IMG/VR virus record: IMGVR_UViG_3300017971_000342
Span: 1-53,873 of that record
DNA length: 53,873 nucleotides
Source of the DNA: a virus
Lineage: Duplodnaviria > Caudoviricetes
Reading direction: 5' to 3' (one strand)
The notes beneath the pieces were generated by a model, which was not told where the DNA came from, ran no database searches, and saw nothing but the letters and a program-made list of their open reading frames with translations. Of the stretch, positions 1 through 53,873 are shown piece by piece. Every line of letters starts with the position of its first letter. The stretch's first letter is position 1. The position numbers and the translations under genes were made by a program.

Positions 1-2381
1 GCACTTTCCAGCGCGGCCAGTGCCTCTTCTTTGGAGCTCACGTTTATTATAGTGATATTCGGCACAGCCGGTGCCGCCTGGGCGCCAGCCGCCATGTTCT
101 GGGCTGCGTCATTAGGGACTATTCGTCCGGAAGAGTTTGGAGCAAAGAGCTCTGGGCCCTTCTCCCCGACGACGTAAAACTGCCCAGGGACAACCGAACC
201 GCCGTCGGCCTTGCCTCCGCCGAAAGCGCTTGCCAGACTACCGAAGAAGCCTCCGCCACCACCGCCGAGGGAGTTGAGTAGGCCGGAGATTGCCTGTCTG
301 GCCAGTAGCCGTGTCAGATCGGCAAGGATCGAGTCGACCAGAGACTTGAAGTTGACCTTGCCGGTCGTGACGAACTCGACCAAGGCGTCCTCCGCCGAGT
401 TGAAGGCGTTGACGAGGGTTGCCTCGGCCTGTGCCCCGAAGCCATGGATCGTCTGCTGAATCGACTCTAGACCGGCCTGAATGCCACTCTGGAGTTGAGA
501 AAGGCGTGCGGCAGGGCCATCCTCAGGTGCGGGAGCAACACCTGTTCCTTGCGGAGTCGTTTGGCCTGCTGCCGCAGCCTGTTCCTGAGCTTTTGCCAAC
601 CGCTCTTTGCCGATTTCCTCGGCGCGGTCGAATAGGCCGTTGACAGAATCCTCGAAGATCGTGATCTCGTCAAAGCCCTTGGCGAAGCCGTCTATGACCG
701 CGTTCGCCAGTTGTTCGGTGGCTCCCTCTGCCGTCTGCTCCAGTCGAGGAATGACACCGTCTCGAGCCAGTCGTCGGTAGGGCTCACCGACACGACCGGG
801 GATCTTACCAAGTTGCTGGTAGAATCGACGGAATCCCGAGTCAAGAACCGCGAAGACCTCGTTCATCGCGTCAATCATGATTTCCTTCAGAGCCGGACCA
901 AGGTTCTTGAAGATGGCCACAATAGCGTTCATTGCCCCACGCCACAGGCCGATCCATGCATCCAGGCCCCTGGCGGTGAGCATCACCATATCGGCAACGC
1001 TGAACTCTATGTCGTCAAAGGCGCTGGTGATGCCGCCGAACTGGTTCTTGAAGAAGTCGACCACCAATTGGCCGGTGGTTATAATACGCTCCCACACAGC
1101 CGATATGAGATCGCCGAGGGTGGCCACACCTTCCTCTGTGAGCTTGATCTCGTTACGGTAGGAGACCAGGGCCCCGATACCAGCACCGACCGCTGCCAGA
1201 GCAAGGAGAGGAGCCAGGGCAGTCAGGGCTGCGATGAGGGAAGGCAGGGCAGCGAAGGCCAGAGCGTAGACCGCACCCTGCACGATTTCGATGTGCTCGG
1301 CCAAATACCGAAGACCGTTGGCCAAACCGTCGAGAATCGACTGGAGGCGATCGCTCCATCCGGACTCGCCAAGGGAAAGCTGAACAGCCTCAAACGCCGA
1401 CTTCACCCTTAGCAGCGATCCGTTCAGGTTGTCGTCCATGATGCGGGCAACTTCCTTGGCCGTACCACCTGCCTCTTCGACTCCTCTCGTAGCCTCCTTG
1501 ATCTTAGGGACAGAGTTGATCAAGATGTTGGCCGCACCACCGCCTCTGCGGCCGAAGATCTCGTAGGCTTGGCCGGTGTTCAGACCGGCCTCAGCCAGGG
1601 TGCCGAGGGCCTTGGTCAAGCCAACCGAAGAAACCCTTACCTGGTCAGCCGAGACGCCGACCTGCTGGAAGATCTTCCGCGTCTTAGAGGAAGGCGACTC
1701 CAGCTCGATCATGACCTGACGCAGGCCAGTACCACCGAGAGAGCCCTTCAGCATGTTGTCAGCCAGAACCTCAAGAGCACCGACCGACTCCTCAAGGGAT
1801 ACGTTCAAGCCATGGGCTGCCGGCGCTACGAATTTCAGGGCCTCGCCAAGTTGGTTCACATCGGTGGCCGAGTTGTTTGCCGCATAGGCCAGCACGTCCG
1901 TTACGCGTCCTGCCTGATCCGCTGCAAGGCCATACCCACGGATGGCTCCGGCTGTGAGCTCCGCTGCCCTCTGAAGATCCAGCGAGCCTGCCTGGGCCAG
2001 GAGGAGCGTGTCACCAACCGCCACCATAGTCTCGTTGGCCTTGAAGCCTGCACGAGACAGCTCAACCATACCCTCAGCAGCTTGCGTCGCGGTGAACCGC
2101 GTTGTGGCACCAAGGTCACGCGCGGTATCGCGGAGCCGTATGAAGTCTGAGTTGGTTGCCTGCGAAACAGCCCGAACGGTAGACATCGCCTGCTCGAAGG
2201 AGGCGATCGTCCGGATCGTACTCCGAAGAGCCAATCCGGCGCCAAGGCCAAGGAGAGCCGTCTGTAGACTACGGACGCCTGTGGCTGCGGTCTTCGCTAC
2301 ACCGCCCACTTCGGCGATCCGCCTCTTGACGACGCGAGTCCCCTTCTCCTGAACGATTATGTTGATGCGTTCTTCAGCCAT
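1..2381 (-). CDS. Tail tape measure protein (TP901-type core), 3' end runs off the window
   Basis: Absent from the ORF track because no stop lies in the window. Hand translation from ATG 2381: MAEERINIIVQEKGTRVVKRRIAEVGG...ARDLGATTRFTATQAAEGMVELSRAGF...; near the edge FVTTGKVNFKSLVDSILADL...GGKADGGSVVPGQFYVVGEKGPELFAP. Follows the tail chaperone genes. Confidence 0.93.
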   Translation of the reverse strand, partial: MAEERINIIVQEKGTRVVKRRIAEVGGVAKTAATGVRSLQTALLGLGAGLALRSTIRTIASFEQAMSTVRAVSQATNSDFIRLRDTARDLGATTRFTATQAAEGMVELSRAGFKANETMVAVGDTLLLAQAGSLDLQRAAELTAGAIRGYGLAADQAGRVTDVLAYAANNSATDVNQLGEALKFVAPAAHGLNVSLEESVGALEVLADNMLKGSLGGTGLRQVMIELESPSSKTRKIFQQVGVSADQVRVSSVGLTKALGTLAEAGLNTGQAYEIFGRRGGGAANILINSVPKIKEATRGVEEAGGTAKEVARIMDDNLNGSLLRVKSAFEAVQLSLGESGWSDRLQSILDGLANGLRYLAEHIEIVQGAVYALAFAALPSLIAALTALAPLLALAAVGAGIGALVSYRNEIKLTEEGVATLGDLISAVWERIITTGQLVVDFFKNQFGGITSAFDDIEFSVADMVMLTARGLDAWIGLWRGAMNAIVAIFKNLGPALKEIMIDAMNEVFAVLDSGFRRFYQQLGKIPGRVGEPYRRLARDGVIPRLEQTAEGATEQLANAVIDGFAKGFDEITIFEDSVNGLFDRAEEIGKERLAKAQEQAAAAGQTTPQGTGVAPAPEDGPAARLSQLQSGIQAGLESIQQTIHGFGAQAEATLVNAFNSAEDALVEFVTTGKVNFKSLVDSILADLTRLLARQAISGLLNSLGGGGGGFFGSLASAFGGGKADGGSVVPGQFYVVGEKGPELFAPNSSGRIVPNDAAQNMAAGAQAAPAVPNITIINVSSKEEALAALES

Positions 2382-2830
2382 TATCTACCTGTGTCTATCC
2401 TGGCTCCCGCCACGGCGTCAATTCCCTGCTGCACTGCTGCTTCTACAAACATCGCCGGAGCCTGAGACGAAGAACCTTCGTTCAGAGGCTGGATATAGTC
2501 GACGTTGTTCGTGATGTGGATTGCCTGTTCCGCCTGGTGATTCGCGACAGCCTCGCGACCCTGGGCCAGTGCGGCCTGGGCGTTGGCGGTTTCGCTGAGC
2601 TTCCCGGGATCGGTTCCGGGAGCAAGAGGGGCATAAGGCTCGATCGGTGTGGTCACCTCAGAGCCCAGGGAGACGATCCAGTTGGAGCGAGCCCGACCGG
2701 TGTCAACAGGAGTGCCAAGGACCAGCGCTTGGTCAGCCGCAAGTGCTACCTTGCGGACGACCTTACTGACCTCTCGAGGGACGTTGTTTGCCCTCAGTAG
2801 CATTCTCCTGGCAAATCGCTCGAGGCTCAT
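2381..2830 (-). CDS. HK97 gp10-like neck/tail completion protein
   Basis: TPVDTGRARSNW motif and ITNNVDYIQPLNEGSSSQAPAMFVE C-terminus; TAATG-coupled to the tape measure gene. Confidence 0.8.
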   Translation of the reverse strand: MSLERFARRMLLRANNVPREVSKVVRKVALAADQALVLGTPVDTGRARSNWIVSLGSEVTTPIEPYAPLAPGTDPGKLSETANAQAALAQGREAVANHQAEQAIHITNNVDYIQPLNEGSSSQAPAMFVEAAVQQGIDAVAGARIDTGR

Positions 2831-3171
2831 TTCTTCTTGGCTTTCTGCTTAGATTGTAGGTGCTTCAGGTACGCATTGTCCATCTTCCTCACGATATAGA
2901 AGAGGTCGTCGCGTTGCTCTCCCTTGATCCCAAAGGCCGCAGCGTACTCGCTGATCGAACTCCACGGAATCGGCCTCACATCCCAGCCGGTTGGCCGGTC
3001 TGGGTCAAGCTCAATCCATGCCGTGAAGTACAGCTCCAGCCCCATAGCAAGGGTCGGAGCATTGGCAATGCGCTTCGGGATCGGTTGTCGATCCCGAAGG
3101 CACTGCTCGATAATCTTCCTCTCAACAGCGCCCTGCTCTACGGTGTAGAGCAGGACTTCTGTCAGTTTCCC
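2827..3171 (-). CDS. Tail assembly chaperone frameshift extension (gpGT-like C-terminal part)
   Basis: The -1 frame is open from the GGGAAAC site (3171-3165) through KLTEVLLYTVEQGAVERKII into ORF 2827..3045. Confidence 0.8.
   Translation of the reverse strand, partial: GKLTEVLLYTVEQGAVERKIIEQCLRDRQPIPKRIANAPTLAMGLELYFTAWIELDPDRPTGWDVRPIPWSSISEYAAAFGIKGEQRDDLFYIVRKMDNAYLKHLQSKQKAKKK
3132..3171 (-). other. Programmed -1 ribosomal frameshift signal
   Basis: Minus strand G GGA AAC directly before TGA, then a perfect 10-bp stem CCTGCTCTAC-acc-GTAGAGCAGG (3154-3132). Confidence 0.88.
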
Positions 3172-3623
3172 ACTGCGACGTCGTTCAACTCCGCGCGGAA
3201 GAGAGCGCTGGCCTGAGCCTGGTTCTGGATGTCAATGAACAGATCCTGGAGGTTGCTGAACACCAGGGCGACGTTTTCCGGCGTGACGGGCAGGAGTTTC
3301 TCCTCCGTGCTCTCGACACCGGCATCGCTCGGGGCAATCCCCTTTTCCCACTTCGGGTCGGCCGCTGTACCAACGTTCTCCTCCCAGTTGAGGACGACTG
3401 TGTGAGCGTAGACCTCACGGAGGATGGCGTTGGACCGCTCGTCATCGAAGGAGCCAAGCGCTATCGCTCTGCGATAGGGCTTGGTCTTCGCATCGAGCAT
3501 GCGGCTGAAACGCTTGTTGGCACCACCGGCTCTGGCGATCGTGATTCTCGTATCGCCGTAGTCGATGACGATGCCCTTCTTTTCCAGATTCGTGTCTGTC
3601 TTGAACTGCTTGCCTAGTGCCAT
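3162..3623 (-). CDS. Tail assembly chaperone (gpG-like)
   Basis: Between the tail tube and tape measure genes; ends VGN-stop on a slippery heptamer. Confidence 0.85.
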   Translation of the reverse strand: MALGKQFKTDTNLEKKGIVIDYGDTRITIARAGGANKRFSRMLDAKTKPYRRAIALGSFDDERSNAILREVYAHTVVLNWEENVGTAADPKWEKGIAPSDAGVESTEEKLLPVTPENVALVFSNLQDLFIDIQNQAQASALFRAELNDVAVGN

Positions 3624-3682
3624 AGTACTGCTCCCGTGTTCCTTATGTGCTATCGCCTGCCGCGCTCCCGTTGATGCGGCTA

Positions 3683-5269
3683 TCAGGCGTCAGCCAGCGT
3701 GGGCAGATAGTCAAAGAAGACCATCAGCATTGTGTGATCCATGTTGGTGTCGAACGACGCAGCCGTGGCAGCGGTCATCGACAGGGGCAGCGTGATAGGC
3801 TGATCCTGCTCGATGTTGAGCTTCCCGTCGCCCAGGGTGATCAGCGGTAGGTCGATTGCGATACCCTTGTTGTTCGCGACCAGCATGGCGTCGATTGTCA
3901 CCGAGGAGTTGGCCCTGATTGCCGCGATCGCCGCGACATCCGAGAAGTAGGCCGTCAGCTGACCGCCAACCTCGAAGGTTCCGGCCGAGGCGTCAAAGGC
4001 CCCGAGGACGCCGATTGCCTTGTTCGGAACGACGTTGTTGTTCACCGTCAGCGTGATGTCCGACGCATAGGCGAACAGCGCCGAGGGATTGCCATTGGTT
4101 TCACTGTGGACCTGCAGCTTGATACGGCTGAAGTCGCTGGAGGTATTGAAGGCATCCGCCTCAACCAGCGTCGGCCGCGTGCCGGACTTCGGACCTTCGG
4201 AGCCGGTCTTCTGCTCCACGTCTACACCCACATAGGCCAGATCAGCCGTGACCTTGTCGGCCGCAGCGATGTTGAGCGAGAACTCGTTGGGCACAGCACC
4301 GACCACGTACTCAGCCTGATCGTAGGTGTCCGTGGTGTCAGCCTTGCCGAGGATACGCTCCAGCTGGTAGGTCCGGCGCGTGATGAGAGAACCGGTCTCA
4401 TTCTTCAGACAGCGACCGATGAAGAGCTGAATCAGCTCGGTCGCGTTGGCTTCGGTCACCATGGTGGCCTGCGTCTTGTCGAACTCCAGCCGATTGGCCG
4501 CAATTTGACGGACGCGAGCGAAACCGTTGTTGGTCGCGTTCGTCTGGAAGGACGTGGCTGTATTGTCACCGCCGATGAAGATCCACTCGCCAACAACCAG
4601 GTCCAGATCGGTGAAGTCCAGCGTGGTGCTGGTCAGGGCCGGATAACTCCCGGTCATGTCGACATCGAGATCACCAGCCGCAGTCTCAACGCCAACCTTG
4701 ACGATCCAGGCGTTGGAGGTCGCAGCCTCATCAACCAGGGTGACCGCAGTCTCGGCACCGTCAGCCGCGAAGACCGTGATGTTCGTGGTGGCAACCGTGT
4801 TGACCTTGAAGAGGCCGTTGTTCGCGGAGTTGGAGAAACCGCCAACCAGCACCAGGTCATCGGCAGCGAAGAGGGTTGTCAGGTCGGTCGTGCCACCAAC
4901 GCGCGTGAAAGTGTCAGTGGCAGCCGTGACCGAGATGGTCAGGGTCGTAACACCAGGAGCGTTCTTGAGATCGCCCTTGGTCCGGAGGTCTGCAAAGAAG
5001 AAACCCTGAAGCAGGCGCTGAAGATTGTCCTGGGTCAGGTCAGTGCTGAAACCACCGGAGGCATCCAGATCCGTGACCACACCCTTCTTCCGCTGACGGG
5101 AAGCATTGATCGGGTTTCGTGCCACGGTGGTGATTTCACCACCAAAATCGGGATACGTATTCGGCTCGGCCGGAATCCAGACAGGCGTCCCCGGGAGAAC
5201 CTTCAGCGAGGACTCCTCGGCGATGCGGAGGCCAGTGCCGTTACTGTCGAGCTTGTAATTCGTCGCCAT
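3683..5269 (-). CDS. Major tail tube protein with an internal beta-rich insertion
   Basis: 528 aa, Thr/Ala-rich; VARNPINASRQRKKGVVTDLDASGGF motif as in YuA-like tail tubes; position. Confidence 0.85.
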   Translation of the reverse strand: MATNYKLDSNGTGLRIAEESSLKVLPGTPVWIPAEPNTYPDFGGEITTVARNPINASRQRKKGVVTDLDASGGFSTDLTQDNLQRLLQGFFFADLRTKGDLKNAPGVTTLTISVTAATDTFTRVGGTTDLTTLFAADDLVLVGGFSNSANNGLFKVNTVATTNITVFAADGAETAVTLVDEAATSNAWIVKVGVETAAGDLDVDMTGSYPALTSTTLDFTDLDLVVGEWIFIGGDNTATSFQTNATNNGFARVRQIAANRLEFDKTQATMVTEANATELIQLFIGRCLKNETGSLITRRTYQLERILGKADTTDTYDQAEYVVGAVPNEFSLNIAAADKVTADLAYVGVDVEQKTGSEGPKSGTRPTLVEADAFNTSSDFSRIKLQVHSETNGNPSALFAYASDITLTVNNNVVPNKAIGVLGAFDASAGTFEVGGQLTAYFSDVAAIAAIRANSSVTIDAMLVANNKGIAIDLPLITLGDGKLNIEQDQPITLPLSMTAATAASFDTNMDHTMLMVFFDYLPTLADA

Positions 5270-5278
5270 CGTCGACTC

Positions 5279-5716
5279 CTATTTGATTTCGTCGTACTCG
5301 AAGTTTGCGACGACATTCACCATATAGAAGTCGCCGTCTGGGCCTATTTCGTTGATCGTTACGTCATAGAAAATGACTCCGTTCGAGGACGTAACGCCTT
5401 CATATGCATCCATGATTATTTTAGCCAGGTCGGTGTCGCCTGGCAAACCGGTGCCAGATGGGTAGAACACGGAGACTGTAAGGACGCCTGTTCGCCGAAA
5501 CCGCCTGGTTCCAGTAGCTCCGGCCAAGGACGCTTGTCGGCTGGTCACATGCCGCACCGTCGCCCTACACCAAGCCGTGCCGGCAGCCGGAGGGACCGAC
5601 TTATTGGCCACGTTCTCCCACTTGATGAGAGATGCACTCTGGCCAGCCGTGGTCACCCAGGCCGTAGTCAGCAGCGACAGGATATCTTCGTAGGCTTGGC
5701 TTCGCGAAGCAGGCAT
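5279..5716 (-). CDS. Tail terminator-like protein
   Basis: Start moved to ATG 5716 (TAATG overlap). Directly upstream of the tail tube; RRFRRTGVLTVSVFYP and NVVANFEYDE C-terminus. Confidence 0.72.
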   Translation of the reverse strand: MPASRSQAYEDILSLLTTAWVTTAGQSASLIKWENVANKSVPPAAGTAWCRATVRHVTSRQASLAGATGTRRFRRTGVLTVSVFYPSGTGLPGDTDLAKIIMDAYEGVTSSNGVIFYDVTINEIGPDGDFYMVNVVANFEYDEIK

Positions 5717-6126
5717 TATTTGGCGACTCCTATGAAGTAGAGAAGCACCACATCTCCAGGCTTCAGCGTCTGCGTGAACGTGACCTTCCACTTGGTCGTG
5801 CCGTCTACCACCTGATTGGCAGTCAGCAGATCGAACGGTGGAGACGTAGTCCCCGGCGCTACGATACAGATCTGCTCAGATCGCTTCAGTAGGTCTTCAT
5901 CCACCCCTCCCAAGCCCAGGAGGCGTCCGTCTGTCGGAGGGACGAAGGTTCCGTAGATCGTGGCCGTGGCGTCCGGTGTACCAATCGGGTCAGCAGGGCC
6001 CTCCCAGGGCTTGCTGGCGTTGGCCGGACTTTGGTCGAACCGATTGAAAGTGACCGAACGACCGGTCCCCTCGATCAGGGTCTTCGCATCGGCAGCGAGC
6101 TCGGTATATCCAACGATGTCTGCCAT
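5716..6126 (-). CDS. Head closure / head-tail joining protein
   Basis: 136 aa in the canonical position after the adaptor; translationally coupled on both sides. Confidence 0.65.
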   Translation of the reverse strand: MADIVGYTELAADAKTLIEGTGRSVTFNRFDQSPANASKPWEGPADPIGTPDATATIYGTFVPPTDGRLLGLGGVDEDLLKRSEQICIVAPGTTSPPFDLLTANQVVDGTTKWKVTFTQTLKPGDVVLLYFIGVAK

Positions 6127-6977
6127 CAGACCCTCACGACTCCGCCTGTGCCCTTCACATACTCCTGGAGGAGCCGGTCGGCCGCTGGGTAGGGCTTGGT
6201 GATGGTTATGGTGGCGTCAGCGCTGTAGGTCGTCTCTGTCTCTATCGGGCCGACCTTCTTGCGAGTCCCAATGACCTTGCCACCGGTCGCATCCACCGTC
6301 GGGTCCGGCGCCAGAGCCGCGCTGCTTGCACGGTAGGCATACTCGAAGGTTGCGGCCTTCAGGTTCGCCGGGATACGGGTGATCAGCTCACCTGTCTGGT
6401 CACGTAGACCTGTCCGGGGAAACTGCAAGGGCTGCTGGTTGCGGGACGAACCAGTAGACGTGGCCGCACTGAAGGAGCCATTGGCTGCCGTCGTGGTAGT
6501 CGCCAGTCCATCGTACAGGACGTAGACCACCAGGGTCGCCGCGTCTGGGTCGGGGAACCAAAAGTCTGCAACCTCACCGTCTGCCGCAGCCGCAGCTGCG
6601 CTCAGAGCCGTCGCGAGGTTGCAGAGAGTATCGTAGAGGGTGTCGCCAATCTCTGCGTGGGTATCGAGCGTTGCTGTGGTCTTGAAGGTGGCGACCGCTG
6701 TACCCACGGTGACGGTTTCACCGTCGGACGGCTGAGCCGTCAGGGTATAGGCCGACCGCGACAAGAGAGACAGGAACCGGCGCATGCCCTTCAGCTTCAA
6801 ACCCCACCGCGTGTCGATGTAGTCTGTCGCCGCGATGAGGGCAGCTTGAATCTGGGGATCTGTCAGGGCCAGGGCTCCGGACACCGCGCGGTCGGTGTAG
6901 TAGTCCTTGAACTCCTGCACCGTGGCGTAGGCCGTAGCACCCTTGACACCGGAACTATCTTCAACTAGAAAGGCCAT
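6126..6977 (-). CDS. Head-tail adaptor (DnaT-like annotated family) with ~110-aa insertion
   Basis: MAFLVEDSSG..ATAYATV, ALIAATDYID, QPLQFPR, KKVGPIETETTY and YPAADRLL motifs. Confidence 0.78.
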   Translation of the reverse strand: MAFLVEDSSGVKGATAYATVQEFKDYYTDRAVSGALALTDPQIQAALIAATDYIDTRWGLKLKGMRRFLSLLSRSAYTLTAQPSDGETVTVGTAVATFKTTATLDTHAEIGDTLYDTLCNLATALSAAAAAADGEVADFWFPDPDAATLVVYVLYDGLATTTTAANGSFSAATSTGSSRNQQPLQFPRTGLRDQTGELITRIPANLKAATFEYAYRASSAALAPDPTVDATGGKVIGTRKKVGPIETETTYSADATITITKPYPAADRLLQEYVKGTGGVVRV

Positions 6978-7609
6978 CAGGATACCTCGCTGAACTGACG
7001 TGGTCGCTGGTTGTGGTAGCAGGAGACAGGGAGGATCACCTGGGCATTAGACAGGGCGATCCTGTCCCCTACGGCCACACGCGTCGTCACAGTCCCCTCG
7101 ACGGCTGCTACGGCTCCATTGCTGGCAGCCGCCCAACCGTTCGGGAACTCTCCGCCTGTCGCTACACCGGACGCCACGAGATCACCGTTGACCCACATCC
7201 TGGCCTTGCCGGAAGAAGGGATACAGGCCACCACGATATCCAGGACTTGGTTCTGGACAGTGACTGGCCCTTCGAGCGTAACACCGTCGGCAGCCACGGC
7301 ATCACCAAATGCCGCATACAGCTTGTCGTCGGCCGCAGCGATCCAGATCGCAAGCCCAGTGGTGGTATCGCCGAGCTCAAAGATGACGCCGGCAGGGGCA
7401 GCGCCTGTGATCTTGACCTTCGTTCCTACAGTAAAAGGCAGCGACCTGTCCGGAAACAGGTCGCTGACTGCTATACCAGTTTGGTCAACGTCGAAGTCGT
7501 GGGTCCGATGGAGCTCAAAACCAGGGTGACGCAGGCTTTTCCGACGCTCACGAGCGTGGAAGAAATCTGCCTGCTGTCTTGGTGTATTGAGTAGCCATCG
7601 GCGAGCCAT
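6977..7609 (-). CDS. Virion protein with probable LamG/concanavalin-like beta-sandwich
   Basis: GVIFELG, LAIWI and ARMWVNGDLV strand pattern; head module; strong GGAGG RBS. Confidence 0.55.
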   Translation of the reverse strand: MARRWLLNTPRQQADFFHARERRKSLRHPGFELHRTHDFDVDQTGIAVSDLFPDRSLPFTVGTKVKITGAAPAGVIFELGDTTTGLAIWIAAADDKLYAAFGDAVAADGVTLEGPVTVQNQVLDIVVACIPSSGKARMWVNGDLVASGVATGGEFPNGWAAASNGAVAAVEGTVTTRVAVGDRIALSNAQVILPVSCYHNQRPRQFSEVS

Positions 7610-7620
7610 CTCCTCCTCCT

Positions 7621-8202
7621 TTACAGGGGCGGTCGGTTCGGACGCTGGGTGCCTCGGGCAGTTTTCCGTGACATGGCTGCGTCGAGCTGAGAGCCCTTAC
7701 TGATGTCGCCAGGTTGCAGTTGCTTGAAGATTTCGGCCCTGCGACCGGCGCGTTCCAACCGGAGCTCATGCTGTTTGCGGATGTAGGCCAAACGAGCCTT
7801 GGTGTCGTCCGCAGCTGTGTGGCCTCCGTACTCCGCCTGTTGCAGCCGGTCGCGTTCCCTGGCGACGTCGTCACGAGCCTTTTGAAGCGAAGTGATCTCG
7901 GCGTCCATGTCCTGGATCTGCTGATCAAGGTCGAGCTTGGTGACTACTTCCCCTTGCCCTTCCTCTTGCCGTTCTTGCACTTGTGCACTCGCGTCATCGT
8001 CGTTCTCCTCGGCTTCCGCCGCACGGTTGAGCGCTTCCTCCCGACAGAACTCCGGGTCCGCCTCGGTGACGTCCTGTCGGGTGATCTCCTTCGTACCAAC
8101 GAGACCCTCAACCACGTCCATCCTGGGCAAACCGTCGGCCGTCCAGTGTTCGTCGACCATCGGGTCGAGTTGGGCGAGCGCTTCTTTGATTGTCATGTCC
8201 AT
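7621..8202 (-). CDS. Conserved head-module protein with coiled-coil C-terminal half
   Basis: ALAQLDP..DEHWTADGLP..DVV N-terminal motif seen downstream of capsid genes in related phages. Confidence 0.55.
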   Translation of the reverse strand: MDMTIKEALAQLDPMVDEHWTADGLPRMDVVEGLVGTKEITRQDVTEADPEFCREEALNRAAEAEENDDDASAQVQERQEEGQGEVVTKLDLDQQIQDMDAEITSLQKARDDVARERDRLQQAEYGGHTAADDTKARLAYIRKQHELRLERAGRRAEIFKQLQPGDISKGSQLDAAMSRKTARGTQRPNRPPL

Positions 8203-8232
8203 GCTATGCTCCCACTTAGGATCATTCAGTTA

Positions 8233-8754
8233 TCAGTCGTCACCGAGGACGATGTAGGCCAGGTTGATCTCACCATTGACGGTCAGATCCACAGACTGGT
8301 CGTCCGTAATGTCGGCCGCGTCGATGAGCACGTTGATGTTGACCTCGAGCGAACCGTCGGTATTGTCCAGAACGGCCGACGTGGCATTGGCCGCGCGGGT
8401 GCGAACACCGATCTCCGCCGTGGCAGCCGCGAGAGCCGTCGAGGGGAGAATGTTGACATCGGTGCCGTCCAGCGTGACGTCCGCCGTGGGCGTGGTACCA
8501 ACCGAGAAGTCACCTTCCCAGTCAGCGGTCAGATTCGCGTCGGAGCCGGAACCGTCGAACTTGAGATAGCCGGTGGCGCCCAGGAAGAGGATGTTCCCCT
8601 CGGGGACGTCGCCAGCTACGACCGTGCCGAAACCGACGGCAGCGCCGGTCGCACTCACGGTGACGGTGAGGTCTTCGACCTTGATGACCTGACGGGTGAC
8701 ATTCTGCTTCACGAGCGTGCCGCCACGCGTCAGAGATCTGATGAGACCCTTCAT
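8233..8754 (-). CDS. Virion structural protein, probable capsid decoration
   Basis: Directly after the major capsid gene; beta-rich; ends LGDD. Confidence 0.6.
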   Translation of the reverse strand: MKGLIRSLTRGGTLVKQNVTRQVIKVEDLTVTVSATGAAVGFGTVVAGDVPEGNILFLGATGYLKFDGSGSDANLTADWEGDFSVGTTPTADVTLDGTDVNILPSTALAAATAEIGVRTRAANATSAVLDNTDGSLEVNINVLIDAADITDDQSVDLTVNGEINLAYIVLGDD

Positions 8755-8769
8755 AATTTCCTCCAGTAG

Positions 8770-8802
8770 AGATAAGGGAGGGCCCTGTTAAGGAGCCCTC
8801 CC
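8770..8802 (-). terminator. Hairpin after the major capsid gene (weak terminator or stability element)
   Basis: GGGAGGGC/GCCCTCCC stem (8776-8783, 8795-8802) followed by only TTATCT. Confidence 0.5.
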
Positions 8803-8834
8803 GGTTGTGCCTGCAAGAGGGTCAGGCCTTAGAA

Positions 8835-9914
8835 TCAGGCCTCACGCGTGCGGAGCAGAGCGAACTTGATCTGCTTCCGCTCGGGATAGCGCCGCGACCA
8901 GTTGGCCGCAGTGGCCAGGTTCGTGTTGCTCGGCCCACCATCCGGGATGCTGCCCTGGATGTAGGCGTGGCCGGTCGGATGGATGCAGTAGACCCGACGC
9001 GTGGTCAGGATTTCCTGCCCACCACCGTTGCCGGCGAGAGCCTGGCGATGAACCTCGGTCGGGACGTCGTCCGCAGCCTCACCCATCTGTGCCGCGTTGG
9101 CACCGAAGAGCCAGCTGTCGTAGACGCTGCCGGTCCGGGGCATGCCGTCATCGACGATGACCTCGCGACCCAGGAAGGTCGGGATCATGATCTCACCCCG
9201 AGCGTCCGGGATGAAGTCGATGAGGTTGTTCTTCTGCATCCGAGCGTAGACCACCGAGTGAACCATGATCGCGGTCAGCTGCTCCATGCTGTCGCCCATC
9301 GTGACAGCCGCGTCAACGAAGGCCTCGGCGGAGAAGTTGGTCACGCCATCCACGAACGAAGCGCCCGAGATGTCGTTGACCAGGTCATTCTGCGTGTGGG
9401 TGTCGCTGCCGCCAGGGGCGAGCAGGTTGTCGGCGATGACGCCGTTCCACACATTGATGAAGATCCGCTGGAGACGCCGGACCCAGTAGTAGGCAACGCG
9501 CGTGGCGATGGCCGCCATGGGATCGGCACCGGCGAGCTCACGGGACAGGCCGGTCGTGCTCCAGGACTGGTTACGAACCAGACGGGCAGCGACCTCGCTT
9601 GCCGTGGTGATCTTCTGCGGGGTGGCATCGCCTCGGTTGGCATCCGTCGGCGTGCCACTCTCGAAGCTGGCAGCCTGGATGTCGGCGATGTCATCCGTGG
9701 ACACATTCTCGGCACCGGTGGAATCACTGGCGTCGAGATCGAGGAAGGACGGGACGTTGAAGGTCTTGCCACCGCCTGCGAGCAGACGATCGAGGAACGC
9801 GCTTCTGGCCAGAACACCGCTCTGGACCAGTCGTGCCTTCTCCTCGGTCAGCTGCTGGGCATACGGAGTAAAGACTTCCGGTACCACAACATCAGAGACT
9901 TGCACTGCGGCCAT
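8835..9914 (-). CDS. Major capsid protein
   Basis: MAAVQVSDVVVPEVFTPY, GGKTFNVPSF, DPMAAIA, PTFLGREVIVDDGMP, LATAANWSR motifs; AAGGAG RBS before ATG 9914; own promoter. Confidence 0.93.
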   Translation of the reverse strand: MAAVQVSDVVVPEVFTPYAQQLTEEKARLVQSGVLARSAFLDRLLAGGGKTFNVPSFLDLDASDSTGAENVSTDDIADIQAASFESGTPTDANRGDATPQKITTASEVAARLVRNQSWSTTGLSRELAGADPMAAIATRVAYYWVRRLQRIFINVWNGVIADNLLAPGGSDTHTQNDLVNDISGASFVDGVTNFSAEAFVDAAVTMGDSMEQLTAIMVHSVVYARMQKNNLIDFIPDARGEIMIPTFLGREVIVDDGMPRTGSVYDSWLFGANAAQMGEAADDVPTEVHRQALAGNGGGQEILTTRRVYCIHPTGHAYIQGSIPDGGPSNTNLATAANWSRRYPERKQIKFALLRTREA

Positions 9915-9959
9915 TTGTAGGCTCCTTGTCAAAAGTGATTGTCATTCATCTGCTCAACA

Positions 9960-10003
9960 GCTGAGCCCATGGCCAGCCTCGTCCATCCCGGACCATGCCG
10001 GGA
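9960..10003 (-). promoter_or_regulatory. Two CAUG-loop hairpins in the capsid 5' leader
   Basis: mRNA sense UCCCGG-CAUGGU-CCGGGA and GCUGGC-CAUGG-GCUCAGC. Confidence 0.6.
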
Positions 10004-10018
10004 ATTTGACACTGAGCT

Positions 10019-10047
10019 ATTATAGCCCAGTGCCATTGTCCCGGCAA
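10019..10047 (-). promoter_or_regulatory. Sigma-70-type promoter for the capsid gene
   Basis: TTGCCG-17 nt-TATAAT. Confidence 0.8.
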
Positions 10048-10053
10048 GAGGGT

Positions 10054-10887
10054 TTACTTCTTCGGGGCAGGTCGAGCACCACCGATGGTCGTACCAGCCA
10101 TCTTGGCCATCTGTTCAGCCTTGGCCACTCCGTGCTCCCTCACATACTTCCCCTGCTCCGTCAGGTTCCAATTGTCGCCACTCCACGGATTGCTGGCCAT
10201 TCCACCCAGGTTGCCGGAGCCCTTGCTCCCGCCACCCTGGTTCATGGGCCACCAATGCGGACGCTTCGGTTGCATCTCCTGAAGCCAGACGTCAGGCGCC
10301 AGGCCAGGAGTGATACCGAAGGGATTTTCCTTGGTCAGGACGGTGCCGTCTTCAGCGACTTCGAAGACCGCACGAGCCAAGAGCTCGACATCGCCCATCG
10401 CCGTGTCCAGCACCTTGGCAGCGCCGGAGGTACACGCCGAACGAACGGCGTCGGTGATGGTCCGCTGGGTCTTCTCCAGAACCATGGCGTTGTAGCTCTC
10501 CTCGATCTCCCCGAGACGTTTCTTCAGGGCAGCCGCCTCCCGTTCCACGGGAGCCATACGCGAGCGAATGCGTGCCTCGGTCAGCTCTTCAAGGCGAGAG
10601 TCCATCTCTTCCTTGTTGCCCTTCGCCGCGATCTCGAGCTCGGTGAAGCGATCCAGCTTACCACGGACATCCTCCAGGTCCAAGCCATCCCAGGCATGGA
10701 GTTTGCCCTTGGTTTCCTTGTGCTCGTCCCGCTCTTTCTGAAGCGAGGAGCTCAGCCGGTCGATGTCAGCCTGCGTCTTGATACCTGCTACACCGGTGAG
10801 ATGGAAGACGCCTTCTCGCTCGGTATAGAGTTCACGGTAGGCTTCGGGGATTTCGTCGAGGGTTTTGTGCGTGACGTTGAGTTCCAT
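10054..10887 (-). CDS. Capsid scaffolding protein
   Basis: Acidic coiled coil, LDEIPEAYRELYTE start, HWWP...GGGS..NPW C-terminus; upstream of the capsid gene. Confidence 0.88.
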   Translation of the reverse strand: MELNVTHKTLDEIPEAYRELYTEREGVFHLTGVAGIKTQADIDRLSSSLQKERDEHKETKGKLHAWDGLDLEDVRGKLDRFTELEIAAKGNKEEMDSRLEELTEARIRSRMAPVEREAAALKKRLGEIEESYNAMVLEKTQRTITDAVRSACTSGAAKVLDTAMGDVELLARAVFEVAEDGTVLTKENPFGITPGLAPDVWLQEMQPKRPHWWPMNQGGGSKGSGNLGGMASNPWSGDNWNLTEQGKYVREHGVAKAEQMAKMAGTTIGGARPAPKK

Positions 10888-10898
10888 GATACCTCCTT

Positions 10899-10968
10899 CT
10901 CTAGGACCATGCCCAGAGGTTGCGACCGCTCATGCGGCCTAGATCATCGGACGGGACCATGCCCCGTC
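10899..10968 (-). promoter_or_regulatory. Three CAUG-loop hairpins in the scaffold 5' leader
   Basis: GACGGG-GCAUGGU-CCCGUC, GGCCGC-AUGA-GCGGUC and CUCUGGG-CAUGGU-CCUAGAG; the last abuts the AGGAGG RBS. Confidence 0.65.
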
Positions 10969-10977
10969 ATCTGAAAA

Positions 10978-11006
10978 ATTATAGCCAGCGATTTTGGATC
11001 TGGCAA
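10978..11006 (-). promoter_or_regulatory. Sigma-70-type promoter for the scaffold gene
   Basis: TTGCCA-17 nt-TATAAT. Confidence 0.82.
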
Positions 11007-11049
11007 ATGTAGTTTATGCTTTACGTAGAGCAATGGTGCTCAATGGAGA
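10992..11049 (+). promoter_or_regulatory. Repeated early-type promoter plus leader hairpin (copy A)
   Basis: TTTTGG-17-TATGCT-TTACGTA-GAGCA-ATGG-TGCTC-AATGGAG; 35 bp identical to the reverse complement of 51291-51325. Confidence 0.75.
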
Positions 11050-11056
11050 TGTGGTC

Positions 11057-11212
11057 ATGGCTGAATACGTGAAACCAACTGAGGCTGAGATGCGAGAGTT
11101 TGATCGTAAGACTTGTCGTGACTGTGGCCACTGGTTGAAGGCTGCTGACCGTAGATATGGCCAGTGCCTCGATTGCGGCCGGACCCTGGATGCTGACCAA
11201 CTCAAGCGCTAA
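11057..11212 (+). CDS. Small zinc-ribbon protein
   Basis: ATG 11057 after GGAG; CRDC...CLDC. Confidence 0.6.
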   Translation: MAEYVKPTEAEMREFDRKTCRDCGHWLKAADRRYGQCLDCGRTLDADQLKR

Positions 11213-11221
11213 GGAGCTATC

Positions 11222-11557
11222 ATGCAGACCGCACGCTATTTCATTCCGACACGAGATGATGTTCAGTCCTTGAAGGTTGGCGACCTGGCCTTGAGCGTAT
11301 TCGGTTGGGCCACTGTGGTTGAGATCTTTGGCGAAGGCGACGACATCAACGGGAAAGCCTACAAGTGCTTCTACGTCGAGACGAGCAAGGGCCTTCGCGT
11401 TTCAAGCAGCTACAAGGAGGACCAGCTGTGCCGTACGATGGACGTGACCCGGATGCATACCTCCTACGACTGTGACCGGATCGAGCGAGACATGCTGGAG
11501 AAGGACACCCGAACGGTCGTTGGCGTGTATGTGGTTGATGAAATCCAGTTCAGCTAG
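11222..11557 (+). CDS. Hypothetical protein
   Basis: AAGGAG RBS; part of a tight plus-strand run. Confidence 0.7.
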   Translation: MQTARYFIPTRDDVQSLKVGDLALSVFGWATVVEIFGEGDDINGKAYKCFYVETSKGLRVSSSYKEDQLCRTMDVTRMHTSYDCDRIERDMLEKDTRTVVGVYVVDEIQFS

Positions 11558-11568
11558 GAGGGGAAGCC

Positions 11569-11751
11569 ATGCGGTTCCTAGTATTCACATCCGACGGCAA
11601 GACACATATCGTGGACGCCCACGCGTCCGATGTAGCGAAGCACGGTGCTCGGCTGGCCATTTGGTGGCGGATGCCGGGATACGGTTGCACTTATGGCCGG
11701 TGGGACCTGGTAGAGTGGTTCCGGTGGCCGCATGGGGAGAAGAGTGTATGA
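11569..11751 (+). CDS. Hypothetical protein
   Basis: AGGAGG RBS; ATGA overlap with the next gene. Confidence 0.55.
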   Translation: MRFLVFTSDGKTHIVDAHASDVAKHGARLAIWWRMPGYGCTYGRWDLVEWFRWPHGEKSV

Positions 11752-11933
11752 AGACATTCACGTTTCAGGTGACCCATCCCTTTGGGATCGGTAGGCACCA
11801 GAAGATCATGACGCATGACGTCAAGATCGAAGCTCGTACCTGTGCCAGCGCTTGGAAGAAGCTGGCGAAGTCTGGTTGGATGGACCACAACTACGTCACG
11901 AACGTCAAATTGCTTAAGGAGCGAAACGGATGA
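11748..11933 (+). CDS. Hypothetical protein
   Basis: Start moved to MKTFTF (ATGA overlap, GGAG RBS). Confidence 0.55.
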   Translation: MKTFTFQVTHPFGIGRHQKIMTHDVKIEARTCASAWKKLAKSGWMDHNYVTNVKLLKERNG

Positions 11934-12190
11934 AGACTATGACCGACACAAACGGACAGCAGTGGAACGTTGGTGACCTCGTTCTTCGAGGAAGCAAGGA
12001 GCAGGGGATCGTCAAGACTATCGTGAGTCAGCGGATCGTGACGGTGCAGTTCCCTGCGAAGCATGTCTGCTGCTTCGTCAACGACCTGGTTAATCTCAGT
12101 AAGCCGAGGGATCCAGACCAGCAGCCCGAAACGCAGCAGCCTCACGTTGTGCGAGTTGGGCCAATGTCAATTCGTCTCCCGCGCGGTTGA
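11930..12190 (+). CDS. Hypothetical protein, possible SH3/KOW-like small barrel
   Basis: WNVGDLV...GIVKTI pattern; AAGGAG RBS; overlaps the 3' end of the MuF gene by 95 bp. Confidence 0.55.
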   Translation: MKTMTDTNGQQWNVGDLVLRGSKEQGIVKTIVSQRIVTVQFPAKHVCCFVNDLVNLSKPRDPDQQPETQQPHVVRVGPMSIRLPRG

Positions 12191-13322
12191 CGAATCGACT
12201 CAGGGGCAGCTCACCACGGCGGAAGAGCCTCGCTCGTGTTGCACCAAGGACGTCGTTCTGGAACTCGACCGATTGCCGGCGGAGCCAGTCGCTGTAGGTG
12301 ACCTTCGCTGGCAATCGTCCGGTCACTTCCCTCAGGCGACGAGCCCGATACGCACCATACTTGGTCTTGGTGCCGTAGGGCAGATCGCGGTATCGTGAGA
12401 CACGGCGGAGGCCTTCTTGGTCGGTGTACTCTCTGAGCATCTGCCGTTCGGTGATTGGCCTTGCCGGCCTCATACCGATGGACTCTTCAGAGATGGAGGC
12501 TACACGGAGCGATCGACACTGGAAGTGGAGAGGAGGCATAGGCCCCTCAGTGATGGGGAATTTCTCCCCGTCTAGGGAACGACAGATGGCGGTTGTTCTG
12601 CCATCGAGCGTCGCCACAAAGATCTCTTTGTCGAAGATGTCCGAGTTGGCCTCGAAGAAGGATGAACGCGCCGCTGTAGAGTAGTGGACGACCGCTGTTC
12701 TGGTGACTGCTTGGACGTGCCTACGCGTCGCCTGGACGACACCGTCCCGACCACCCATAGCACCGGTCCCGATAACTCGTCTGGCGATTGCAGCGGACGA
12801 CTCGCCCTGCACAACACCGATCTTGATGGCGTCTTCTATCCGCTGTAGATCGGATCGGCGGATTGACCTGGCCCAGGAGGAGAGGATCCGGCCTTCGAAG
12901 GGAAGATCCCGTACCAAGGCCATGAGGGTTGCCTTGGATGGAAGGTTCGCAGCAAACTGCACCGGAACCACTGCCTCCAGGGTTGTCCCTAGGAACGAAG
13001 CCTCTTTGCCGATGAACTCCCTCATGGCAGCGTAAAGCTCCGCGTCGGCCTTATCCCAAGCGCCGTTACGTAGGGACCGGATACTTTGTACGAGCTCCTC
13101 CGCTCTCCGCAGCCGCCTGGGCGACAGGGCCTTGTCACCAGCGAGCCTTGACCTGATCATGCCCTCTATGTCCTTCTCGGTTTTGTTCAGCAACTCAATG
13201 ATGTCGTTGCGAACCGAGCCAGCATATCGCATGACGTAGATCTGGTGCCGTACCAGAGCGTCAAACCAGAGCAGGTTTGCCGTCTGTTCAGCGTTCGGAA
13301 AATGGAGGTTCGGATCGATCAT
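12096..13322 (-). CDS. Head morphogenesis protein (MuF / SPP1 gp7 family)
   Basis: ATLDGRTTAICRSLDG...PPLHFQCRS motif; TYSDWLRRQS...VLG..RA.LF C-terminus. Confidence 0.92.
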   Translation of the reverse strand: MIDPNLHFPNAEQTANLLWFDALVRHQIYVMRYAGSVRNDIIELLNKTEKDIEGMIRSRLAGDKALSPRRLRRAEELVQSIRSLRNGAWDKADAELYAAMREFIGKEASFLGTTLEAVVPVQFAANLPSKATLMALVRDLPFEGRILSSWARSIRRSDLQRIEDAIKIGVVQGESSAAIARRVIGTGAMGGRDGVVQATRRHVQAVTRTAVVHYSTAARSSFFEANSDIFDKEIFVATLDGRTTAICRSLDGEKFPITEGPMPPLHFQCRSLRVASISEESIGMRPARPITERQMLREYTDQEGLRRVSRYRDLPYGTKTKYGAYRARRLREVTGRLPAKVTYSDWLRRQSVEFQNDVLGATRARLFRRGELPLSRFVNRAGDELTLAQLAQREAAAFRAAGLDPSAY

Positions 13323-13933
13323 AGGAAGTGGATCGCTATCTTGGCCAGCACGTCGGTGCCGGCATCCTTAGATTCGAGGCAGTGGCCGATCTCCTTGAAG
13401 TGTTCGCTCGTGGTGACCTGGCCAAGGCCAGATGGCGGAGTCGTCACTTCAGCACGGCCATCGGTATCGGAAGACTTGACCCAGTAGCCACGAACCGCAG
13501 CATTGCCATCCTCCAGCAGGACCTCAGCGATACCGCTCATGACCACGAAGCACGGCTGACCGTCGGGCTGACCGTCCTCGTAGACAGCGCCTATGGTGTC
13601 AAACTCGACGGTCTGCAGCGAGAAGGCCAGATCTGTGGTCTCATCGGCATGGACCAGCGAGCCCTTTACGGAGGCAGCGCCGGTCTTGTTCGTCAGCTTG
13701 ACGGCGAAGCCACCCTCGGGAGTGATGAGGTAGTTCTTCCCATAGCCACCGGTCGGGAGGACAGGCCCTTTCGGTCCACGAGCAAAGTGCGTGAACTTCT
13801 TCGGTGCGTCCAGTCCCTGCTTAGCCTTGTCCTCTGCCAGCTTCGTGGCTATATGGAGAAGTAGCTGCTTCGTCGGACCGTCACCGATCTGCTTCAGCAG
13901 CTCACCCATTTCTCCTAGGTTGACGTCAGGCAT
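13319..13933 (-). CDS. Probable head decoration/fiber protein (beta-tulip-like)
   Basis: KLTNKTG...KGSLV...IGAVYE...CFVVMSGIAEV...VRGYWV...IGHCLE pattern recalls capsid cement proteins. Confidence 0.5.
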   Translation of the reverse strand: MPDVNLGEMGELLKQIGDGPTKQLLLHIATKLAEDKAKQGLDAPKKFTHFARGPKGPVLPTGGYGKNYLITPEGGFAVKLTNKTGAASVKGSLVHADETTDLAFSLQTVEFDTIGAVYEDGQPDGQPCFVVMSGIAEVLLEDGNAAVRGYWVKSSDTDGRAEVTTPPSGLGQVTTSEHFKEIGHCLESKDAGTDVLAKIAIHFL

Positions 13934-13935
13934 AC

Positions 13936-14133
13936 TTACTCCGGCTCAATGGGCCTGTAGATCTTCGTTGGTATTGTCGTCATTTTCGACTCGATGGCTG
14001 TCACGATCTGGCTGGCGGTGCGATCCGGCAGACTATGCTGAGCTCGCAGGATGTTGATCTCATCCATCACCACCAGGGCAACCGCCTCAATCAAGGCCGG
14101 ACCAAACTGCTCGTATAGTTCTTCACGTGCCAT
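13936..14133 (-). CDS. Hypothetical protein
   Basis: ATG 14133 after AGGAG. Confidence 0.55.
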   Translation of the reverse strand: MAREELYEQFGPALIEAVALVVMDEINILRAQHSLPDRTASQIVTAIESKMTTIPTKIYRPIEPE

Positions 14134-14141
14134 AGTAGCTC

Positions 14142-14582
14142 CTAGGAGGGATCTCGCCACCAACCCTGAATGACTAGGAAGAACGAGCTGAGCCCTGTCG
14201 CCGGCAACGTATACTCAATCACCTGGCTGCTGTCGCACTCAACATCAAACGTCCCCTCAACCTGGATGCTGGCTGCCTGAGTGACAATTCCGTAGTTGTC
14301 GTACCCATAGGTGATGCCGTTCAGACGAAGGCCCAGGAAACGACCGGCTGCTGTGCAGGCGAGACCGCGCTTGAACCGTACCATGACCGCGTCTGAATCT
14401 GTGACCTTACTGGCCAAGGAGAGATCGTGCCAGGCACCGTCCGCTGTTAGACCACTCGTCTGGCTCCAGTCGAACGCACTGGCTCGGGTTGGGCGTGGCA
14501 CCCATACCAGCCCCTGCTCTGCCGGCGTCAGGATCTCCGGCAGAGACTGCCTCAGTTTCCGTATTTCGTCAGAGTGCTTCAT
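14142..14582 (-). CDS. Probable virion beta-sandwich protein
   Basis: WHDLSL..VT..DA..V, DSSQVIEY and terminal IQGWW resemble fiber C-terminal domains. Confidence 0.5.
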   Translation of the reverse strand: MKHSDEIRKLRQSLPEILTPAEQGLVWVPRPTRASAFDWSQTSGLTADGAWHDLSLASKVTDSDAVMVRFKRGLACTAAGRFLGLRLNGITYGYDNYGIVTQAASIQVEGTFDVECDSSQVIEYTLPATGLSSFFLVIQGWWRDPS

Positions 14583-14622
14583 GATCGGGCCTTTCGAATA
14601 GGAGCGCCTGTTACACCCTATT

Positions 14623-15069
14623 CTACCCGATCATCGGCGGATTGGCCAGCCCATCCAACTTGACGTCCATAGAGGCGAGGGTCGCGATAATCCCCGTCAC
14701 ATCGACGGCGATAGCGTCAACCTTCCCGTCCGTCACGCCGAGGGCGGTATCCAACGCATCGACGCTGGCCTGGACCGCAGTGACCGCAGTCTGGACATCG
14801 CCCACCAGGTCGAAGATACCGTGCGAATCCCACTCCGGCTTGCCGAAGTGCTTTACGGCCTTGCCGCCCTGGTCATCCGAGATCTCGACATGCCAGCCAG
14901 CGTCGTCGGCATCGAAGGTCTTGTAGTATCGGCCGGTCGTGCCGATCGGTGTGGCAGCGCCGGACTGGACGGTGTCTAGGGTCTTGTCGGCCTTATACAC
15001 GTCCACCTGAACGGTCGCACCGGCAGCAGCGCCTGGTGCCTGGTAAATCACTTCAAATGTCTTTGCCAT
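14623..15069 (-). CDS. Probable virion protein: Ig-like N-domain plus heptad stalk
   Basis: VQTAVTAVQASVDALDTALGVTDGKVDAIAVDV heptads; paralogous to 15079..15381. Confidence 0.55.
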   Translation of the reverse strand: MAKTFEVIYQAPGAAAGATVQVDVYKADKTLDTVQSGAATPIGTTGRYYKTFDADDAGWHVEISDDQGGKAVKHFGKPEWDSHGIFDLVGDVQTAVTAVQASVDALDTALGVTDGKVDAIAVDVTGIIATLASMDVKLDGLANPPMIG

Positions 15070-15078
15070 GCTTACCTC

Positions 15079-15381
15079 CTAGAACATCTTGCAGGCATGG
15101 CCGCCTGCGTCATCGTCTACAACTACGAACCACCCTTCCGGATCGGTAAGGGTGAACACCTTGACGTATCGGCCAGTAGAGCCGACCTCACCTGCGAAGC
15201 CGGATGCGAACAACACGTTGTCTGGTCGATATAGCTCATAGCTCACAGTCAATCCCGACGCTGCCCCTGCCGGTTGGTATACAAAGCCCCGTTTTACAGC
15301 ACCTGGGGCACTTGGTGGACTCCCGTCAAGTAGGTCGGCAAGGTCGGTCCGAAGGAGAGCTATCTCCTGGGACGCCTTCAC
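15079..15381 (-). CDS. Probable virion protein, paralog of 14623..15069
   Basis: Shares YQxxGAAxGxTV, GxTGRYxKxF and GWxVxxxDDxGG. Confidence 0.55.
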   Translation of the reverse strand: MKASQEIALLRTDLADLLDGSPPSAPGAVKRGFVYQPAGAASGLTVSYELYRPDNVLFASGFAGEVGSTGRYVKVFTLTDPEGWFVVVDDDAGGHACKMF

Positions 15382-16835
15382 TATTCATCCTCGGTAGGTT
15401 CCTCGTCTCGATTCTGATCCTCATCGATGCCGGTGCCTTCCGGCTCCTCAGGCGCTTCGCTTTCGATCTCGGCCATCTCTTCCTCAAAGTCCATCTCGGT
15501 GAGATCCTTCTCTTGGAGCTTGGCGTGGATCGAACGCTTACTCAGCGGCAGGCCCAGCTGCTTGGCCGTCATCCACTTGACCATGGTGTCGCCGTCGATG
15601 GTGTCATCTGCGAAGTCAAGGTTTGGCGTAACCACAACCGCCTCCGGGTCAGCACCTATCCAGGTGGCGATCGTCCGCAGGATGGCCTGAAGCCCTTCGG
15701 CCCCTGCTCTGGCGATCTGGTTGAGAGATGCAGTGCGAGCCGACACTCTGATTCGCAACGCATCCCCGGACTCGCCTTCCTTACCGCGTGTGTCCAGCAG
15801 CTTGCCGCCGATTTCAGCGGCCTCAGCCTTGTCGTTCTCCATGCTCTTCCGCATCTCCGGAAGGCCCTTGCTCTGGACACCCACATACTTGGCGTCACCG
15901 TTGATCGGTAGGTTCACCACAGCGCCGGCACCGATGCGGGGATTCTCGCCGTCCCCACCCATCAGGACGAGGGTATCCTGACCCTGCATGAAGATCGCCT
16001 GTCTGTAGTCGGCGTCGCCCCTATACACGGTCATGGCAAGCTGAGCCAAGCCCAGAAGTGGCGGATCGTCGGGATCGGCGACGATGTCCTTGCTGTTGAT
16101 GATGACGAACGGGAGCTTGGTCAAAGTATTCCCGCCGATAGACGGGGTGATCATGACCTCCTCGCTGAACTCCATGGTGCCTTCCTCGCGGTAGACGCCC
16201 ATCTGGTAGGTGCCGGCAACTTGATTCTCATCAAGCTCACCAAGCACGAGGAGCCGGTATTTCTTGACCTGCTTCCAGTTGAAGTGGTTCACCCGTTCGA
16301 ACTCGCTCTCGTCCAGCACCACCATATTGAGCACCTGGTAGACGAGCTCGTCCCTACGGCCATCGTCCCAGTTCAGAATGTCCTGGGCCTTGTAGATGGC
16401 GATATAGGGCATGGTGCCGATAGGGCTGTCGTTGGCCACGTCGGCCAGTAGGCCAACCCGACCGGTCGTGAGCTGGTGCTCGTTGATCCGGCGGAGCAGC
16501 ATCTGGAGTGACTCGCCCTTGGTGGTAGCGCTTTCGCGGAGGGCTTCCATCTGCGGAGGCAACTCGATCGTGGCCTCCTTGTGGTGCATGATGCCGAGGA
16601 GGGCCTCAACCGCCTGTGCGACAAAGTCGGGGAACCGGGCGCGTGTCTTGTAGCCGACATAGGACTTGTAGCCGTCCTGACCGTTGTTGAGCCCATCCTC
16701 CTGCTGACCAGGTGTTGCTGGCAGGTAGAGCATGTTCTTGCTCTTTACCTTCCGCTCACCGGCATAGGCGTCGGACATCAAGGTCCAGTCGTCAAAGAAC
16801 TCACCGTATAGGGGATGCTTACCTGAGATGCTCAT
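15381..16835 (-). CDS. Portal protein (DUF4055-type)
   Basis: HPLY...DAYAGE..VK....YLP...Y..RA.F N-terminus, PPLLGLA, ESGDALRIR, acidic tail; follows terL. Confidence 0.93.
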   Translation of the reverse strand: MSISGKHPLYGEFFDDWTLMSDAYAGERKVKSKNMLYLPATPGQQEDGLNNGQDGYKSYVGYKTRARFPDFVAQAVEALLGIMHHKEATIELPPQMEALRESATTKGESLQMLLRRINEHQLTTGRVGLLADVANDSPIGTMPYIAIYKAQDILNWDDGRRDELVYQVLNMVVLDESEFERVNHFNWKQVKKYRLLVLGELDENQVAGTYQMGVYREEGTMEFSEEVMITPSIGGNTLTKLPFVIINSKDIVADPDDPPLLGLAQLAMTVYRGDADYRQAIFMQGQDTLVLMGGDGENPRIGAGAVVNLPINGDAKYVGVQSKGLPEMRKSMENDKAEAAEIGGKLLDTRGKEGESGDALRIRVSARTASLNQIARAGAEGLQAILRTIATWIGADPEAVVVTPNLDFADDTIDGDTMVKWMTAKQLGLPLSKRSIHAKLQEKDLTEMDFEEEMAEIESEAPEEPEGTGIDEDQNRDEEPTEDE

Positions 16836-16844
16836 GTGGTCTCC

Positions 16845-18368
16845 TTAGGACGGGACGCCTCGGCCGCGACCAGACTTCGGTCGCCACCCTGAGAACATGG
16901 TGCGATACCTGGCCTCGTCGGCGATATGGTCCTCGGTATCGGAGTTGACATCGTCGGGATCCTTGTCCAGATCGCGTGGTATCACCGGCACGGTTCGAAT
17001 GAACTGCCGGCAGGTGCTGAAGCAGAACAGCCCAGGAAACTCGCGTGGGCCTGGGACCTCTGGATTGGCAGCCAGGAACCGCTGCCGCATCAACGACCAT
17101 CCGGCCTTCCTCGTCCCGGGACGCTTGTCGGCAGCGACGAAACTGATCCGCCGTTTCTTGCCGTCCACGAACAGAGGAGCCATCATATTTGTCGCGATGC
17201 ATACGCCATTCTCGTTATTGAAGATGCTACCATCGGCTGGACCGGCCTTGCAACGCTCATGGATGCCCATAGCCAGTTCCCGTTCAATTATACCCTTGGC
17301 GATGTCCTTATCCACCATACGGACGCCCTCGTTCGGCTCTCCGTTCCAGCCATACCACTCACCGATACGGAACAGATCGCCCTTGACGGTGCTGGCAACC
17401 TTACCGTTCTTCAGCCGTACATCGGAGCCATCGCTCTCAGCCCACCACCCCACGGAGAACGGCGCTGAGGAGCCCCAGTCGAAGGACCGGTCTATCCGCC
17501 AGCTGTGAGGGATGTCGAAGGGTGGGACAACATGGCGATTCGCATTCCACACATCATCAAACATCCCACCTGCGACGATGTCCCAAGATCCGTCCAGCCA
17601 GGCAGCCAGCTGTGCCTTGTTCCCCTTGGCCGAGGCCTTGATCTTACCCTTGTAGTTCGGGTCGGCCGTCAAGAGGATCTTATTCTCATCAAGACATCCG
17701 TGAATGGCTATGCGGTCCGGGATCTCCGGGTCAGTGTCCTCGATCAGCGTACCAAGGATCTCCCCTGGAGGGACAGGTAGATCGTACCGCATCTTGACCC
17801 AGTTATGGCCAGGACCGTATGGGTTGGTGCTGGCTCGGACCTTTCGAGGCATACCTGGCTTCGTGGACCGGACACAGGAGAACATCTTGAGGAAGAATTT
17901 GGGGTCTGGCCAGGTCGTCAACTCTTCGAAGCACAGCCAGGGCCATTGCTTACCGTGATAGTTCCAGTAATCAGACTCCCTGGCTCCGTAGGAGAACGTC
18001 AGCGTCTCGCCGGTTGGCCAGGTCCAGACATGGCTTGAGCTGTTGTACTTGATCCCAGGGAAGATTGCAGGGAACCACTTGTTGGACTTGACTATGACGT
18101 CGGAGAGCTGAGGAAAGGTCTGACGGAACAGGATGCCACGCCACTCGGCCCCGAAGCCCTGGCCACAGTGCTGAGCGAAGTCCATGAGCAGCGCGTCTGT
18201 CTTACCAGGTCCACGTGTCCCTTCGTAGAGGACCTCCTCAATGGGGCACTGTAGGAAGATCTCTTGGCTACCTGGCTGCGGGCACCATGTGGCTTGGTGG
18301 CCGTCACCGTAGAAGGGCTTGAGCTCCCCTTCCTCCACTCGCCAGTCGACCGTGAGTATCTCACTCAT
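16845..18368 (-). CDS. terL: Terminase large subunit
   Basis: Walker A GTRGPGKT, Walker B LCFEELT, STNPYGPGHNWVK, nuclease RSFDWG and EDHIADEARY. Confidence 0.96.
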   Translation of the reverse strand: MSEILTVDWRVEEGELKPFYGDGHQATWCPQPGSQEIFLQCPIEEVLYEGTRGPGKTDALLMDFAQHCGQGFGAEWRGILFRQTFPQLSDVIVKSNKWFPAIFPGIKYNSSSHVWTWPTGETLTFSYGARESDYWNYHGKQWPWLCFEELTTWPDPKFFLKMFSCVRSTKPGMPRKVRASTNPYGPGHNWVKMRYDLPVPPGEILGTLIEDTDPEIPDRIAIHGCLDENKILLTADPNYKGKIKASAKGNKAQLAAWLDGSWDIVAGGMFDDVWNANRHVVPPFDIPHSWRIDRSFDWGSSAPFSVGWWAESDGSDVRLKNGKVASTVKGDLFRIGEWYGWNGEPNEGVRMVDKDIAKGIIERELAMGIHERCKAGPADGSIFNNENGVCIATNMMAPLFVDGKKRRISFVAADKRPGTRKAGWSLMRQRFLAANPEVPGPREFPGLFCFSTCRQFIRTVPVIPRDLDKDPDDVNSDTEDHIADEARYRTMFSGWRPKSGRGRGVPS

Positions 18369-18943
18369 GATGTGGTCCCGTGCTCACTTGACGTCACTTG
18401 CTTCCGGTGCTTCAGCCCCTCCTTGTAGGCGTCAACGTCGGTTGTCGGCGCTGCCGGGATAAGGAGCACTCCACCTGTCACGTTATGATCCACCTGCGAC
18501 TTGTCCCTGTACTCCGGGCAGTGTCGCTTGGCCTGTAGCTCTAGGAGCCGGTCGCTGAACTTCTGGACATGGCCCACGCATTCTCCCTTGAAGAACACCG
18601 GCTCCATCCAACCGTCAACGGCTCGATCGTGAATCACGTGCGAGATCTTCTGGCGGTAGAACTCATGGGCCATCTCCACCAAGTCCTCTATCTCCTGCCA
18701 CTCCTTCCGTAGTTTCGCGAAGTGGGGAAAGCTCAGGCCGTGGGCGTGGCAGGCCCTGTACATGACTCCTGTGTTGCAGATCTCGTTGAGCACATCGCAC
18801 AGCGCCTCAGCCTTCCACTTCTTCCGAGACCCACATCGGGAGATGAACGCTTCCTTCGGGACAAAGGTTTTGATAGAGGCCGCGTCAAAAGGTTCAATCC
18901 TTGATTCCGGTGTAGGTCTGGTTGTAATTTGCGATTCGCTCAT
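18365..18943 (-). CDS. terS: Terminase small subunit
   Basis: RAVDGWMEPVFFKGE.VG...KFSDRLL...K...PEYRD motif; ATGA overlap with terL; start moved to ATG 18943. Confidence 0.85.
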   Translation of the reverse strand: MSESQITTRPTPESRIEPFDAASIKTFVPKEAFISRCGSRKKWKAEALCDVLNEICNTGVMYRACHAHGLSFPHFAKLRKEWQEIEDLVEMAHEFYRQKISHVIHDRAVDGWMEPVFFKGECVGHVQKFSDRLLELQAKRHCPEYRDKSQVDHNVTGGVLLIPAAPTTDVDAYKEGLKHRKQVTSSEHGTTS

Positions 18944-18978
18944 GCTTCTATCATAGTCGACCTGTGGCCCAGAGGCAA
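18944..18978 (-). promoter_or_regulatory. terS promoter, predicted leaderless transcript
   Basis: TTGCCT-17-TATGAT-6 nt-ATG, no Shine-Dalgarno. Confidence 0.7.
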
Positions 18979-19074
18979 GTTTCTGGATGCTGAGGGCTGG
19001 GACAGCGGACGTGGTGGAGGTCTCCATCGCCCAGAGGACCAGACTCTGTGACGAGCCAACGACCGATAACCATT

Positions 19075-19349
19075 CGACTCTACCTTCGCAAGGTAGAGTC
19101 AAGGTAGAGTCGCACGTAAATCCTTTATCGACAAGGTCAGACTCTACGTACTCTACCTACTCTACCTTGAAAGAGAGAATAAGGTATCGAGCTCCCATTC
19201 CAGAGTCTCTGGGCTGTGGCCTGTGCAACTGGGAACAAGGTAGAGTCAGTAGAGTCGGTAGAGTCTGCTCACTCCACCACTAGAGTTACGTGCGACTCTA
19301 CCTTCAGCCAAGGTAGAGTCGACTCCGCAACGTAGAGTTGCATTCCGAC
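19075..19349. repeat. ACTCTAC iteron element, copy 1 (candidate origin or packaging locus)
   Basis: 12 ACTCTAC/GTAGAGT cores; opposed 9-bp-period triplets at 19141/19150/19159 and 19240/19249/19258; 11-12 bp inverted repeats at each end. Confidence 0.92.
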
Positions 19350-19460
19350 TGTCTGTAGGGAATACATCTATCTGTAGGGAATATAAGGAAGTGGATGATT
19401 ATACTAGATGTAACGTCTATAACGATTATCAATTGTAACGATTATAACGTCTACACTGAT
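19350..19460. repeat. AT-rich tract with short direct repeats
   Basis: TCTGTAGGGAATA x2, TAACGTCTA x2, TAACGATTAT x2; strongly AT-rich relative to the rest of the window. Confidence 0.75.
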
Positions 19461-19463
19461 GGC

Positions 19464-19498
19464 AAAGATAAAAGCCCTGCGGGCTCGGACCGCAGGGC
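19464..19498 (-). terminator. Intrinsic terminator ending the early/middle region
   Basis: GCCCTGCGG-7 nt-CCGCAGGGC then TTTTATCTTT on the minus strand. Confidence 0.8.
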
Positions 19499-19555
19499 CT
19501 GGTTGTGTCACTGAACCACCAGCTGACAGCGACACGTTGCGAAGCTCCTTATTGT

Positions 19556-20227
19556 CTAGGTCTTGGCCACACGGACCGCGATCTTGGTGTCGTCGTCAGT
19601 GGCAGAGGAGAGCGCGGCCTTCAACGCCGTGGCTATCGCGTCGTCTTTCTTGGCGCCGTCAGCCTCCACTGTCTGGTGTGCCGTCATGAACGTCTGGACT
19701 CCCTTCACCACCTGTATGAACTGCCGATCCTTCTCGGTGACCTTGCCCTTCACCGCAGCGACGGCCTCTTCCATCTGTGACCCAGAGACATCTCCTGGCT
19801 TGGACATGAAGAGCTTGCCGATCACTGTGCCGGCTCCGCCCATCCCGAAGGCAGCGCCCAGGGTGGTCAATAGGCCTCCAGGAGCGAAGAGGGCTTTACC
19901 TCGGGACTCTCCCACGTCGACATCCGCAGATATCGTATCCGTCAGGAGGGCCCACTCGAGATTCTCGTCGTCTACCATCTGTTGCAGCTCATGCATGTTC
20001 TTCCTGTGTGCTTTCGGTAGGGCTTCTTTGAGCTGCTTGGCCTTGTAGAGGGATTCATAGCCGTCGAGCGAACCTGGCTCGACGACACCTGCTTTCTCCA
20101 CGTAGGCGATGCCCTGCTTGTTGACCGTCGTCGGCGTCACATACTCGTACAGCGCGGCACACCCAACGGAGGCAATGCCCAACGCCACACAGAGCAGAAA
20201 CACCATCGTCACGATGACTTTTCGCAT
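19556..20227 (-). CDS. Predicted lipoprotein with an internal hydrophobic segment
   Basis: MRKVIVTMVFLLCVALGIASVG-C lipobox-like signal; AGGAG RBS. Confidence 0.6.
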   Translation of the reverse strand: MRKVIVTMVFLLCVALGIASVGCAALYEYVTPTTVNKQGIAYVEKAGVVEPGSLDGYESLYKAKQLKEALPKAHRKNMHELQQMVDDENLEWALLTDTISADVDVGESRGKALFAPGGLLTTLGAAFGMGGAGTVIGKLFMSKPGDVSGSQMEEAVAAVKGKVTEKDRQFIQVVKGVQTFMTAHQTVEADGAKKDDAIATALKAALSSATDDDTKIAVRVAKT

Positions 20228-20238
20228 GTCGGCTCCTT

Positions 20239-20523
20239 TCAAACGTCGTTACGTTTCTGTCTCCAATAGTGTAGACACCGGACCACTTCCCGGCGATCTA
20301 CCTCAACTGCACCGAGGGCGATAGCCTGCCGGCGCTTGCTCTCTGTAAGGTCGTAGTGCGGGAGTCCAGTCGGCTTCCACTGAAACCAGGACCGTCGCAG
20401 CCGGAGCCGCAACGCGAAGCTGTGTAGGTCGTCCAGGTCGCCGTCCGTGAGCATGTGGCATGCCTTTGACCACCGCCACACCCCGGTCGGAATGCACGGC
20501 ACCAACGCATCAACGTAGATCAT
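20239..20523 (-). CDS. DUF4031 family protein
   Basis: MIYVD...CHM..D...DLH.FA..L.LRRSWFQ...PHYDLT..KR..A...GA. Confidence 0.85.
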   Translation of the reverse strand: MIYVDALVPCIPTGVWRWSKACHMLTDGDLDDLHSFALRLRLRRSWFQWKPTGLPHYDLTESKRRQAIALGAVEVDRREVVRCLHYWRQKRNDV

Positions 20524-22039
20524 AGCGTTCCCGATCCTCATACATCTGCCGGATGTAGTCGTAGCTGAGGGCACCGCCACACTTCTTGTGCCACAGACAT
20601 GCGGCCTTGGCGACGCGTTCCCGTTCGACAGGTGACTTTGTGAACCACCAGATGGCAGCCTCCAGTATGCCGTGCTCCTTGTAGTTCCAGACCGATCGCC
20701 ACCTCATCTTACCAAAGCCGACCCACTTGTCTTTGAACTGATGCTCCCCGCAGCGCCGGCAGAACCGTTCGTGGCCGCAGGTGTAGATCCATCGGTGTAG
20801 GTGCATGGTCAGCTCCTATGTAGGAGGTTCGCAGAGACGCCGGCAGGGATGTCCACCTTCCGCTGCCGAACCGATACCTCGCCCCATAGAACGCGGACGA
20901 TTGGAGCGATGATGTAGACGTCTCCCGGCTCTGACAGTAGCTCCTGACGCACATGCTGCTCGGCCTCCTCCTGGCTGTCAAAGAGCCGAACGAACTCGAT
21001 GGCCAACTCACCGATCATCGAGTTGCGGAGCAGTGCTACCTGTCCGTCTTTTGGTTTCCTTGGTACCCTCATCTCTTCGGCTCCCACAAATCGTCACGGC
21101 CATGGGTGCAGTCAGAGCAGGGATACATGTCAGCGGCCTCTCGGCTATGCTTACAGCTGACGCACGACTGCCTCTCCCAGCCCTCTTCGAAGGCAATGCC
21201 GCCTTCGTCGGCGTGTACAACGGTAGCACGCAGAGCCGCGCGGCCTGGTGCTGTTATCTGGATTTGATCGCCCTTCTGGAACTCTGACATCTCTCATGCC
21301 TCCTCAGTAGTTTACGGGCAGCGGCGATCTCCTTCTCACACATGTCACCGCCCTCAGTAAATCGACCATCATCGTCACCCTCTACGATCTTCCGCAGCAG
21401 CGACAGCGCCTGCTCCTTGACGCGGTCACGCTGTCTTAGCACCTTGCTCATAAGATCTCTTCTCCCCATGCCCTGAACCGGCGAGCAACCCACTTCTCTA
21501 CCATGCCGACGGCGTGACAGAGTCGACACTCGTCGTCGTCGTCACCTTCGACGCCCTCTCCCTTGCAGCAGGGACAAACCACACCGCTGAGGAGTAGCAT
21601 GGTCGTGTCATACTTCCGCCGATCCACAGGTCTGTATGTGTCACCCTTGCCATTCATCTCTTGTCCTCCTCGCTGCCGCCATTTTCAACCGGATCGCCAT
21701 CCGCCGCAACATGAACACCGCCCTCAGCTTCTGGACCGGCGTCATCTGGCGGTGGATCGCCAGCTGCCTGGGCCGACGCCTTCTCCCGGAGGCCTACCCA
21801 CGAAGCTGCCTCAGCGTACCAGTCTCTCCACAACGGGAGCAGTAGTAAATCGCCCTGATAAAGTCAGGGTCATCGATGTGCGTGCCCAACGGGCCATGCC
21901 CGAAGAGCCAGCAGACGAAGCTCGGCCACAGCCTGGGTTTCCATACATCGCCGAGACCCATACCACAGAAGGAGCATCGGCGCCAGAACCTGACGCTGAC
22001 GCGGTATCGACAGTTGTTGCATGATTTACTCGTAGTCAC
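20510..22039 (-). other. Run of small coupled hypothetical genes (20510..20806, 20809..21072, 21069..21290, 21254..21451, 21448..21657, 21794..22039), several Cys-rich
   Basis: Contiguous minus-strand ORFs with short overlaps and purine-rich RBSs; 21448..21657 has CxxCxGxG-like motifs. Confidence 0.6.
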
Positions 22040-22877
22040 GGATCGCTACTCCCTGACCGAACTGTGGCTTCCCTGTCTTCTCGAATTTGTCGGGATACCG
22101 CACCGTGAGCATCTTACCGATCAGCTCAGCACGATTGGTCCAGTACTCCCTTCTAAGAGCCATGGAGCCTTTCGGCCGCACGTCAAAGGTATCCGCCTTG
22201 TTGCCAGGCATGCAGCAGATGAAGACCGCCGTCCCCGCATCCTTGCCGGTTGCCTCCTTGACGCCGACAATCTCGAACTCCGAGTCAAAGAACTGTTTGT
22301 ACTTCTGAAGCGCCCGACCCGAGCTCCCTTCCTGGTAGGCAGCGTACATGTCGCGAACGATGGCACCCTCATATCCGCCCTTGACCCAGACCTTCAGCCA
22401 GTGATCGACCATCTGGGCATCATCAACACGGTAGCAGGCCGACAGGAACACCGACTTCTTCAGATCGTTCAACAGCCCAGGATACCAGTCGCAGAGGTTG
22501 GTCCATCTGCTCCAGAACGGGACCACAGGGTGGTTGGTCATGTTGACGTCGTAGATGATAAACTGCATGTCACCGGCGAGAAAGCCGGGATGAGCGCCGT
22601 CGCCCTTGACCGCCGAACAGGTCTCGGTGAAGTCCCACTTCCTCTGGTCGAGCATCAGCTCCCCGTCCAGTATCCAGCCGGCAGGGACCGTGGGCACAAA
22701 CTTCTTGAGGAAGCCCTGTATGTGTGGCTTGTGGAGCCTTGGTGTCCTCGTCCAGGCGACATCGCCGTCGTAGTGAACCCGTATGCCGTTGAACTTCGGC
22801 TGAGCCATAGCGGGGAAGCTCGTCCTCGCCGCGACGTAGGGCTTGGCCGCCATCGGGATTGTCAGTCGATCTCTCAT
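22026..22877 (-). CDS. Minimal ATP-dependent DNA ligase
   Basis: AQPKFNGIR (motif I), ILDGEL (III), FIIYDV (IIIa), YEGAIVR (IV), LQKYK (V) and OB-fold GKMLTVRY...GKPQF....IRDYE. Confidence 0.92.
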   Translation of the reverse strand: MRDRLTIPMAAKPYVAARTSFPAMAQPKFNGIRVHYDGDVAWTRTPRLHKPHIQGFLKKFVPTVPAGWILDGELMLDQRKWDFTETCSAVKGDGAHPGFLAGDMQFIIYDVNMTNHPVVPFWSRWTNLCDWYPGLLNDLKKSVFLSACYRVDDAQMVDHWLKVWVKGGYEGAIVRDMYAAYQEGSSGRALQKYKQFFDSEFEIVGVKEATGKDAGTAVFICCMPGNKADTFDVRPKGSMALRREYWTNRAELIGKMLTVRYPDKFEKTGKPQFGQGVAIRDYE

Positions 22878-23530
22878 GAGCTCACCAAGATGTAGTAGGC
22901 CAGCGCCGCAAACCCGCACAGAGCGCCGATCACAGCTGCGGCCGGGAAGCGATAGCCCAGCGAACCGCTGTTCGCTGGATAGTAATGAACGTGGCCATGG
23001 CCGTAGGTTGCCTCATCCAGACAGCTGGCACAGGGCTGCACAGTGGGGCAGCGTTCGAGAAACAGGCACGTCCGGCAATCTTTAGCTCTTGCCATCAATC
23101 CACCCTCCAACACAATAGAGTAGAGCACTTATCACGGCAGCCGCAACCATGACGGCCACAGTCAACAGCCCCACTGTCAGGTCCACCGTAAAGCCGAACA
23201 GGCCAAGGAAGACCAGGGCAGCGAAGCCGTACACTTGCAGGCAGTAGAGGAACATGCGGAGGTACAGCCTCACAGGACTATCTCCTTCACCAGACGCTTC
23301 AGCTCCTCGCGTGCTTCGTTGAGACGGCGCTGCTCACCAACGCTCTCGGGACTGTCGTCGGCGTCCCTACGTGCCGAGATGAAGTCCTCGATGGCGTCGA
23401 CCAGCAACGTGGCCTTTTCGTCCGTGACGCACTCGTCCTCTTGCTTGTCGATCTCTTCCCGGCAGGGAGGGCAGATCGAGTAGGACTGACTCGCCAGGGG
23501 CACACCGCAGTGTTCGCATCTGATAGCCAT
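22874..23530 (-). other. Three small genes (22874..23095 Cys-rich plus TM, 23082..23273 two-TM, 23270..23530 zinc ribbon)
   Basis: Coupled ORFs downstream of the promoter at 23568-23596. Confidence 0.6.
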
Positions 23531-23541
23531 GGTAACCTCCA

Positions 23542-23597
23542 AGGTAGGGCACCATTGCCCTACCTAAACAATACGCTACAACCGGGAAGAAGCCAAA
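23542..23597 (-). promoter_or_regulatory. Early-type promoter plus leader hairpin (variant)
   Basis: TTGGCT-17-TATTGT then AGGTAGGGCA-ATGG-TGCCCTACCT and GGAGG RBS. Confidence 0.65.
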
Positions 23598-24173
23598 TCA
23601 GCAGGCCTCGTTCTTGATGATTTTCTTCATGTCTTTGAGCTCAGCCCTCAGCTCCTTCAACCCGAAGGGCTTCTGGGAGGGAGTCTCGCGGACGTCTTTG
23701 ACCACCAGCTCAAGGTCGTCGGCCGAGATGCCAAGCGCCTTCAGCCGAGTCACGATGTTCTCGCGGATGCGGTCGTATCGCTCACCGGGATACCGGTCGG
23801 GCGACAGGTCGCGGATCGTACCATCCCACGAGTAGAGCTCGTAGAAGAGGACGCCGTCAGCCAGGCCATACCGGCGGACCAAGCGAGCCAGAGCCAGCAT
23901 ACGATCGCCGACACAGTCCAGCAGGTCCATGCTGTTGAGGTCGTAGTTGCACTTCGTCACGTGGAAGTTGCGGCCAACGCCGTCCGGGTCAACGATAACA
24001 TCAGCATCGCACCAGACTTCCCAGTGATTCAGCGGCCTGGCGTTTTCCCACTTGCCGTCACTGATCTGGCCGGTCAGCTCCTCTTCCCACAGGGCAGCCT
24101 GAACGTCGTTTCTGAAAGCGAGTGTCTTAGTCATGGTTTCACCCTTTCGATTGGTTTCTTTTGTCGTCTTCAT
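23598..24173 (-). CDS. Hypothetical protein (start 24173 or 24134)
   Basis: ELTGQISDGKWENARP motif; own promoter. Confidence 0.7.
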   Translation of the reverse strand: MKTTKETNRKGETMTKTLAFRNDVQAALWEEELTGQISDGKWENARPLNHWEVWCDADVIVDPDGVGRNFHVTKCNYDLNSMDLLDCVGDRMLALARLVRRYGLADGVLFYELYSWDGTIRDLSPDRYPGERYDRIRENIVTRLKALGISADDLELVVKDVRETPSQKPFGLKELRAELKDMKKIIKNEAC

Positions 24174-24208
24174 ACCTAAAGTATAACCAATCGATGTGGA
24201 AACCAAAA
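24174..24208 (-). promoter_or_regulatory. Early-type promoter
   Basis: TTTTGG-17-TATACT-TTAGGT-ATG. Confidence 0.7.
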
Positions 24209-24210
24209 CG

Positions 24211-24685
24211 CTATTCAGTCAAATTATCTAGATCTGCCCTGAAACTTTGAGCCAGGCGTCTGGTGTCCTCGGCGAATTGCTCAGTCAGGTTGCTCATCAG
24301 ACCCAGATACTTGTTCTGTGCCTGTACAGCCTTCGCTCCCACGCCGAGCATACAGGCGGATCGCTGTAGCTGCACCGCCAAAGCCGACGAGGCAGCCTGC
24401 CACTCCTTGAAGGCAGTTTCGTAGGCGAGCTTGACAACCTGGTGGTCAGCGATCGCCTCCATATGCTCATCGCTCATGTGGTACTCATCGTCTGGCATTG
24501 AATGCCCTCCCAAGTGCTTTGATGGCGTCTTCCGCCCTCTGGGCTTGCGATCCCAGATAAAGGCCAGCAGGAGTATCGGCACCCACCATCTCGGCGAGCT
24601 CCCGATAATCGCGGGCGCGTTGTAACAGAATTGGTGCAGTAAGGCCCAGGAGGACACCATACTCACGCTCCAGTGGATCACTCAT
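24211..24685 (-). other. Two small hypothetical genes (24211..24498, 24485..24685)
   Basis: GGAGG RBS before MPDDEY; ATGA overlap with the dUTPase gene. Confidence 0.55.
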
Positions 24686-25437
24686 AGGTCGTATCCCTTA
24701 GCCTCTTCGGTTGTGCAATCGTCGTCCTGACGTGCGTGGTTCTTAGCCAGTTTGGCCTCATACAAGGCGAAGACCTCGTTGGCACTCATGCCGAGGGCCT
24801 CGAAGATGCTGATGAGGAAGAACAGGCAGTCGACCGCCTCGACCTTGGCGTGGTCAAGGTTGTGGATCTCGTACTGCCGGCCCTCGCGTGCCTCCTTGTA
24901 CCAGTGCTTCCAATAGGTCATATCCCGTAGCTCGCACAGCTCACCGATCATGGCGGTGATGTAGGCGTTGAGCCACTTGCCACCCTCAAGCAGGTCAAGA
25001 TGCCCGTCGTCGAGGATCAACTCGTAGGCGTCAAAACCGGCCTTCTTGTTGAGCTCATACTGCATGCCGAAGAGATCTTGGAGCATGTCCTCGTTGCCAT
25101 CATAGGCCAGGTAGGCTGGACCAACTTCAGGCGCTCTGGTATGCTTCATGAGCCTTGGTGGGAAGACCGTTGTCTGCACCTGACCCTCAACGGGACCACG
25201 CATGACGTTGACACTACGGTCCCTCTTGTAGGAGCCGCAGTGCTGAGCGAACTCCCTGGTGCCACGGCAATCGCCGCAGTTCCCGCCATACTTCTCACAC
25301 TCGAGACAGGTCCGGTCGCCGCGTTCCCCGACATAGCGGAACAGGCTACAGTTCTGCACCGGCCTCTGGTCCATCGTTTTCTCCGGATGCTCACAGGTAT
25401 CGTAGCGCCGGCAAAGACTACACGGTTTGATACTCAT
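24682..25437 (-). CDS. Dimeric all-alpha dUTPase family NTP pyrophosphatase with Cys-rich N-terminal extension
   Basis: LFGMQYELN, GELCEL, WKHW, VEAVDCLFFLIS, LYEAKLAKNHARQ. Confidence 0.85.
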   Translation of the reverse strand: MSIKPCSLCRRYDTCEHPEKTMDQRPVQNCSLFRYVGERGDRTCLECEKYGGNCGDCRGTREFAQHCGSYKRDRSVNVMRGPVEGQVQTTVFPPRLMKHTRAPEVGPAYLAYDGNEDMLQDLFGMQYELNKKAGFDAYELILDDGHLDLLEGGKWLNAYITAMIGELCELRDMTYWKHWYKEAREGRQYEIHNLDHAKVEAVDCLFFLISIFEALGMSANEVFALYEAKLAKNHARQDDDCTTEEAKGYDL

Positions 25438-26864
25438 ACGGTCTCCCTCTCAAACATGGAGGCGTCAGCCAGCTTCAGGAGGTAGTGCTGAAACTCCTTG
25501 CTGTGGTCCATCGCCTCGGATAGGTGGTGAGCGATTTCTTCGATGCAGGCCAGTCGTTCCTGACGGGAACCAGCATCATCGATGTTGATGTAGCAGATGC
25601 CCTTGCGATACTCACCATGGATGATGTCATGCTGGCCTGGCCGTTGACGGAACATCATGTGTCCCGGCTTGGCTTTACCCTTGGTCAGGCCGAGATGACA
25701 GAACTGTTCCCACACCTGGTGGAACACCGCGCTCTCTTCCTCGGTCGGCTCTCGGAGCTCTTCGTAAGTTTGCTGCTCAGCGGTGAGCACCTGTGACATG
25801 AACGGCACACCGGCTGCCTTCAACAGGTTGCGGAGACCGTCCTTCTCTACGATGACTGGCTTCTTCCCAAGGGCATCGAGCCTGTCGTAGTAGAATTTGT
25901 CGTTGGTGCACATGACCGCGTTCTCGCCGAAGATCTCCGTGAAGGCGTCCCGCCAGGAGTCGCCATCTGCCACGTTGGTGTAGTGGCTGGCCGTGGTGAG
26001 GCACTTCTCCTCATAGCACGTGGCGTGGTCCGGGATAGTGATCTGGCCGCATTCCTCCTCGGACGGCTCACCACAGTCAACATCCGGCAGCGGAGCCCTT
26101 CTGTCGATGAGCATCCGCACGAGCAGCGCCTTGGCCTGCTCAAGACCAAAGGCTGCCACGGCTCGAGCGATCCGGGAGTTGACGTCGTACCAGTCGGCCG
26201 ACCGGCTCTCGTTCAGCTTCAGGTCGCCGATCTCGTAGTCGTACAGGGAGCAGACGCTGCTCTCCTGAATCCACACCCCGCGATGGTACACCTGAAGACC
26301 GGGATGGTTCTCCCTCTTCACGAGGACGCGTCCCTCGTACACCGGCTGAGCCGTAGCCACGTCCGATAGCTGTAGAAGCCGGTCATGGACCTTCGTGTAG
26401 GCCTCCAGTATCTTTGGTGTGACGGGGATGTAGACTCGGGTCGCCCCTGGCTTACCCTCCAAGGTAGACGAGACCACATCGTGATACAGGCAATCCACGC
26501 CTGACTCGTCCAAGGCGTTACAGATGATCTCGCGGAATATCATCCACGGATCGTTCCAGTCGGCCTTACCGAAGTTGGGGTGCATCCCCATCCCGTGCCA
26601 CTCATCTGGGCTCCAACGCTCCCGGCGCTCGGACAGTTTGAAGCAGATCTCGTCCTGGCCGTCGATGTTCTGGACGCCAAAGTCGATTCGTAGATCTCCG
26701 GAGAATATGACCGGCAACTTATCCAGCCGCGCCAGGAGAGCGATGCTCTCCTTGAGGCCTGTGCCGAACTGGCCGATCTGATCCTCACGCTTGTTGGACA
26801 AGCCCAGGAGACGCATGCCCCACAGGGGCAATTCACCCTTGTTCTGGATCAGTATGTGGCTCAT
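25434..26864 (-). CDS. GHKL-type ATPase with permuted motif order and zincin-like C-terminus
   Basis: IQNKG, LGLSNK...IGQFGTGLK, then REIICNALDE; C-terminal IEEIAHH....DH...FQ. Confidence 0.65.
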   Translation of the reverse strand: MSHILIQNKGELPLWGMRLLGLSNKREDQIGQFGTGLKESIALLARLDKLPVIFSGDLRIDFGVQNIDGQDEICFKLSERRERWSPDEWHGMGMHPNFGKADWNDPWMIFREIICNALDESGVDCLYHDVVSSTLEGKPGATRVYIPVTPKILEAYTKVHDRLLQLSDVATAQPVYEGRVLVKRENHPGLQVYHRGVWIQESSVCSLYDYEIGDLKLNESRSADWYDVNSRIARAVAAFGLEQAKALLVRMLIDRRAPLPDVDCGEPSEEECGQITIPDHATCYEEKCLTTASHYTNVADGDSWRDAFTEIFGENAVMCTNDKFYYDRLDALGKKPVIVEKDGLRNLLKAAGVPFMSQVLTAEQQTYEELREPTEEESAVFHQVWEQFCHLGLTKGKAKPGHMMFRQRPGQHDIIHGEYRKGICYINIDDAGSRQERLACIEEIAHHLSEAMDHSKEFQHYLLKLADASMFERETV

Positions 26865-27145
26865 ACGAATAGCTCCTCCATCTGCGACCAGACCTGCCGA
26901 CGATGCTCATGGCACACCGTTTGAAGGGCTTTGCGGAGAGCGTGCTTGTAGCCGCGCTTCCGTACGTCCTGGTCCTTGTTGCAGCAGCGGACCGTGCCTG
27001 AGGCGACAATGGCTGAGTCGCCGTACAGACAGCAGGTTGTCTCCGCCACCTTCCGTGTGCGGTCGGTCCCGGGGATCGTAAAGTCGACGTGACGCCGTTG
27101 GAACCCGACCAAGAACTCTCTACCATCGATGGTGACTGACTTCAT
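26861..27145 (-). CDS. Hypothetical protein
   Basis: ASGTVRCC.KDQ..RKRG.K.AL.KAL; ATGA overlaps. Confidence 0.65.
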   Translation of the reverse strand: MKSVTIDGREFLVGFQRRHVDFTIPGTDRTRKVAETTCCLYGDSAIVASGTVRCCNKDQDVRKRGYKHALRKALQTVCHEHRRQVWSQMEELFV

Positions 27146-27320
27146 TCCACTTTCCTCGCTTTCTGTAGTAGCTCAACGGTGTTGAGCGCTATTTGGTGTC
27201 GTCGTAGCCGTTCAGCTATTGGCCGATCAAGGTTTTCCCGGATTGCTTCAAGCTCATCGACGCTCAGCCGCGCCGAATCGCTTCCTGATCTTGTTCGGGA
27301 TGCGGACGTAGTTGACACCC

Positions 27321-28121
27321 TTATACCGGCGTGTCGGCATTCGCATCACAGGCTCCTCTTCCGGCTTCTTGCTCCGTGTCAGAAGCGCCTTGCCTGCCAT
27401 AATCAAATCGCTCAGTTTCATCGTGTGCCTCCTTTAGAACAGATCTCAGTTTGTCCACCGCATCGCCGTGAATCTGCTGAACCCGACCCTTCGTCAGGCC
27501 GACGATCATGTGAATCTCGTGCATGGTTCTTGGTCCTCCCTCAACCCCGATGCCGTAGGAGAACCGGATAACAGCCATCTCAACTTCAGTGAGCTCGGCT
27601 CGGTTGGTGTCGAGGGCGTCGACAAGATCAACCACTTCGTCGTAGTCATACGACTCGGCCGACTCGGTTTCCTGGATGTAGTCTTCTTCGTCATCAACCC
27701 TACCTACTGTGTGCCGGCGCTGCTTCGCTATGAACCGGCAGAATATGTTGATCAGGGACCGGCACAGATACGTCGAGAATTTGAACCCACGTTCCGGGTC
27801 AAACTTATCGATGCACCGGAGTAGGCCAACGAGCCCTTCAGAAACCAGCTGCTCCTGCGTTATACCACCAGCCACATACTTCTGTGCAATGTGGACAACG
27901 CATGGAAGGTTGGCCGTCACCAACTGCTCCCGCACCATAGACAATTGTTGACGTGCGATTCCCAGTTGTGAGGATTCCTGAGGCGTTCGTCTACGCCTCT
28001 GGTTCTCCAGATTGTTCACGGTGTTGCGTGCAGCCACGAGCCTACGGAACAGGCCCTGTTCAGCTGACACGGTCAGACGCTTTGTGGCGCCGGATAGAAG
28101 CAGTTGGGTGTTACTCAGCAC
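27321..28121 (-). CDS. Phage-encoded sigma-70 family factor (regions 2 and 4)
   Basis: LVTANLPCVVHIAQKY, LVSEGLVGLLRCIDKFDPERGFKFSTY, LTEVEMAVIRFSYG...RTMHEI...GLTKGRVQQI...KLR; GTG 28121 after AAGGAGG. Confidence 0.9.
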   Translation of the reverse strand: MLSNTQLLLSGATKRLTVSAEQGLFRRLVAARNTVNNLENQRRRRTPQESSQLGIARQQLSMVREQLVTANLPCVVHIAQKYVAGGITQEQLVSEGLVGLLRCIDKFDPERGFKFSTYLCRSLINIFCRFIAKQRRHTVGRVDDEEDYIQETESAESYDYDEVVDLVDALDTNRAELTEVEMAVIRFSYGIGVEGGPRTMHEIHMIVGLTKGRVQQIHGDAVDKLRSVLKEAHDETERFDYGRQGASDTEQEAGRGACDANADTPV

Positions 28122-28878
28122 TGGGAGCCTCCTTGATGCGTTGTCTTGCGAGTTTGCAGTAGGTTGGAGAGCCGTCGATCCCAACGAAGTTGCGGCCGAG
28201 GGCCTTACACACCACCCCGAGAGACGCCGATCCACAGAAGGCGTCCAGGACCGTATCACCTTCGTTGGTCCAGCCCTGTACGATCCTCTCCAGCGGAGCC
28301 GGTCCTATCTGGGCATTATGCCAGTCGACTCTGGCCTTTGCGTTGCCCTGAAGACGGGAGACCGTCCACACATGCCCAGGGACGCGACCGTTGGGGTTGG
28401 CACGAGGGTCTCCCATTTGCTGGCGGACAGACTGCTCTCGGATGTCGTCGCCGTTGAAGACGCGTGGTTCGTCGCCGATTAGCATCGGGAAGAGAAGACG
28501 GTAGTCGCCGGTCAGCCGCGTCTGGCTGTACTGGGAGAAGCGCTCGTACCAGATGATGGGTCGATCGTACATGAGTCGACCGTATTTGGTGATCAGCGGC
28601 CAGACCCACTCGCCGTGCTCTGAAGGGCACAGCCACCATACCGAACCTCCCGGCTTGACCATCTTGGACAGCTTGAACAGCGTGGACTCAACAAGATACT
28701 GGTAGTCCGCCTCAGGCAGCTTATCCTTGGTCTGGTCGTCGGCATACTTGACGCCGTAGTTGTACGGAGGATCCGCGAAGACAAGGTCGATCGGATGGTT
28801 GATGTATGGCCAGATCGGTGCGTCCTTCTCAGGTTGGAAGGCAGAACTCCAGCGGTAGTTGATGACTTTCGACTTCAT
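28111..28878 (-). CDS. Orphan N4-cytosine/N6-adenine DNA methyltransferase (beta class)
   Basis: DLVFADPPY precedes GDTVLDAFCGSAS; no adjacent restriction endonuclease. Confidence 0.9.
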   Translation of the reverse strand: MKSKVINYRWSSAFQPEKDAPIWPYINHPIDLVFADPPYNYGVKYADDQTKDKLPEADYQYLVESTLFKLSKMVKPGGSVWWLCPSEHGEWVWPLITKYGRLMYDRPIIWYERFSQYSQTRLTGDYRLLFPMLIGDEPRVFNGDDIREQSVRQQMGDPRANPNGRVPGHVWTVSRLQGNAKARVDWHNAQIGPAPLERIVQGWTNEGDTVLDAFCGSASLGVVCKALGRNFVGIDGSPTYCKLARQRIKEAPSAE

Positions 28879-29282
28879 TCCTGTGCCTCCAACAGCAGGG
28901 CCAGACCTATGTCCAGATCGTTCTTCCATCCGATGCCTGTTATGTGGCTCACGATGCCGGCAACCTGCCGAACCTCAACCCCTTTGACGAGCTCTTTGAA
29001 CTGCGGCGACTTACCAATCCAGATGGTCCGGTCTCCGTTGGTGGCGTTGACTGCACCGTGCGGTCCGTATGGGTCGGCCTTTGGATCAAGGCCCATCATG
29101 CGGTTCAGCTCTGCCTCAGAGATGATCGCTTCGCTCGGCTTGTCGGCAACAGGTCCAGTCTCCGGAGTCATATGGACGCAACCGCCATTCGGCACCAAGG
29201 CATTCACGGTGCCACAGTTGGGACAGGTCTTTGTCGTTGAATCGACGACCGACGTTTGACAATACCGGCAGATCAACATCAT
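28875..29282 (-). CDS. Zinc-ribbon hypothetical protein
   Basis: CRYC...CPNC; ATGA overlaps. Confidence 0.6.
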   Translation of the reverse strand: MMLICRYCQTSVVDSTTKTCPNCGTVNALVPNGGCVHMTPETGPVADKPSEAIISEAELNRMMGLDPKADPYGPHGAVNATNGDRTIWIGKSPQFKELVKGVEVRQVAGIVSHITGIGWKNDLDIGLALLLEAQE

Positions 29283-29971
29283 TCCTCCTTCCCGTTCGGC
29301 CGCGCGGCAGCGAGCCGTACCAATTGCTCCTCCGTGAAGTCAATCACCTTGAATGGGGAGAACGGAACACCCTCTTTGCGGAGCTCGTCCATCAGGATCT
29401 TCCGTGCCGCCTGCCCCATCATGCAGCCTACGAACTCTATGAAGTGCCGAGCCCATCGTCGGTCGTGACCATGACCGTGCGGGAGTACCGCGTGGGCCAG
29501 CTCATGGAGTACGACGATCTCGCCACCCTTACCACCCTTTTGCCCCATGCCCCAGGAGGAGAGCGTGATGCGTCCGGTGGCGACTTCGTTGCGTCCCTCA
29601 GCGTAGGTCTGCGGCCCACCGCGAGAAACTCGAGTCCCCGGTTGGTACCGAACCACACAGTTCCGGAACAGAGGGAACCGGCGCTGGAACCAGGGCTTCT
29701 CTAGGAAGGTTCGCACATACTTGGCGACCTCTGTGATGTTGCCGAAGGTTCGCTGCTCCACCTTATTGGCGAATCGGTCCTCCGCCCTATAGCATCGCTG
29801 TCGGTAGGAGTCTCGCTGAGGCATTTGACCCTTCCGCCACCATCGGCGGGAGTCAGGAGCAAAGTAACGTTCTCGCGGCCTCGTCACATCAGGATGGATG
29901 TTCAGGCGCTTGCCGAGTCGCGGTTCAACCCTATGACCGCGAACTCCCTCTTTATACTGTAATAGGTCCAT
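29279..29971 (-). CDS. HExxH zincin (TIGR04338/SprT-like)
   Basis: QRDSYRQRCYRAED, VVLHELAHAV...GHDRRW; own promoter. Confidence 0.8.
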   Translation of the reverse strand: MDLLQYKEGVRGHRVEPRLGKRLNIHPDVTRPRERYFAPDSRRWWRKGQMPQRDSYRQRCYRAEDRFANKVEQRTFGNITEVAKYVRTFLEKPWFQRRFPLFRNCVVRYQPGTRVSRGGPQTYAEGRNEVATGRITLSSWGMGQKGGKGGEIVVLHELAHAVLPHGHGHDRRWARHFIEFVGCMMGQAARKILMDELRKEGVPFSPFKVIDFTEEQLVRLAAARPNGKEE

Positions 29972-29984
29972 AGCTCTTCTCCTT

Positions 29985-30023
29985 TCTACCTATAGCATAA
30001 ACTATTTCAGGAGCAAAGCAAAA
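29985..30023 (-). promoter_or_regulatory. Early-type promoter
   Basis: TTTTGC-18-TATGCT-ATAGGTAG. Confidence 0.65.
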
Positions 30024-30033
30024 TCTATTTTGA

Positions 30034-32394
30034 CTAGAACGGTATATTTTCATCGCCTCCTTCCGGTCCGCCTTCCTGCTCACACTCCGGCCACTCGTAC
30101 GGTCCGCCAAACTTCTTATCCCAGTGGTCCCGTGCCTCCTCAAGTGTTGGGAGTCGGTAGTAGTATGGCCGTTGGATTGTTTTGTCCTGGTAGACGACCG
30201 TCTCCCGCCCCTGCCACCGCACCGGAAACTCTCCTGGGCATGCACGAGACAGGAACTGGCCGAGTTTGGTGGCGGAGCCTCGCCTACTGGCGTTACTGAA
30301 CTGCTTGGTATAGTCCGTGTAGTCTGCGGTCAGCTCGTTGACTAGAACGTTCGGCTTCCAGCCGTCGTGCTCCAACAGCACCTTACCATCGAGGAGCTTT
30401 TGATACCACCACTCATCCGTAGTCTCGAAGCTGTGAATCTTCTGATCTCGCAGGGCCTGTGTCTGCGGGAGCTTCCGTACATCAAAACCGGACAGGTCGT
30501 AAGTCAGCAGCATATGGAGCAGCGCCTGGTATCCACCAGCATTCATAGCCTCCTTGATCTTCCGGAAGTAGACCCCGTCCTGCATATGCTTCTCACCAAC
30601 GTCGAGCACGCAGAATCGCCGTTCCTTGTAGCCTGCCGGCACAACCCAGTCCTCATTCGATGCCATGATCAGGTGAAGACAGTTCGCCGTCATCTCGGTG
30701 TCTACACCCTTCGGCTCTACCATGATGGAGTCTTCAGTGACCAGGGTCTTCAAGGTGGAGGCGTGGGTCTTGTCACCAGCGTAGAACGCTTCATCGCAGA
30801 AGAGTACGACACAGTCGCGGAGATGAGCGTTGAAGTTGCCGGTCAGGTGCTTGGCGTTGGACACCGCCAGGAAGTGACGGCCAAAGATCTTGCCGAACGT
30901 CCTTGCGAGGAAGCCCTTACCGACACCTTGATCACCACGTAGCACCAGCGCCGTGTGGCCAGGTGTAGCAGGGTGTTGTACTGCGGAGGCCATCCACCCT
31001 ACGACGTAGTCAAAGAGGGCCTCGTCGTTGCCGCAAACGTTCTCCCAAATGTGTTGAAGATAGAGTCCATGTTGGTTCCCCGGGATCGGCTCTACTGCAA
31101 ATCCCCGCCACATGTTGAAGGCGTCCGTCACCTCATGCTCAGGTGCAAACGTGACCCTCTTATACTGTCGACGGTTCTCATGTTCGAGCCACCACTTGCC
31201 CAGAGGGACGAAGCGGGGATTTCCCTGGGCATCTTGACCCTGCTGGACCCTACGATTCATGTGCATGTTGCGGAAGTCTTCGAAGGTCGATTTGCAGAGC
31301 CGGTGGCGTTCAAGGACTTCGTCCCATTCCTCAAACACCACGCGTGTCTTACCTCCGATTCGCACTACAGCGTAGGTCTCGTTCATCTCCCGCAGGAGTG
31401 GGTCTACCGCGTCCTCTCTGGCCCTTTCGATCTGCCGGATGGCATAGCTCTCGGCGTTACGGCCCATCTCTAATACGGAGGCACTTATGTTGAAGTCTGG
31501 GTCCGTTATGATACTGAAGATGGTCTCGTCGTCGACACCGCCACGAACCAACGCACAACAGACAAAGAACAATGCTTCGCTTCGTGAGGGGAACCGTTCG
31601 TGGTTGTCCGGGTCGTGGCCCTGTACGATAACCACCTTACACAGGTCGGTGACCTCCGCCGGCAAGTCGTTGACGTCATCGATTCTCTTGACGTTGCCAG
31701 AGATCTTTACCTTCTTCGTTGCACCGAAGCCAGACTGTTCCGCCTGGACGGCTGGCGCCGGAGTGAACTTGGACAGGGGATAGACCAGATCTTCCTCAAA
31801 GGAGATGAGGGTGGCGAGCTGAACTGTCCGGCCCTTCTTCCGCTTTCGAGCGTCAGGGCGATTCAGCGTCCCCGGGAGCCGCATGATGCGGTCTACGTTG
31901 TGGCAGTTGTCAGCACCGAACGCGAGCTCAAGCCCCTGGTTGTAGCGCTTCGCGTCCTCGTATAGGGCTTCCTCACCGTCTATCTTCTTCGGCTCCTCGA
32001 GCTTCCAGAAGCCCTGGTATCCGCCTCCCGAGAAGACTATCACGGTAGGCCGAGGCAAGCCGTTTGGAGGAGACTGGAGGATCCCCAGGGCCCTCGCCTG
32101 CTCCTTCTGTATATCCTCCCCGGCCCTCGGGTCTATGTCCACATGCAGCCAATCGAGGGCCTTCACATCCTCCCTCATCGGCTTCTTAGATACGTCGTAG
32201 CGAGTAGAGTTTACGGAGAAGTAGATGTTCCGTTCAGCACCGAAGGCCTGCAACCAGGCAAGCACGTCCTCCGCCTTGCGGAAGGTCTTCGTGTCGATAC
32301 TCTTCTTATCCAGGGAGATGGCGGTGAGAACCCACGGCCCTCCTGGGCACCACTTCTCCAGAAACTCCACAGACGCTTTATAGTTCGGTTGCAT
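30034..32394 (-). CDS. Primase-helicase (RepB-like primase plus SF3/DUF5906 helicase)
   Basis: LHVDID, FSGGGYQGFW, DRIMRLPGTLN; Walker A GDQGVGKG, LFCDEA, LIMASN. Confidence 0.92.
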   Translation of the reverse strand: MQPNYKASVEFLEKWCPGGPWVLTAISLDKKSIDTKTFRKAEDVLAWLQAFGAERNIYFSVNSTRYDVSKKPMREDVKALDWLHVDIDPRAGEDIQKEQARALGILQSPPNGLPRPTVIVFSGGGYQGFWKLEEPKKIDGEEALYEDAKRYNQGLELAFGADNCHNVDRIMRLPGTLNRPDARKRKKGRTVQLATLISFEEDLVYPLSKFTPAPAVQAEQSGFGATKKVKISGNVKRIDDVNDLPAEVTDLCKVVIVQGHDPDNHERFPSRSEALFFVCCALVRGGVDDETIFSIITDPDFNISASVLEMGRNAESYAIRQIERAREDAVDPLLREMNETYAVVRIGGKTRVVFEEWDEVLERHRLCKSTFEDFRNMHMNRRVQQGQDAQGNPRFVPLGKWWLEHENRRQYKRVTFAPEHEVTDAFNMWRGFAVEPIPGNQHGLYLQHIWENVCGNDEALFDYVVGWMASAVQHPATPGHTALVLRGDQGVGKGFLARTFGKIFGRHFLAVSNAKHLTGNFNAHLRDCVVLFCDEAFYAGDKTHASTLKTLVTEDSIMVEPKGVDTEMTANCLHLIMASNEDWVVPAGYKERRFCVLDVGEKHMQDGVYFRKIKEAMNAGGYQALLHMLLTYDLSGFDVRKLPQTQALRDQKIHSFETTDEWWYQKLLDGKVLLEHDGWKPNVLVNELTADYTDYTKQFSNASRRGSATKLGQFLSRACPGEFPVRWQGRETVVYQDKTIQRPYYYRLPTLEEARDHWDKKFGGPYEWPECEQEGGPEGGDENIPF

Positions 32395-32788
32395 TGAGCG
32401 CCTCAATAAGTCCGTTGGTGTCTAGTCCGTTCCTCCACCATATGGTGGCGTGGTGGTACAATTCGCTCCGGGTCGCTGTGCCCAGGTGCTCGGCCGCGAC
32501 GATCCCCTTGAAGAGGAGCCACTCGCGACCACACTGGAGCATGACCCATGTGTTGCCACCGCGCTTGCTGCGACGCTTGTGCCAAGCCCTTTGTTCTGGC
32601 GTCAAGGGATGGTCGAGAGTGACAGGCGTCTCAGGGCGCTTTGGCCAGGCACGGAGCCACTTCAGCTCCACCCAGCCCTCGATGAAGTTGACGTCGGGCG
32701 TCCCCGGTCCTACTGGATTTTCCACCGAGATGGCATCCAGGGACCGGAGAGCCCCGACGACCTTCTGTCTCATCCCTGATTCAGACAA
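32378..32788 (-). CDS. PD-(D/E)xK nuclease (VRR-NUC / resolvase-like)
   Basis: SVEN...PGTPDV...GWVELK...LTPEQRAWH. Confidence 0.82.
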   Translation of the reverse strand: MSESGMRQKVVGALRSLDAISVENPVGPGTPDVNFIEGWVELKWLRAWPKRPETPVTLDHPLTPEQRAWHKRRSKRGGNTWVMLQCGREWLLFKGIVAAEHLGTATRSELYHHATIWWRNGLDTNGLIEALNATEL

Positions 32789-33128
32789 GGGCGATCAACC
32801 CCAGGTTTGCGTCGTAGCGAAGGTCACGCATGGCCTCGCCGCGAGGGTGATCGATGTCGACACAGGCGTCGACGTACTCGGACGCAATCATGCCGTCTCG
32901 GTAGAGAACGAATCGCGGAGCCGCCTTGCCACGTTTGACGTAGTCCGGCTTCAGCAGGAAGATGACCCTCTCCCCGGTCTCGGCGAGCACGGTGCGGACT
33001 GTCGCCAGCGCGTCATCCTTCGAACGGAATTTGGACACCTTCTTGATGTCCTCGTACCGGTCAGCACAGGCATTGTTGACAGCCGCCAACTGTTGTAGCG
33101 ACAAGTCACTCAGGTTCTTCTTTGCCAT
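32781..33128 (-). CDS. Hypothetical protein, probable DNA-binding
   Basis: KRGKAAPRF.LYRDGM...EY...DLRYD...GLI; GAGGAG RBS. Confidence 0.6.
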   Translation of the reverse strand: MAKKNLSDLSLQQLAAVNNACADRYEDIKKVSKFRSKDDALATVRTVLAETGERVIFLLKPDYVKRGKAAPRFVLYRDGMIASEYVDACVDIDHPRGEAMRDLRYDANLGLIALV

Positions 33129-33603
33129 TTTGATACAGCTCCTCATTAGAGTACTCAGTTAATGGCACCCCAGCCTCCTCAAAGAGACTTCGGGACAATT
33201 CACAGGACGCTCCCCAACGAGAGAAGAAGTCCTTACTCGGTTCAATGCAAACGACGCTCCCTATACCGGCATCAAGTATTATACCGGTGCAGCGAGCACA
33301 CGGTAGATGCGTGATGTAGAGAGTCATGAAGGGCATCTCCTGAGCCCCAAACTTCCCAAGCGCCTGAAGAACTACGTTCGGCTCCGCATGGATGACGATC
33401 TCGTTCTTCAAGGGTCGATCATCAAGTCGATGATCATGTGTGATGCCGGTCGGGAACCGATTGGTGCCCCAGACAAGGGCGATACCAGCGTCATTTGCCA
33501 GCACCGCCCCAACCTTAGTGGTCGGGTCCGGAGACTTCGTGGACACGCCAAGAGCCAACCGGAGCAGCCGGATGTCTCGCTCCTTTATCTGTGCAGGTTC
33601 CAC
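33106..33603 (-). CDS. dCMP deaminase
   Basis: SPDPTTKVGAV, IHAEPN, THLPCARC. Confidence 0.93.
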   Translation of the reverse strand: MEPAQIKERDIRLLRLALGVSTKSPDPTTKVGAVLANDAGIALVWGTNRFPTGITHDHRLDDRPLKNEIVIHAEPNVVLQALGKFGAQEMPFMTLYITHLPCARCTGIILDAGIGSVVCIEPSKDFFSRWGASCELSRSLFEEAGVPLTEYSNEELYQNGKEEPE

Positions 33604-33968
33604 CGTACGATCTCCCGTTTCTTAGTCATGATGGCCAACGCGATAGCCTTGACCGTGAGAGCCCTGTCCTTACAAGTGATGTGAGGACTCCAATTCCGTG
33701 CCGATAGGGACTCAACCCACACCGGCAATTCGATGTTGGTGGGCCGCAGCACCCCCACGGTATGTCGCGGTCCGAACCAGTCCTCAACGTCGAGCTTCAT
33801 CTTGAACTGCCGTAGGTCAAACCCCGACAGCAGATCGTCAACGTTGACAATGAGTTGGCCGAGCTTTCTCGGCGTCAGGTTCGGATAGTAGTGCACCGTC
33901 ATGTGCACATCGGGACGCCGTTCGAACAGCAGCGCCGTGTAGTAGTTGTAGTTGACCACGCCTTTCAT
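33585..33968 (-). CDS. 2H phosphoesterase
   Basis: Two HxT motifs (DVHMTVHY, WSPHITC) about 75 aa apart, with V.DWFG between them. Confidence 0.72.
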   Translation of the reverse strand: MKGVVNYNYYTALLFERRPDVHMTVHYYPNLTPRKLGQLIVNVDDLLSGFDLRQFKMKLDVEDWFGPRHTVGVLRPTNIELPVWVESLSARNWSPHITCKDRALTVKAIALAIMTKKREIVRWNLHR

Positions 33969-34471
33969 CCCCTACTCCCATCGATAACACCGATACCGTC
34001 GACCTCCCACTCCTGAAGAGGCTGGTATATCCGTTGTTGGTGCTCTATTATAGACCAAGGGAAATCAGCCCGAGCAGCCCTGGCCCTCCACTCCTCTATA
34101 GGTGGATTCTCGAACGTGACCCAGGTCAACTCCGCGAGCCCTCCCTGGGCAATTTGCATCCACCTGAACCTATCCACCTCAGTAAGGTTCGTCTCCTCAA
34201 TGATGACGTTCTGACCACGATGAAGAAGGGCATCAACTGCGATCTGTAGGATGGAACCTACTCTCGGCTCAACATCGGCGTTGTACCGATCCACGTTGAG
34301 AGCTCGGCGGATGTCGTCACCGCCCAGGATGGTGGCGTCCAGCATCTTCCTGTGGTTATTGGCCCAGGAGGTCTTGCCGCACCGGGAACAGCCTACCGTC
34401 ACATGGACGGTAGGCTTCCGGTTTCCAGGGAGGCGATCTCTTGTCTTGAAGGGCTCATGCATTAGGGTCAA
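33965..34471 (-). CDS. P-loop kinase (AAA_33 / polynucleotide-kinase-like)
   Basis: VTVGCSRCGKT, GGDDIRRAL, NVIIEETNL...R. Confidence 0.85.
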   Translation of the reverse strand: MTLMHEPFKTRDRLPGNRKPTVHVTVGCSRCGKTSWANNHRKMLDATILGGDDIRRALNVDRYNADVEPRVGSILQIAVDALLHRGQNVIIEETNLTEVDRFRWMQIAQGGLAELTWVTFENPPIEEWRARAARADFPWSIIEHQQRIYQPLQEWEVDGIGVIDGSRG

Positions 34472-34880
34472 AGTCCCGGCGCTGGATCTTCATGAACTGT
34501 TCGATACGGGCGATACGGGCGACGGCCTGTTCGATCTCCGCCTTACTCACTGACGTAGGTGGTACGGCTGGAGTCTGAACCTTCCGGACGTGGCCGTCGG
34601 CCTCAGCGCCGAGCCACCTTTCGATCGCCATTGAGATTTGCACCCCGAAGACAGAGCCGATCATTGTGCCCGCACAGTACCAGGGAAAGAGGAATAGGCT
34701 CATGTCTGCTTTGACCAGGCTCCTGAAGGTGAGGAACCAGATCGAGTTGGAGAAGAAGGCCGCGATCAGGTGGAACCGCATGTTGTTACGGTTTCGCGAC
34801 CGGCTCACGATGCTGAACGAGATGTTCTGAATGAACGCCAGGATCAGCAGGGTCAGACTTGCTACGATGTACTCTGTCAT
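34455..34880 (-). CDS. Three-TM membrane protein
   Basis: Three hydrophobic segments; Y.AG..IG...G pattern recalls DUF5698-like proteins. Confidence 0.65.
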   Translation of the reverse strand: MTEYIVASLTLLILAFIQNISFSIVSRSRNRNNMRFHLIAAFFSNSIWFLTFRSLVKADMSLFLFPWYCAGTMIGSVFGVQISMAIERWLGAEADGHVRKVQTPAVPPTSVSKAEIEQAVARIARIEQFMKIQRRDFDPNA

Positions 34881-35274
34881 GATATTCGCTCCCGTTTCTT
34901 GTCAAAGAGGTCTTGCAGGTCGGGATACTGAGAAACGATCTCTTCCTCAAACGGGCAAGTGGCACAACATCGCACCCTGTTGCTCCTGAGGTTCCGCCGG
35001 CAAAGCCTCACATGTGTCTCGAGTTTCTTCAAGTCCATAAAGCACCGCCTTGTGTAGAAGAAGCACAGGCATTCCCAGTAGATGCGGACAAACGTATACC
35101 ACATCACGATGCCGCACAGACCTGTTAGGAGTTCGCTCACCAGTAGATCATCGCATTGACTACGGCCAACAGCGCCGCGATAACTCCGGTCCTATACCGT
35201 CCGTGGCTCAGGTCCCATAGAGACAAGGCCACGAACGGCAACGCTATCGAGATGACGAGCAGTTTACGAGTCAA
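34877..35274 (-). other. Two small membrane-associated genes (34877..35140; 35137..35274, 45 aa, not in the track)
   Basis: Hand translation MTRKLLVISIALPFVALSLWDLSHGRYRTGVIAALLAVVNAMIYW; GTGA overlap. Confidence 0.5.
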
Positions 35275-36610
35275 CTTTCACCCTCGTGGTGAACTGGCAG
35301 GCCAGGCCGTCCTCCTTGGTCCAGATGAAAGAGGCACTGGCACGGTTCTTGTCGAGGAAGCCCATCTCATGGTGCCACTTGTCCGAGGCACAGAGGGACG
35401 GGAGCATGCGGATCACGGTATGGCTCCCGGCTGTGTCCGCCTGCATGTACTCTAACTCCATCACCTTGTGGAGATGGCCGGTGTGGATTTCGTGGTGCCG
35501 CGCTGCTGCCCACTCCTTCGGGAAGAGCTCGGCGAAGACGCCACGCTGTTTCTCCCAGAGGGACCGACCCATTGGATGGGAGAAGCCAATACAGCTATTG
35601 CCCCACGGATACACCTTGCGGGAGCGTGGGGAATAGTCAACGGTCACACCCTTGCGATACTGCCCGTCCACGCTCATGTAGTGAGCAGCCAGGGCCCTCG
35701 CCAGATAGTAGGAGGTTTCCGGGTCATGGTTGCCGGGAACCCAGATAACATCCACCGGCGCTATCTGACGGAGCCGTTCGATGCCCTGGAACAGGGACCA
35801 GTATCCTGTCTCGAACACCTTGATCAACCGGCCTTCCATATCCAACCGGTGCTTCGCTGCCGGCGTCGCATAGGACGGGTCGTTGCAGTGGAACCAGTCC
35901 TGGCCGAAGGGCACGAGGATACGCTCGATCTCGAACATCGACGCCTTTCGGATGACGTCCTGGCACGCAAGGTCAAAGAACTGCTCTGAGATCTTCAGGT
36001 CCCAGTTGGCCTCTACCTCAGGTGCCCATGCCAGCAGGCCGTGGTGATGGTCATACGGGCACCACTCCAGGAGGACACCCTCCTTCTTCCGTTTGTAGGA
36101 TACCTTGGGAACCGTGATCTTGCTCGTACGCAGCCGTTCGATGGCTCCCATCGTAGCCTGCTCCCACGGCTTCCGGCGCTTGAGCTGCACAGAGACGTGG
36201 ACGTTTGTGTACGTCACCGGCTTGTGGGTTGATAGCCTACCGGCGACGTTCTTCAGTTTCATCGTTACTTCCGACGAGGAGACGCGACATCGGTCAGCCA
36301 TCCAGACATCCGGATCAACATCGCACGCCTTGAGTAGCTCCCGGGGATTCTTGATGTTCAGCCATCTCGGCTGGTTCCCCTTCTCCTGAACAGAATCGAT
36401 CTTTAGCGTCCCGCCGTTCTGACCGAGCTCCGACACAATGTCGGTCCGCACCTTCTGGGCATTCTGGAGTCCGTACTCAATCTTGACCTTACCAACCGAG
36501 CCAGTCGCAACGCCATGCTTCTCGGCGATCTCTCGCTGGGTCATACTACCGAGGAGAATGTCCTCAGCGATTGCGTCCTTCTTTTCTCCTGGTATCTCAC
36601 GCTGTCCCAT
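35264..36610 (-). CDS. HTH plus calcineurin-like metallophosphoesterase
   Basis: MTQREIAEKHGV HTH; DHHHG, GQDWFH, GNHD, FSH, TGHLH. Confidence 0.85.
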   Translation of the reverse strand: MGQREIPGEKKDAIAEDILLGSMTQREIAEKHGVATGSVGKVKIEYGLQNAQKVRTDIVSELGQNGGTLKIDSVQEKGNQPRWLNIKNPRELLKACDVDPDVWMADRCRVSSSEVTMKLKNVAGRLSTHKPVTYTNVHVSVQLKRRKPWEQATMGAIERLRTSKITVPKVSYKRKKEGVLLEWCPYDHHHGLLAWAPEVEANWDLKISEQFFDLACQDVIRKASMFEIERILVPFGQDWFHCNDPSYATPAAKHRLDMEGRLIKVFETGYWSLFQGIERLRQIAPVDVIWVPGNHDPETSYYLARALAAHYMSVDGQYRKGVTVDYSPRSRKVYPWGNSCIGFSHPMGRSLWEKQRGVFAELFPKEWAAARHHEIHTGHLHKVMELEYMQADTAGSHTVIRMLPSLCASDKWHHEMGFLDKNRASASFIWTKEDGLACQFTTRVKVDS

Positions 36611-38593
36611 CTACGCTGCCTCCTTAATTTCGCCCCATGAGGGACCGACTTCGACGTCAACCCTGAACGGGACTCTTCCTGGTATAGACTCACGCATTAG
36701 TTTAGCCAAATCTTCAGCCACGGTTGGGCTGCTGACTGTCAAGTCGAGCTCATCATGGACCTGCAACTGGATTCTGAATCCGGCGTCGTCGCCATCTACC
36801 ATACTCTTCTTCGTCTGGTCTCCGGAGGAGCCCTGGATCAACCGATTGAACGCCTTGTATGTCCAGTCGTAGTTGCCATTGGCGTCCTTTGGGAACCGGC
36901 ACTTCCGGCCTAGAATCGTGCGGATGAAGCCACGGCGCTTGGCTCGTCCTTCACAGAGCTTCGCCATCGCCTTGATGAACGGGAGCTTCTGGTTGAATAG
37001 GTCCAGCACTTGCTGGGCTTCCTGACCTGCGGCCTCATACTTACCGTTCCCGTCCCACTTCTCTTTCCACACCGTCGGCAGGCCCAGAGACCTGGCGAGC
37101 TTCGCTCCACCCATACCATAGCAGAGACCGAGGAAGATGATCTTGGCGTTGGTACGCTGCCACTTCTCCGGCATCTGGTCATCAGACAGGTCGTAGATGA
37201 TCCGAGACATCATCGTGTGGTTGTCAGTCAGCGGGTCGTTCCGATACTTCTCGGCTGCCATGACGGCCGACGGGTGGTTGAACCGTGGCAGTTTTGGCTC
37301 CAAGTGGCACGTCTCAGCGTAGTGAACGGACCACCGTGGCTCTTGCTGAGAGAAATCGTTGCAGGCCCAGATGCCGCCTTCGTCCGGGAGGTAGATCGAC
37401 CGCCAGCGCTTGGCGATGTAGAGGTCATGGTCGGGATCATCCCGGGAAGGTTGCTGCTGGAGGTTTGGGTCCGTGCAAGACAGACGGCCATACCGTGCAC
37501 CCTTGTCGTCGCCGGTGTTATCGTCGGTCTTCCGTAGCTGGTTGAATGTGCAGTGTATCCTGTCGCCAACCGCGTGCTCACGAACGCTGTTCACGAACGT
37601 GGTCCGCACCTTGTTGATCTTTCGTGCACGGTAGAGGGCTATGGACAGAGGCTTGTTTAGGGCGACGAGGAAGTCGTTGTCAACAGAGTCCTTCGGCTTC
37701 TCAGCTCTGGTCTTCGGTATGGTGCAGCCGAGATGGTGCCGGAGAAGAGGCGCTACGATGTTCGTGTTAGTGGCTTCGTTGAGTTCGAGCCGCGTGCCGG
37801 TGAGCATATGGATTGTGTCTAAGCACTTCGTCTCTTCCTCAATGGCCCACTTCTCAACCTGAGCCAACCGGTCAAAACTGATCCGGACACCGCGTCGCCG
37901 CATCTTCACCAGGACAGGTAGCAACCGGGACTCAAGGTCGTAGACCTCCCACAGCCCTTGGTCGTCGATCTCCCTCTCCTGGCGCCGGAGTAGTTGCAAC
38001 GGAAGCTCAACGTCCTGTATACCGTAGGCCGCGACATGCTGTGCCGGCATACGCCATATGTTTGCCTTGATGTCCTTCTTCGGGATACCCATCAAGGCCC
38101 CTACATCATAGAGGGCGTCTTCACTCTTACCGGGAACACCCCGTCGTTGAGCGATGTTCTCTAGGGAGTAGGAGATCTGAAGCTCGTCGAGTAGTGGCTC
38201 GGCAATCTGCACGTCACGGAACCACTTAGCATTTCGGAAGACAATCCCCATCTCAGCAAAGTAGTCAAGGTCGTATTGTATCCCAGCGCCGCATATGGTG
38301 CCGGTGAAGACCTTGGCCTGGTCACGGAGATACTGGATCGCGGCCTCTGGATTCGGGACGTTGCCACCGCCCTCGTGACGCAGCGGGACATAGAAGCTGG
38401 GTCCGTCCTCGATTGCAAAGGAGTAGCCACACACGTAGCCACCACGACGAACTCCTGGTCCGAGCTTCCGGATGTGGTCGTCCCGCGTTTCACAGTCGAT
38501 CGCCACCCTCTGGGCATTAGCCCAGGAGGGAAGCGAGCTGACCTTCGGCGGGGACCAATCCGCATCAGGTTGGAAGAGTGGCTGTTGAATCAT
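36611..38593 (-). CDS. polA: Family A DNA polymerase with 3'-5' exonuclease
   Basis: Exo I AIDCET, GRLSCTDPNLQQQP, motif A DFSQQEPR, motif B RTNAKIIFLGLCYG, motif C QVHDEL. Confidence 0.97.
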   Translation of the reverse strand: MIQQPLFQPDADWSPPKVSSLPSWANAQRVAIDCETRDDHIRKLGPGVRRGGYVCGYSFAIEDGPSFYVPLRHEGGGNVPNPEAAIQYLRDQAKVFTGTICGAGIQYDLDYFAEMGIVFRNAKWFRDVQIAEPLLDELQISYSLENIAQRRGVPGKSEDALYDVGALMGIPKKDIKANIWRMPAQHVAAYGIQDVELPLQLLRRQEREIDDQGLWEVYDLESRLLPVLVKMRRRGVRISFDRLAQVEKWAIEEETKCLDTIHMLTGTRLELNEATNTNIVAPLLRHHLGCTIPKTRAEKPKDSVDNDFLVALNKPLSIALYRARKINKVRTTFVNSVREHAVGDRIHCTFNQLRKTDDNTGDDKGARYGRLSCTDPNLQQQPSRDDPDHDLYIAKRWRSIYLPDEGGIWACNDFSQQEPRWSVHYAETCHLEPKLPRFNHPSAVMAAEKYRNDPLTDNHTMMSRIIYDLSDDQMPEKWQRTNAKIIFLGLCYGMGGAKLARSLGLPTVWKEKWDGNGKYEAAGQEAQQVLDLFNQKLPFIKAMAKLCEGRAKRRGFIRTILGRKCRFPKDANGNYDWTYKAFNRLIQGSSGDQTKKSMVDGDDAGFRIQLQVHDELDLTVSSPTVAEDLAKLMRESIPGRVPFRVDVEVGPSWGEIKEAA

Positions 38594-39042
38594 TTGTCGT
38601 CCACATTTGTGCAGAGAATAGGTCCGGGCACCACCGGCATGGTTCCTGAGTCGCAGAGGAATGCGATCATCCAGAGTAGGTTGGGGACCAGGCGACTATC
38701 GTCAATCGCGATGTTTCTCACGGCCCACGTGCCTACTACCTCATCCGTGGTGGTGTGGGTGCGCTGAAGGATATCGGTGTCCCTGCCATAGAAGAAGTAG
38801 ATTCGGAAGCCTTCTCCGGCCAGCGTAGTGAACTGGGTCCAGAATGTGGAGAACGTACGAACCCCAGTCTCCTCCTGGAACTCCCGCATCATTGCGTCTA
38901 TCGGCGCTTCGCCCTCCTCCATGTGGCCACCCACCCCGTTCCAGTAGCCGACGACATACTTCGGACCGTGCTGCTTCTTAATGAGCACCACGTGCTCCAT
39001 GTTGTCGTCAAACATCAGCCCAACTACGTACTCTCGCATCAT
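38590..39042 (-). CDS. NUDIX hydrolase
   Basis: GGHMEEGEAPIDAMMREFQEETGV box. Confidence 0.93.
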   Translation of the reverse strand: MMREYVVGLMFDDNMEHVVLIKKQHGPKYVVGYWNGVGGHMEEGEAPIDAMMREFQEETGVRTFSTFWTQFTTLAGEGFRIYFFYGRDTDILQRTHTTTDEVVGTWAVRNIAIDDSRLVPNLLWMIAFLCDSGTMPVVPGPILCTNVDDK

Positions 39043-39326
39043 CCCCACCCCAACACTTGTTCAACCACGCGGACCTTCTTGGCCTGTACGATGTCCGGCC
39101 TCTCGATAGACCTGACTCGCAGCCGGAAGGGATAGGGCTTCGCCGGTCCCGACTGACCATATCCCTCCTCATAGAAGAATCCGCCACACTGGTGAAGGTA
39201 GGCCGCGACCACATCGACCGGCAAGCCTACCACGTTCTCCTCAATGGCCTTCTTCGTAGCCTCAAGGACCGCGACCTGCATAGCCGCGAAATTCTCAGCA
39301 TCCGTTTTGTCTTTCCCGACCCTCAT
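39039..39326 (-). CDS. Hypothetical protein
   Basis: GAGGAGG RBS; coupled on both sides. Confidence 0.6.
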   Translation of the reverse strand: MRVGKDKTDAENFAAMQVAVLEATKKAIEENVVGLPVDVVAAYLHQCGGFFYEEGYGQSGPAKPYPFRLRVRSIERPDIVQAKKVRVVEQVLGWG

Positions 39327-39835
39327 ACGGCCTCCTCAACGTTGTCACGGTGCACAGAGTTGGCACCCTTTGACCCACGCGCTCTCATCTCGGCCTCAAC
39401 GAGGACCAGATACCGGCGGAGGTCGCGGATGTCATCAATCAGGCCTTCGGCACGGTCGTCGGCCGCGATCTTGGCGAAGATGTCGTATCGCTCGTCCAGG
39501 CGCGTGGCTTCGAGGATACCAAGGCACTCAGCCAAATCCTGCTCACCATACAGGCCCTTCTGGCCGAGAGCGCCCTTGATCTTGTCAGCCAAATAGTCCC
39601 ACGCCTTTCGCAGTGGAGTCTTCTTACCAAGAATCGTGACCGCAGTGTCCTCCTCAATCTTGTTCTCGATCCGGTCCCACTTGCGACACAGCATCATGTA
39701 GGCCCCGATGCCGCCACGGCGCTTCCAGCTGCCCTTGTACTGTGCCTCGGCCTTCATCAGTCCGGCCTTGTCCTCATCACACACCGCCTCGATGAATCCG
39801 AGATGGTGTGTGTCCATGTCGTGTCGTGAGCTCAT
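39323..39835 (-). CDS. Nmad1/DUF1599-like all-alpha nucleotide-modification-associated protein
   Basis: AQYKGSWKRRGG...RKWDRIEN...DDIRDLRRYL; start moved to 39835 (ATGA overlap). Confidence 0.7.
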   Translation of the reverse strand: MSSRHDMDTHHLGFIEAVCDEDKAGLMKAEAQYKGSWKRRGGIGAYMMLCRKWDRIENKIEEDTAVTILGKKTPLRKAWDYLADKIKGALGQKGLYGEQDLAECLGILEATRLDERYDIFAKIAADDRAEGLIDDIRDLRRYLVLVEAEMRARGSKGANSVHRDNVEEAV

Positions 39836-40374
39836 CTTGCCTCCAGAAAATCGCCTGTTCGCTGCCAGATGTACTGACGATAGAATGCCATCGCCCGTTC
39901 CGGCACCTGATGCTGGTTCTCGGCGAACCACCTGGCTATGTTACTCATCAGGGGCTCGACGTTACGGTTCCCCATGGCCCTCTGGTCATGACACCAGAGC
40001 CACAGATCGAGTAGGTCAGCGGCCTTCAGCCACATACGTTCGACCTCGTCCAGGCCGAGTTTACCCTCGAGCCCTACCAGTGACCGAATGCAGTCCTCAG
40101 CTTCCTCCAGACCGTCCCGAACCTTCTGGTGGGCCCACTTACAGAAGGCCGGCACATCGCCCGTCCAGCGCTCCTCCACATCGTGTGTCAGGGCTGCACG
40201 TAGGAGCCTCCCAGAGGCCTCGGGATAGAGTTGCGTGAGGAGTATGGTGACGCCCCACGAGTGCTGTGCCACGTCGTAGTGGCCATGGTGAGGCACGGTA
40301 TGGCACCGCGTCACGTTGCCTCCCTCACGCAGCCGCGTGATTCTCAGAATCGTGTCCGGATGTACGTCCATCAC
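39832..40374 (-). CDS. HD-domain 5'-deoxynucleotidase (YfbR-like)
   Basis: VTRCH...VAQHSW...ALTHDVEE..TGDVP...KAADLLD. Confidence 0.9.
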   Translation of the reverse strand: MMDVHPDTILRITRLREGGNVTRCHTVPHHGHYDVAQHSWGVTILLTQLYPEASGRLLRAALTHDVEERWTGDVPAFCKWAHQKVRDGLEEAEDCIRSLVGLEGKLGLDEVERMWLKAADLLDLWLWCHDQRAMGNRNVEPLMSNIARWFAENQHQVPERAMAFYRQYIWQRTGDFLEAR

Positions 40375-41387
40375 CTATTCTCCCACTTGCGTTTTCTCTG
40401 GTTGATCCAGGCTCCAGCAGCCGCAGCCCAATCGCCGTCCTGGTCCATCTTCCCGAGTATCTCCTGGGCAGCGATGAACTTCTGCGGAGCCGTATTCTCC
40501 TTGTAGGCTGTGATGGCCTGCAACATAGGCAGAGCCACCTTCCTGATGAACGGGTCTGTCATGCCCAGGGCGGGACCGTCGCTGAGGAGCATCTGCATGT
40601 CCTGCTCAAACCGGTGGACGTCGCCGCGCGGGATGAGTGGGGTGGTCTTGACTACGCCACAGGCGTACGGACAGATGAACTGAGTGGACGGCCACGCCTT
40701 GTCCTGCATCTCGGTCATCAACTCCTGGTGGTTGTCCAGGTACAGATGCAGGTTGTTCGTCACCTGCCAGTATCGACCGACCTTGACGCCAATCTTCGCG
40801 GCCATGTACTCAAGGAGCACAGAGAAGTGGACCGCGTTGGCACCGAGGGCTCCCCAGACCGCATCGTTCGACCGGTTGGTAACCATCATGTCCAAAGCGC
40901 CGTCGTTGATCGAGAAGTAAGCCTGGGTGTTGCACGGTAGGTCTTTTGACTGGAGACCAAGGTCGTGATGGCCGTCCCACATTGCGAGAACCTGGCGCCG
41001 GCAGTCAGGGTTCTCCCTCAACGCTGCGGCGATCGTCTCGAGTTGGTCGCAGTTGAAGTGGCTCCGCCACCGATGGCCGTAGGCCCCGTTGAACGTGACG
41101 CCATCGTCGGAGAAATTCCGCATGGTCCCTACGATGGATGCAGGGAAGGCCACGTCGTTGCGGCCACACAACATCCACAGCGCCTCAAGTAGGTGGAAGA
41201 ACGGGTTGGCGTCCCGTTGCTCCCAGAACATGACGCGTTCGGTTGGCCTTGCGTAGACTATTGCCACAGGCTCCGGTGCCTTGAGGACTGGCCCATTCCG
41301 GCTCTCCCTTCGGATACCGTTGACGCTCAGAAACCTCATGACCTCAGGCAACGCCTGATGCACATTCCTGACTTGGATCACGTTCAC
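40371..41387 (-). CDS. Thymidylate synthase-fold enzyme, probable dUMP hydroxymethylase
   Basis: DANPFFHL.EALWML, GAYGHRWR, CRRQV, DLPCN, RSNDAVWGALGAN, NLHLY; Asn at the dUMP-specificity position; GTG 41387 after AGGAG. Confidence 0.88.
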   Translation of the reverse strand: MNVIQVRNVHQALPEVMRFLSVNGIRRESRNGPVLKAPEPVAIVYARPTERVMFWEQRDANPFFHLLEALWMLCGRNDVAFPASIVGTMRNFSDDGVTFNGAYGHRWRSHFNCDQLETIAAALRENPDCRRQVLAMWDGHHDLGLQSKDLPCNTQAYFSINDGALDMMVTNRSNDAVWGALGANAVHFSVLLEYMAAKIGVKVGRYWQVTNNLHLYLDNHQELMTEMQDKAWPSTQFICPYACGVVKTTPLIPRGDVHRFEQDMQMLLSDGPALGMTDPFIRKVALPMLQAITAYKENTAPQKFIAAQEILGKMDQDGDWAAAAGAWINQRKRKWENR

Positions 41388-41697
41388 GTGCCCATCTCCT
41401 AAGTGAGTTTTCGCTTTGCGATACTGCCTCAAGATGCTTCGGGTTGCAGCAGGCCCTGTTGCCACAAGTATGGTCAACCGTGAGGCCTTCCTCAATGTCG
41501 CCATTGAAGATCGCGTATGACAGCCGGTGGACCCAGTGGCTCTTACCATCATACCACATCTTGCCGTAGCCGTGACGGTCCTTGAACCGTTGCCAGACCC
41601 AGCAGTCGTCCACCTTCACCAGACCGGTCAACAGCCGCATAGCTGTCGACTTGTCAGTGATGGCCGGCAGCGCGTGCGATCTATTGATCTTTGGCAT
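41344..41697 (-). CDS. Free-standing HNH endonuclease
   Basis: CWVW...GYG...HRLSY...DHTCGNRACCNPKHLEAVSQSEN. Confidence 0.92.
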   Translation of the reverse strand: MPKINRSHALPAITDKSTAMRLLTGLVKVDDCWVWQRFKDRHGYGKMWYDGKSHWVHRLSYAIFNGDIEEGLTVDHTCGNRACCNPKHLEAVSQSENSLRRWARERDPSQECASGVA

Positions 41698-42493
41698 CTC
41701 TCAGGCTCGATTCGTAGGCTCTCTTCCACTGGATGGTGACCTCTTTGCGTTCCCCGAAGGCCCCACCAGATTTGTTCTTCTTCATCCGGAGGCGGACGTA
41801 AGGCGCGTGCAGTTCGGCGAGCTTCTCGGCCGCAGCCGCGTGAACCTCATGCGAACGGTAGTCGCTGCATCCTCCAGCCTCCTGCGTCTGCCGTTGTCCC
41901 TGGGCATACCTCACCGTGATGCAGTTGGGTAGGCCCTTGCGGAGAAGCTGGAGTAGGATGTCGAAGTCTTCCATCACCGCGACCCTGCCGTGCTCACAGC
42001 CCAGGAAGGCGTCGGTGTTGAAGGAGAGGACTCGGATCATCCGCGTGTTCTCGGTCGGGCAATCGGTCAGACGGTTTTGTCCCTCACGAGCCGAGATGCC
42101 GACAGCGCCGTAGCCATGGACCAGCAGCGACTCGACGTAGTTGATCATGTCGAGGGTTTCCTGCGGTTCCTGACTGAACAGGTGCCAGTCCTCAATCCCG
42201 TTGCGGCGGATGAGGAAGCCGAGATCGTCGTCCATCATGCAGAAGTGCTCGTCACCTTCGCTCTGTGCAACCTCACCGATCCACCGGCGGACGTTGGTGA
42301 TCCCGTCAACGGGACAGCCCAGAAGGCGGACTGAGGGAGGGCACTTCTCGGCGTAGGACTTGTACTGATCGATGGGGCAGACGACCACGACACGGTCGCG
42401 TAGCTCCGACACCCTCATCAGTTGGGCCAGCGTCCGGCCCTGCTCGGTGAAGCGATCCTGTCGGGACCGCGTTGGAATCCAGATCTTCATCAT
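41681..42493 (-). CDS. TAGT/GREB1-like DNA-base glycosyltransferase (GT-A fold)
   Basis: IWIPTRSR, CMMDDDL (DxD), MEDFD..LQLL..G, GGCSDYR. Confidence 0.8.
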   Translation of the reverse strand: MMKIWIPTRSRQDRFTEQGRTLAQLMRVSELRDRVVVVCPIDQYKSYAEKCPPSVRLLGCPVDGITNVRRWIGEVAQSEGDEHFCMMDDDLGFLIRRNGIEDWHLFSQEPQETLDMINYVESLLVHGYGAVGISAREGQNRLTDCPTENTRMIRVLSFNTDAFLGCEHGRVAVMEDFDILLQLLRKGLPNCITVRYAQGQRQTQEAGGCSDYRSHEVHAAAAEKLAELHAPYVRLRMKKNKSGGAFGERKEVTIQWKRAYESSLRDAKDQ

Positions 42494-43380
42494 TTCGGTC
42501 TCCCCTCGTAACGAACCTTCATCATTTGTCGTTTATGCTTCACCTTGACATACTTGGCGTATTCACAGAGCCAGTGCTCCACCTCACGCATCTCCCACTG
42601 CGGCCAGTCGTTCGGCCAGAGCTTGTTGTACCGGCTGAGGACCAGGAGCTTCTGCATTGCACGGATCGCTGCGGCTGCCGCCTTCTTCGGACCGTAGTTG
42701 ATAGCCGTGAGGTTCTTCGCGGTCAACCACGAGAGGCCACGGCAGCAGCCAGGTCCAGGGTTGGCCCACGTGTTAGTGTCCGGCGCGTTCTCGAGCAGAT
42801 AGGTGTGCCGCAGGTCGGACACTATTTCATAGGCCATGAACGGTCCGATGCACGGGAACCGTTTGAGTAGCTCCCACGTTTGCTCCAAGGTCAGGGGACC
42901 AGCCTGGTGGGTGGCCTTATGGGTGAGGACGTTGGCCGCATCCCGGTTGAAGGCGTTGACCATCTCGATACAGCCATCCAGTTTGTCCATGCCGTCCGGT
43001 GTTTTCACAACGTAGGCTGCCCCAACAACCGGCCTCACGCCTATCATAGCGAGTTTGGCTGTGGTAGCATCCCAACGCTCGAAGAGTCCGGCCTTCTTCA
43101 GTTTCTCAAGGGTCTCGATCCGGTTGAAGATGCGGCAGGCAGCCATGGCCGTTATCACCTTTGGGTTGTTGCGTAGTGGCTCCCGCACATTCTCGCGAAT
43201 CCAGACGGTGACCTTGTCGTCTTCACGGAATACGTTGCAGAACCGCCAGTCCTTGAACACTCTGTCGTCAGTCCAGGGTTTACTACGACCGGCTCTTCGT
43301 CGGCGGAGGATGTAGTATCGCTCCCTCGCCGTGGCGAAGTATTCCTCGATCTGATCGTCGTGTAGTTCGTACTCAAGCAT
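42490..43380 (-). CDS. aGPT-Pplase1 / 5-hmdU DNA kinase helical-domain family protein
   Basis: ER..I..RR..G...PWTDD.VF..WRFCNVFREDD, RIFNRIET, GPFMAYEIVSDL, GPG...GL, EVEHWLCEY.KY. Confidence 0.85.
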   Translation of the reverse strand: MLEYELHDDQIEEYFATARERYYILRRRRAGRSKPWTDDRVFKDWRFCNVFREDDKVTVWIRENVREPLRNNPKVITAMAACRIFNRIETLEKLKKAGLFERWDATTAKLAMIGVRPVVGAAYVVKTPDGMDKLDGCIEMVNAFNRDAANVLTHKATHQAGPLTLEQTWELLKRFPCIGPFMAYEIVSDLRHTYLLENAPDTNTWANPGPGCCRGLSWLTAKNLTAINYGPKKAAAAAIRAMQKLLVLSRYNKLWPNDWPQWEMREVEHWLCEYAKYVKVKHKRQMMKVRYEGRPK

Positions 43381-43416
43381 GGTACTATCTTACCCCACTT
43401 CTAGTCAAAACGACAA
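43381..43416 (-). promoter_or_regulatory. Promoter for the modification cluster, predicted leaderless
   Basis: TTGTCG-18-TAAGAT-6 nt-ATG. Confidence 0.55.
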
Positions 43417-43424
43417 TTCCTCGC

Positions 43425-45224
43425 CTACTCGCACTCTTTACGTCCTGTGGCCAGGTCGATTTTGCAGGCTGCACCGTCGTCTGTACTCTTGATGATCCCA
43501 GCCCTCTTACCACCTACCTGATAGGTGGTGATCCCCTTACAGCCGCGCTTCCAAGCCTCAACGTAGAGAGCCTTGAAGTCATCCCACGGCGTGTCTGTTG
43601 GCACGTTACACGTCTTACTCACGGCGCTGTCTACACAGCGAGTCGCAATCTCGAGCACATCAAGATGCTCCTCGATCGTAACGTCCTGGCAACGCTTACC
43701 CTCCACCCCGAACACGCGATAGCCGTAGTCGTCAAAGTCTGTCTCTACCTGGCCAGAAGGCATGTTCACCGTGCGTCGCTGGCTGTAGGAGAACACCGGC
43801 TCGATACCAGAGGAGACGTTGTCCGCACAGAGGGATATGGTTCCGGTCGGTGCGATGGAGGTCAGGTGGCTGTTGCGGATACCATACTTCTTGATCAACA
43901 GCCGTACCTCATCATCCAGCAACTGGACCAGCCCCTGCGACGACAGATACCGATCGTCGTACAGAGGGAACGCACCCTTCTCCTGGGCAAGGAGAGCCGA
44001 AGCACGATAGGTCTCGTTCGCTATGCACATCAGGATACGCATCTGCATGTGCTGAAACCGTTCCGATCCATACGGCATACCGAGAGCCTCAATAGCATTC
44101 GCCAGGCCGGTGACGCCGAGCCCCATCCGGCGCTTGCTCTTCGCCTCTCGCTCCTGTTCGTACAGTGGATAGGAGGATGCATCAATCACGTTGTCCATGG
44201 CTCGTACAACGTGCGGGATATCCTCAATAAGTTGGCCGAAGTCAAAGTATGGTAGGCTTGTGCCAAGGGGATTCATGACGATGTACCTGGTCAGGTTGAA
44301 ACTGCCCAGGAGACACGCACCGTAGGCCGGCAAGGGCTGTTCACCGCAAGGATTGGTCGCGATGATCTCCTCACAGTACCACAGGTTGTTGAGCCGGTTG
44401 ATTGTGTCGATGAAGATGACTCCCGGCTCGGCCCAATCCCAGGTCGACCGCATCAGCATGTCCCACAGGGCCCTCGCCTTGGTTTCACGGTATACCTTAC
44501 CGTTGAACCGAAGAGGGAAGTTGGCGTTGGCGATCAGCGCCTGCATGAACTCGTCTGTCACAGCAACTGAGATGTTGAAGCCTGTGAGTTTGAACACCGC
44601 CTGAAGAGCCTGGTACCAAGCGAGCCACTCCGCCGTCCCGGGAGTACACTTGGCCAGTTGCTCCATGATCGGACTTGCGGCCTTCGGTGGCTGCTTTGAC
44701 CGGATGAAGTCCTCGATATCAGGATGGTCAATACGCATGACGCCCATCTGTGCCCCACGGCGATGGCCGGAAGAGGCAATACACCTACAGATGGCATCGT
44801 AGATATCCATGAAGGAGATAGGCCCCGAGGACGTTGACATGAGCTTCTTGATGAGGTCGCCGCGCGGTCGCAGCGTTGAGAAGTCGTAGCCGATGCCTCC
44901 TCCCATTCGCATCGTAGCTGCGGCCTCAGTTGCGATGGCCATGATGGAGCCGTGACCTTCGACAAAGGAGTCTTCTATTCGGCCGGACACATAGCAGTTG
45001 TAGGCCGTGCAGTTCTTGGTGCTGCCAATAGCGTTTTGAATGCGACCACCAGGCATGAATCGCATATTGAGTAGGGCGTCGCGAAAAGCCCTGAAGTGTG
45101 CATCGTTGTCTTCCAAAGCACCGGCGATCCGGTTGGTCGACTCCTTGAAGGTCTCACCCTTACCGCGATACTTCTCGGCGTGGATTTCTTCAGAGAACGG
45201 TAGGGTTGGTCCGTATTCTGGCAT
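43425..45224 (-). CDS. nrdJ: Class II (B12-dependent) ribonucleotide reductase
   Basis: FMPGGRI, YNCYV, GGGIG, TNPCGEQPL...CLLG, IAPTGTIS, WKRGCKGIT; no beta subunit gene in the window; ATG 45224 after AGGAGG. Confidence 0.88.
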   Translation of the reverse strand: MPEYGPTLPFSEEIHAEKYRGKGETFKESTNRIAGALEDNDAHFRAFRDALLNMRFMPGGRIQNAIGSTKNCTAYNCYVSGRIEDSFVEGHGSIMAIATEAAATMRMGGGIGYDFSTLRPRGDLIKKLMSTSSGPISFMDIYDAICRCIASSGHRRGAQMGVMRIDHPDIEDFIRSKQPPKAASPIMEQLAKCTPGTAEWLAWYQALQAVFKLTGFNISVAVTDEFMQALIANANFPLRFNGKVYRETKARALWDMLMRSTWDWAEPGVIFIDTINRLNNLWYCEEIIATNPCGEQPLPAYGACLLGSFNLTRYIVMNPLGTSLPYFDFGQLIEDIPHVVRAMDNVIDASSYPLYEQEREAKSKRRMGLGVTGLANAIEALGMPYGSERFQHMQMRILMCIANETYRASALLAQEKGAFPLYDDRYLSSQGLVQLLDDEVRLLIKKYGIRNSHLTSIAPTGTISLCADNVSSGIEPVFSYSQRRTVNMPSGQVETDFDDYGYRVFGVEGKRCQDVTIEEHLDVLEIATRCVDSAVSKTCNVPTDTPWDDFKALYVEAWKRGCKGITTYQVGGKRAGIIKSTDDGAACKIDLATGRKECE

Positions 45225-45232
45225 GACTCCTC

Positions 45233-46468
45233 CTATTGCTGACAGATTGTTACTTGTTCCGATGCCCTCGTGATAGCAGTATAGAGCCAGCGCTTCGCGT
45301 CGCCACGGAAAACCCACCCCTCGTTGAATATAAAGACGTTCGGCCACTGCGATCCCTGGGCCTTATGCGTCGTGAGGGCATAGCCGTAGTCGAAGCACTG
45401 GGCTTCACCTATCTCCCAGTGGCGGAGCTCTTCTTCCCGCCCCTCGAAGTAATGTATGTGGGCCTCTACGTCGAGCGTTACATCGTCCTCCTCGTCGTGA
45501 ACTACCAGCCCGATCCTATCGTACCCATCCACGTACGATGCGTCTCTACAGGTCCACACGGTCCCGTTCAAGAGACCAACCTCGTGATCGTTACGGAGGC
45601 ACACGAGCCGATCATCAACCACTGGAGCAGGCTCAGCACCCCTGCCCAGAAGAGTCCGCATCTTGTGGTTGACGAACCGTCTGGTCTTGTTGCGACCGAC
45701 GAGTATCTGGTCCGCAGATCGCACTATCTCAGGGTCAGGCTTGCCGGACATGACCAGCGACTCCCCGTATCTCCCATCGATGAGGCTCTCACCGCGACGA
45801 ACTTTGGTCGCCAGATCGATGATCGGGTTGCCCCGCGCTTGCCGGTGGATTTCAGTGAGCATGATGTCCGGCTTCTTACCGGTGAAGAAGCCACCGCCCT
45901 TTACCGGCGGAAGCTGAGCCGGATCGCCGAGGACCAGCACCGGTGTGTCGAAGGAGAGTAGGTCTTGCCCCATACGGTCGTCAACCATGGAGCATTCATC
46001 GATGATGACAAGATCAGCGTCCTTCACGGCCGACTCTAGATTCAGGGAGAATGCCGGACGTTTGAGCTTTGCCTCTTCGATCTCCATCTCGTGCTTGATC
46101 AACTTGATTTCCCGATGGGCATCAATCTGTTCCTGAGTTGCCCCTTCGCTCTTCAGTTCATGAGCCACTTCCAACAAGTCTCGCTGTAGCTGGTGAAGCC
46201 TCTCCTTTGACCGCGATGAGGGGACGTAGATCATCTGGTGAATTGTCATCGCTCCAGGGCAGCCACGCTTTCGCATGACGGATGCCGCCTTGCCGGTGTA
46301 GGCTCCGAAGAGAACGCGACTGACTCCCTCGGCCAGGTACATGGCGAGAGTAGTCTTACCTGTACCAGCATAGCCAAACAACCGAAAGACCTGCTGGTCT
46401 TTGGTGTTCCTCAACCACCGATTTACCGCGTCGATCGCTTCCTGTTGTTGTCGGCCCCAGTTCATCAT
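45233..46468 (-). CDS. Dda/RecD-like SF1B helicase
   Basis: GYAGTGKT, IIDECSM, LGDPAQLPP, EIHRQ, TTHKAQGSQW, LYTAITRA. Confidence 0.93.
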   Translation of the reverse strand: MMNWGRQQQEAIDAVNRWLRNTKDQQVFRLFGYAGTGKTTLAMYLAEGVSRVLFGAYTGKAASVMRKRGCPGAMTIHQMIYVPSSRSKERLHQLQRDLLEVAHELKSEGATQEQIDAHREIKLIKHEMEIEEAKLKRPAFSLNLESAVKDADLVIIDECSMVDDRMGQDLLSFDTPVLVLGDPAQLPPVKGGGFFTGKKPDIMLTEIHRQARGNPIIDLATKVRRGESLIDGRYGESLVMSGKPDPEIVRSADQILVGRNKTRRFVNHKMRTLLGRGAEPAPVVDDRLVCLRNDHEVGLLNGTVWTCRDASYVDGYDRIGLVVHDEEDDVTLDVEAHIHYFEGREEELRHWEIGEAQCFDYGYALTTHKAQGSQWPNVFIFNEGWVFRGDAKRWLYTAITRASEQVTICQQ

Positions 46469-46547
46469 CTACTCCGTATAAGTAGCACCAGAATCGTAAG
46501 ACATATCGATATCTCCACGAAGATCTGCATCATATCGTCTCCCTATC

Positions 46548-46586
46548 CAAAAGTGGCAGCGCCTGCTGGGGTGGGCAGGCGCTGCC
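46548..46586 (-). terminator. Intrinsic terminator after the SSB gene
   Basis: Perfect 12-bp stem GGCAGCGCCTGC/GCAGGCGCTGCC followed by ACTTTT. Confidence 0.78.
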
Positions 46587-46610
46587 GTGGAGCGAGGGTG
46601 GAGGAGAGAT

Positions 46611-47438
46611 CTAGAAGACTTCGTCGCCGTCGCCTTCGGAACCGGTCACGCCGGTCTGCGAGGCGTGGTCGGCCTTGGCCAAGCCACCATGGACGGCTTC
46701 GACGAGGGCCTTACCCTCAACGAGCAGGCCTTCGAACGGAGTGCCGGGAAGGTTGACACTCTCCATGATCGACGTGCCGACGGCAGGCGTGATCTGGAAA
46801 TTCTTGAACGGCTGACCCTTCTTGTTCTTGTCGGGACAGGAAGTGATGCCGAGCCGGAAGGCATACATCGGAGGCTTTGCCTTGATCGTCTTGAGCGTGG
46901 TCATCAGGGCCTTGTACTTCTTGATCTTCGTCGACGTGAAAGCGATCACGATCGGCGTCGAAGACTCGGTCGCGTCAGCCGAATCGAGCAGCAGGCCGTA
47001 GATGTAGAAGGTTTCCTGAAGCTCGTGACCTTCGTCGGTCTTGAGGTCGTTGAACTTCGATGCCGCAGCCTTGGAAGCCTTGACGAACTCGGACGACGGC
47101 GCGTGCACACCGACGAACCCACCGCCATCGTCGCGGGGAATCCACTCGACGTAGACATGCTCGGTGGTACACGGCACAAAGTAGGCCGTCTCAGGAAGGA
47201 GTTCCCGAGTCACCGTATTGAAGAGACTTCCCTCCTTGGCGCCGATGATCTGCTTGGGACCGCCCTCCTCCTTCTCCGGGCTCAGCGCCTGCACCAGGCC
47301 CAGGAATGGGATGGCGATGTCGTCGGTGGTCTGGTTCTCGAAGCCAACACCGGCATGCTCACCGAAGTCAGCTTTCGCCAATGCGCTGGCGGCCTCGGCC
47401 TGTTTGGCCAACGCTGTTTGTTTCTTGTCTTCTGCCAT
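46611..47438 (-). CDS. Probable single-stranded DNA-binding protein
   Basis: GFEN...D..IPFL...QALSP, YVEW.PR..GGGFV motifs; acidic tail ending DGDEVF. Confidence 0.7.
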   Translation of the reverse strand: MAEDKKQTALAKQAEAASALAKADFGEHAGVGFENQTTDDIAIPFLGLVQALSPEKEEGGPKQIIGAKEGSLFNTVTRELLPETAYFVPCTTEHVYVEWIPRDDGGGFVGVHAPSSEFVKASKAAASKFNDLKTDEGHELQETFYIYGLLLDSADATESSTPIVIAFTSTKIKKYKALMTTLKTIKAKPPMYAFRLGITSCPDKNKKGQPFKNFQITPAVGTSIMESVNLPGTPFEGLLVEGKALVEAVHGGLAKADHASQTGVTGSEGDGDEVF

Positions 47439-47507
47439 TGTGTGTTCTCCTAAAGTGCGGCGGACCCTTTTACGTGCTCCGGCGCGGCTGCACGGCTCAC
47501 ATGAGCA

Positions 47508-48068
47508 TTAGTCTTTCGCGAGGCTGATCTTTGCAAACTTCTGCTCGAACACCCCGAACGTGTCTTGTGGTATGTCGCTGCCGGCCTCAAGTTGAGCCTT
47601 GACGAAGGCCGTCAGCGATGCCGCCTCAACCTTCATCTCCTGCTTTACGGCGACGCCGACTCCGCGCTCCCTCAGTTCCTTCAAGAGCTTCTTCGCTGCC
47701 TCTTCCTGACCAGTGTTGAAGGCCACCTGCACCGTTCGCTTGATAAGACCACCATGGCCGTTGTCGGTGAGCCACTTGAACGCCTTGGCCTTGCGGTCTC
47801 CGATGCTGGCACGAATCTTCTTCACGACTTCGACCTTTAGCCCTGCCGTAGACGTGAACTCCTCAAGCCCCAGGCTGACCATGAACTCGGGAAGATCGTA
47901 CTCCTCCAATTGCCTCTTCGCGGCCTGAGCTTTCTTCAGCGTCTCTTCGGCCTTCTCTACCTCTTCCTCAGCCTTGATGAGTTGCTGAATCAGCGTATCC
48001 AGCTTGGCGAACGCTTCTTCGCCTGGCTTGTTCTCCACCCTGAAATCGGCGAATGGGTCTTTTGCCAT
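47508..48068 (-). CDS. Conserved replication-region protein
   Basis: Coiled coil then LPE.M...G...F, AFKWL..NGHG.LIK, V...SL.AFVK; upstream of the SSB gene. Confidence 0.7.
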   Translation of the reverse strand: MAKDPFADFRVENKPGEEAFAKLDTLIQQLIKAEEEVEKAEETLKKAQAAKRQLEEYDLPEFMVSLGLEEFTSTAGLKVEVVKKIRASIGDRKAKAFKWLTDNGHGGLIKRTVQVAFNTGQEEAAKKLLKELRERGVGVAVKQEMKVEAASLTAFVKAQLEAGSDIPQDTFGVFEQKFAKISLAKD

Positions 48069-48072
48069 CTCG

Positions 48073-48297
48073 TCACCCCTTTGCTATGCACTGATGTGGA
48101 TCAAACTCGTTCGGGTCGCGGAACAAGTCCCTGATCATCCGTTCAATCAGCACCCTCTCGAGCCACTCCGGCATGTTCGGGTCTTCCGGCTCCGCAATCT
48201 CCGGGACTGAGAAAGTATAGCCCACCGGCTCGGCGTAGTGATAGAGACTGGCTGCGAGGCCCATTATAATCGGCAGTAGAATCAACAGTCGGATCAT
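48073..48297 (-). CDS. Small signal/TM protein
   Basis: MIRLLILLPIIMGLAA; ATGA overlap. Confidence 0.55.
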   Translation of the reverse strand: MIRLLILLPIIMGLAASLYHYAEPVGYTFSVPEIAEPEDPNMPEWLERVLIERMIRDLFRDPNEFDPHQCIAKG

Positions 48298-49748
48298 ATC
48301 CACTCCTTCAAGGTGTCGCCCGTTATGGAAGAGGCGATGTCCACCTTCTTCCGCAGGGACTCGATGATCTGCATATCCACGGTGCCGGCACAGCACAGAT
48401 CGATGTAGTTGACCGGATGCTCCTGACCAATACGGTGAGCTCGGTCCTCCGATTGAAGCCGGAGTTCTAAGTCAAAATAGTTGCTGTAGTAGATCACGGT
48501 GCGAGCCGCCACCAGGGTCACACCTGTGCCAATGGCCGCCGGAGACGCGATCAGGAACTGCTTGTCCCCTCGCTTGAACGCGTCCAGCGCCTCGCCTCTT
48601 CTGGGCCCTGTGACCCGACCGTCCACAACGACGCACTTGTTCTTCAAGTCCTTGTGCTGGCTGATGAGGTCTATGTCCCTGGAGAACCTTGCCCAGATAA
48701 TCGCTTGGTGGGAGAGGTCGCTGACGGTGTCAACCAACAGGTCGAGCCGTGGGTTGCCACCGGGAAGATCGCGGAGTGTTCGGTCATCATCGGACGTTGG
48801 TAAGTAGCCGCAGCAGATTTGCTGGAACCGTAGAAGCCGGACGATAGCCAGCATGGCCGTTATGTCGCCGGATTCCAGTTCACAGACGAAGTCATCCTTG
48901 AGTTCTTTGTAGGCCCTTGTCTGTGCAGGCGTCAGATCGTAGTATCGCTTGGAGAAAACCTTCGGCGGCAGATCGAGCACTTCATCCTTGGTCACGCGAC
49001 TACCGAGCTCATGGGTGAGCTGGTTCAATATCTCCAGATTCTTGTACGCAACGCAGTGAGGGAAGGTTCTCTCCTCGCTGCCTCGTAGATGCCGTTGCTC
49101 CCAGATACCGAAGAACTGTTTGAAGGCCGAGAAGTCTCGAATCCCGTACGGATGCCACACATCTGGCTTCAGGAACCGTAGTTGGTTGTAGATGTCGAAT
49201 GGAGAGTTGGTCACCGGAGTCCCGGACAGGACGCGTCGGTAGGGAGCTCCCACCGTTGCGGAGCCGAGGATACGCTTTGACCACTTCGCATTGGGATTCT
49301 TCACACGCTGGCTCTCGTCAAGAACGTACATGCACCGGCGCTGTTTGAGGAAGGCTTTCCAGGCGTCACGACCACGGTTTGTCCACACCGCGTTGTACGC
49401 CATGACCAAGCAGGCGAGGCCCCGATGCTTCAAGGCATACTCAAACGACCGCATGTGCTTCTTGGTGCCGGTCGAGTACCAGATGTGGGATTGCATGCGT
49501 TCGGCGACGTGGTCTGGCATGTGAGCTACGATCTCGTCGGAGACCCAGTTGCGGTGCACGCCGTTCGGCGCTATCACCATCAGGCCATCTATCTCCTTCT
49601 CGCCGTAGAGGTAGGCCGTAGAGTCAATGACCGGCTTGGTCTTACCACAACCCTGCTCCCAGAATAGGCCGCGAGCGAAGTCCTGACCGTGACGAGTGAA
49701 CTCCTCGTGTTGGTGGTCGAACGGTTTGGTCTTGTACTTGTAGGTCAT
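48294..49748 (-). CDS. SNF2-like SF2 helicase
   Basis: EQGCGKT, VLDES, LSGTP, QSEDRAHRIGQ. Confidence 0.93.
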   Translation of the reverse strand: MTYKYKTKPFDHQHEEFTRHGQDFARGLFWEQGCGKTKPVIDSTAYLYGEKEIDGLMVIAPNGVHRNWVSDEIVAHMPDHVAERMQSHIWYSTGTKKHMRSFEYALKHRGLACLVMAYNAVWTNRGRDAWKAFLKQRRCMYVLDESQRVKNPNAKWSKRILGSATVGAPYRRVLSGTPVTNSPFDIYNQLRFLKPDVWHPYGIRDFSAFKQFFGIWEQRHLRGSEERTFPHCVAYKNLEILNQLTHELGSRVTKDEVLDLPPKVFSKRYYDLTPAQTRAYKELKDDFVCELESGDITAMLAIVRLLRFQQICCGYLPTSDDDRTLRDLPGGNPRLDLLVDTVSDLSHQAIIWARFSRDIDLISQHKDLKNKCVVVDGRVTGPRRGEALDAFKRGDKQFLIASPAAIGTGVTLVAARTVIYYSNYFDLELRLQSEDRAHRIGQEHPVNYIDLCCAGTVDMQIIESLRKKVDIASSITGDTLKEWI

Positions 49749-50514
49749 GAGAATTGGCAGAGGCACATCCCGACGACATCAACGAATCGATAGGCCACGA
49801 TAACACGGCTTCTGGCCGCGTCGTCCATGAAACCGTCGATATGGCGAACGTGACCGGCGCTTGGGTCTAGATGGGTCTGCCCTATCTCCTCTGCCTCAGC
49901 CCACTCGTCAGAGTTTCTGTTCTCGTGGTCGGTCCATGCGTTGAGCTCTGCCATCAACGTAGCCTGGAGGCCGAAGATCTGCACCACCTGTCCGTTGTCC
50001 TTCTCGATCGTGAGTCGCCATACACTGTCCATCGTGGTCTCCTAAGAAAGGTTTGTGACCTATCTTACCCACCTACAGGACGAAGTCGTACAGCCTGTTC
50101 CGTACCTCCCTACAGCACTCTGCTCGAATCGCGTGCAGGATGCTGGAGCCCTCGGCGTCCACCCAGGCCGGAACCGCCTCGGAGTTCGCCAGGAAGTCCT
50201 CCTGGATACACTCCACGGCTTCCTCTAGACCCATCGTACAGACGACTTCGACGTCCTCCGACGGTGGTTCGCCGGGATCGCCGTTCCGAGCGTATCGGCT
50301 CCCAGGGCTGTATTCGTAGGACAGGGAGAACGGAACCTCGTGGATTTCAAACTCCCTGTCGTGCAGCTCCACTGTTATCCGGATCGAGCTATCCAACTGC
50401 ATGATAGATCTCCTGACCGATTTCGATCGCCTTCATGACAGCGCCTTGCAGCCGGTCCCAACCGAGGGCCCCAAGAAGCAGGCCGCAGAGTACTCCTTCC
50501 AGGAACCGGATCAC
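49745..50514 (-). other. Three small genes (49745..50032, 50073..50402, 50389..50514)
   Basis: Minus-strand ORFs with RBS or overlaps. Confidence 0.55.
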
Positions 50515-51032
50515 GGTCGCACCTTGTTGACGAGCCAGCCGAGGAAGACGTCCGTGCTGTACCCAGCGTCCATGAAGGCTCCCTGAATCGCCTCCTCCGG
50601 CGTGTCCTCTGGGCAATAGACTGCCAGGACGCGTTCGCCGTCACGGTCAAAGTCCTCAACCGAAAGGACTCCGATGTCGTGGCGCCGGCAGAACCACCAC
50701 AGGTCGATCTGATCTCGCCCAGGGCGTCCACCATCTGACTCCTTGATAAGGCCCAGGGTGACGGTGCGGTGTGACCGGACTCCCTCAAGGGTCCGCTTGA
50801 GAGTTCGGCCGATTTGCTCGTCTGTCATCGTGAGGTAGTGGGCCATGATGAAGGCGTCCTCCTCAGATGTGTAGAGTTCGCCACGTCGGTCGGCCCCACG
50901 GCGCGTGGCTTCGTTGCGTGCAGTTTCGCGGTCGGCGAGGCACCGATGGCAGACACGACCCCGGTTGGGGAAATCTCCAAAGGGCTTCTCTTTGTTGCAC
51001 TGACTGCACGTCATGATGGCTACTGTCCCCAT
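50511..51032 (-). CDS. Zinc finger plus Myb/HTH-like protein
   Basis: CSQC...CHRC; YTSEEDAFI...MTDEQIG..LKRT..GV; ATG 51032 after AGGAG. Confidence 0.65.
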   Translation of the reverse strand: MGTVAIMTCSQCNKEKPFGDFPNRGRVCHRCLADRETARNEATRRGADRRGELYTSEEDAFIMAHYLTMTDEQIGRTLKRTLEGVRSHRTVTLGLIKESDGGRPGRDQIDLWWFCRRHDIGVLSVEDFDRDGERVLAVYCPEDTPEEAIQGAFMDAGYSTDVFLGWLVNKVRP

Positions 51033-51140
51033 GTTCTCTCCTAGCAAAGTGCCGCGAAGCAGAGAATCGGCAGCACAACCCAGTGCCAGGCCCATTCTCG
51101 CCACTTGCGACGACGGTTGATTTTGCAGAACGCACACATC

Positions 51141-51284
51141 TTACTTCTGCCCCAGGACGCTGACGGCCTCATTCCAGCGAGCCTCGGTTTCACGGCTCTG
51201 AGCACCAGCCCACTTACCAAGGGCGACACCGCTCCAGATCAGGGCGACCAGCGTTATCGTGATGACGGTCAGTTTCGTTTTCAT
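51141..51284 (-). CDS. 47-aa membrane-anchored peptide (not in the track)
   Basis: MKTKLTVITITLVALIWSGVALGKWAG...; first ORF after promoter copy B, GGAG RBS. Confidence 0.55.
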   Translation of the reverse strand: MKTKLTVITITLVALIWSGVALGKWAGAQSRETEARWNEAVSVLGQK

Positions 51285-51290
51285 CGTAGT

Positions 51291-51348
51291 TCTCCATTGA
51301 GCACCATTGCTCTACGTAAAGCATACGTTACATCTGGAGGAAGCCAAA
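51291..51348 (-). promoter_or_regulatory. Early-type promoter plus leader hairpin (copy B)
   Basis: TTTGG-18-TATGCT-TTACGTA-GAGCA-ATGG-TGCTC-AATGGAG. Confidence 0.75.
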
Positions 51349-51812
51349 TCAAATCTCCGGTTTTCCCGGCCCTTTCTGCTGTGCCTCGAGCAAGAGCTCC
51401 AGGCCGATGTTCTGCTGGTACATGTGGCCTCGGCCCTGCACCTTAGACGGCGCTGCTCCGTGAGCCTTCACCGTTCGCTTACACTTCGGGCACCGTACGA
51501 TGTTGGCGTGGACGAGGGTTGTCTCGAAGAAGTCCTGGCACGTTTGGCACCACCATCGGGTTGTTCCTGGCCGTAGCATTATTTCCACACTCCTGTCTCT
51601 ACGATGTCGGCTCCAGCTGTGCCACCGTCCTTTGGCCGATACTTAGGACAATGGTATCCCTCTGTGTAGGCAATGTCCTCCTTAGTGACTCCCTTGCCCC
51701 TGATAGAACCAAACGGGCAGGAGCTACAGGAACACTCATCCCGTTTGTTGCAGTACTGACTGACCACGTCGGTCAGCCGGTATTTCTTGCGTTGTCCTCC
51801 AAGATTGAACAT
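51349..51812 (-). other. Two small Cys-rich genes (51349..51588, 51579..51812)
   Basis: CxxC pairs; GGAG RBSs. Confidence 0.55.
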
Positions 51813-51821
51813 AGCCAGCTC

Positions 51822-51853
51822 CAAAGAGGGCGGTGAGCCGAAGCCCACCGCCC
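51822..51853 (-). terminator. cUUCGg tetraloop terminator after DUF932
   Basis: GGGCGGTGGGC-TTCG-GCTCACCGCCC then TCTTT. Confidence 0.75.
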
Positions 51854-51865
51854 CGTGAAAGGGTC

Positions 51866-52909
51866 TTAGCTTGCCAGCACGAGGGCCTTCTTGAAGGCCA
51901 CGAGCTTCTGCTGGTTCGAGGTTCCGAAGAGGTTGCTGTGGGCACGACCCTGGCTCTCGGCCACCGGCAGGAACCGACCGCGCTGGTGGTCGTGGTATTC
52001 CGAGACCGCGTTGTAGGCAGCCCACGCTGTGCCGGCGATACCGGTGATCGTCTGGCGTTCGTTGTTGAAGTTGTTCTCCCAGCCGGCAATGATCTCGTCA
52101 CGCTTGGCGATCTGCCGCATGAACCGCTGGCTTGCCTTGGTGTCGTCATCATCCGGAGCCGTATCCGGCACCACGCCGAAGGTCGCGTCGTAGCAGGCAC
52201 GGAAGTAGCCGGTGACCTCGTCCTTGTTCAGGTGCTTTGCAGCGAGGACTCTCACCTGGGCCTCGAACCGGGCACTTTCCTGGGTGATGAGGCCCAGGGC
52301 GAGGCGAGCGTGGTCGATCTTGGTGGTGATGTCGCCGGTGTGCTGGAACTGGATGCCGCGAGCGATGTCCCGCTCGGACATACGGAGCGTGTTGGCGCAG
52401 ACGACCCGGACCGAAGTCGGGTAGATCTGGAAGGCGCTGCTGCCGTCGTGGCTGTTGCGGATGAGGATATACTGCTCGAGGACGTCACCGTCCACCACTT
52501 CGATGTCCTTCGGGAGCTTGACCAGCCCAAAGACGCAGCGACCGTTGCGGAGGGAGCCAGCCGTCTCGACCGACACCTTCTTGTCCACCTCAACCAAGGC
52601 GTCGGCGAACTCCGCCAGCGTCCGGTTGCTGATCGGCTTGTAGCCGGAGCCCACAACGCCGAGCTCTTGGAGCGTGTCCTTCCGGACGTGGACGCAGTGG
52701 CTCTTGACGCGGAACTGCTTCTGCTTCCCGTCGACCTTATGGGTGGCGAACAACGGAAGGAGCTCCGTTTCCCAGCCGAGGCCGATTTGCTCGAAGGCTT
52801 CCCAGGTTCCAAGACCGTCCGGGATTTCCACTCCGAGGCCGTGCCAGGCTCTCTGGCCATGCTCACGGACCTCACCAAAGACGTCTTGTGCTTCGATTTC
52901 GTGTGCCAT
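51866..52909 (-). CDS. DUF932 (LGT_TIGR03299) family protein
   Basis: AWHGLG, ETAGSLRNG, NSHDGS, RVVCANTL, GTAWAAYNAVSEY.DH. Confidence 0.93.
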   Translation of the reverse strand: MAHEIEAQDVFGEVREHGQRAWHGLGVEIPDGLGTWEAFEQIGLGWETELLPLFATHKVDGKQKQFRVKSHCVHVRKDTLQELGVVGSGYKPISNRTLAEFADALVEVDKKVSVETAGSLRNGRCVFGLVKLPKDIEVVDGDVLEQYILIRNSHDGSSAFQIYPTSVRVVCANTLRMSERDIARGIQFQHTGDITTKIDHARLALGLITQESARFEAQVRVLAAKHLNKDEVTGYFRACYDATFGVVPDTAPDDDDTKASQRFMRQIAKRDEIIAGWENNFNNERQTITGIAGTAWAAYNAVSEYHDHQRGRFLPVAESQGRAHSNLFGTSNQQKLVAFKKALVLAS

Positions 52910-52925
52910 GATTTCTCCCTTTCAC

Positions 52926-53198
52926 TTAGCTGTTGTCAGCGATTTGTTCGATCACGCGACCCAGGTCGCAGATTTCACTGTTCGTTACGTTGGCGACACC
53001 CTTGCCGCCTCTACCTTTACGCTCACCGACAACCTTCACCAGGATGGCGTTGGCGACCACCCAGGCCTGGTCATCGTCGCCAGCCGCAGCGTCTACGATG
53101 AAATGGCCGTTGATCCAGACGCGAACCACGCCGCGACCCTTATTCTCCAGCTCAACCTCCGAAACGCTGATTTTCAAGGTGGCTTTTACGAGCTTCAT
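52926..53198 (-). CDS. Hypothetical protein
   Basis: First gene after promoter copy C. Confidence 0.65.
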   Translation of the reverse strand: MKLVKATLKISVSEVELENKGRGVVRVWINGHFIVDAAAGDDDQAWVVANAILVKVVGERKGRGGKGVANVTNSEICDLGRVIEQIADNS

Positions 53199-53212
53199 GA
53201 CTTTGCCTTTCG

Positions 53213-53264
53213 TTGAGCACTATTGCTCTACTAAAAGTATAAACTACATCTGGCAGAAGCAAAA
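53213..53264 (-). promoter_or_regulatory. Early-type promoter plus leader hairpin (copy C)
   Basis: TTTTGC-17-TATACT-TTTAGTA-GAGCA-ATAG-TGCTC-AA. Confidence 0.75.
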
Positions 53265-53281
53265 CGAGATGGTCAAAATTC

Positions 53282-53548
53282 CTACAGAAGAGGATGATTT
53301 TCCCACTCGGCGTTTGCCATGGTGTAGAGCTGATCAGCGAACTCATCCGCAAACCGGCAGGCGTTGGGAAGGCCCTCTCGTTCCAAGTCAGGGCAGATAT
53401 CCTCAAGCGCCGTGGCCAGATTCTCGAGCAGCCCACGGTCGGCATTGGTCATAGCCAGAGTCAGGAGCTTGGCAAAACCGCGAGGAGTCATGACGCTGCC
53501 GCGAGGAAGGTCGATTCCGAGATTGACGGTTTTGGTTTCAGTTGCCAT
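53282..53548 (-). CDS. Hypothetical protein
   Basis: ATG 53548 after AAGGA; follows promoter copy D. Confidence 0.65.
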   Translation of the reverse strand: MATETKTVNLGIDLPRGSVMTPRGFAKLLTLAMTNADRGLLENLATALEDICPDLEREGLPNACRFADEFADQLYTMANAEWENHPLL

Positions 53549-53562
53549 GGTTATCCTTTCAG

Positions 53563-53614
53563 CTAGAGTTCTCTTCTCTACGTAAAGTATAACCAACAGA
53601 TGCTGAAAGCAAAA
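53563..53614 (-). promoter_or_regulatory. Early-type promoter (copy D)
   Basis: TTTTGC-17-TATACT-TTACGTAGAG. Confidence 0.72.
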
Positions 53615-53632
53615 CAGTTTCTTGAAATTCTA

Positions 53633-53873
53633 CGACTCTACCTTCGCAAGGTAGAGTCAAGGTAGAGTCGCACGTAAGTCTAGTGCTGGAGTGAGCAGAC
53701 TCTACGTACTCTACCTACTCTACCTTGAAAGAGAGAATAAGGTATCGAATCGCCGCTGGAGAGTCGACTTCTCTGGGCCTGTGGAAGTTGAGACAAGGTA
53801 GAGTCAGTAGAGTCCGCGAAGTCGACTGGGCCACTCACCGCGATAAGGAGAATCCAGAACTCTGTATTCCGAC
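53633..53873. repeat. ACTCTAC iteron element, copy 2 (direct orientation, truncated or degenerate right arm)
   Basis: Three blocks identical to 19075-19256 at a constant offset of 34558; 8 cores; ends in ATTCCGAC like copy 1. Confidence 0.92.

Follow-up and report, generated by a model that had tools for sequence, protein, structure and literature searches.

Phage P4 carries two cis-acting regions, ori and crr, which lie ~4.5 kb apart, share the same short repeat and are bound by the C-terminal winged-helix domain of the alpha primase-helicase. Phage SPP1 also possesses two such sites, oriL and oriR, which are distant repeat-plus-AT-rich elements in the early and late regions; a single origin-binding protein recognises both, and the second has been proposed to stall forks and thereby trigger concatemer synthesis (PMC6316719, partial text). 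PICI/SaPI origins span ~250-300 bp and contain 6-12 iterons in two opposed sets around an AT-rich centre, with some iterons inverted on each side; they lie immediately 3′ of rep and are bound by Rep or PriRep, self-loading helicases of the SF3 or MCM type with a C-terminal winged-helix, the SF3 primase-helicase having ~790 aa (PMC6092414, partial text). For the YuA/M6/Ab18 family (Mesyanzhinovviridae), no definition of replication origins was found in the literature searched, the original YuA paper being outside its scope, and none of the terms 'origin of replication', 'iteron' and 'inverted repeats' occurs in the Lydia family review.

Here, we describe a pair of elements reminiscent of these systems in a marine YuA/Ab18-like siphophage, represented by an 85%-complete IMG/VR record (the window, 53,873 nt in total). 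The initial annotation had noted three identical blocks common to 19075-19256 and 53633-53814, with diverged spacers of exactly 18 and 44 nt between them. An ungapped comparison of 19060-19330 with 53618-53873 returned precisely this pattern, with identical runs of 45, 53 and 22 nt, the 22-nt run pairing 19235-19256 with 53793-53814 (for the longer runs, see Table 1), while 5/18 and 21/44 positions of the respective spacers are identical. Copy 1 proved longer than had been stated, extending to 19320 as a full palindrome, and copy 2 is truncated by the contig end at 53873. The 9-mer GGTAGAGTC matches the window 11 times, always inside the two elements (shuffle mean 0.44; 0/100 shuffles reach 11), as do 20 of the 25 matches to GTAGAGT (whole-window expectation 4.56). 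No known RNA family was matched at gathering score anywhere in the window (Rfam 15). As initially described, the copies bracket the early/replication block, whose genes occupy 19556-53548 on the minus strand, and each is followed in gene direction by a promoter-like site (53614-53576 and 18978-18950), both being consensus matches only.

Table 1. Coordinates of the paired elements and of neighbouring or related features in the window
Feature	Position	Strand	Remarks
Copy 1, full palindromic iteron element	19075-19320		Upstream of terS
Copy 1 A box	19075-19119		Inverted pair plus one direct iteron; 45-nt run identical to 53633-53677
Copy 1 left spacer, 18 nt	19120-19137		
Copy 1 B triplet and conserved AT-rich centre	19138-19190		53-nt run identical to 53696-53748
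Copy 1 variable part, 44 nt	19191-19234		
Copy 1 C triplet	19235-19265		
Copy 1 right spacer and A′ box	19266-19320		
Extra iteron core beyond copy 1 palindrome	19332-19338		
AT-rich stretch adjoining copy 1	19340-19455		CTGTAGGGAATA x2, four TAACG units
Copy 2	53633-53873		Upstream of early block; right arm lost at contig end
Copy 2 A box	53633-53677		
Copy 2 spacer	53678-53695		
Copy 2 B triplet and centre	53696-53748		
Copy 2 44-nt part	53749-53792		
Copy 2 C array	53793-53814		Third unit degenerate
terS, small terminase, first late-block gene	18365-18943	-	phrog_4044, E 5.9e-27
Sigma-70-like site TTGCCT-17-TATGAT	18950-18978	-	6 nt before terS start codon
Intrinsic-terminator-like hairpin closing early/middle block	19472-19500	-	11 pairs, 8 G-C, then T run
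Primase-helicase, 790 aa	30034-32406	-	RepB-type primase N-terminal, SF3/D5-type helicase (DUF5906), C-terminal winged-helix-like model
First early-block ORF, 88 aa, without family	53282-53548	-	
Phage-type promoter motif, TATACT -10-like box	53576-53614	-	Between copy 2 and first early ORF; motif match only

A full copy carries about 12 iterons with the core GTAGAGT. In copy 1, 12 cores are spread over 19077-19338, with plus-strand orientations < > > / < < < / > > > / < > >, and the palindrome measures 246 bp. A centre of ~60 bp, the conserved part of which is AT-rich, is enclosed by two opposed triplets of 9-bp period, and an outer inverted set of three iterons is positioned 37 bp off on either side of the triplets. 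The B (<<<) and C (>>>) triplets flank the centre in 4/4 elements of the window and the related genome G001, and also in two more distant carriers of the same iteron, L163 and L089. Start-to-start distances of 37 and 9,9 are likewise kept in 4/4 window and G001 elements, their spacing being conserved and their spacers diverged, in line with the earlier proposal that spacing is under selection. The central distance is 81, 81, 81 and 92 in these four elements (a difference of +11), 101 in L163 and 88 in L089; the differing values in the latter two reveal that the helical phase of the central spacing is not strictly kept. As ssDNA, copy 1 is predicted to form one long hairpin (-63.9 kcal/mol, z = -9.7 vs 200 shuffles). 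The AT-rich part of the centre comprises only ~22 nt in the window and G001 (9 G+C of 25 nt, counted by eye), and the lowest-GC stretches of both fall outside the element; the stretch adjoining copy 1 contains the lowest-GC 40 nt of its intergenic region (28% G+C).

The initial annotation also proposed that arms had been exchanged by inversion or conversion, and this too is borne out. Read on the opposite strand, the right-arm spacer of copy 1 matches the 18-nt spacer of copy 2 at all but 2 positions, and the arms at 19236-19304 and 53659-53727 are 91% complementary over 69 nt. The early copy of G001, in which the right arm absent from window copy 2 is present, has a hybrid spacer, and the entire second copy is inverted in Ab18 (84-388 vs 31598-31294, 86%).

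Copy 2 sits at the very end of a contig that stops at the repeat, which could point to an assembly artefact, i.e. a terminal repeat or a chimera formed with a co-assembled relative. This explanation, to which we assign a negligible probability, is already contradicted: both copies lie mid-contig in G001 and are also present in Ab18, YuA and CN1; Logan contigs of two runs supply the extension that the initial annotation had called for, continuing 7651 and 9690 nt past 53873; and the shared boxes have twofold depth (46.6 vs 24-27 and 45.5 vs 23-30 in the two Logan runs, both of which may be source data of the window). In 5/7 genomes tested (the window, G001, Ab18, YuA and CN1), the two members of the best internal repeat occupy the same locations, one ahead of the early block and the other ahead of terS; relatives carry the element as a pair rather than as one copy. 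In Ab18, YuA and CN1, the G+C content of each intergenic region reaches its minimum at the centre of the paired element (17-33%; genomes 63-64%), and the 8-mer CTTAGGTT is confined to the pairs (4/4, 3/3 and 7/7 genome-wide matches, respectively), pointing in opposite directions on either side of the centre in YuA and CN1. The cumulative GC-skew minimum coincides with the early copy in the window and in G001, whereas it lies elsewhere in Ab18, YuA and CN1, so that GC-skew support for an origin is inconsistent across the five genomes.

We tentatively read the two elements as copies of one putative initiator-binding element of the origin-of-replication type, with a probability of roughly 0.45. 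The architecture had not been recognised initially; it is recognisable as a PICI/SaPI-type origin layout, with SPP1 oriL/oriR as the precedent for two copies, and of the options first listed, the closest fit is dual origins or an initiation/termination pair. Like the PICI/SaPI origins described in PMC6092414, the elements have opposed iteron sets that flank an AT-rich centre and include inverted iterons on each side, and the two are alike in size and iteron number (12 in copy 1). The B and C triplets have the same period as SaPI5 L2-L4, whose 7-nt iterons lie 2 nt apart (9 bp by arithmetic), and the phage encodes an SF3 protein of 790 aa, the C-terminal model of which matches winged-helix domains weakly. 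The elements differ in being distant from the initiator-candidate gene (about 10.7 and 21 kb, not adjacent), in occurring twice per genome in a virulent-type siphophage rather than a satellite, and in their longer iterons (9-11 nt) and the short AT-rich part of the centre in the window. The distance from that gene, the short AT-rich part, the uneven central spacing in L163 and L089 and the GC-skew pattern count against the origin-type reading.

Two distant copies of a similar repeat-plus-AT-rich organisation, as in SPP1, are found in 5/7 genomes examined. However, SPP1 uses gp38 together with a DnaB-type helicase and a loader, whereas the replication helicase-primase of the window is of the SF3 type, and no PHROG or Pfam match to a gp38-type origin-binding protein, DnaB-type helicase or loader was returned among the ORFs scanned. 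SPP1 repeats are, moreover, direct, with no palindrome of opposed arrays, and oriL lies inside gene 38; to our knowledge, no sequence relation between the SPP1 origins and these elements is to be expected. The likeness to P4 lies in two repeat-sharing cis regions and in the C-terminal model of the primase-helicase, which aligns weakly with the P4 origin-binding domain 1KA8 (Z 4.2, rmsd 3.1, 71 aligned), although P4 ori and crr are not palindromic copies of each other.

From the observed anatomy, conserved geometry, family-wide pairing and presence of an SF3 primase-helicase, we infer a candidate binder, a putative start of replication at the elements and a possible role for the second copy. 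The primase-helicase would bind the iterons via its C-terminal winged-helix-like domain, and one hexamer would load per arm and open the DNA there, as in PICI/SaPI Rep proteins. This protein matches the NrS-1 helicase (E 8.6e-9), and sequence search returned no match to PriRep5. No ORF pair of the window and G001, which have the identical iteron, is better conserved than this protein (88.9% vs 73% for terS); its last ~140 residues are the most divergent part relative to phages with other iterons (32-38%) and are 84% identical to those of G001, although, among close relatives, co-variation with the iteron is to be expected of any conserved protein. For residues 590-790, the model (pLDDT 85.7) matches mostly winged-helix domains, weakly (Foldseek E at least 0.097; VIA Z at most 5.1), and aligns weakly with the equivalent NrS-1 C-terminal region (Z 4.5); in the structure comparison tool, Z < 8 may reflect merely a common arrangement. 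Copy 2 lies roughly opposite copy 1 on the ~63.5-kb circular map and may represent a second origin or an auxiliary initiator-bound site, the latter conceivably a fork barrier or theta-to-sigma switch (cf. SPP1 oriR) or a cis-enhancer like P4 crr. Since both copies are directly upstream of the early and late block promoters, initiator occupancy may also affect transcription. Orientation is irrelevant to the element, as the mutually inverted Ab18 copies reveal, and we count this in favour of an origin.

The main rival is that the elements are operator or enhancer arrays through which one phage regulator co-ordinates the early and late (terS) block promoters, possibly by looping, as occurs between the lambda OL and OR operator copies. 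Their fixed place ahead of two operons is just as compatible with a transcriptional role, which counts against an origin: in 5/5 syntenic genomes, each copy immediately precedes the gene that opens a block. Downstream of the A box, a promoter-like site follows after 19 nt in copy 2 and after ~97 nt in copy 1; that of copy 2 belongs to a 7-copy family in the window, and G001 has TTGCCA-17-TATACT at the terS promoter position. The hairpin that closes the early/middle block is also conserved in G001. The window phage encodes its own sigma factor (27321-28259), and the conserved spacing would suit cooperative binding. Further support comes from the same two genome positions in YuA, where the GenBank record (NC_010116) annotates promoter-trap sigma-70 promoters with measured activity at 489-568 and 33014-33160, inside the two copies, their -35 boxes (TTAGGT) overlapping the iteron CTTAGGTT; this record treats them as separate promoters and, unlike our analysis, describes no repeated element. 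Between each copy and the gene that follows it, transcription starts have been mapped in YuA, namely P003 (814, plus strand), at the position equivalent to the 53576-53614 motif, and P014 (33417); a further start, P002 (612, minus strand), maps to the border of the AT-rich centre (PMC10914365, Table S3). In YuA, promoters fire into or out of the element, which we count for the origin-type reading. Transcription at replication origins is common. The search for a regulator returned no candidate: 0/46 small or unassigned ORFs match a helix-turn-helix or ribbon-helix-helix Pfam family (E <= 0.01). Despite the identical iteron of G001, the ORFs adjoining copy 2 have poorly conserved counterparts in that genome or none, the first early-block ORF having no ortholog in the window-G001 list. 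Twelve iterons, a 246-bp palindrome and an AT-rich centre far exceed the needs of known operators, the Ab18 flip changes how the asymmetric centre faces the promoter, and the distance from A box to promoter is unequal between the copies. We consider operator arrays possible but doubtful.

Two further options from the initial annotation, packaging and recombination, found little favour. Repeat clusters flank the cleavage region in P1 pac and in SPP1 pacL/pacR, and the short-repeat clusters around a central region here resemble P1 pac. Duplicated pac sites bound by the small terminase would suit the position of copy 1 immediately upstream of terS and the headful packaging of circularly permuted DNA in this family (PMC11946847, PMC8471281, partial texts). 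Copy 2, however, lies 34.6 kb from terS, at odds with a single pac site, and its inversion in Ab18 would make packaging run the opposite way. Iteron identity also fails to track terminase similarity to the window: terS is 73, 47 and 41% and terL 84, 72 and 59% in the GTAGAGT array carriers G001, L089 and L163, compared with 40, 45 and 45% and 70, 67 and 57% in L091, L142 and L144, which have no array in the 1000 nt upstream of terS (terS 41-73% with the iteron, 40-45% without; three further non-carriers offer just 230-374 nt of upstream sequence). A packaging pair is thus very unlikely. Less probable still are sites for site-specific or homologous recombination yielding 34.6-kb and ~29-kb circles or reassorting halves. 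The copies are repeated in direct orientation, share runs of identity as long as 53 nt and bear signs of past exchange between arms and copies, and the assembly graph alone is compatible with one circle or two, as the element is not bridged in full by any Logan contig. Against this, no recombinase, integrase or invertase family was detected in the 71 window ORFs or in 8 G001 ORFs from the genome part missing from the window; contig depth is equal on both sides (X1 24-27.5, X2 23-30); copy 1 is crossed by the window assembly, both copies by G001 and the early copy by G002 (99.995% identical to part of G001 and so not independent); three cultured genomes all have the one-circle order; and recombination between the inverted copies of Ab18 would flip the segment, not excise it.

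Returning to the origin-type reading, a bolder version, which we regard as improbable, would make the two palindromes a functional pair held by one SF3 primase-helicase, one being the firing origin and the other, almost across the circle from it, an initiator-bound barrier or handcuffing partner. Such a pair would split the genome into early and late halves and couple replication to the early-to-late transcription and theta-to-concatemer switches, acting as an ori/ter-like organiser that is conserved across Mesyanzhinovviridae and free to flip. YuA/M6/Ab18 phages are used in Pseudomonas phage work, and the best internal repeat provides a simple annotation marker for these genomes. If the elements are indeed origins, they would offer a concrete, testable initiation site for phage SF3 primase-helicases and a second system, beside SPP1, for studying the function of duplicated origins.

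The two copies of the iteron element, one upstream of terS (copy 1) and one upstream of the early block at the window end (copy 2), share three identical blocks of 45, 53 and 22 nt separated by diverged spacers of equal length (18 nt, 5/18 identical; 44 nt, 21/44 identical), as the initial annotation had described; its claim that the 18-nt spacer of copy 2 is the inverse of the right-arm spacer of copy 1, with two mismatches, also held. The motif GGTAGAGTC has 11 matches in the window against 0.44 expected, all 11 inside the two elements, which likewise contain 20 of the window's 25 matches to the iteron core GTAGAGT. TGTAGGGA is not enriched across the window (39 matches vs 31 expected). Copy 1 is a full palindrome (19075-19320) and its single strand is predicted to form a single long hairpin (-63.9 kcal/mol, z = -9.7). 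Copy 2 is cut by the contig end; because its last bases (..TCCGAC) match the lead-in to the right-arm iteron of the early copy in G001, an IMG/VR relative with the same iteron, we infer that the assembler halted at the repeat. The contig end (53860-53873) falls on the first bases of a repeat unit.

An Rfam scan returned no match, nor did the element match any DNA in the 'phages' collection, and a terS-based search for related loci found four relatives only. An exact-pattern scan of IMG/VR gave 55 loci, 52 of which are single matches; the three examined (L005, L008 and L051) belong to relatives and lie on two contigs, G001 and its near-duplicate G002. Informal inspection by eye gave no support to the A-box hairpins as sigma-54 enhancer sites or intrinsic terminators, showing neither a -24/-12 match ahead of terS nor a T run behind the hairpins. 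Adjoining copy 1 is an AT-rich stretch (19340-19455) with two occurrences of CTGTAGGGAATA and four TAACG units arranged a-b-b-a, which may be a second type of binding site or the unwinding region; a related stretch is present in G001.

The initial annotation had allowed that copy 2 might be a chimeric join, or that relatives might carry a single copy. We compared window positions 51000-53873 with Logan contigs of two runs, both marked as potential sources of the window. Depth over 53633-53748, covered by a 116-bp contig, is 46.6 and 45.5 in the two runs, vs 23-30 in the flanks, a twofold excess consistent with two copies in each genome. Contigs of 7,806 and 9,845 bp that begin at 53719 extend 7,651 and 9,690 nt beyond the window end; two others, of 32,163 and 8,085 bp, match ~19161-51320 and 11020-19104, respectively. 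No Logan contig of either run bridges a whole element; these contigs therefore cannot separate one circle from two. G001 (59,230 bp, ~75% nucleotide identity to the window, opposite orientation) has both copies mid-contig, ahead of the early block (18652-18925) and of terS (54047-54320). With this arrangement and the twofold depth of the box, the paired element is not an artefact.

The window is an entire IMG/VR virus record, linear and 53,873 bp long (completeness estimate 85%), with nearly all genes on the minus strand (see the table). Its early block encodes helicases, a ribonucleotide reductase, a thymidine-hypermodification set, DNA polymerase A, a primase-helicase, a sigma factor and a ligase (PHROG). 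Identities to Pseudomonas phages Ab18 and PaMx11 (polymerase 54%, terL 59%), followed by Bordetella phages CN1 and FP1 (polymerase 51%), place the phage, which derives from sediment and seawater metagenomes, as a distant member or relative of the Mesyanzhinovviridae. Judged by G001, the window lacks ~9.7 kb of distal tail genes, in which no recombinase was found, and the full genome would therefore be ~63.5 kb; the window's primase-helicase is also on record in a 65,798 bp contig. By the same comparison, the window starts ~20 codons short of the end of the tape-measure gene, and an 11,107 bp Logan contig extends, by arithmetic, ~63 nt past position 1. The hypermodification set (40371-43380) comprises thymidylate-synthase-like, glucosyltransferase-like and 5-hmdU DNA kinase helical domain (PF18723) proteins, with an HNH endonuclease ORF overlapping the start of the thymidylate-synthase-like gene, and the DNA of this phage is probably hypermodified, like that of M6 and YuA. 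The sigma factor (27321-28259, Sigma70 regions 2 and 4) has no annotated counterpart in the YuA, Ab18 or CN1 records. A conserved 230-aa ORF (29279-29971) yielded no useful lead in Protein Atlas.

Gene blocks, promoter-like motifs and paired elements in the window and related phages
Genome	Feature	Position	Strand or orientation	Basis
Window	Late block	terS (18365-18943), then terL, portal, head and tail genes to the tape-measure gene cut at position 1	minus	PHROG
Window	Early/replication block	53548 down to 19556	minus	PHROG
Window	Phage-type promoter-like motifs	53576-53614, 53226-53264, 51310-51348	minus	motif match
Window	Phage-type promoter-like motifs	29984-30022, 24173-24209, 23558-23596	minus	motif match
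Window	Phage-type promoter-like motif	10990-11049	plus	motif match
Window	Element pair	early 53633-53814; terS 19075-19256	direct	self-BLAST
G001	Element pair	early 18732-18926; terS 54046-54301	direct + inverted arm match	self-BLAST
Ab18	Element pair	early 84-388; terS 31598-31294	inverted, 86% over 310 nt	self-BLAST
YuA	Element pair	early 595-651; terS 33133-33189	direct	self-BLAST
CN1	Element pair	early 495-631; terS 34946-35082	direct	self-BLAST

Self-BLAST on seven genomes revealed that in five the best internal repeat links the sequence ahead of the early block to that ahead of terS; G002, being 99.995% identical to part of G001, is not independent. RDJL3 lacks any internal repeat at E <= 1e-6 and Donnerlittchen has its repeats at other places; gene order differs in both. 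The iteron sequence varies between genera, and genome-wide matches to CTTAGGTT are confined to the pairs in Ab18 (4/4), YuA (3/3) and CN1 (7/7), where G+C in each intergenic region is lowest at the element centre (17-33%; genomes 63-64%). A (GATA)n microsatellite of ~6 units forms this centre in CN1 (510-565 and 34960-35015), and (GATA)n is also the centre of the YuA terS copy (33185-33225), with (GAA)n in its early copy instead. In Donnerlittchen, a 700-bp gap directly behind a 'P4-specific DNA primase' gene (38691-39391) holds AATCTAGGCCT palindromes and an AT-rich inverted repeat with no clear array, and is a possible single origin in the position typical of phage-inducible chromosomal islands (PICIs). 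We found no description of the paired element in the searchable literature, a coverage that leaves out the original YuA paper.

Measured start-to-start between GTAGAGT cores, the outer set lies 37 from the inner triplet and the inner triplets are spaced 9, 9 in all four elements of the window and G001, with distances across the centre of 81, 81, 81 (split 40+41 by an extra core) and 92 (+11). The right triplet lies 37 from the right outer set in both terS copies and 56 in the G001 early copy. More distant carriers of the same iteron share this layout, their central distances being 101 (L163, terL 59%) and 88 (L089, terL 72%); spacing is thus tightly conserved in close relatives, while helical phase is not strictly conserved further out. 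A four-element alignment showed that the early copies of the window and G001 share sequence behind the C array and that their terS copies have the right spacer and A' box in common, position-specific features which imply that both copies are older than the split of these phages. The A boxes of the window are identical, whereas those of G001 differ by several substitutions and one insertion, suggesting recent patchy conversion in the window lineage; the early copy of G001 contains a hybrid of the two spacer types.

Packaging, one of the functions initially proposed for the pair, was not borne out. The GTAGAGT array is found upstream of terS in G001, L089 and L163 (terS 73, 47 and 41%; terL 84, 72 and 59% identical to the window) and is absent from the 1000 nt upstream of terS in L091, L142 and L144 (terS 40, 45 and 45%; terL 70, 67 and 57%); another three loci lacking it offered just 230-374 nt upstream of terS. 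Iteron identity thus does not track the packaging module, and directional packaging is hard to reconcile with the inverted second copy of Ab18. The main alternative to an origin, which we regard as less probable, is that the elements are regulatory arrays of transcription operators. The YuA GenBank record places promoter-trap sigma-70 promoters (489-568 and 33014-33160) inside the two copies, and ONT-cappable-seq mapped P002 (612, minus strand) to the edge of the AT-rich centre and P003 (814, +) and P014 (33417, +) to the interval that separates each copy from the following gene (Table S3, PMC10914365). The window has seven phage-type promoter motifs, one of them 19 nt from copy 2, consisting of a TATACT box followed by TTACGTAGAG-like bases and resembling YuA's mapped 'phage promoter' class. 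The plus-sense motif precedes a small plus-strand ORF cluster (10994-12190) within the structural module. A sigma-70-like site abuts the terS start, and since its predicted -10 box ends 6 nt before the ATG (18944-18978), the terS message may be almost leaderless; G001 has TATACT, then AGGAGT and ATG, at this position. The promoters of YuA and the promoter-like sites of the window, in or beside the elements, fit a regulatory array and an origin activated by transcription equally well, and the two roles are not mutually exclusive.

The pair of palindromic iteron elements is real, conserved and geometrically constrained, and its best reading, to which we assign a probability of roughly 0.45, is that of a duplicated origin-type site to which the phage's SF3 primase-helicase binds. 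This 790-aa protein has RepB_primase and DUF5906 (SF3/D5-type) domains, matches the NrS-1 helicase (E 8.6e-9) and, at 88.9%, is the most conserved of the ORFs paired between the window and G001 (terS 73%, sigma factor 75%). Compared with phages that carry other iterons, its last ~140 residues are the least conserved (32-38%), vs 84% against G001. Contigs whose iteron and packaging module are discordant (L089-L092, L142, L163) are not long enough to include the primase gene. Residues 590-790, modelled from 57 aligned sequences (pLDDT 85.7), gave no Foldseek match in the PDB at E <= 0.001, the weak matches (best E 0.097) being nearly all winged-helix domains. VIA-align matched the model to RFX (Z 5.1), the equivalent C-terminal region of NrS-1 (Z 4.5), the P4 origin-binding domain 1KA8 (Z 4.2, rmsd 3.1, 71 aligned) and ORC/Cdt1 winged helices, with Z scores in a range that the tool rates unreliable. 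The model is consistent with a winged-helix fold, a tentative assignment; PriRep5 is absent among the structural matches listed, which carries no weight as evidence.

Published SaPI/PICI origins span ~300 bp, with 6-12 penta- to heptanucleotide iterons opposed around an AT-rich region. Self-loading helicases of SF3 (or MCM) type bind them through a C-terminal winged helix, presumably with one hexamer on each side, and the SaPI5 origin has three tandem 7-nt iterons with AA between and inverted iterons close by. The window element is similar in its 6 + 6 iterons, 9-bp-period triplets and inverted outer iterons; unlike a PICI origin, which adjoins rep, the elements lie away from the primase-helicase gene. 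The ori/crr of P4 is a further analogue of the paired element. GC skew was inconsistent over five genomes. If the origin reading is correct, the primase-helicase would bind the iterons and the second copy might act as a second origin, barrier or enhancer. SPP1 likewise has two similar, distant origin elements and one binding protein, with the second element a proposed fork barrier (PMC6316719). In 'lysogens' of Bordetella phage LK3, phage DNA reportedly ran as an intact uncut band and was found in plasmid preparations too (PMC8471281). This hints at episomal carriage in the phage family, which, if true, would give an origin-type element an additional role.
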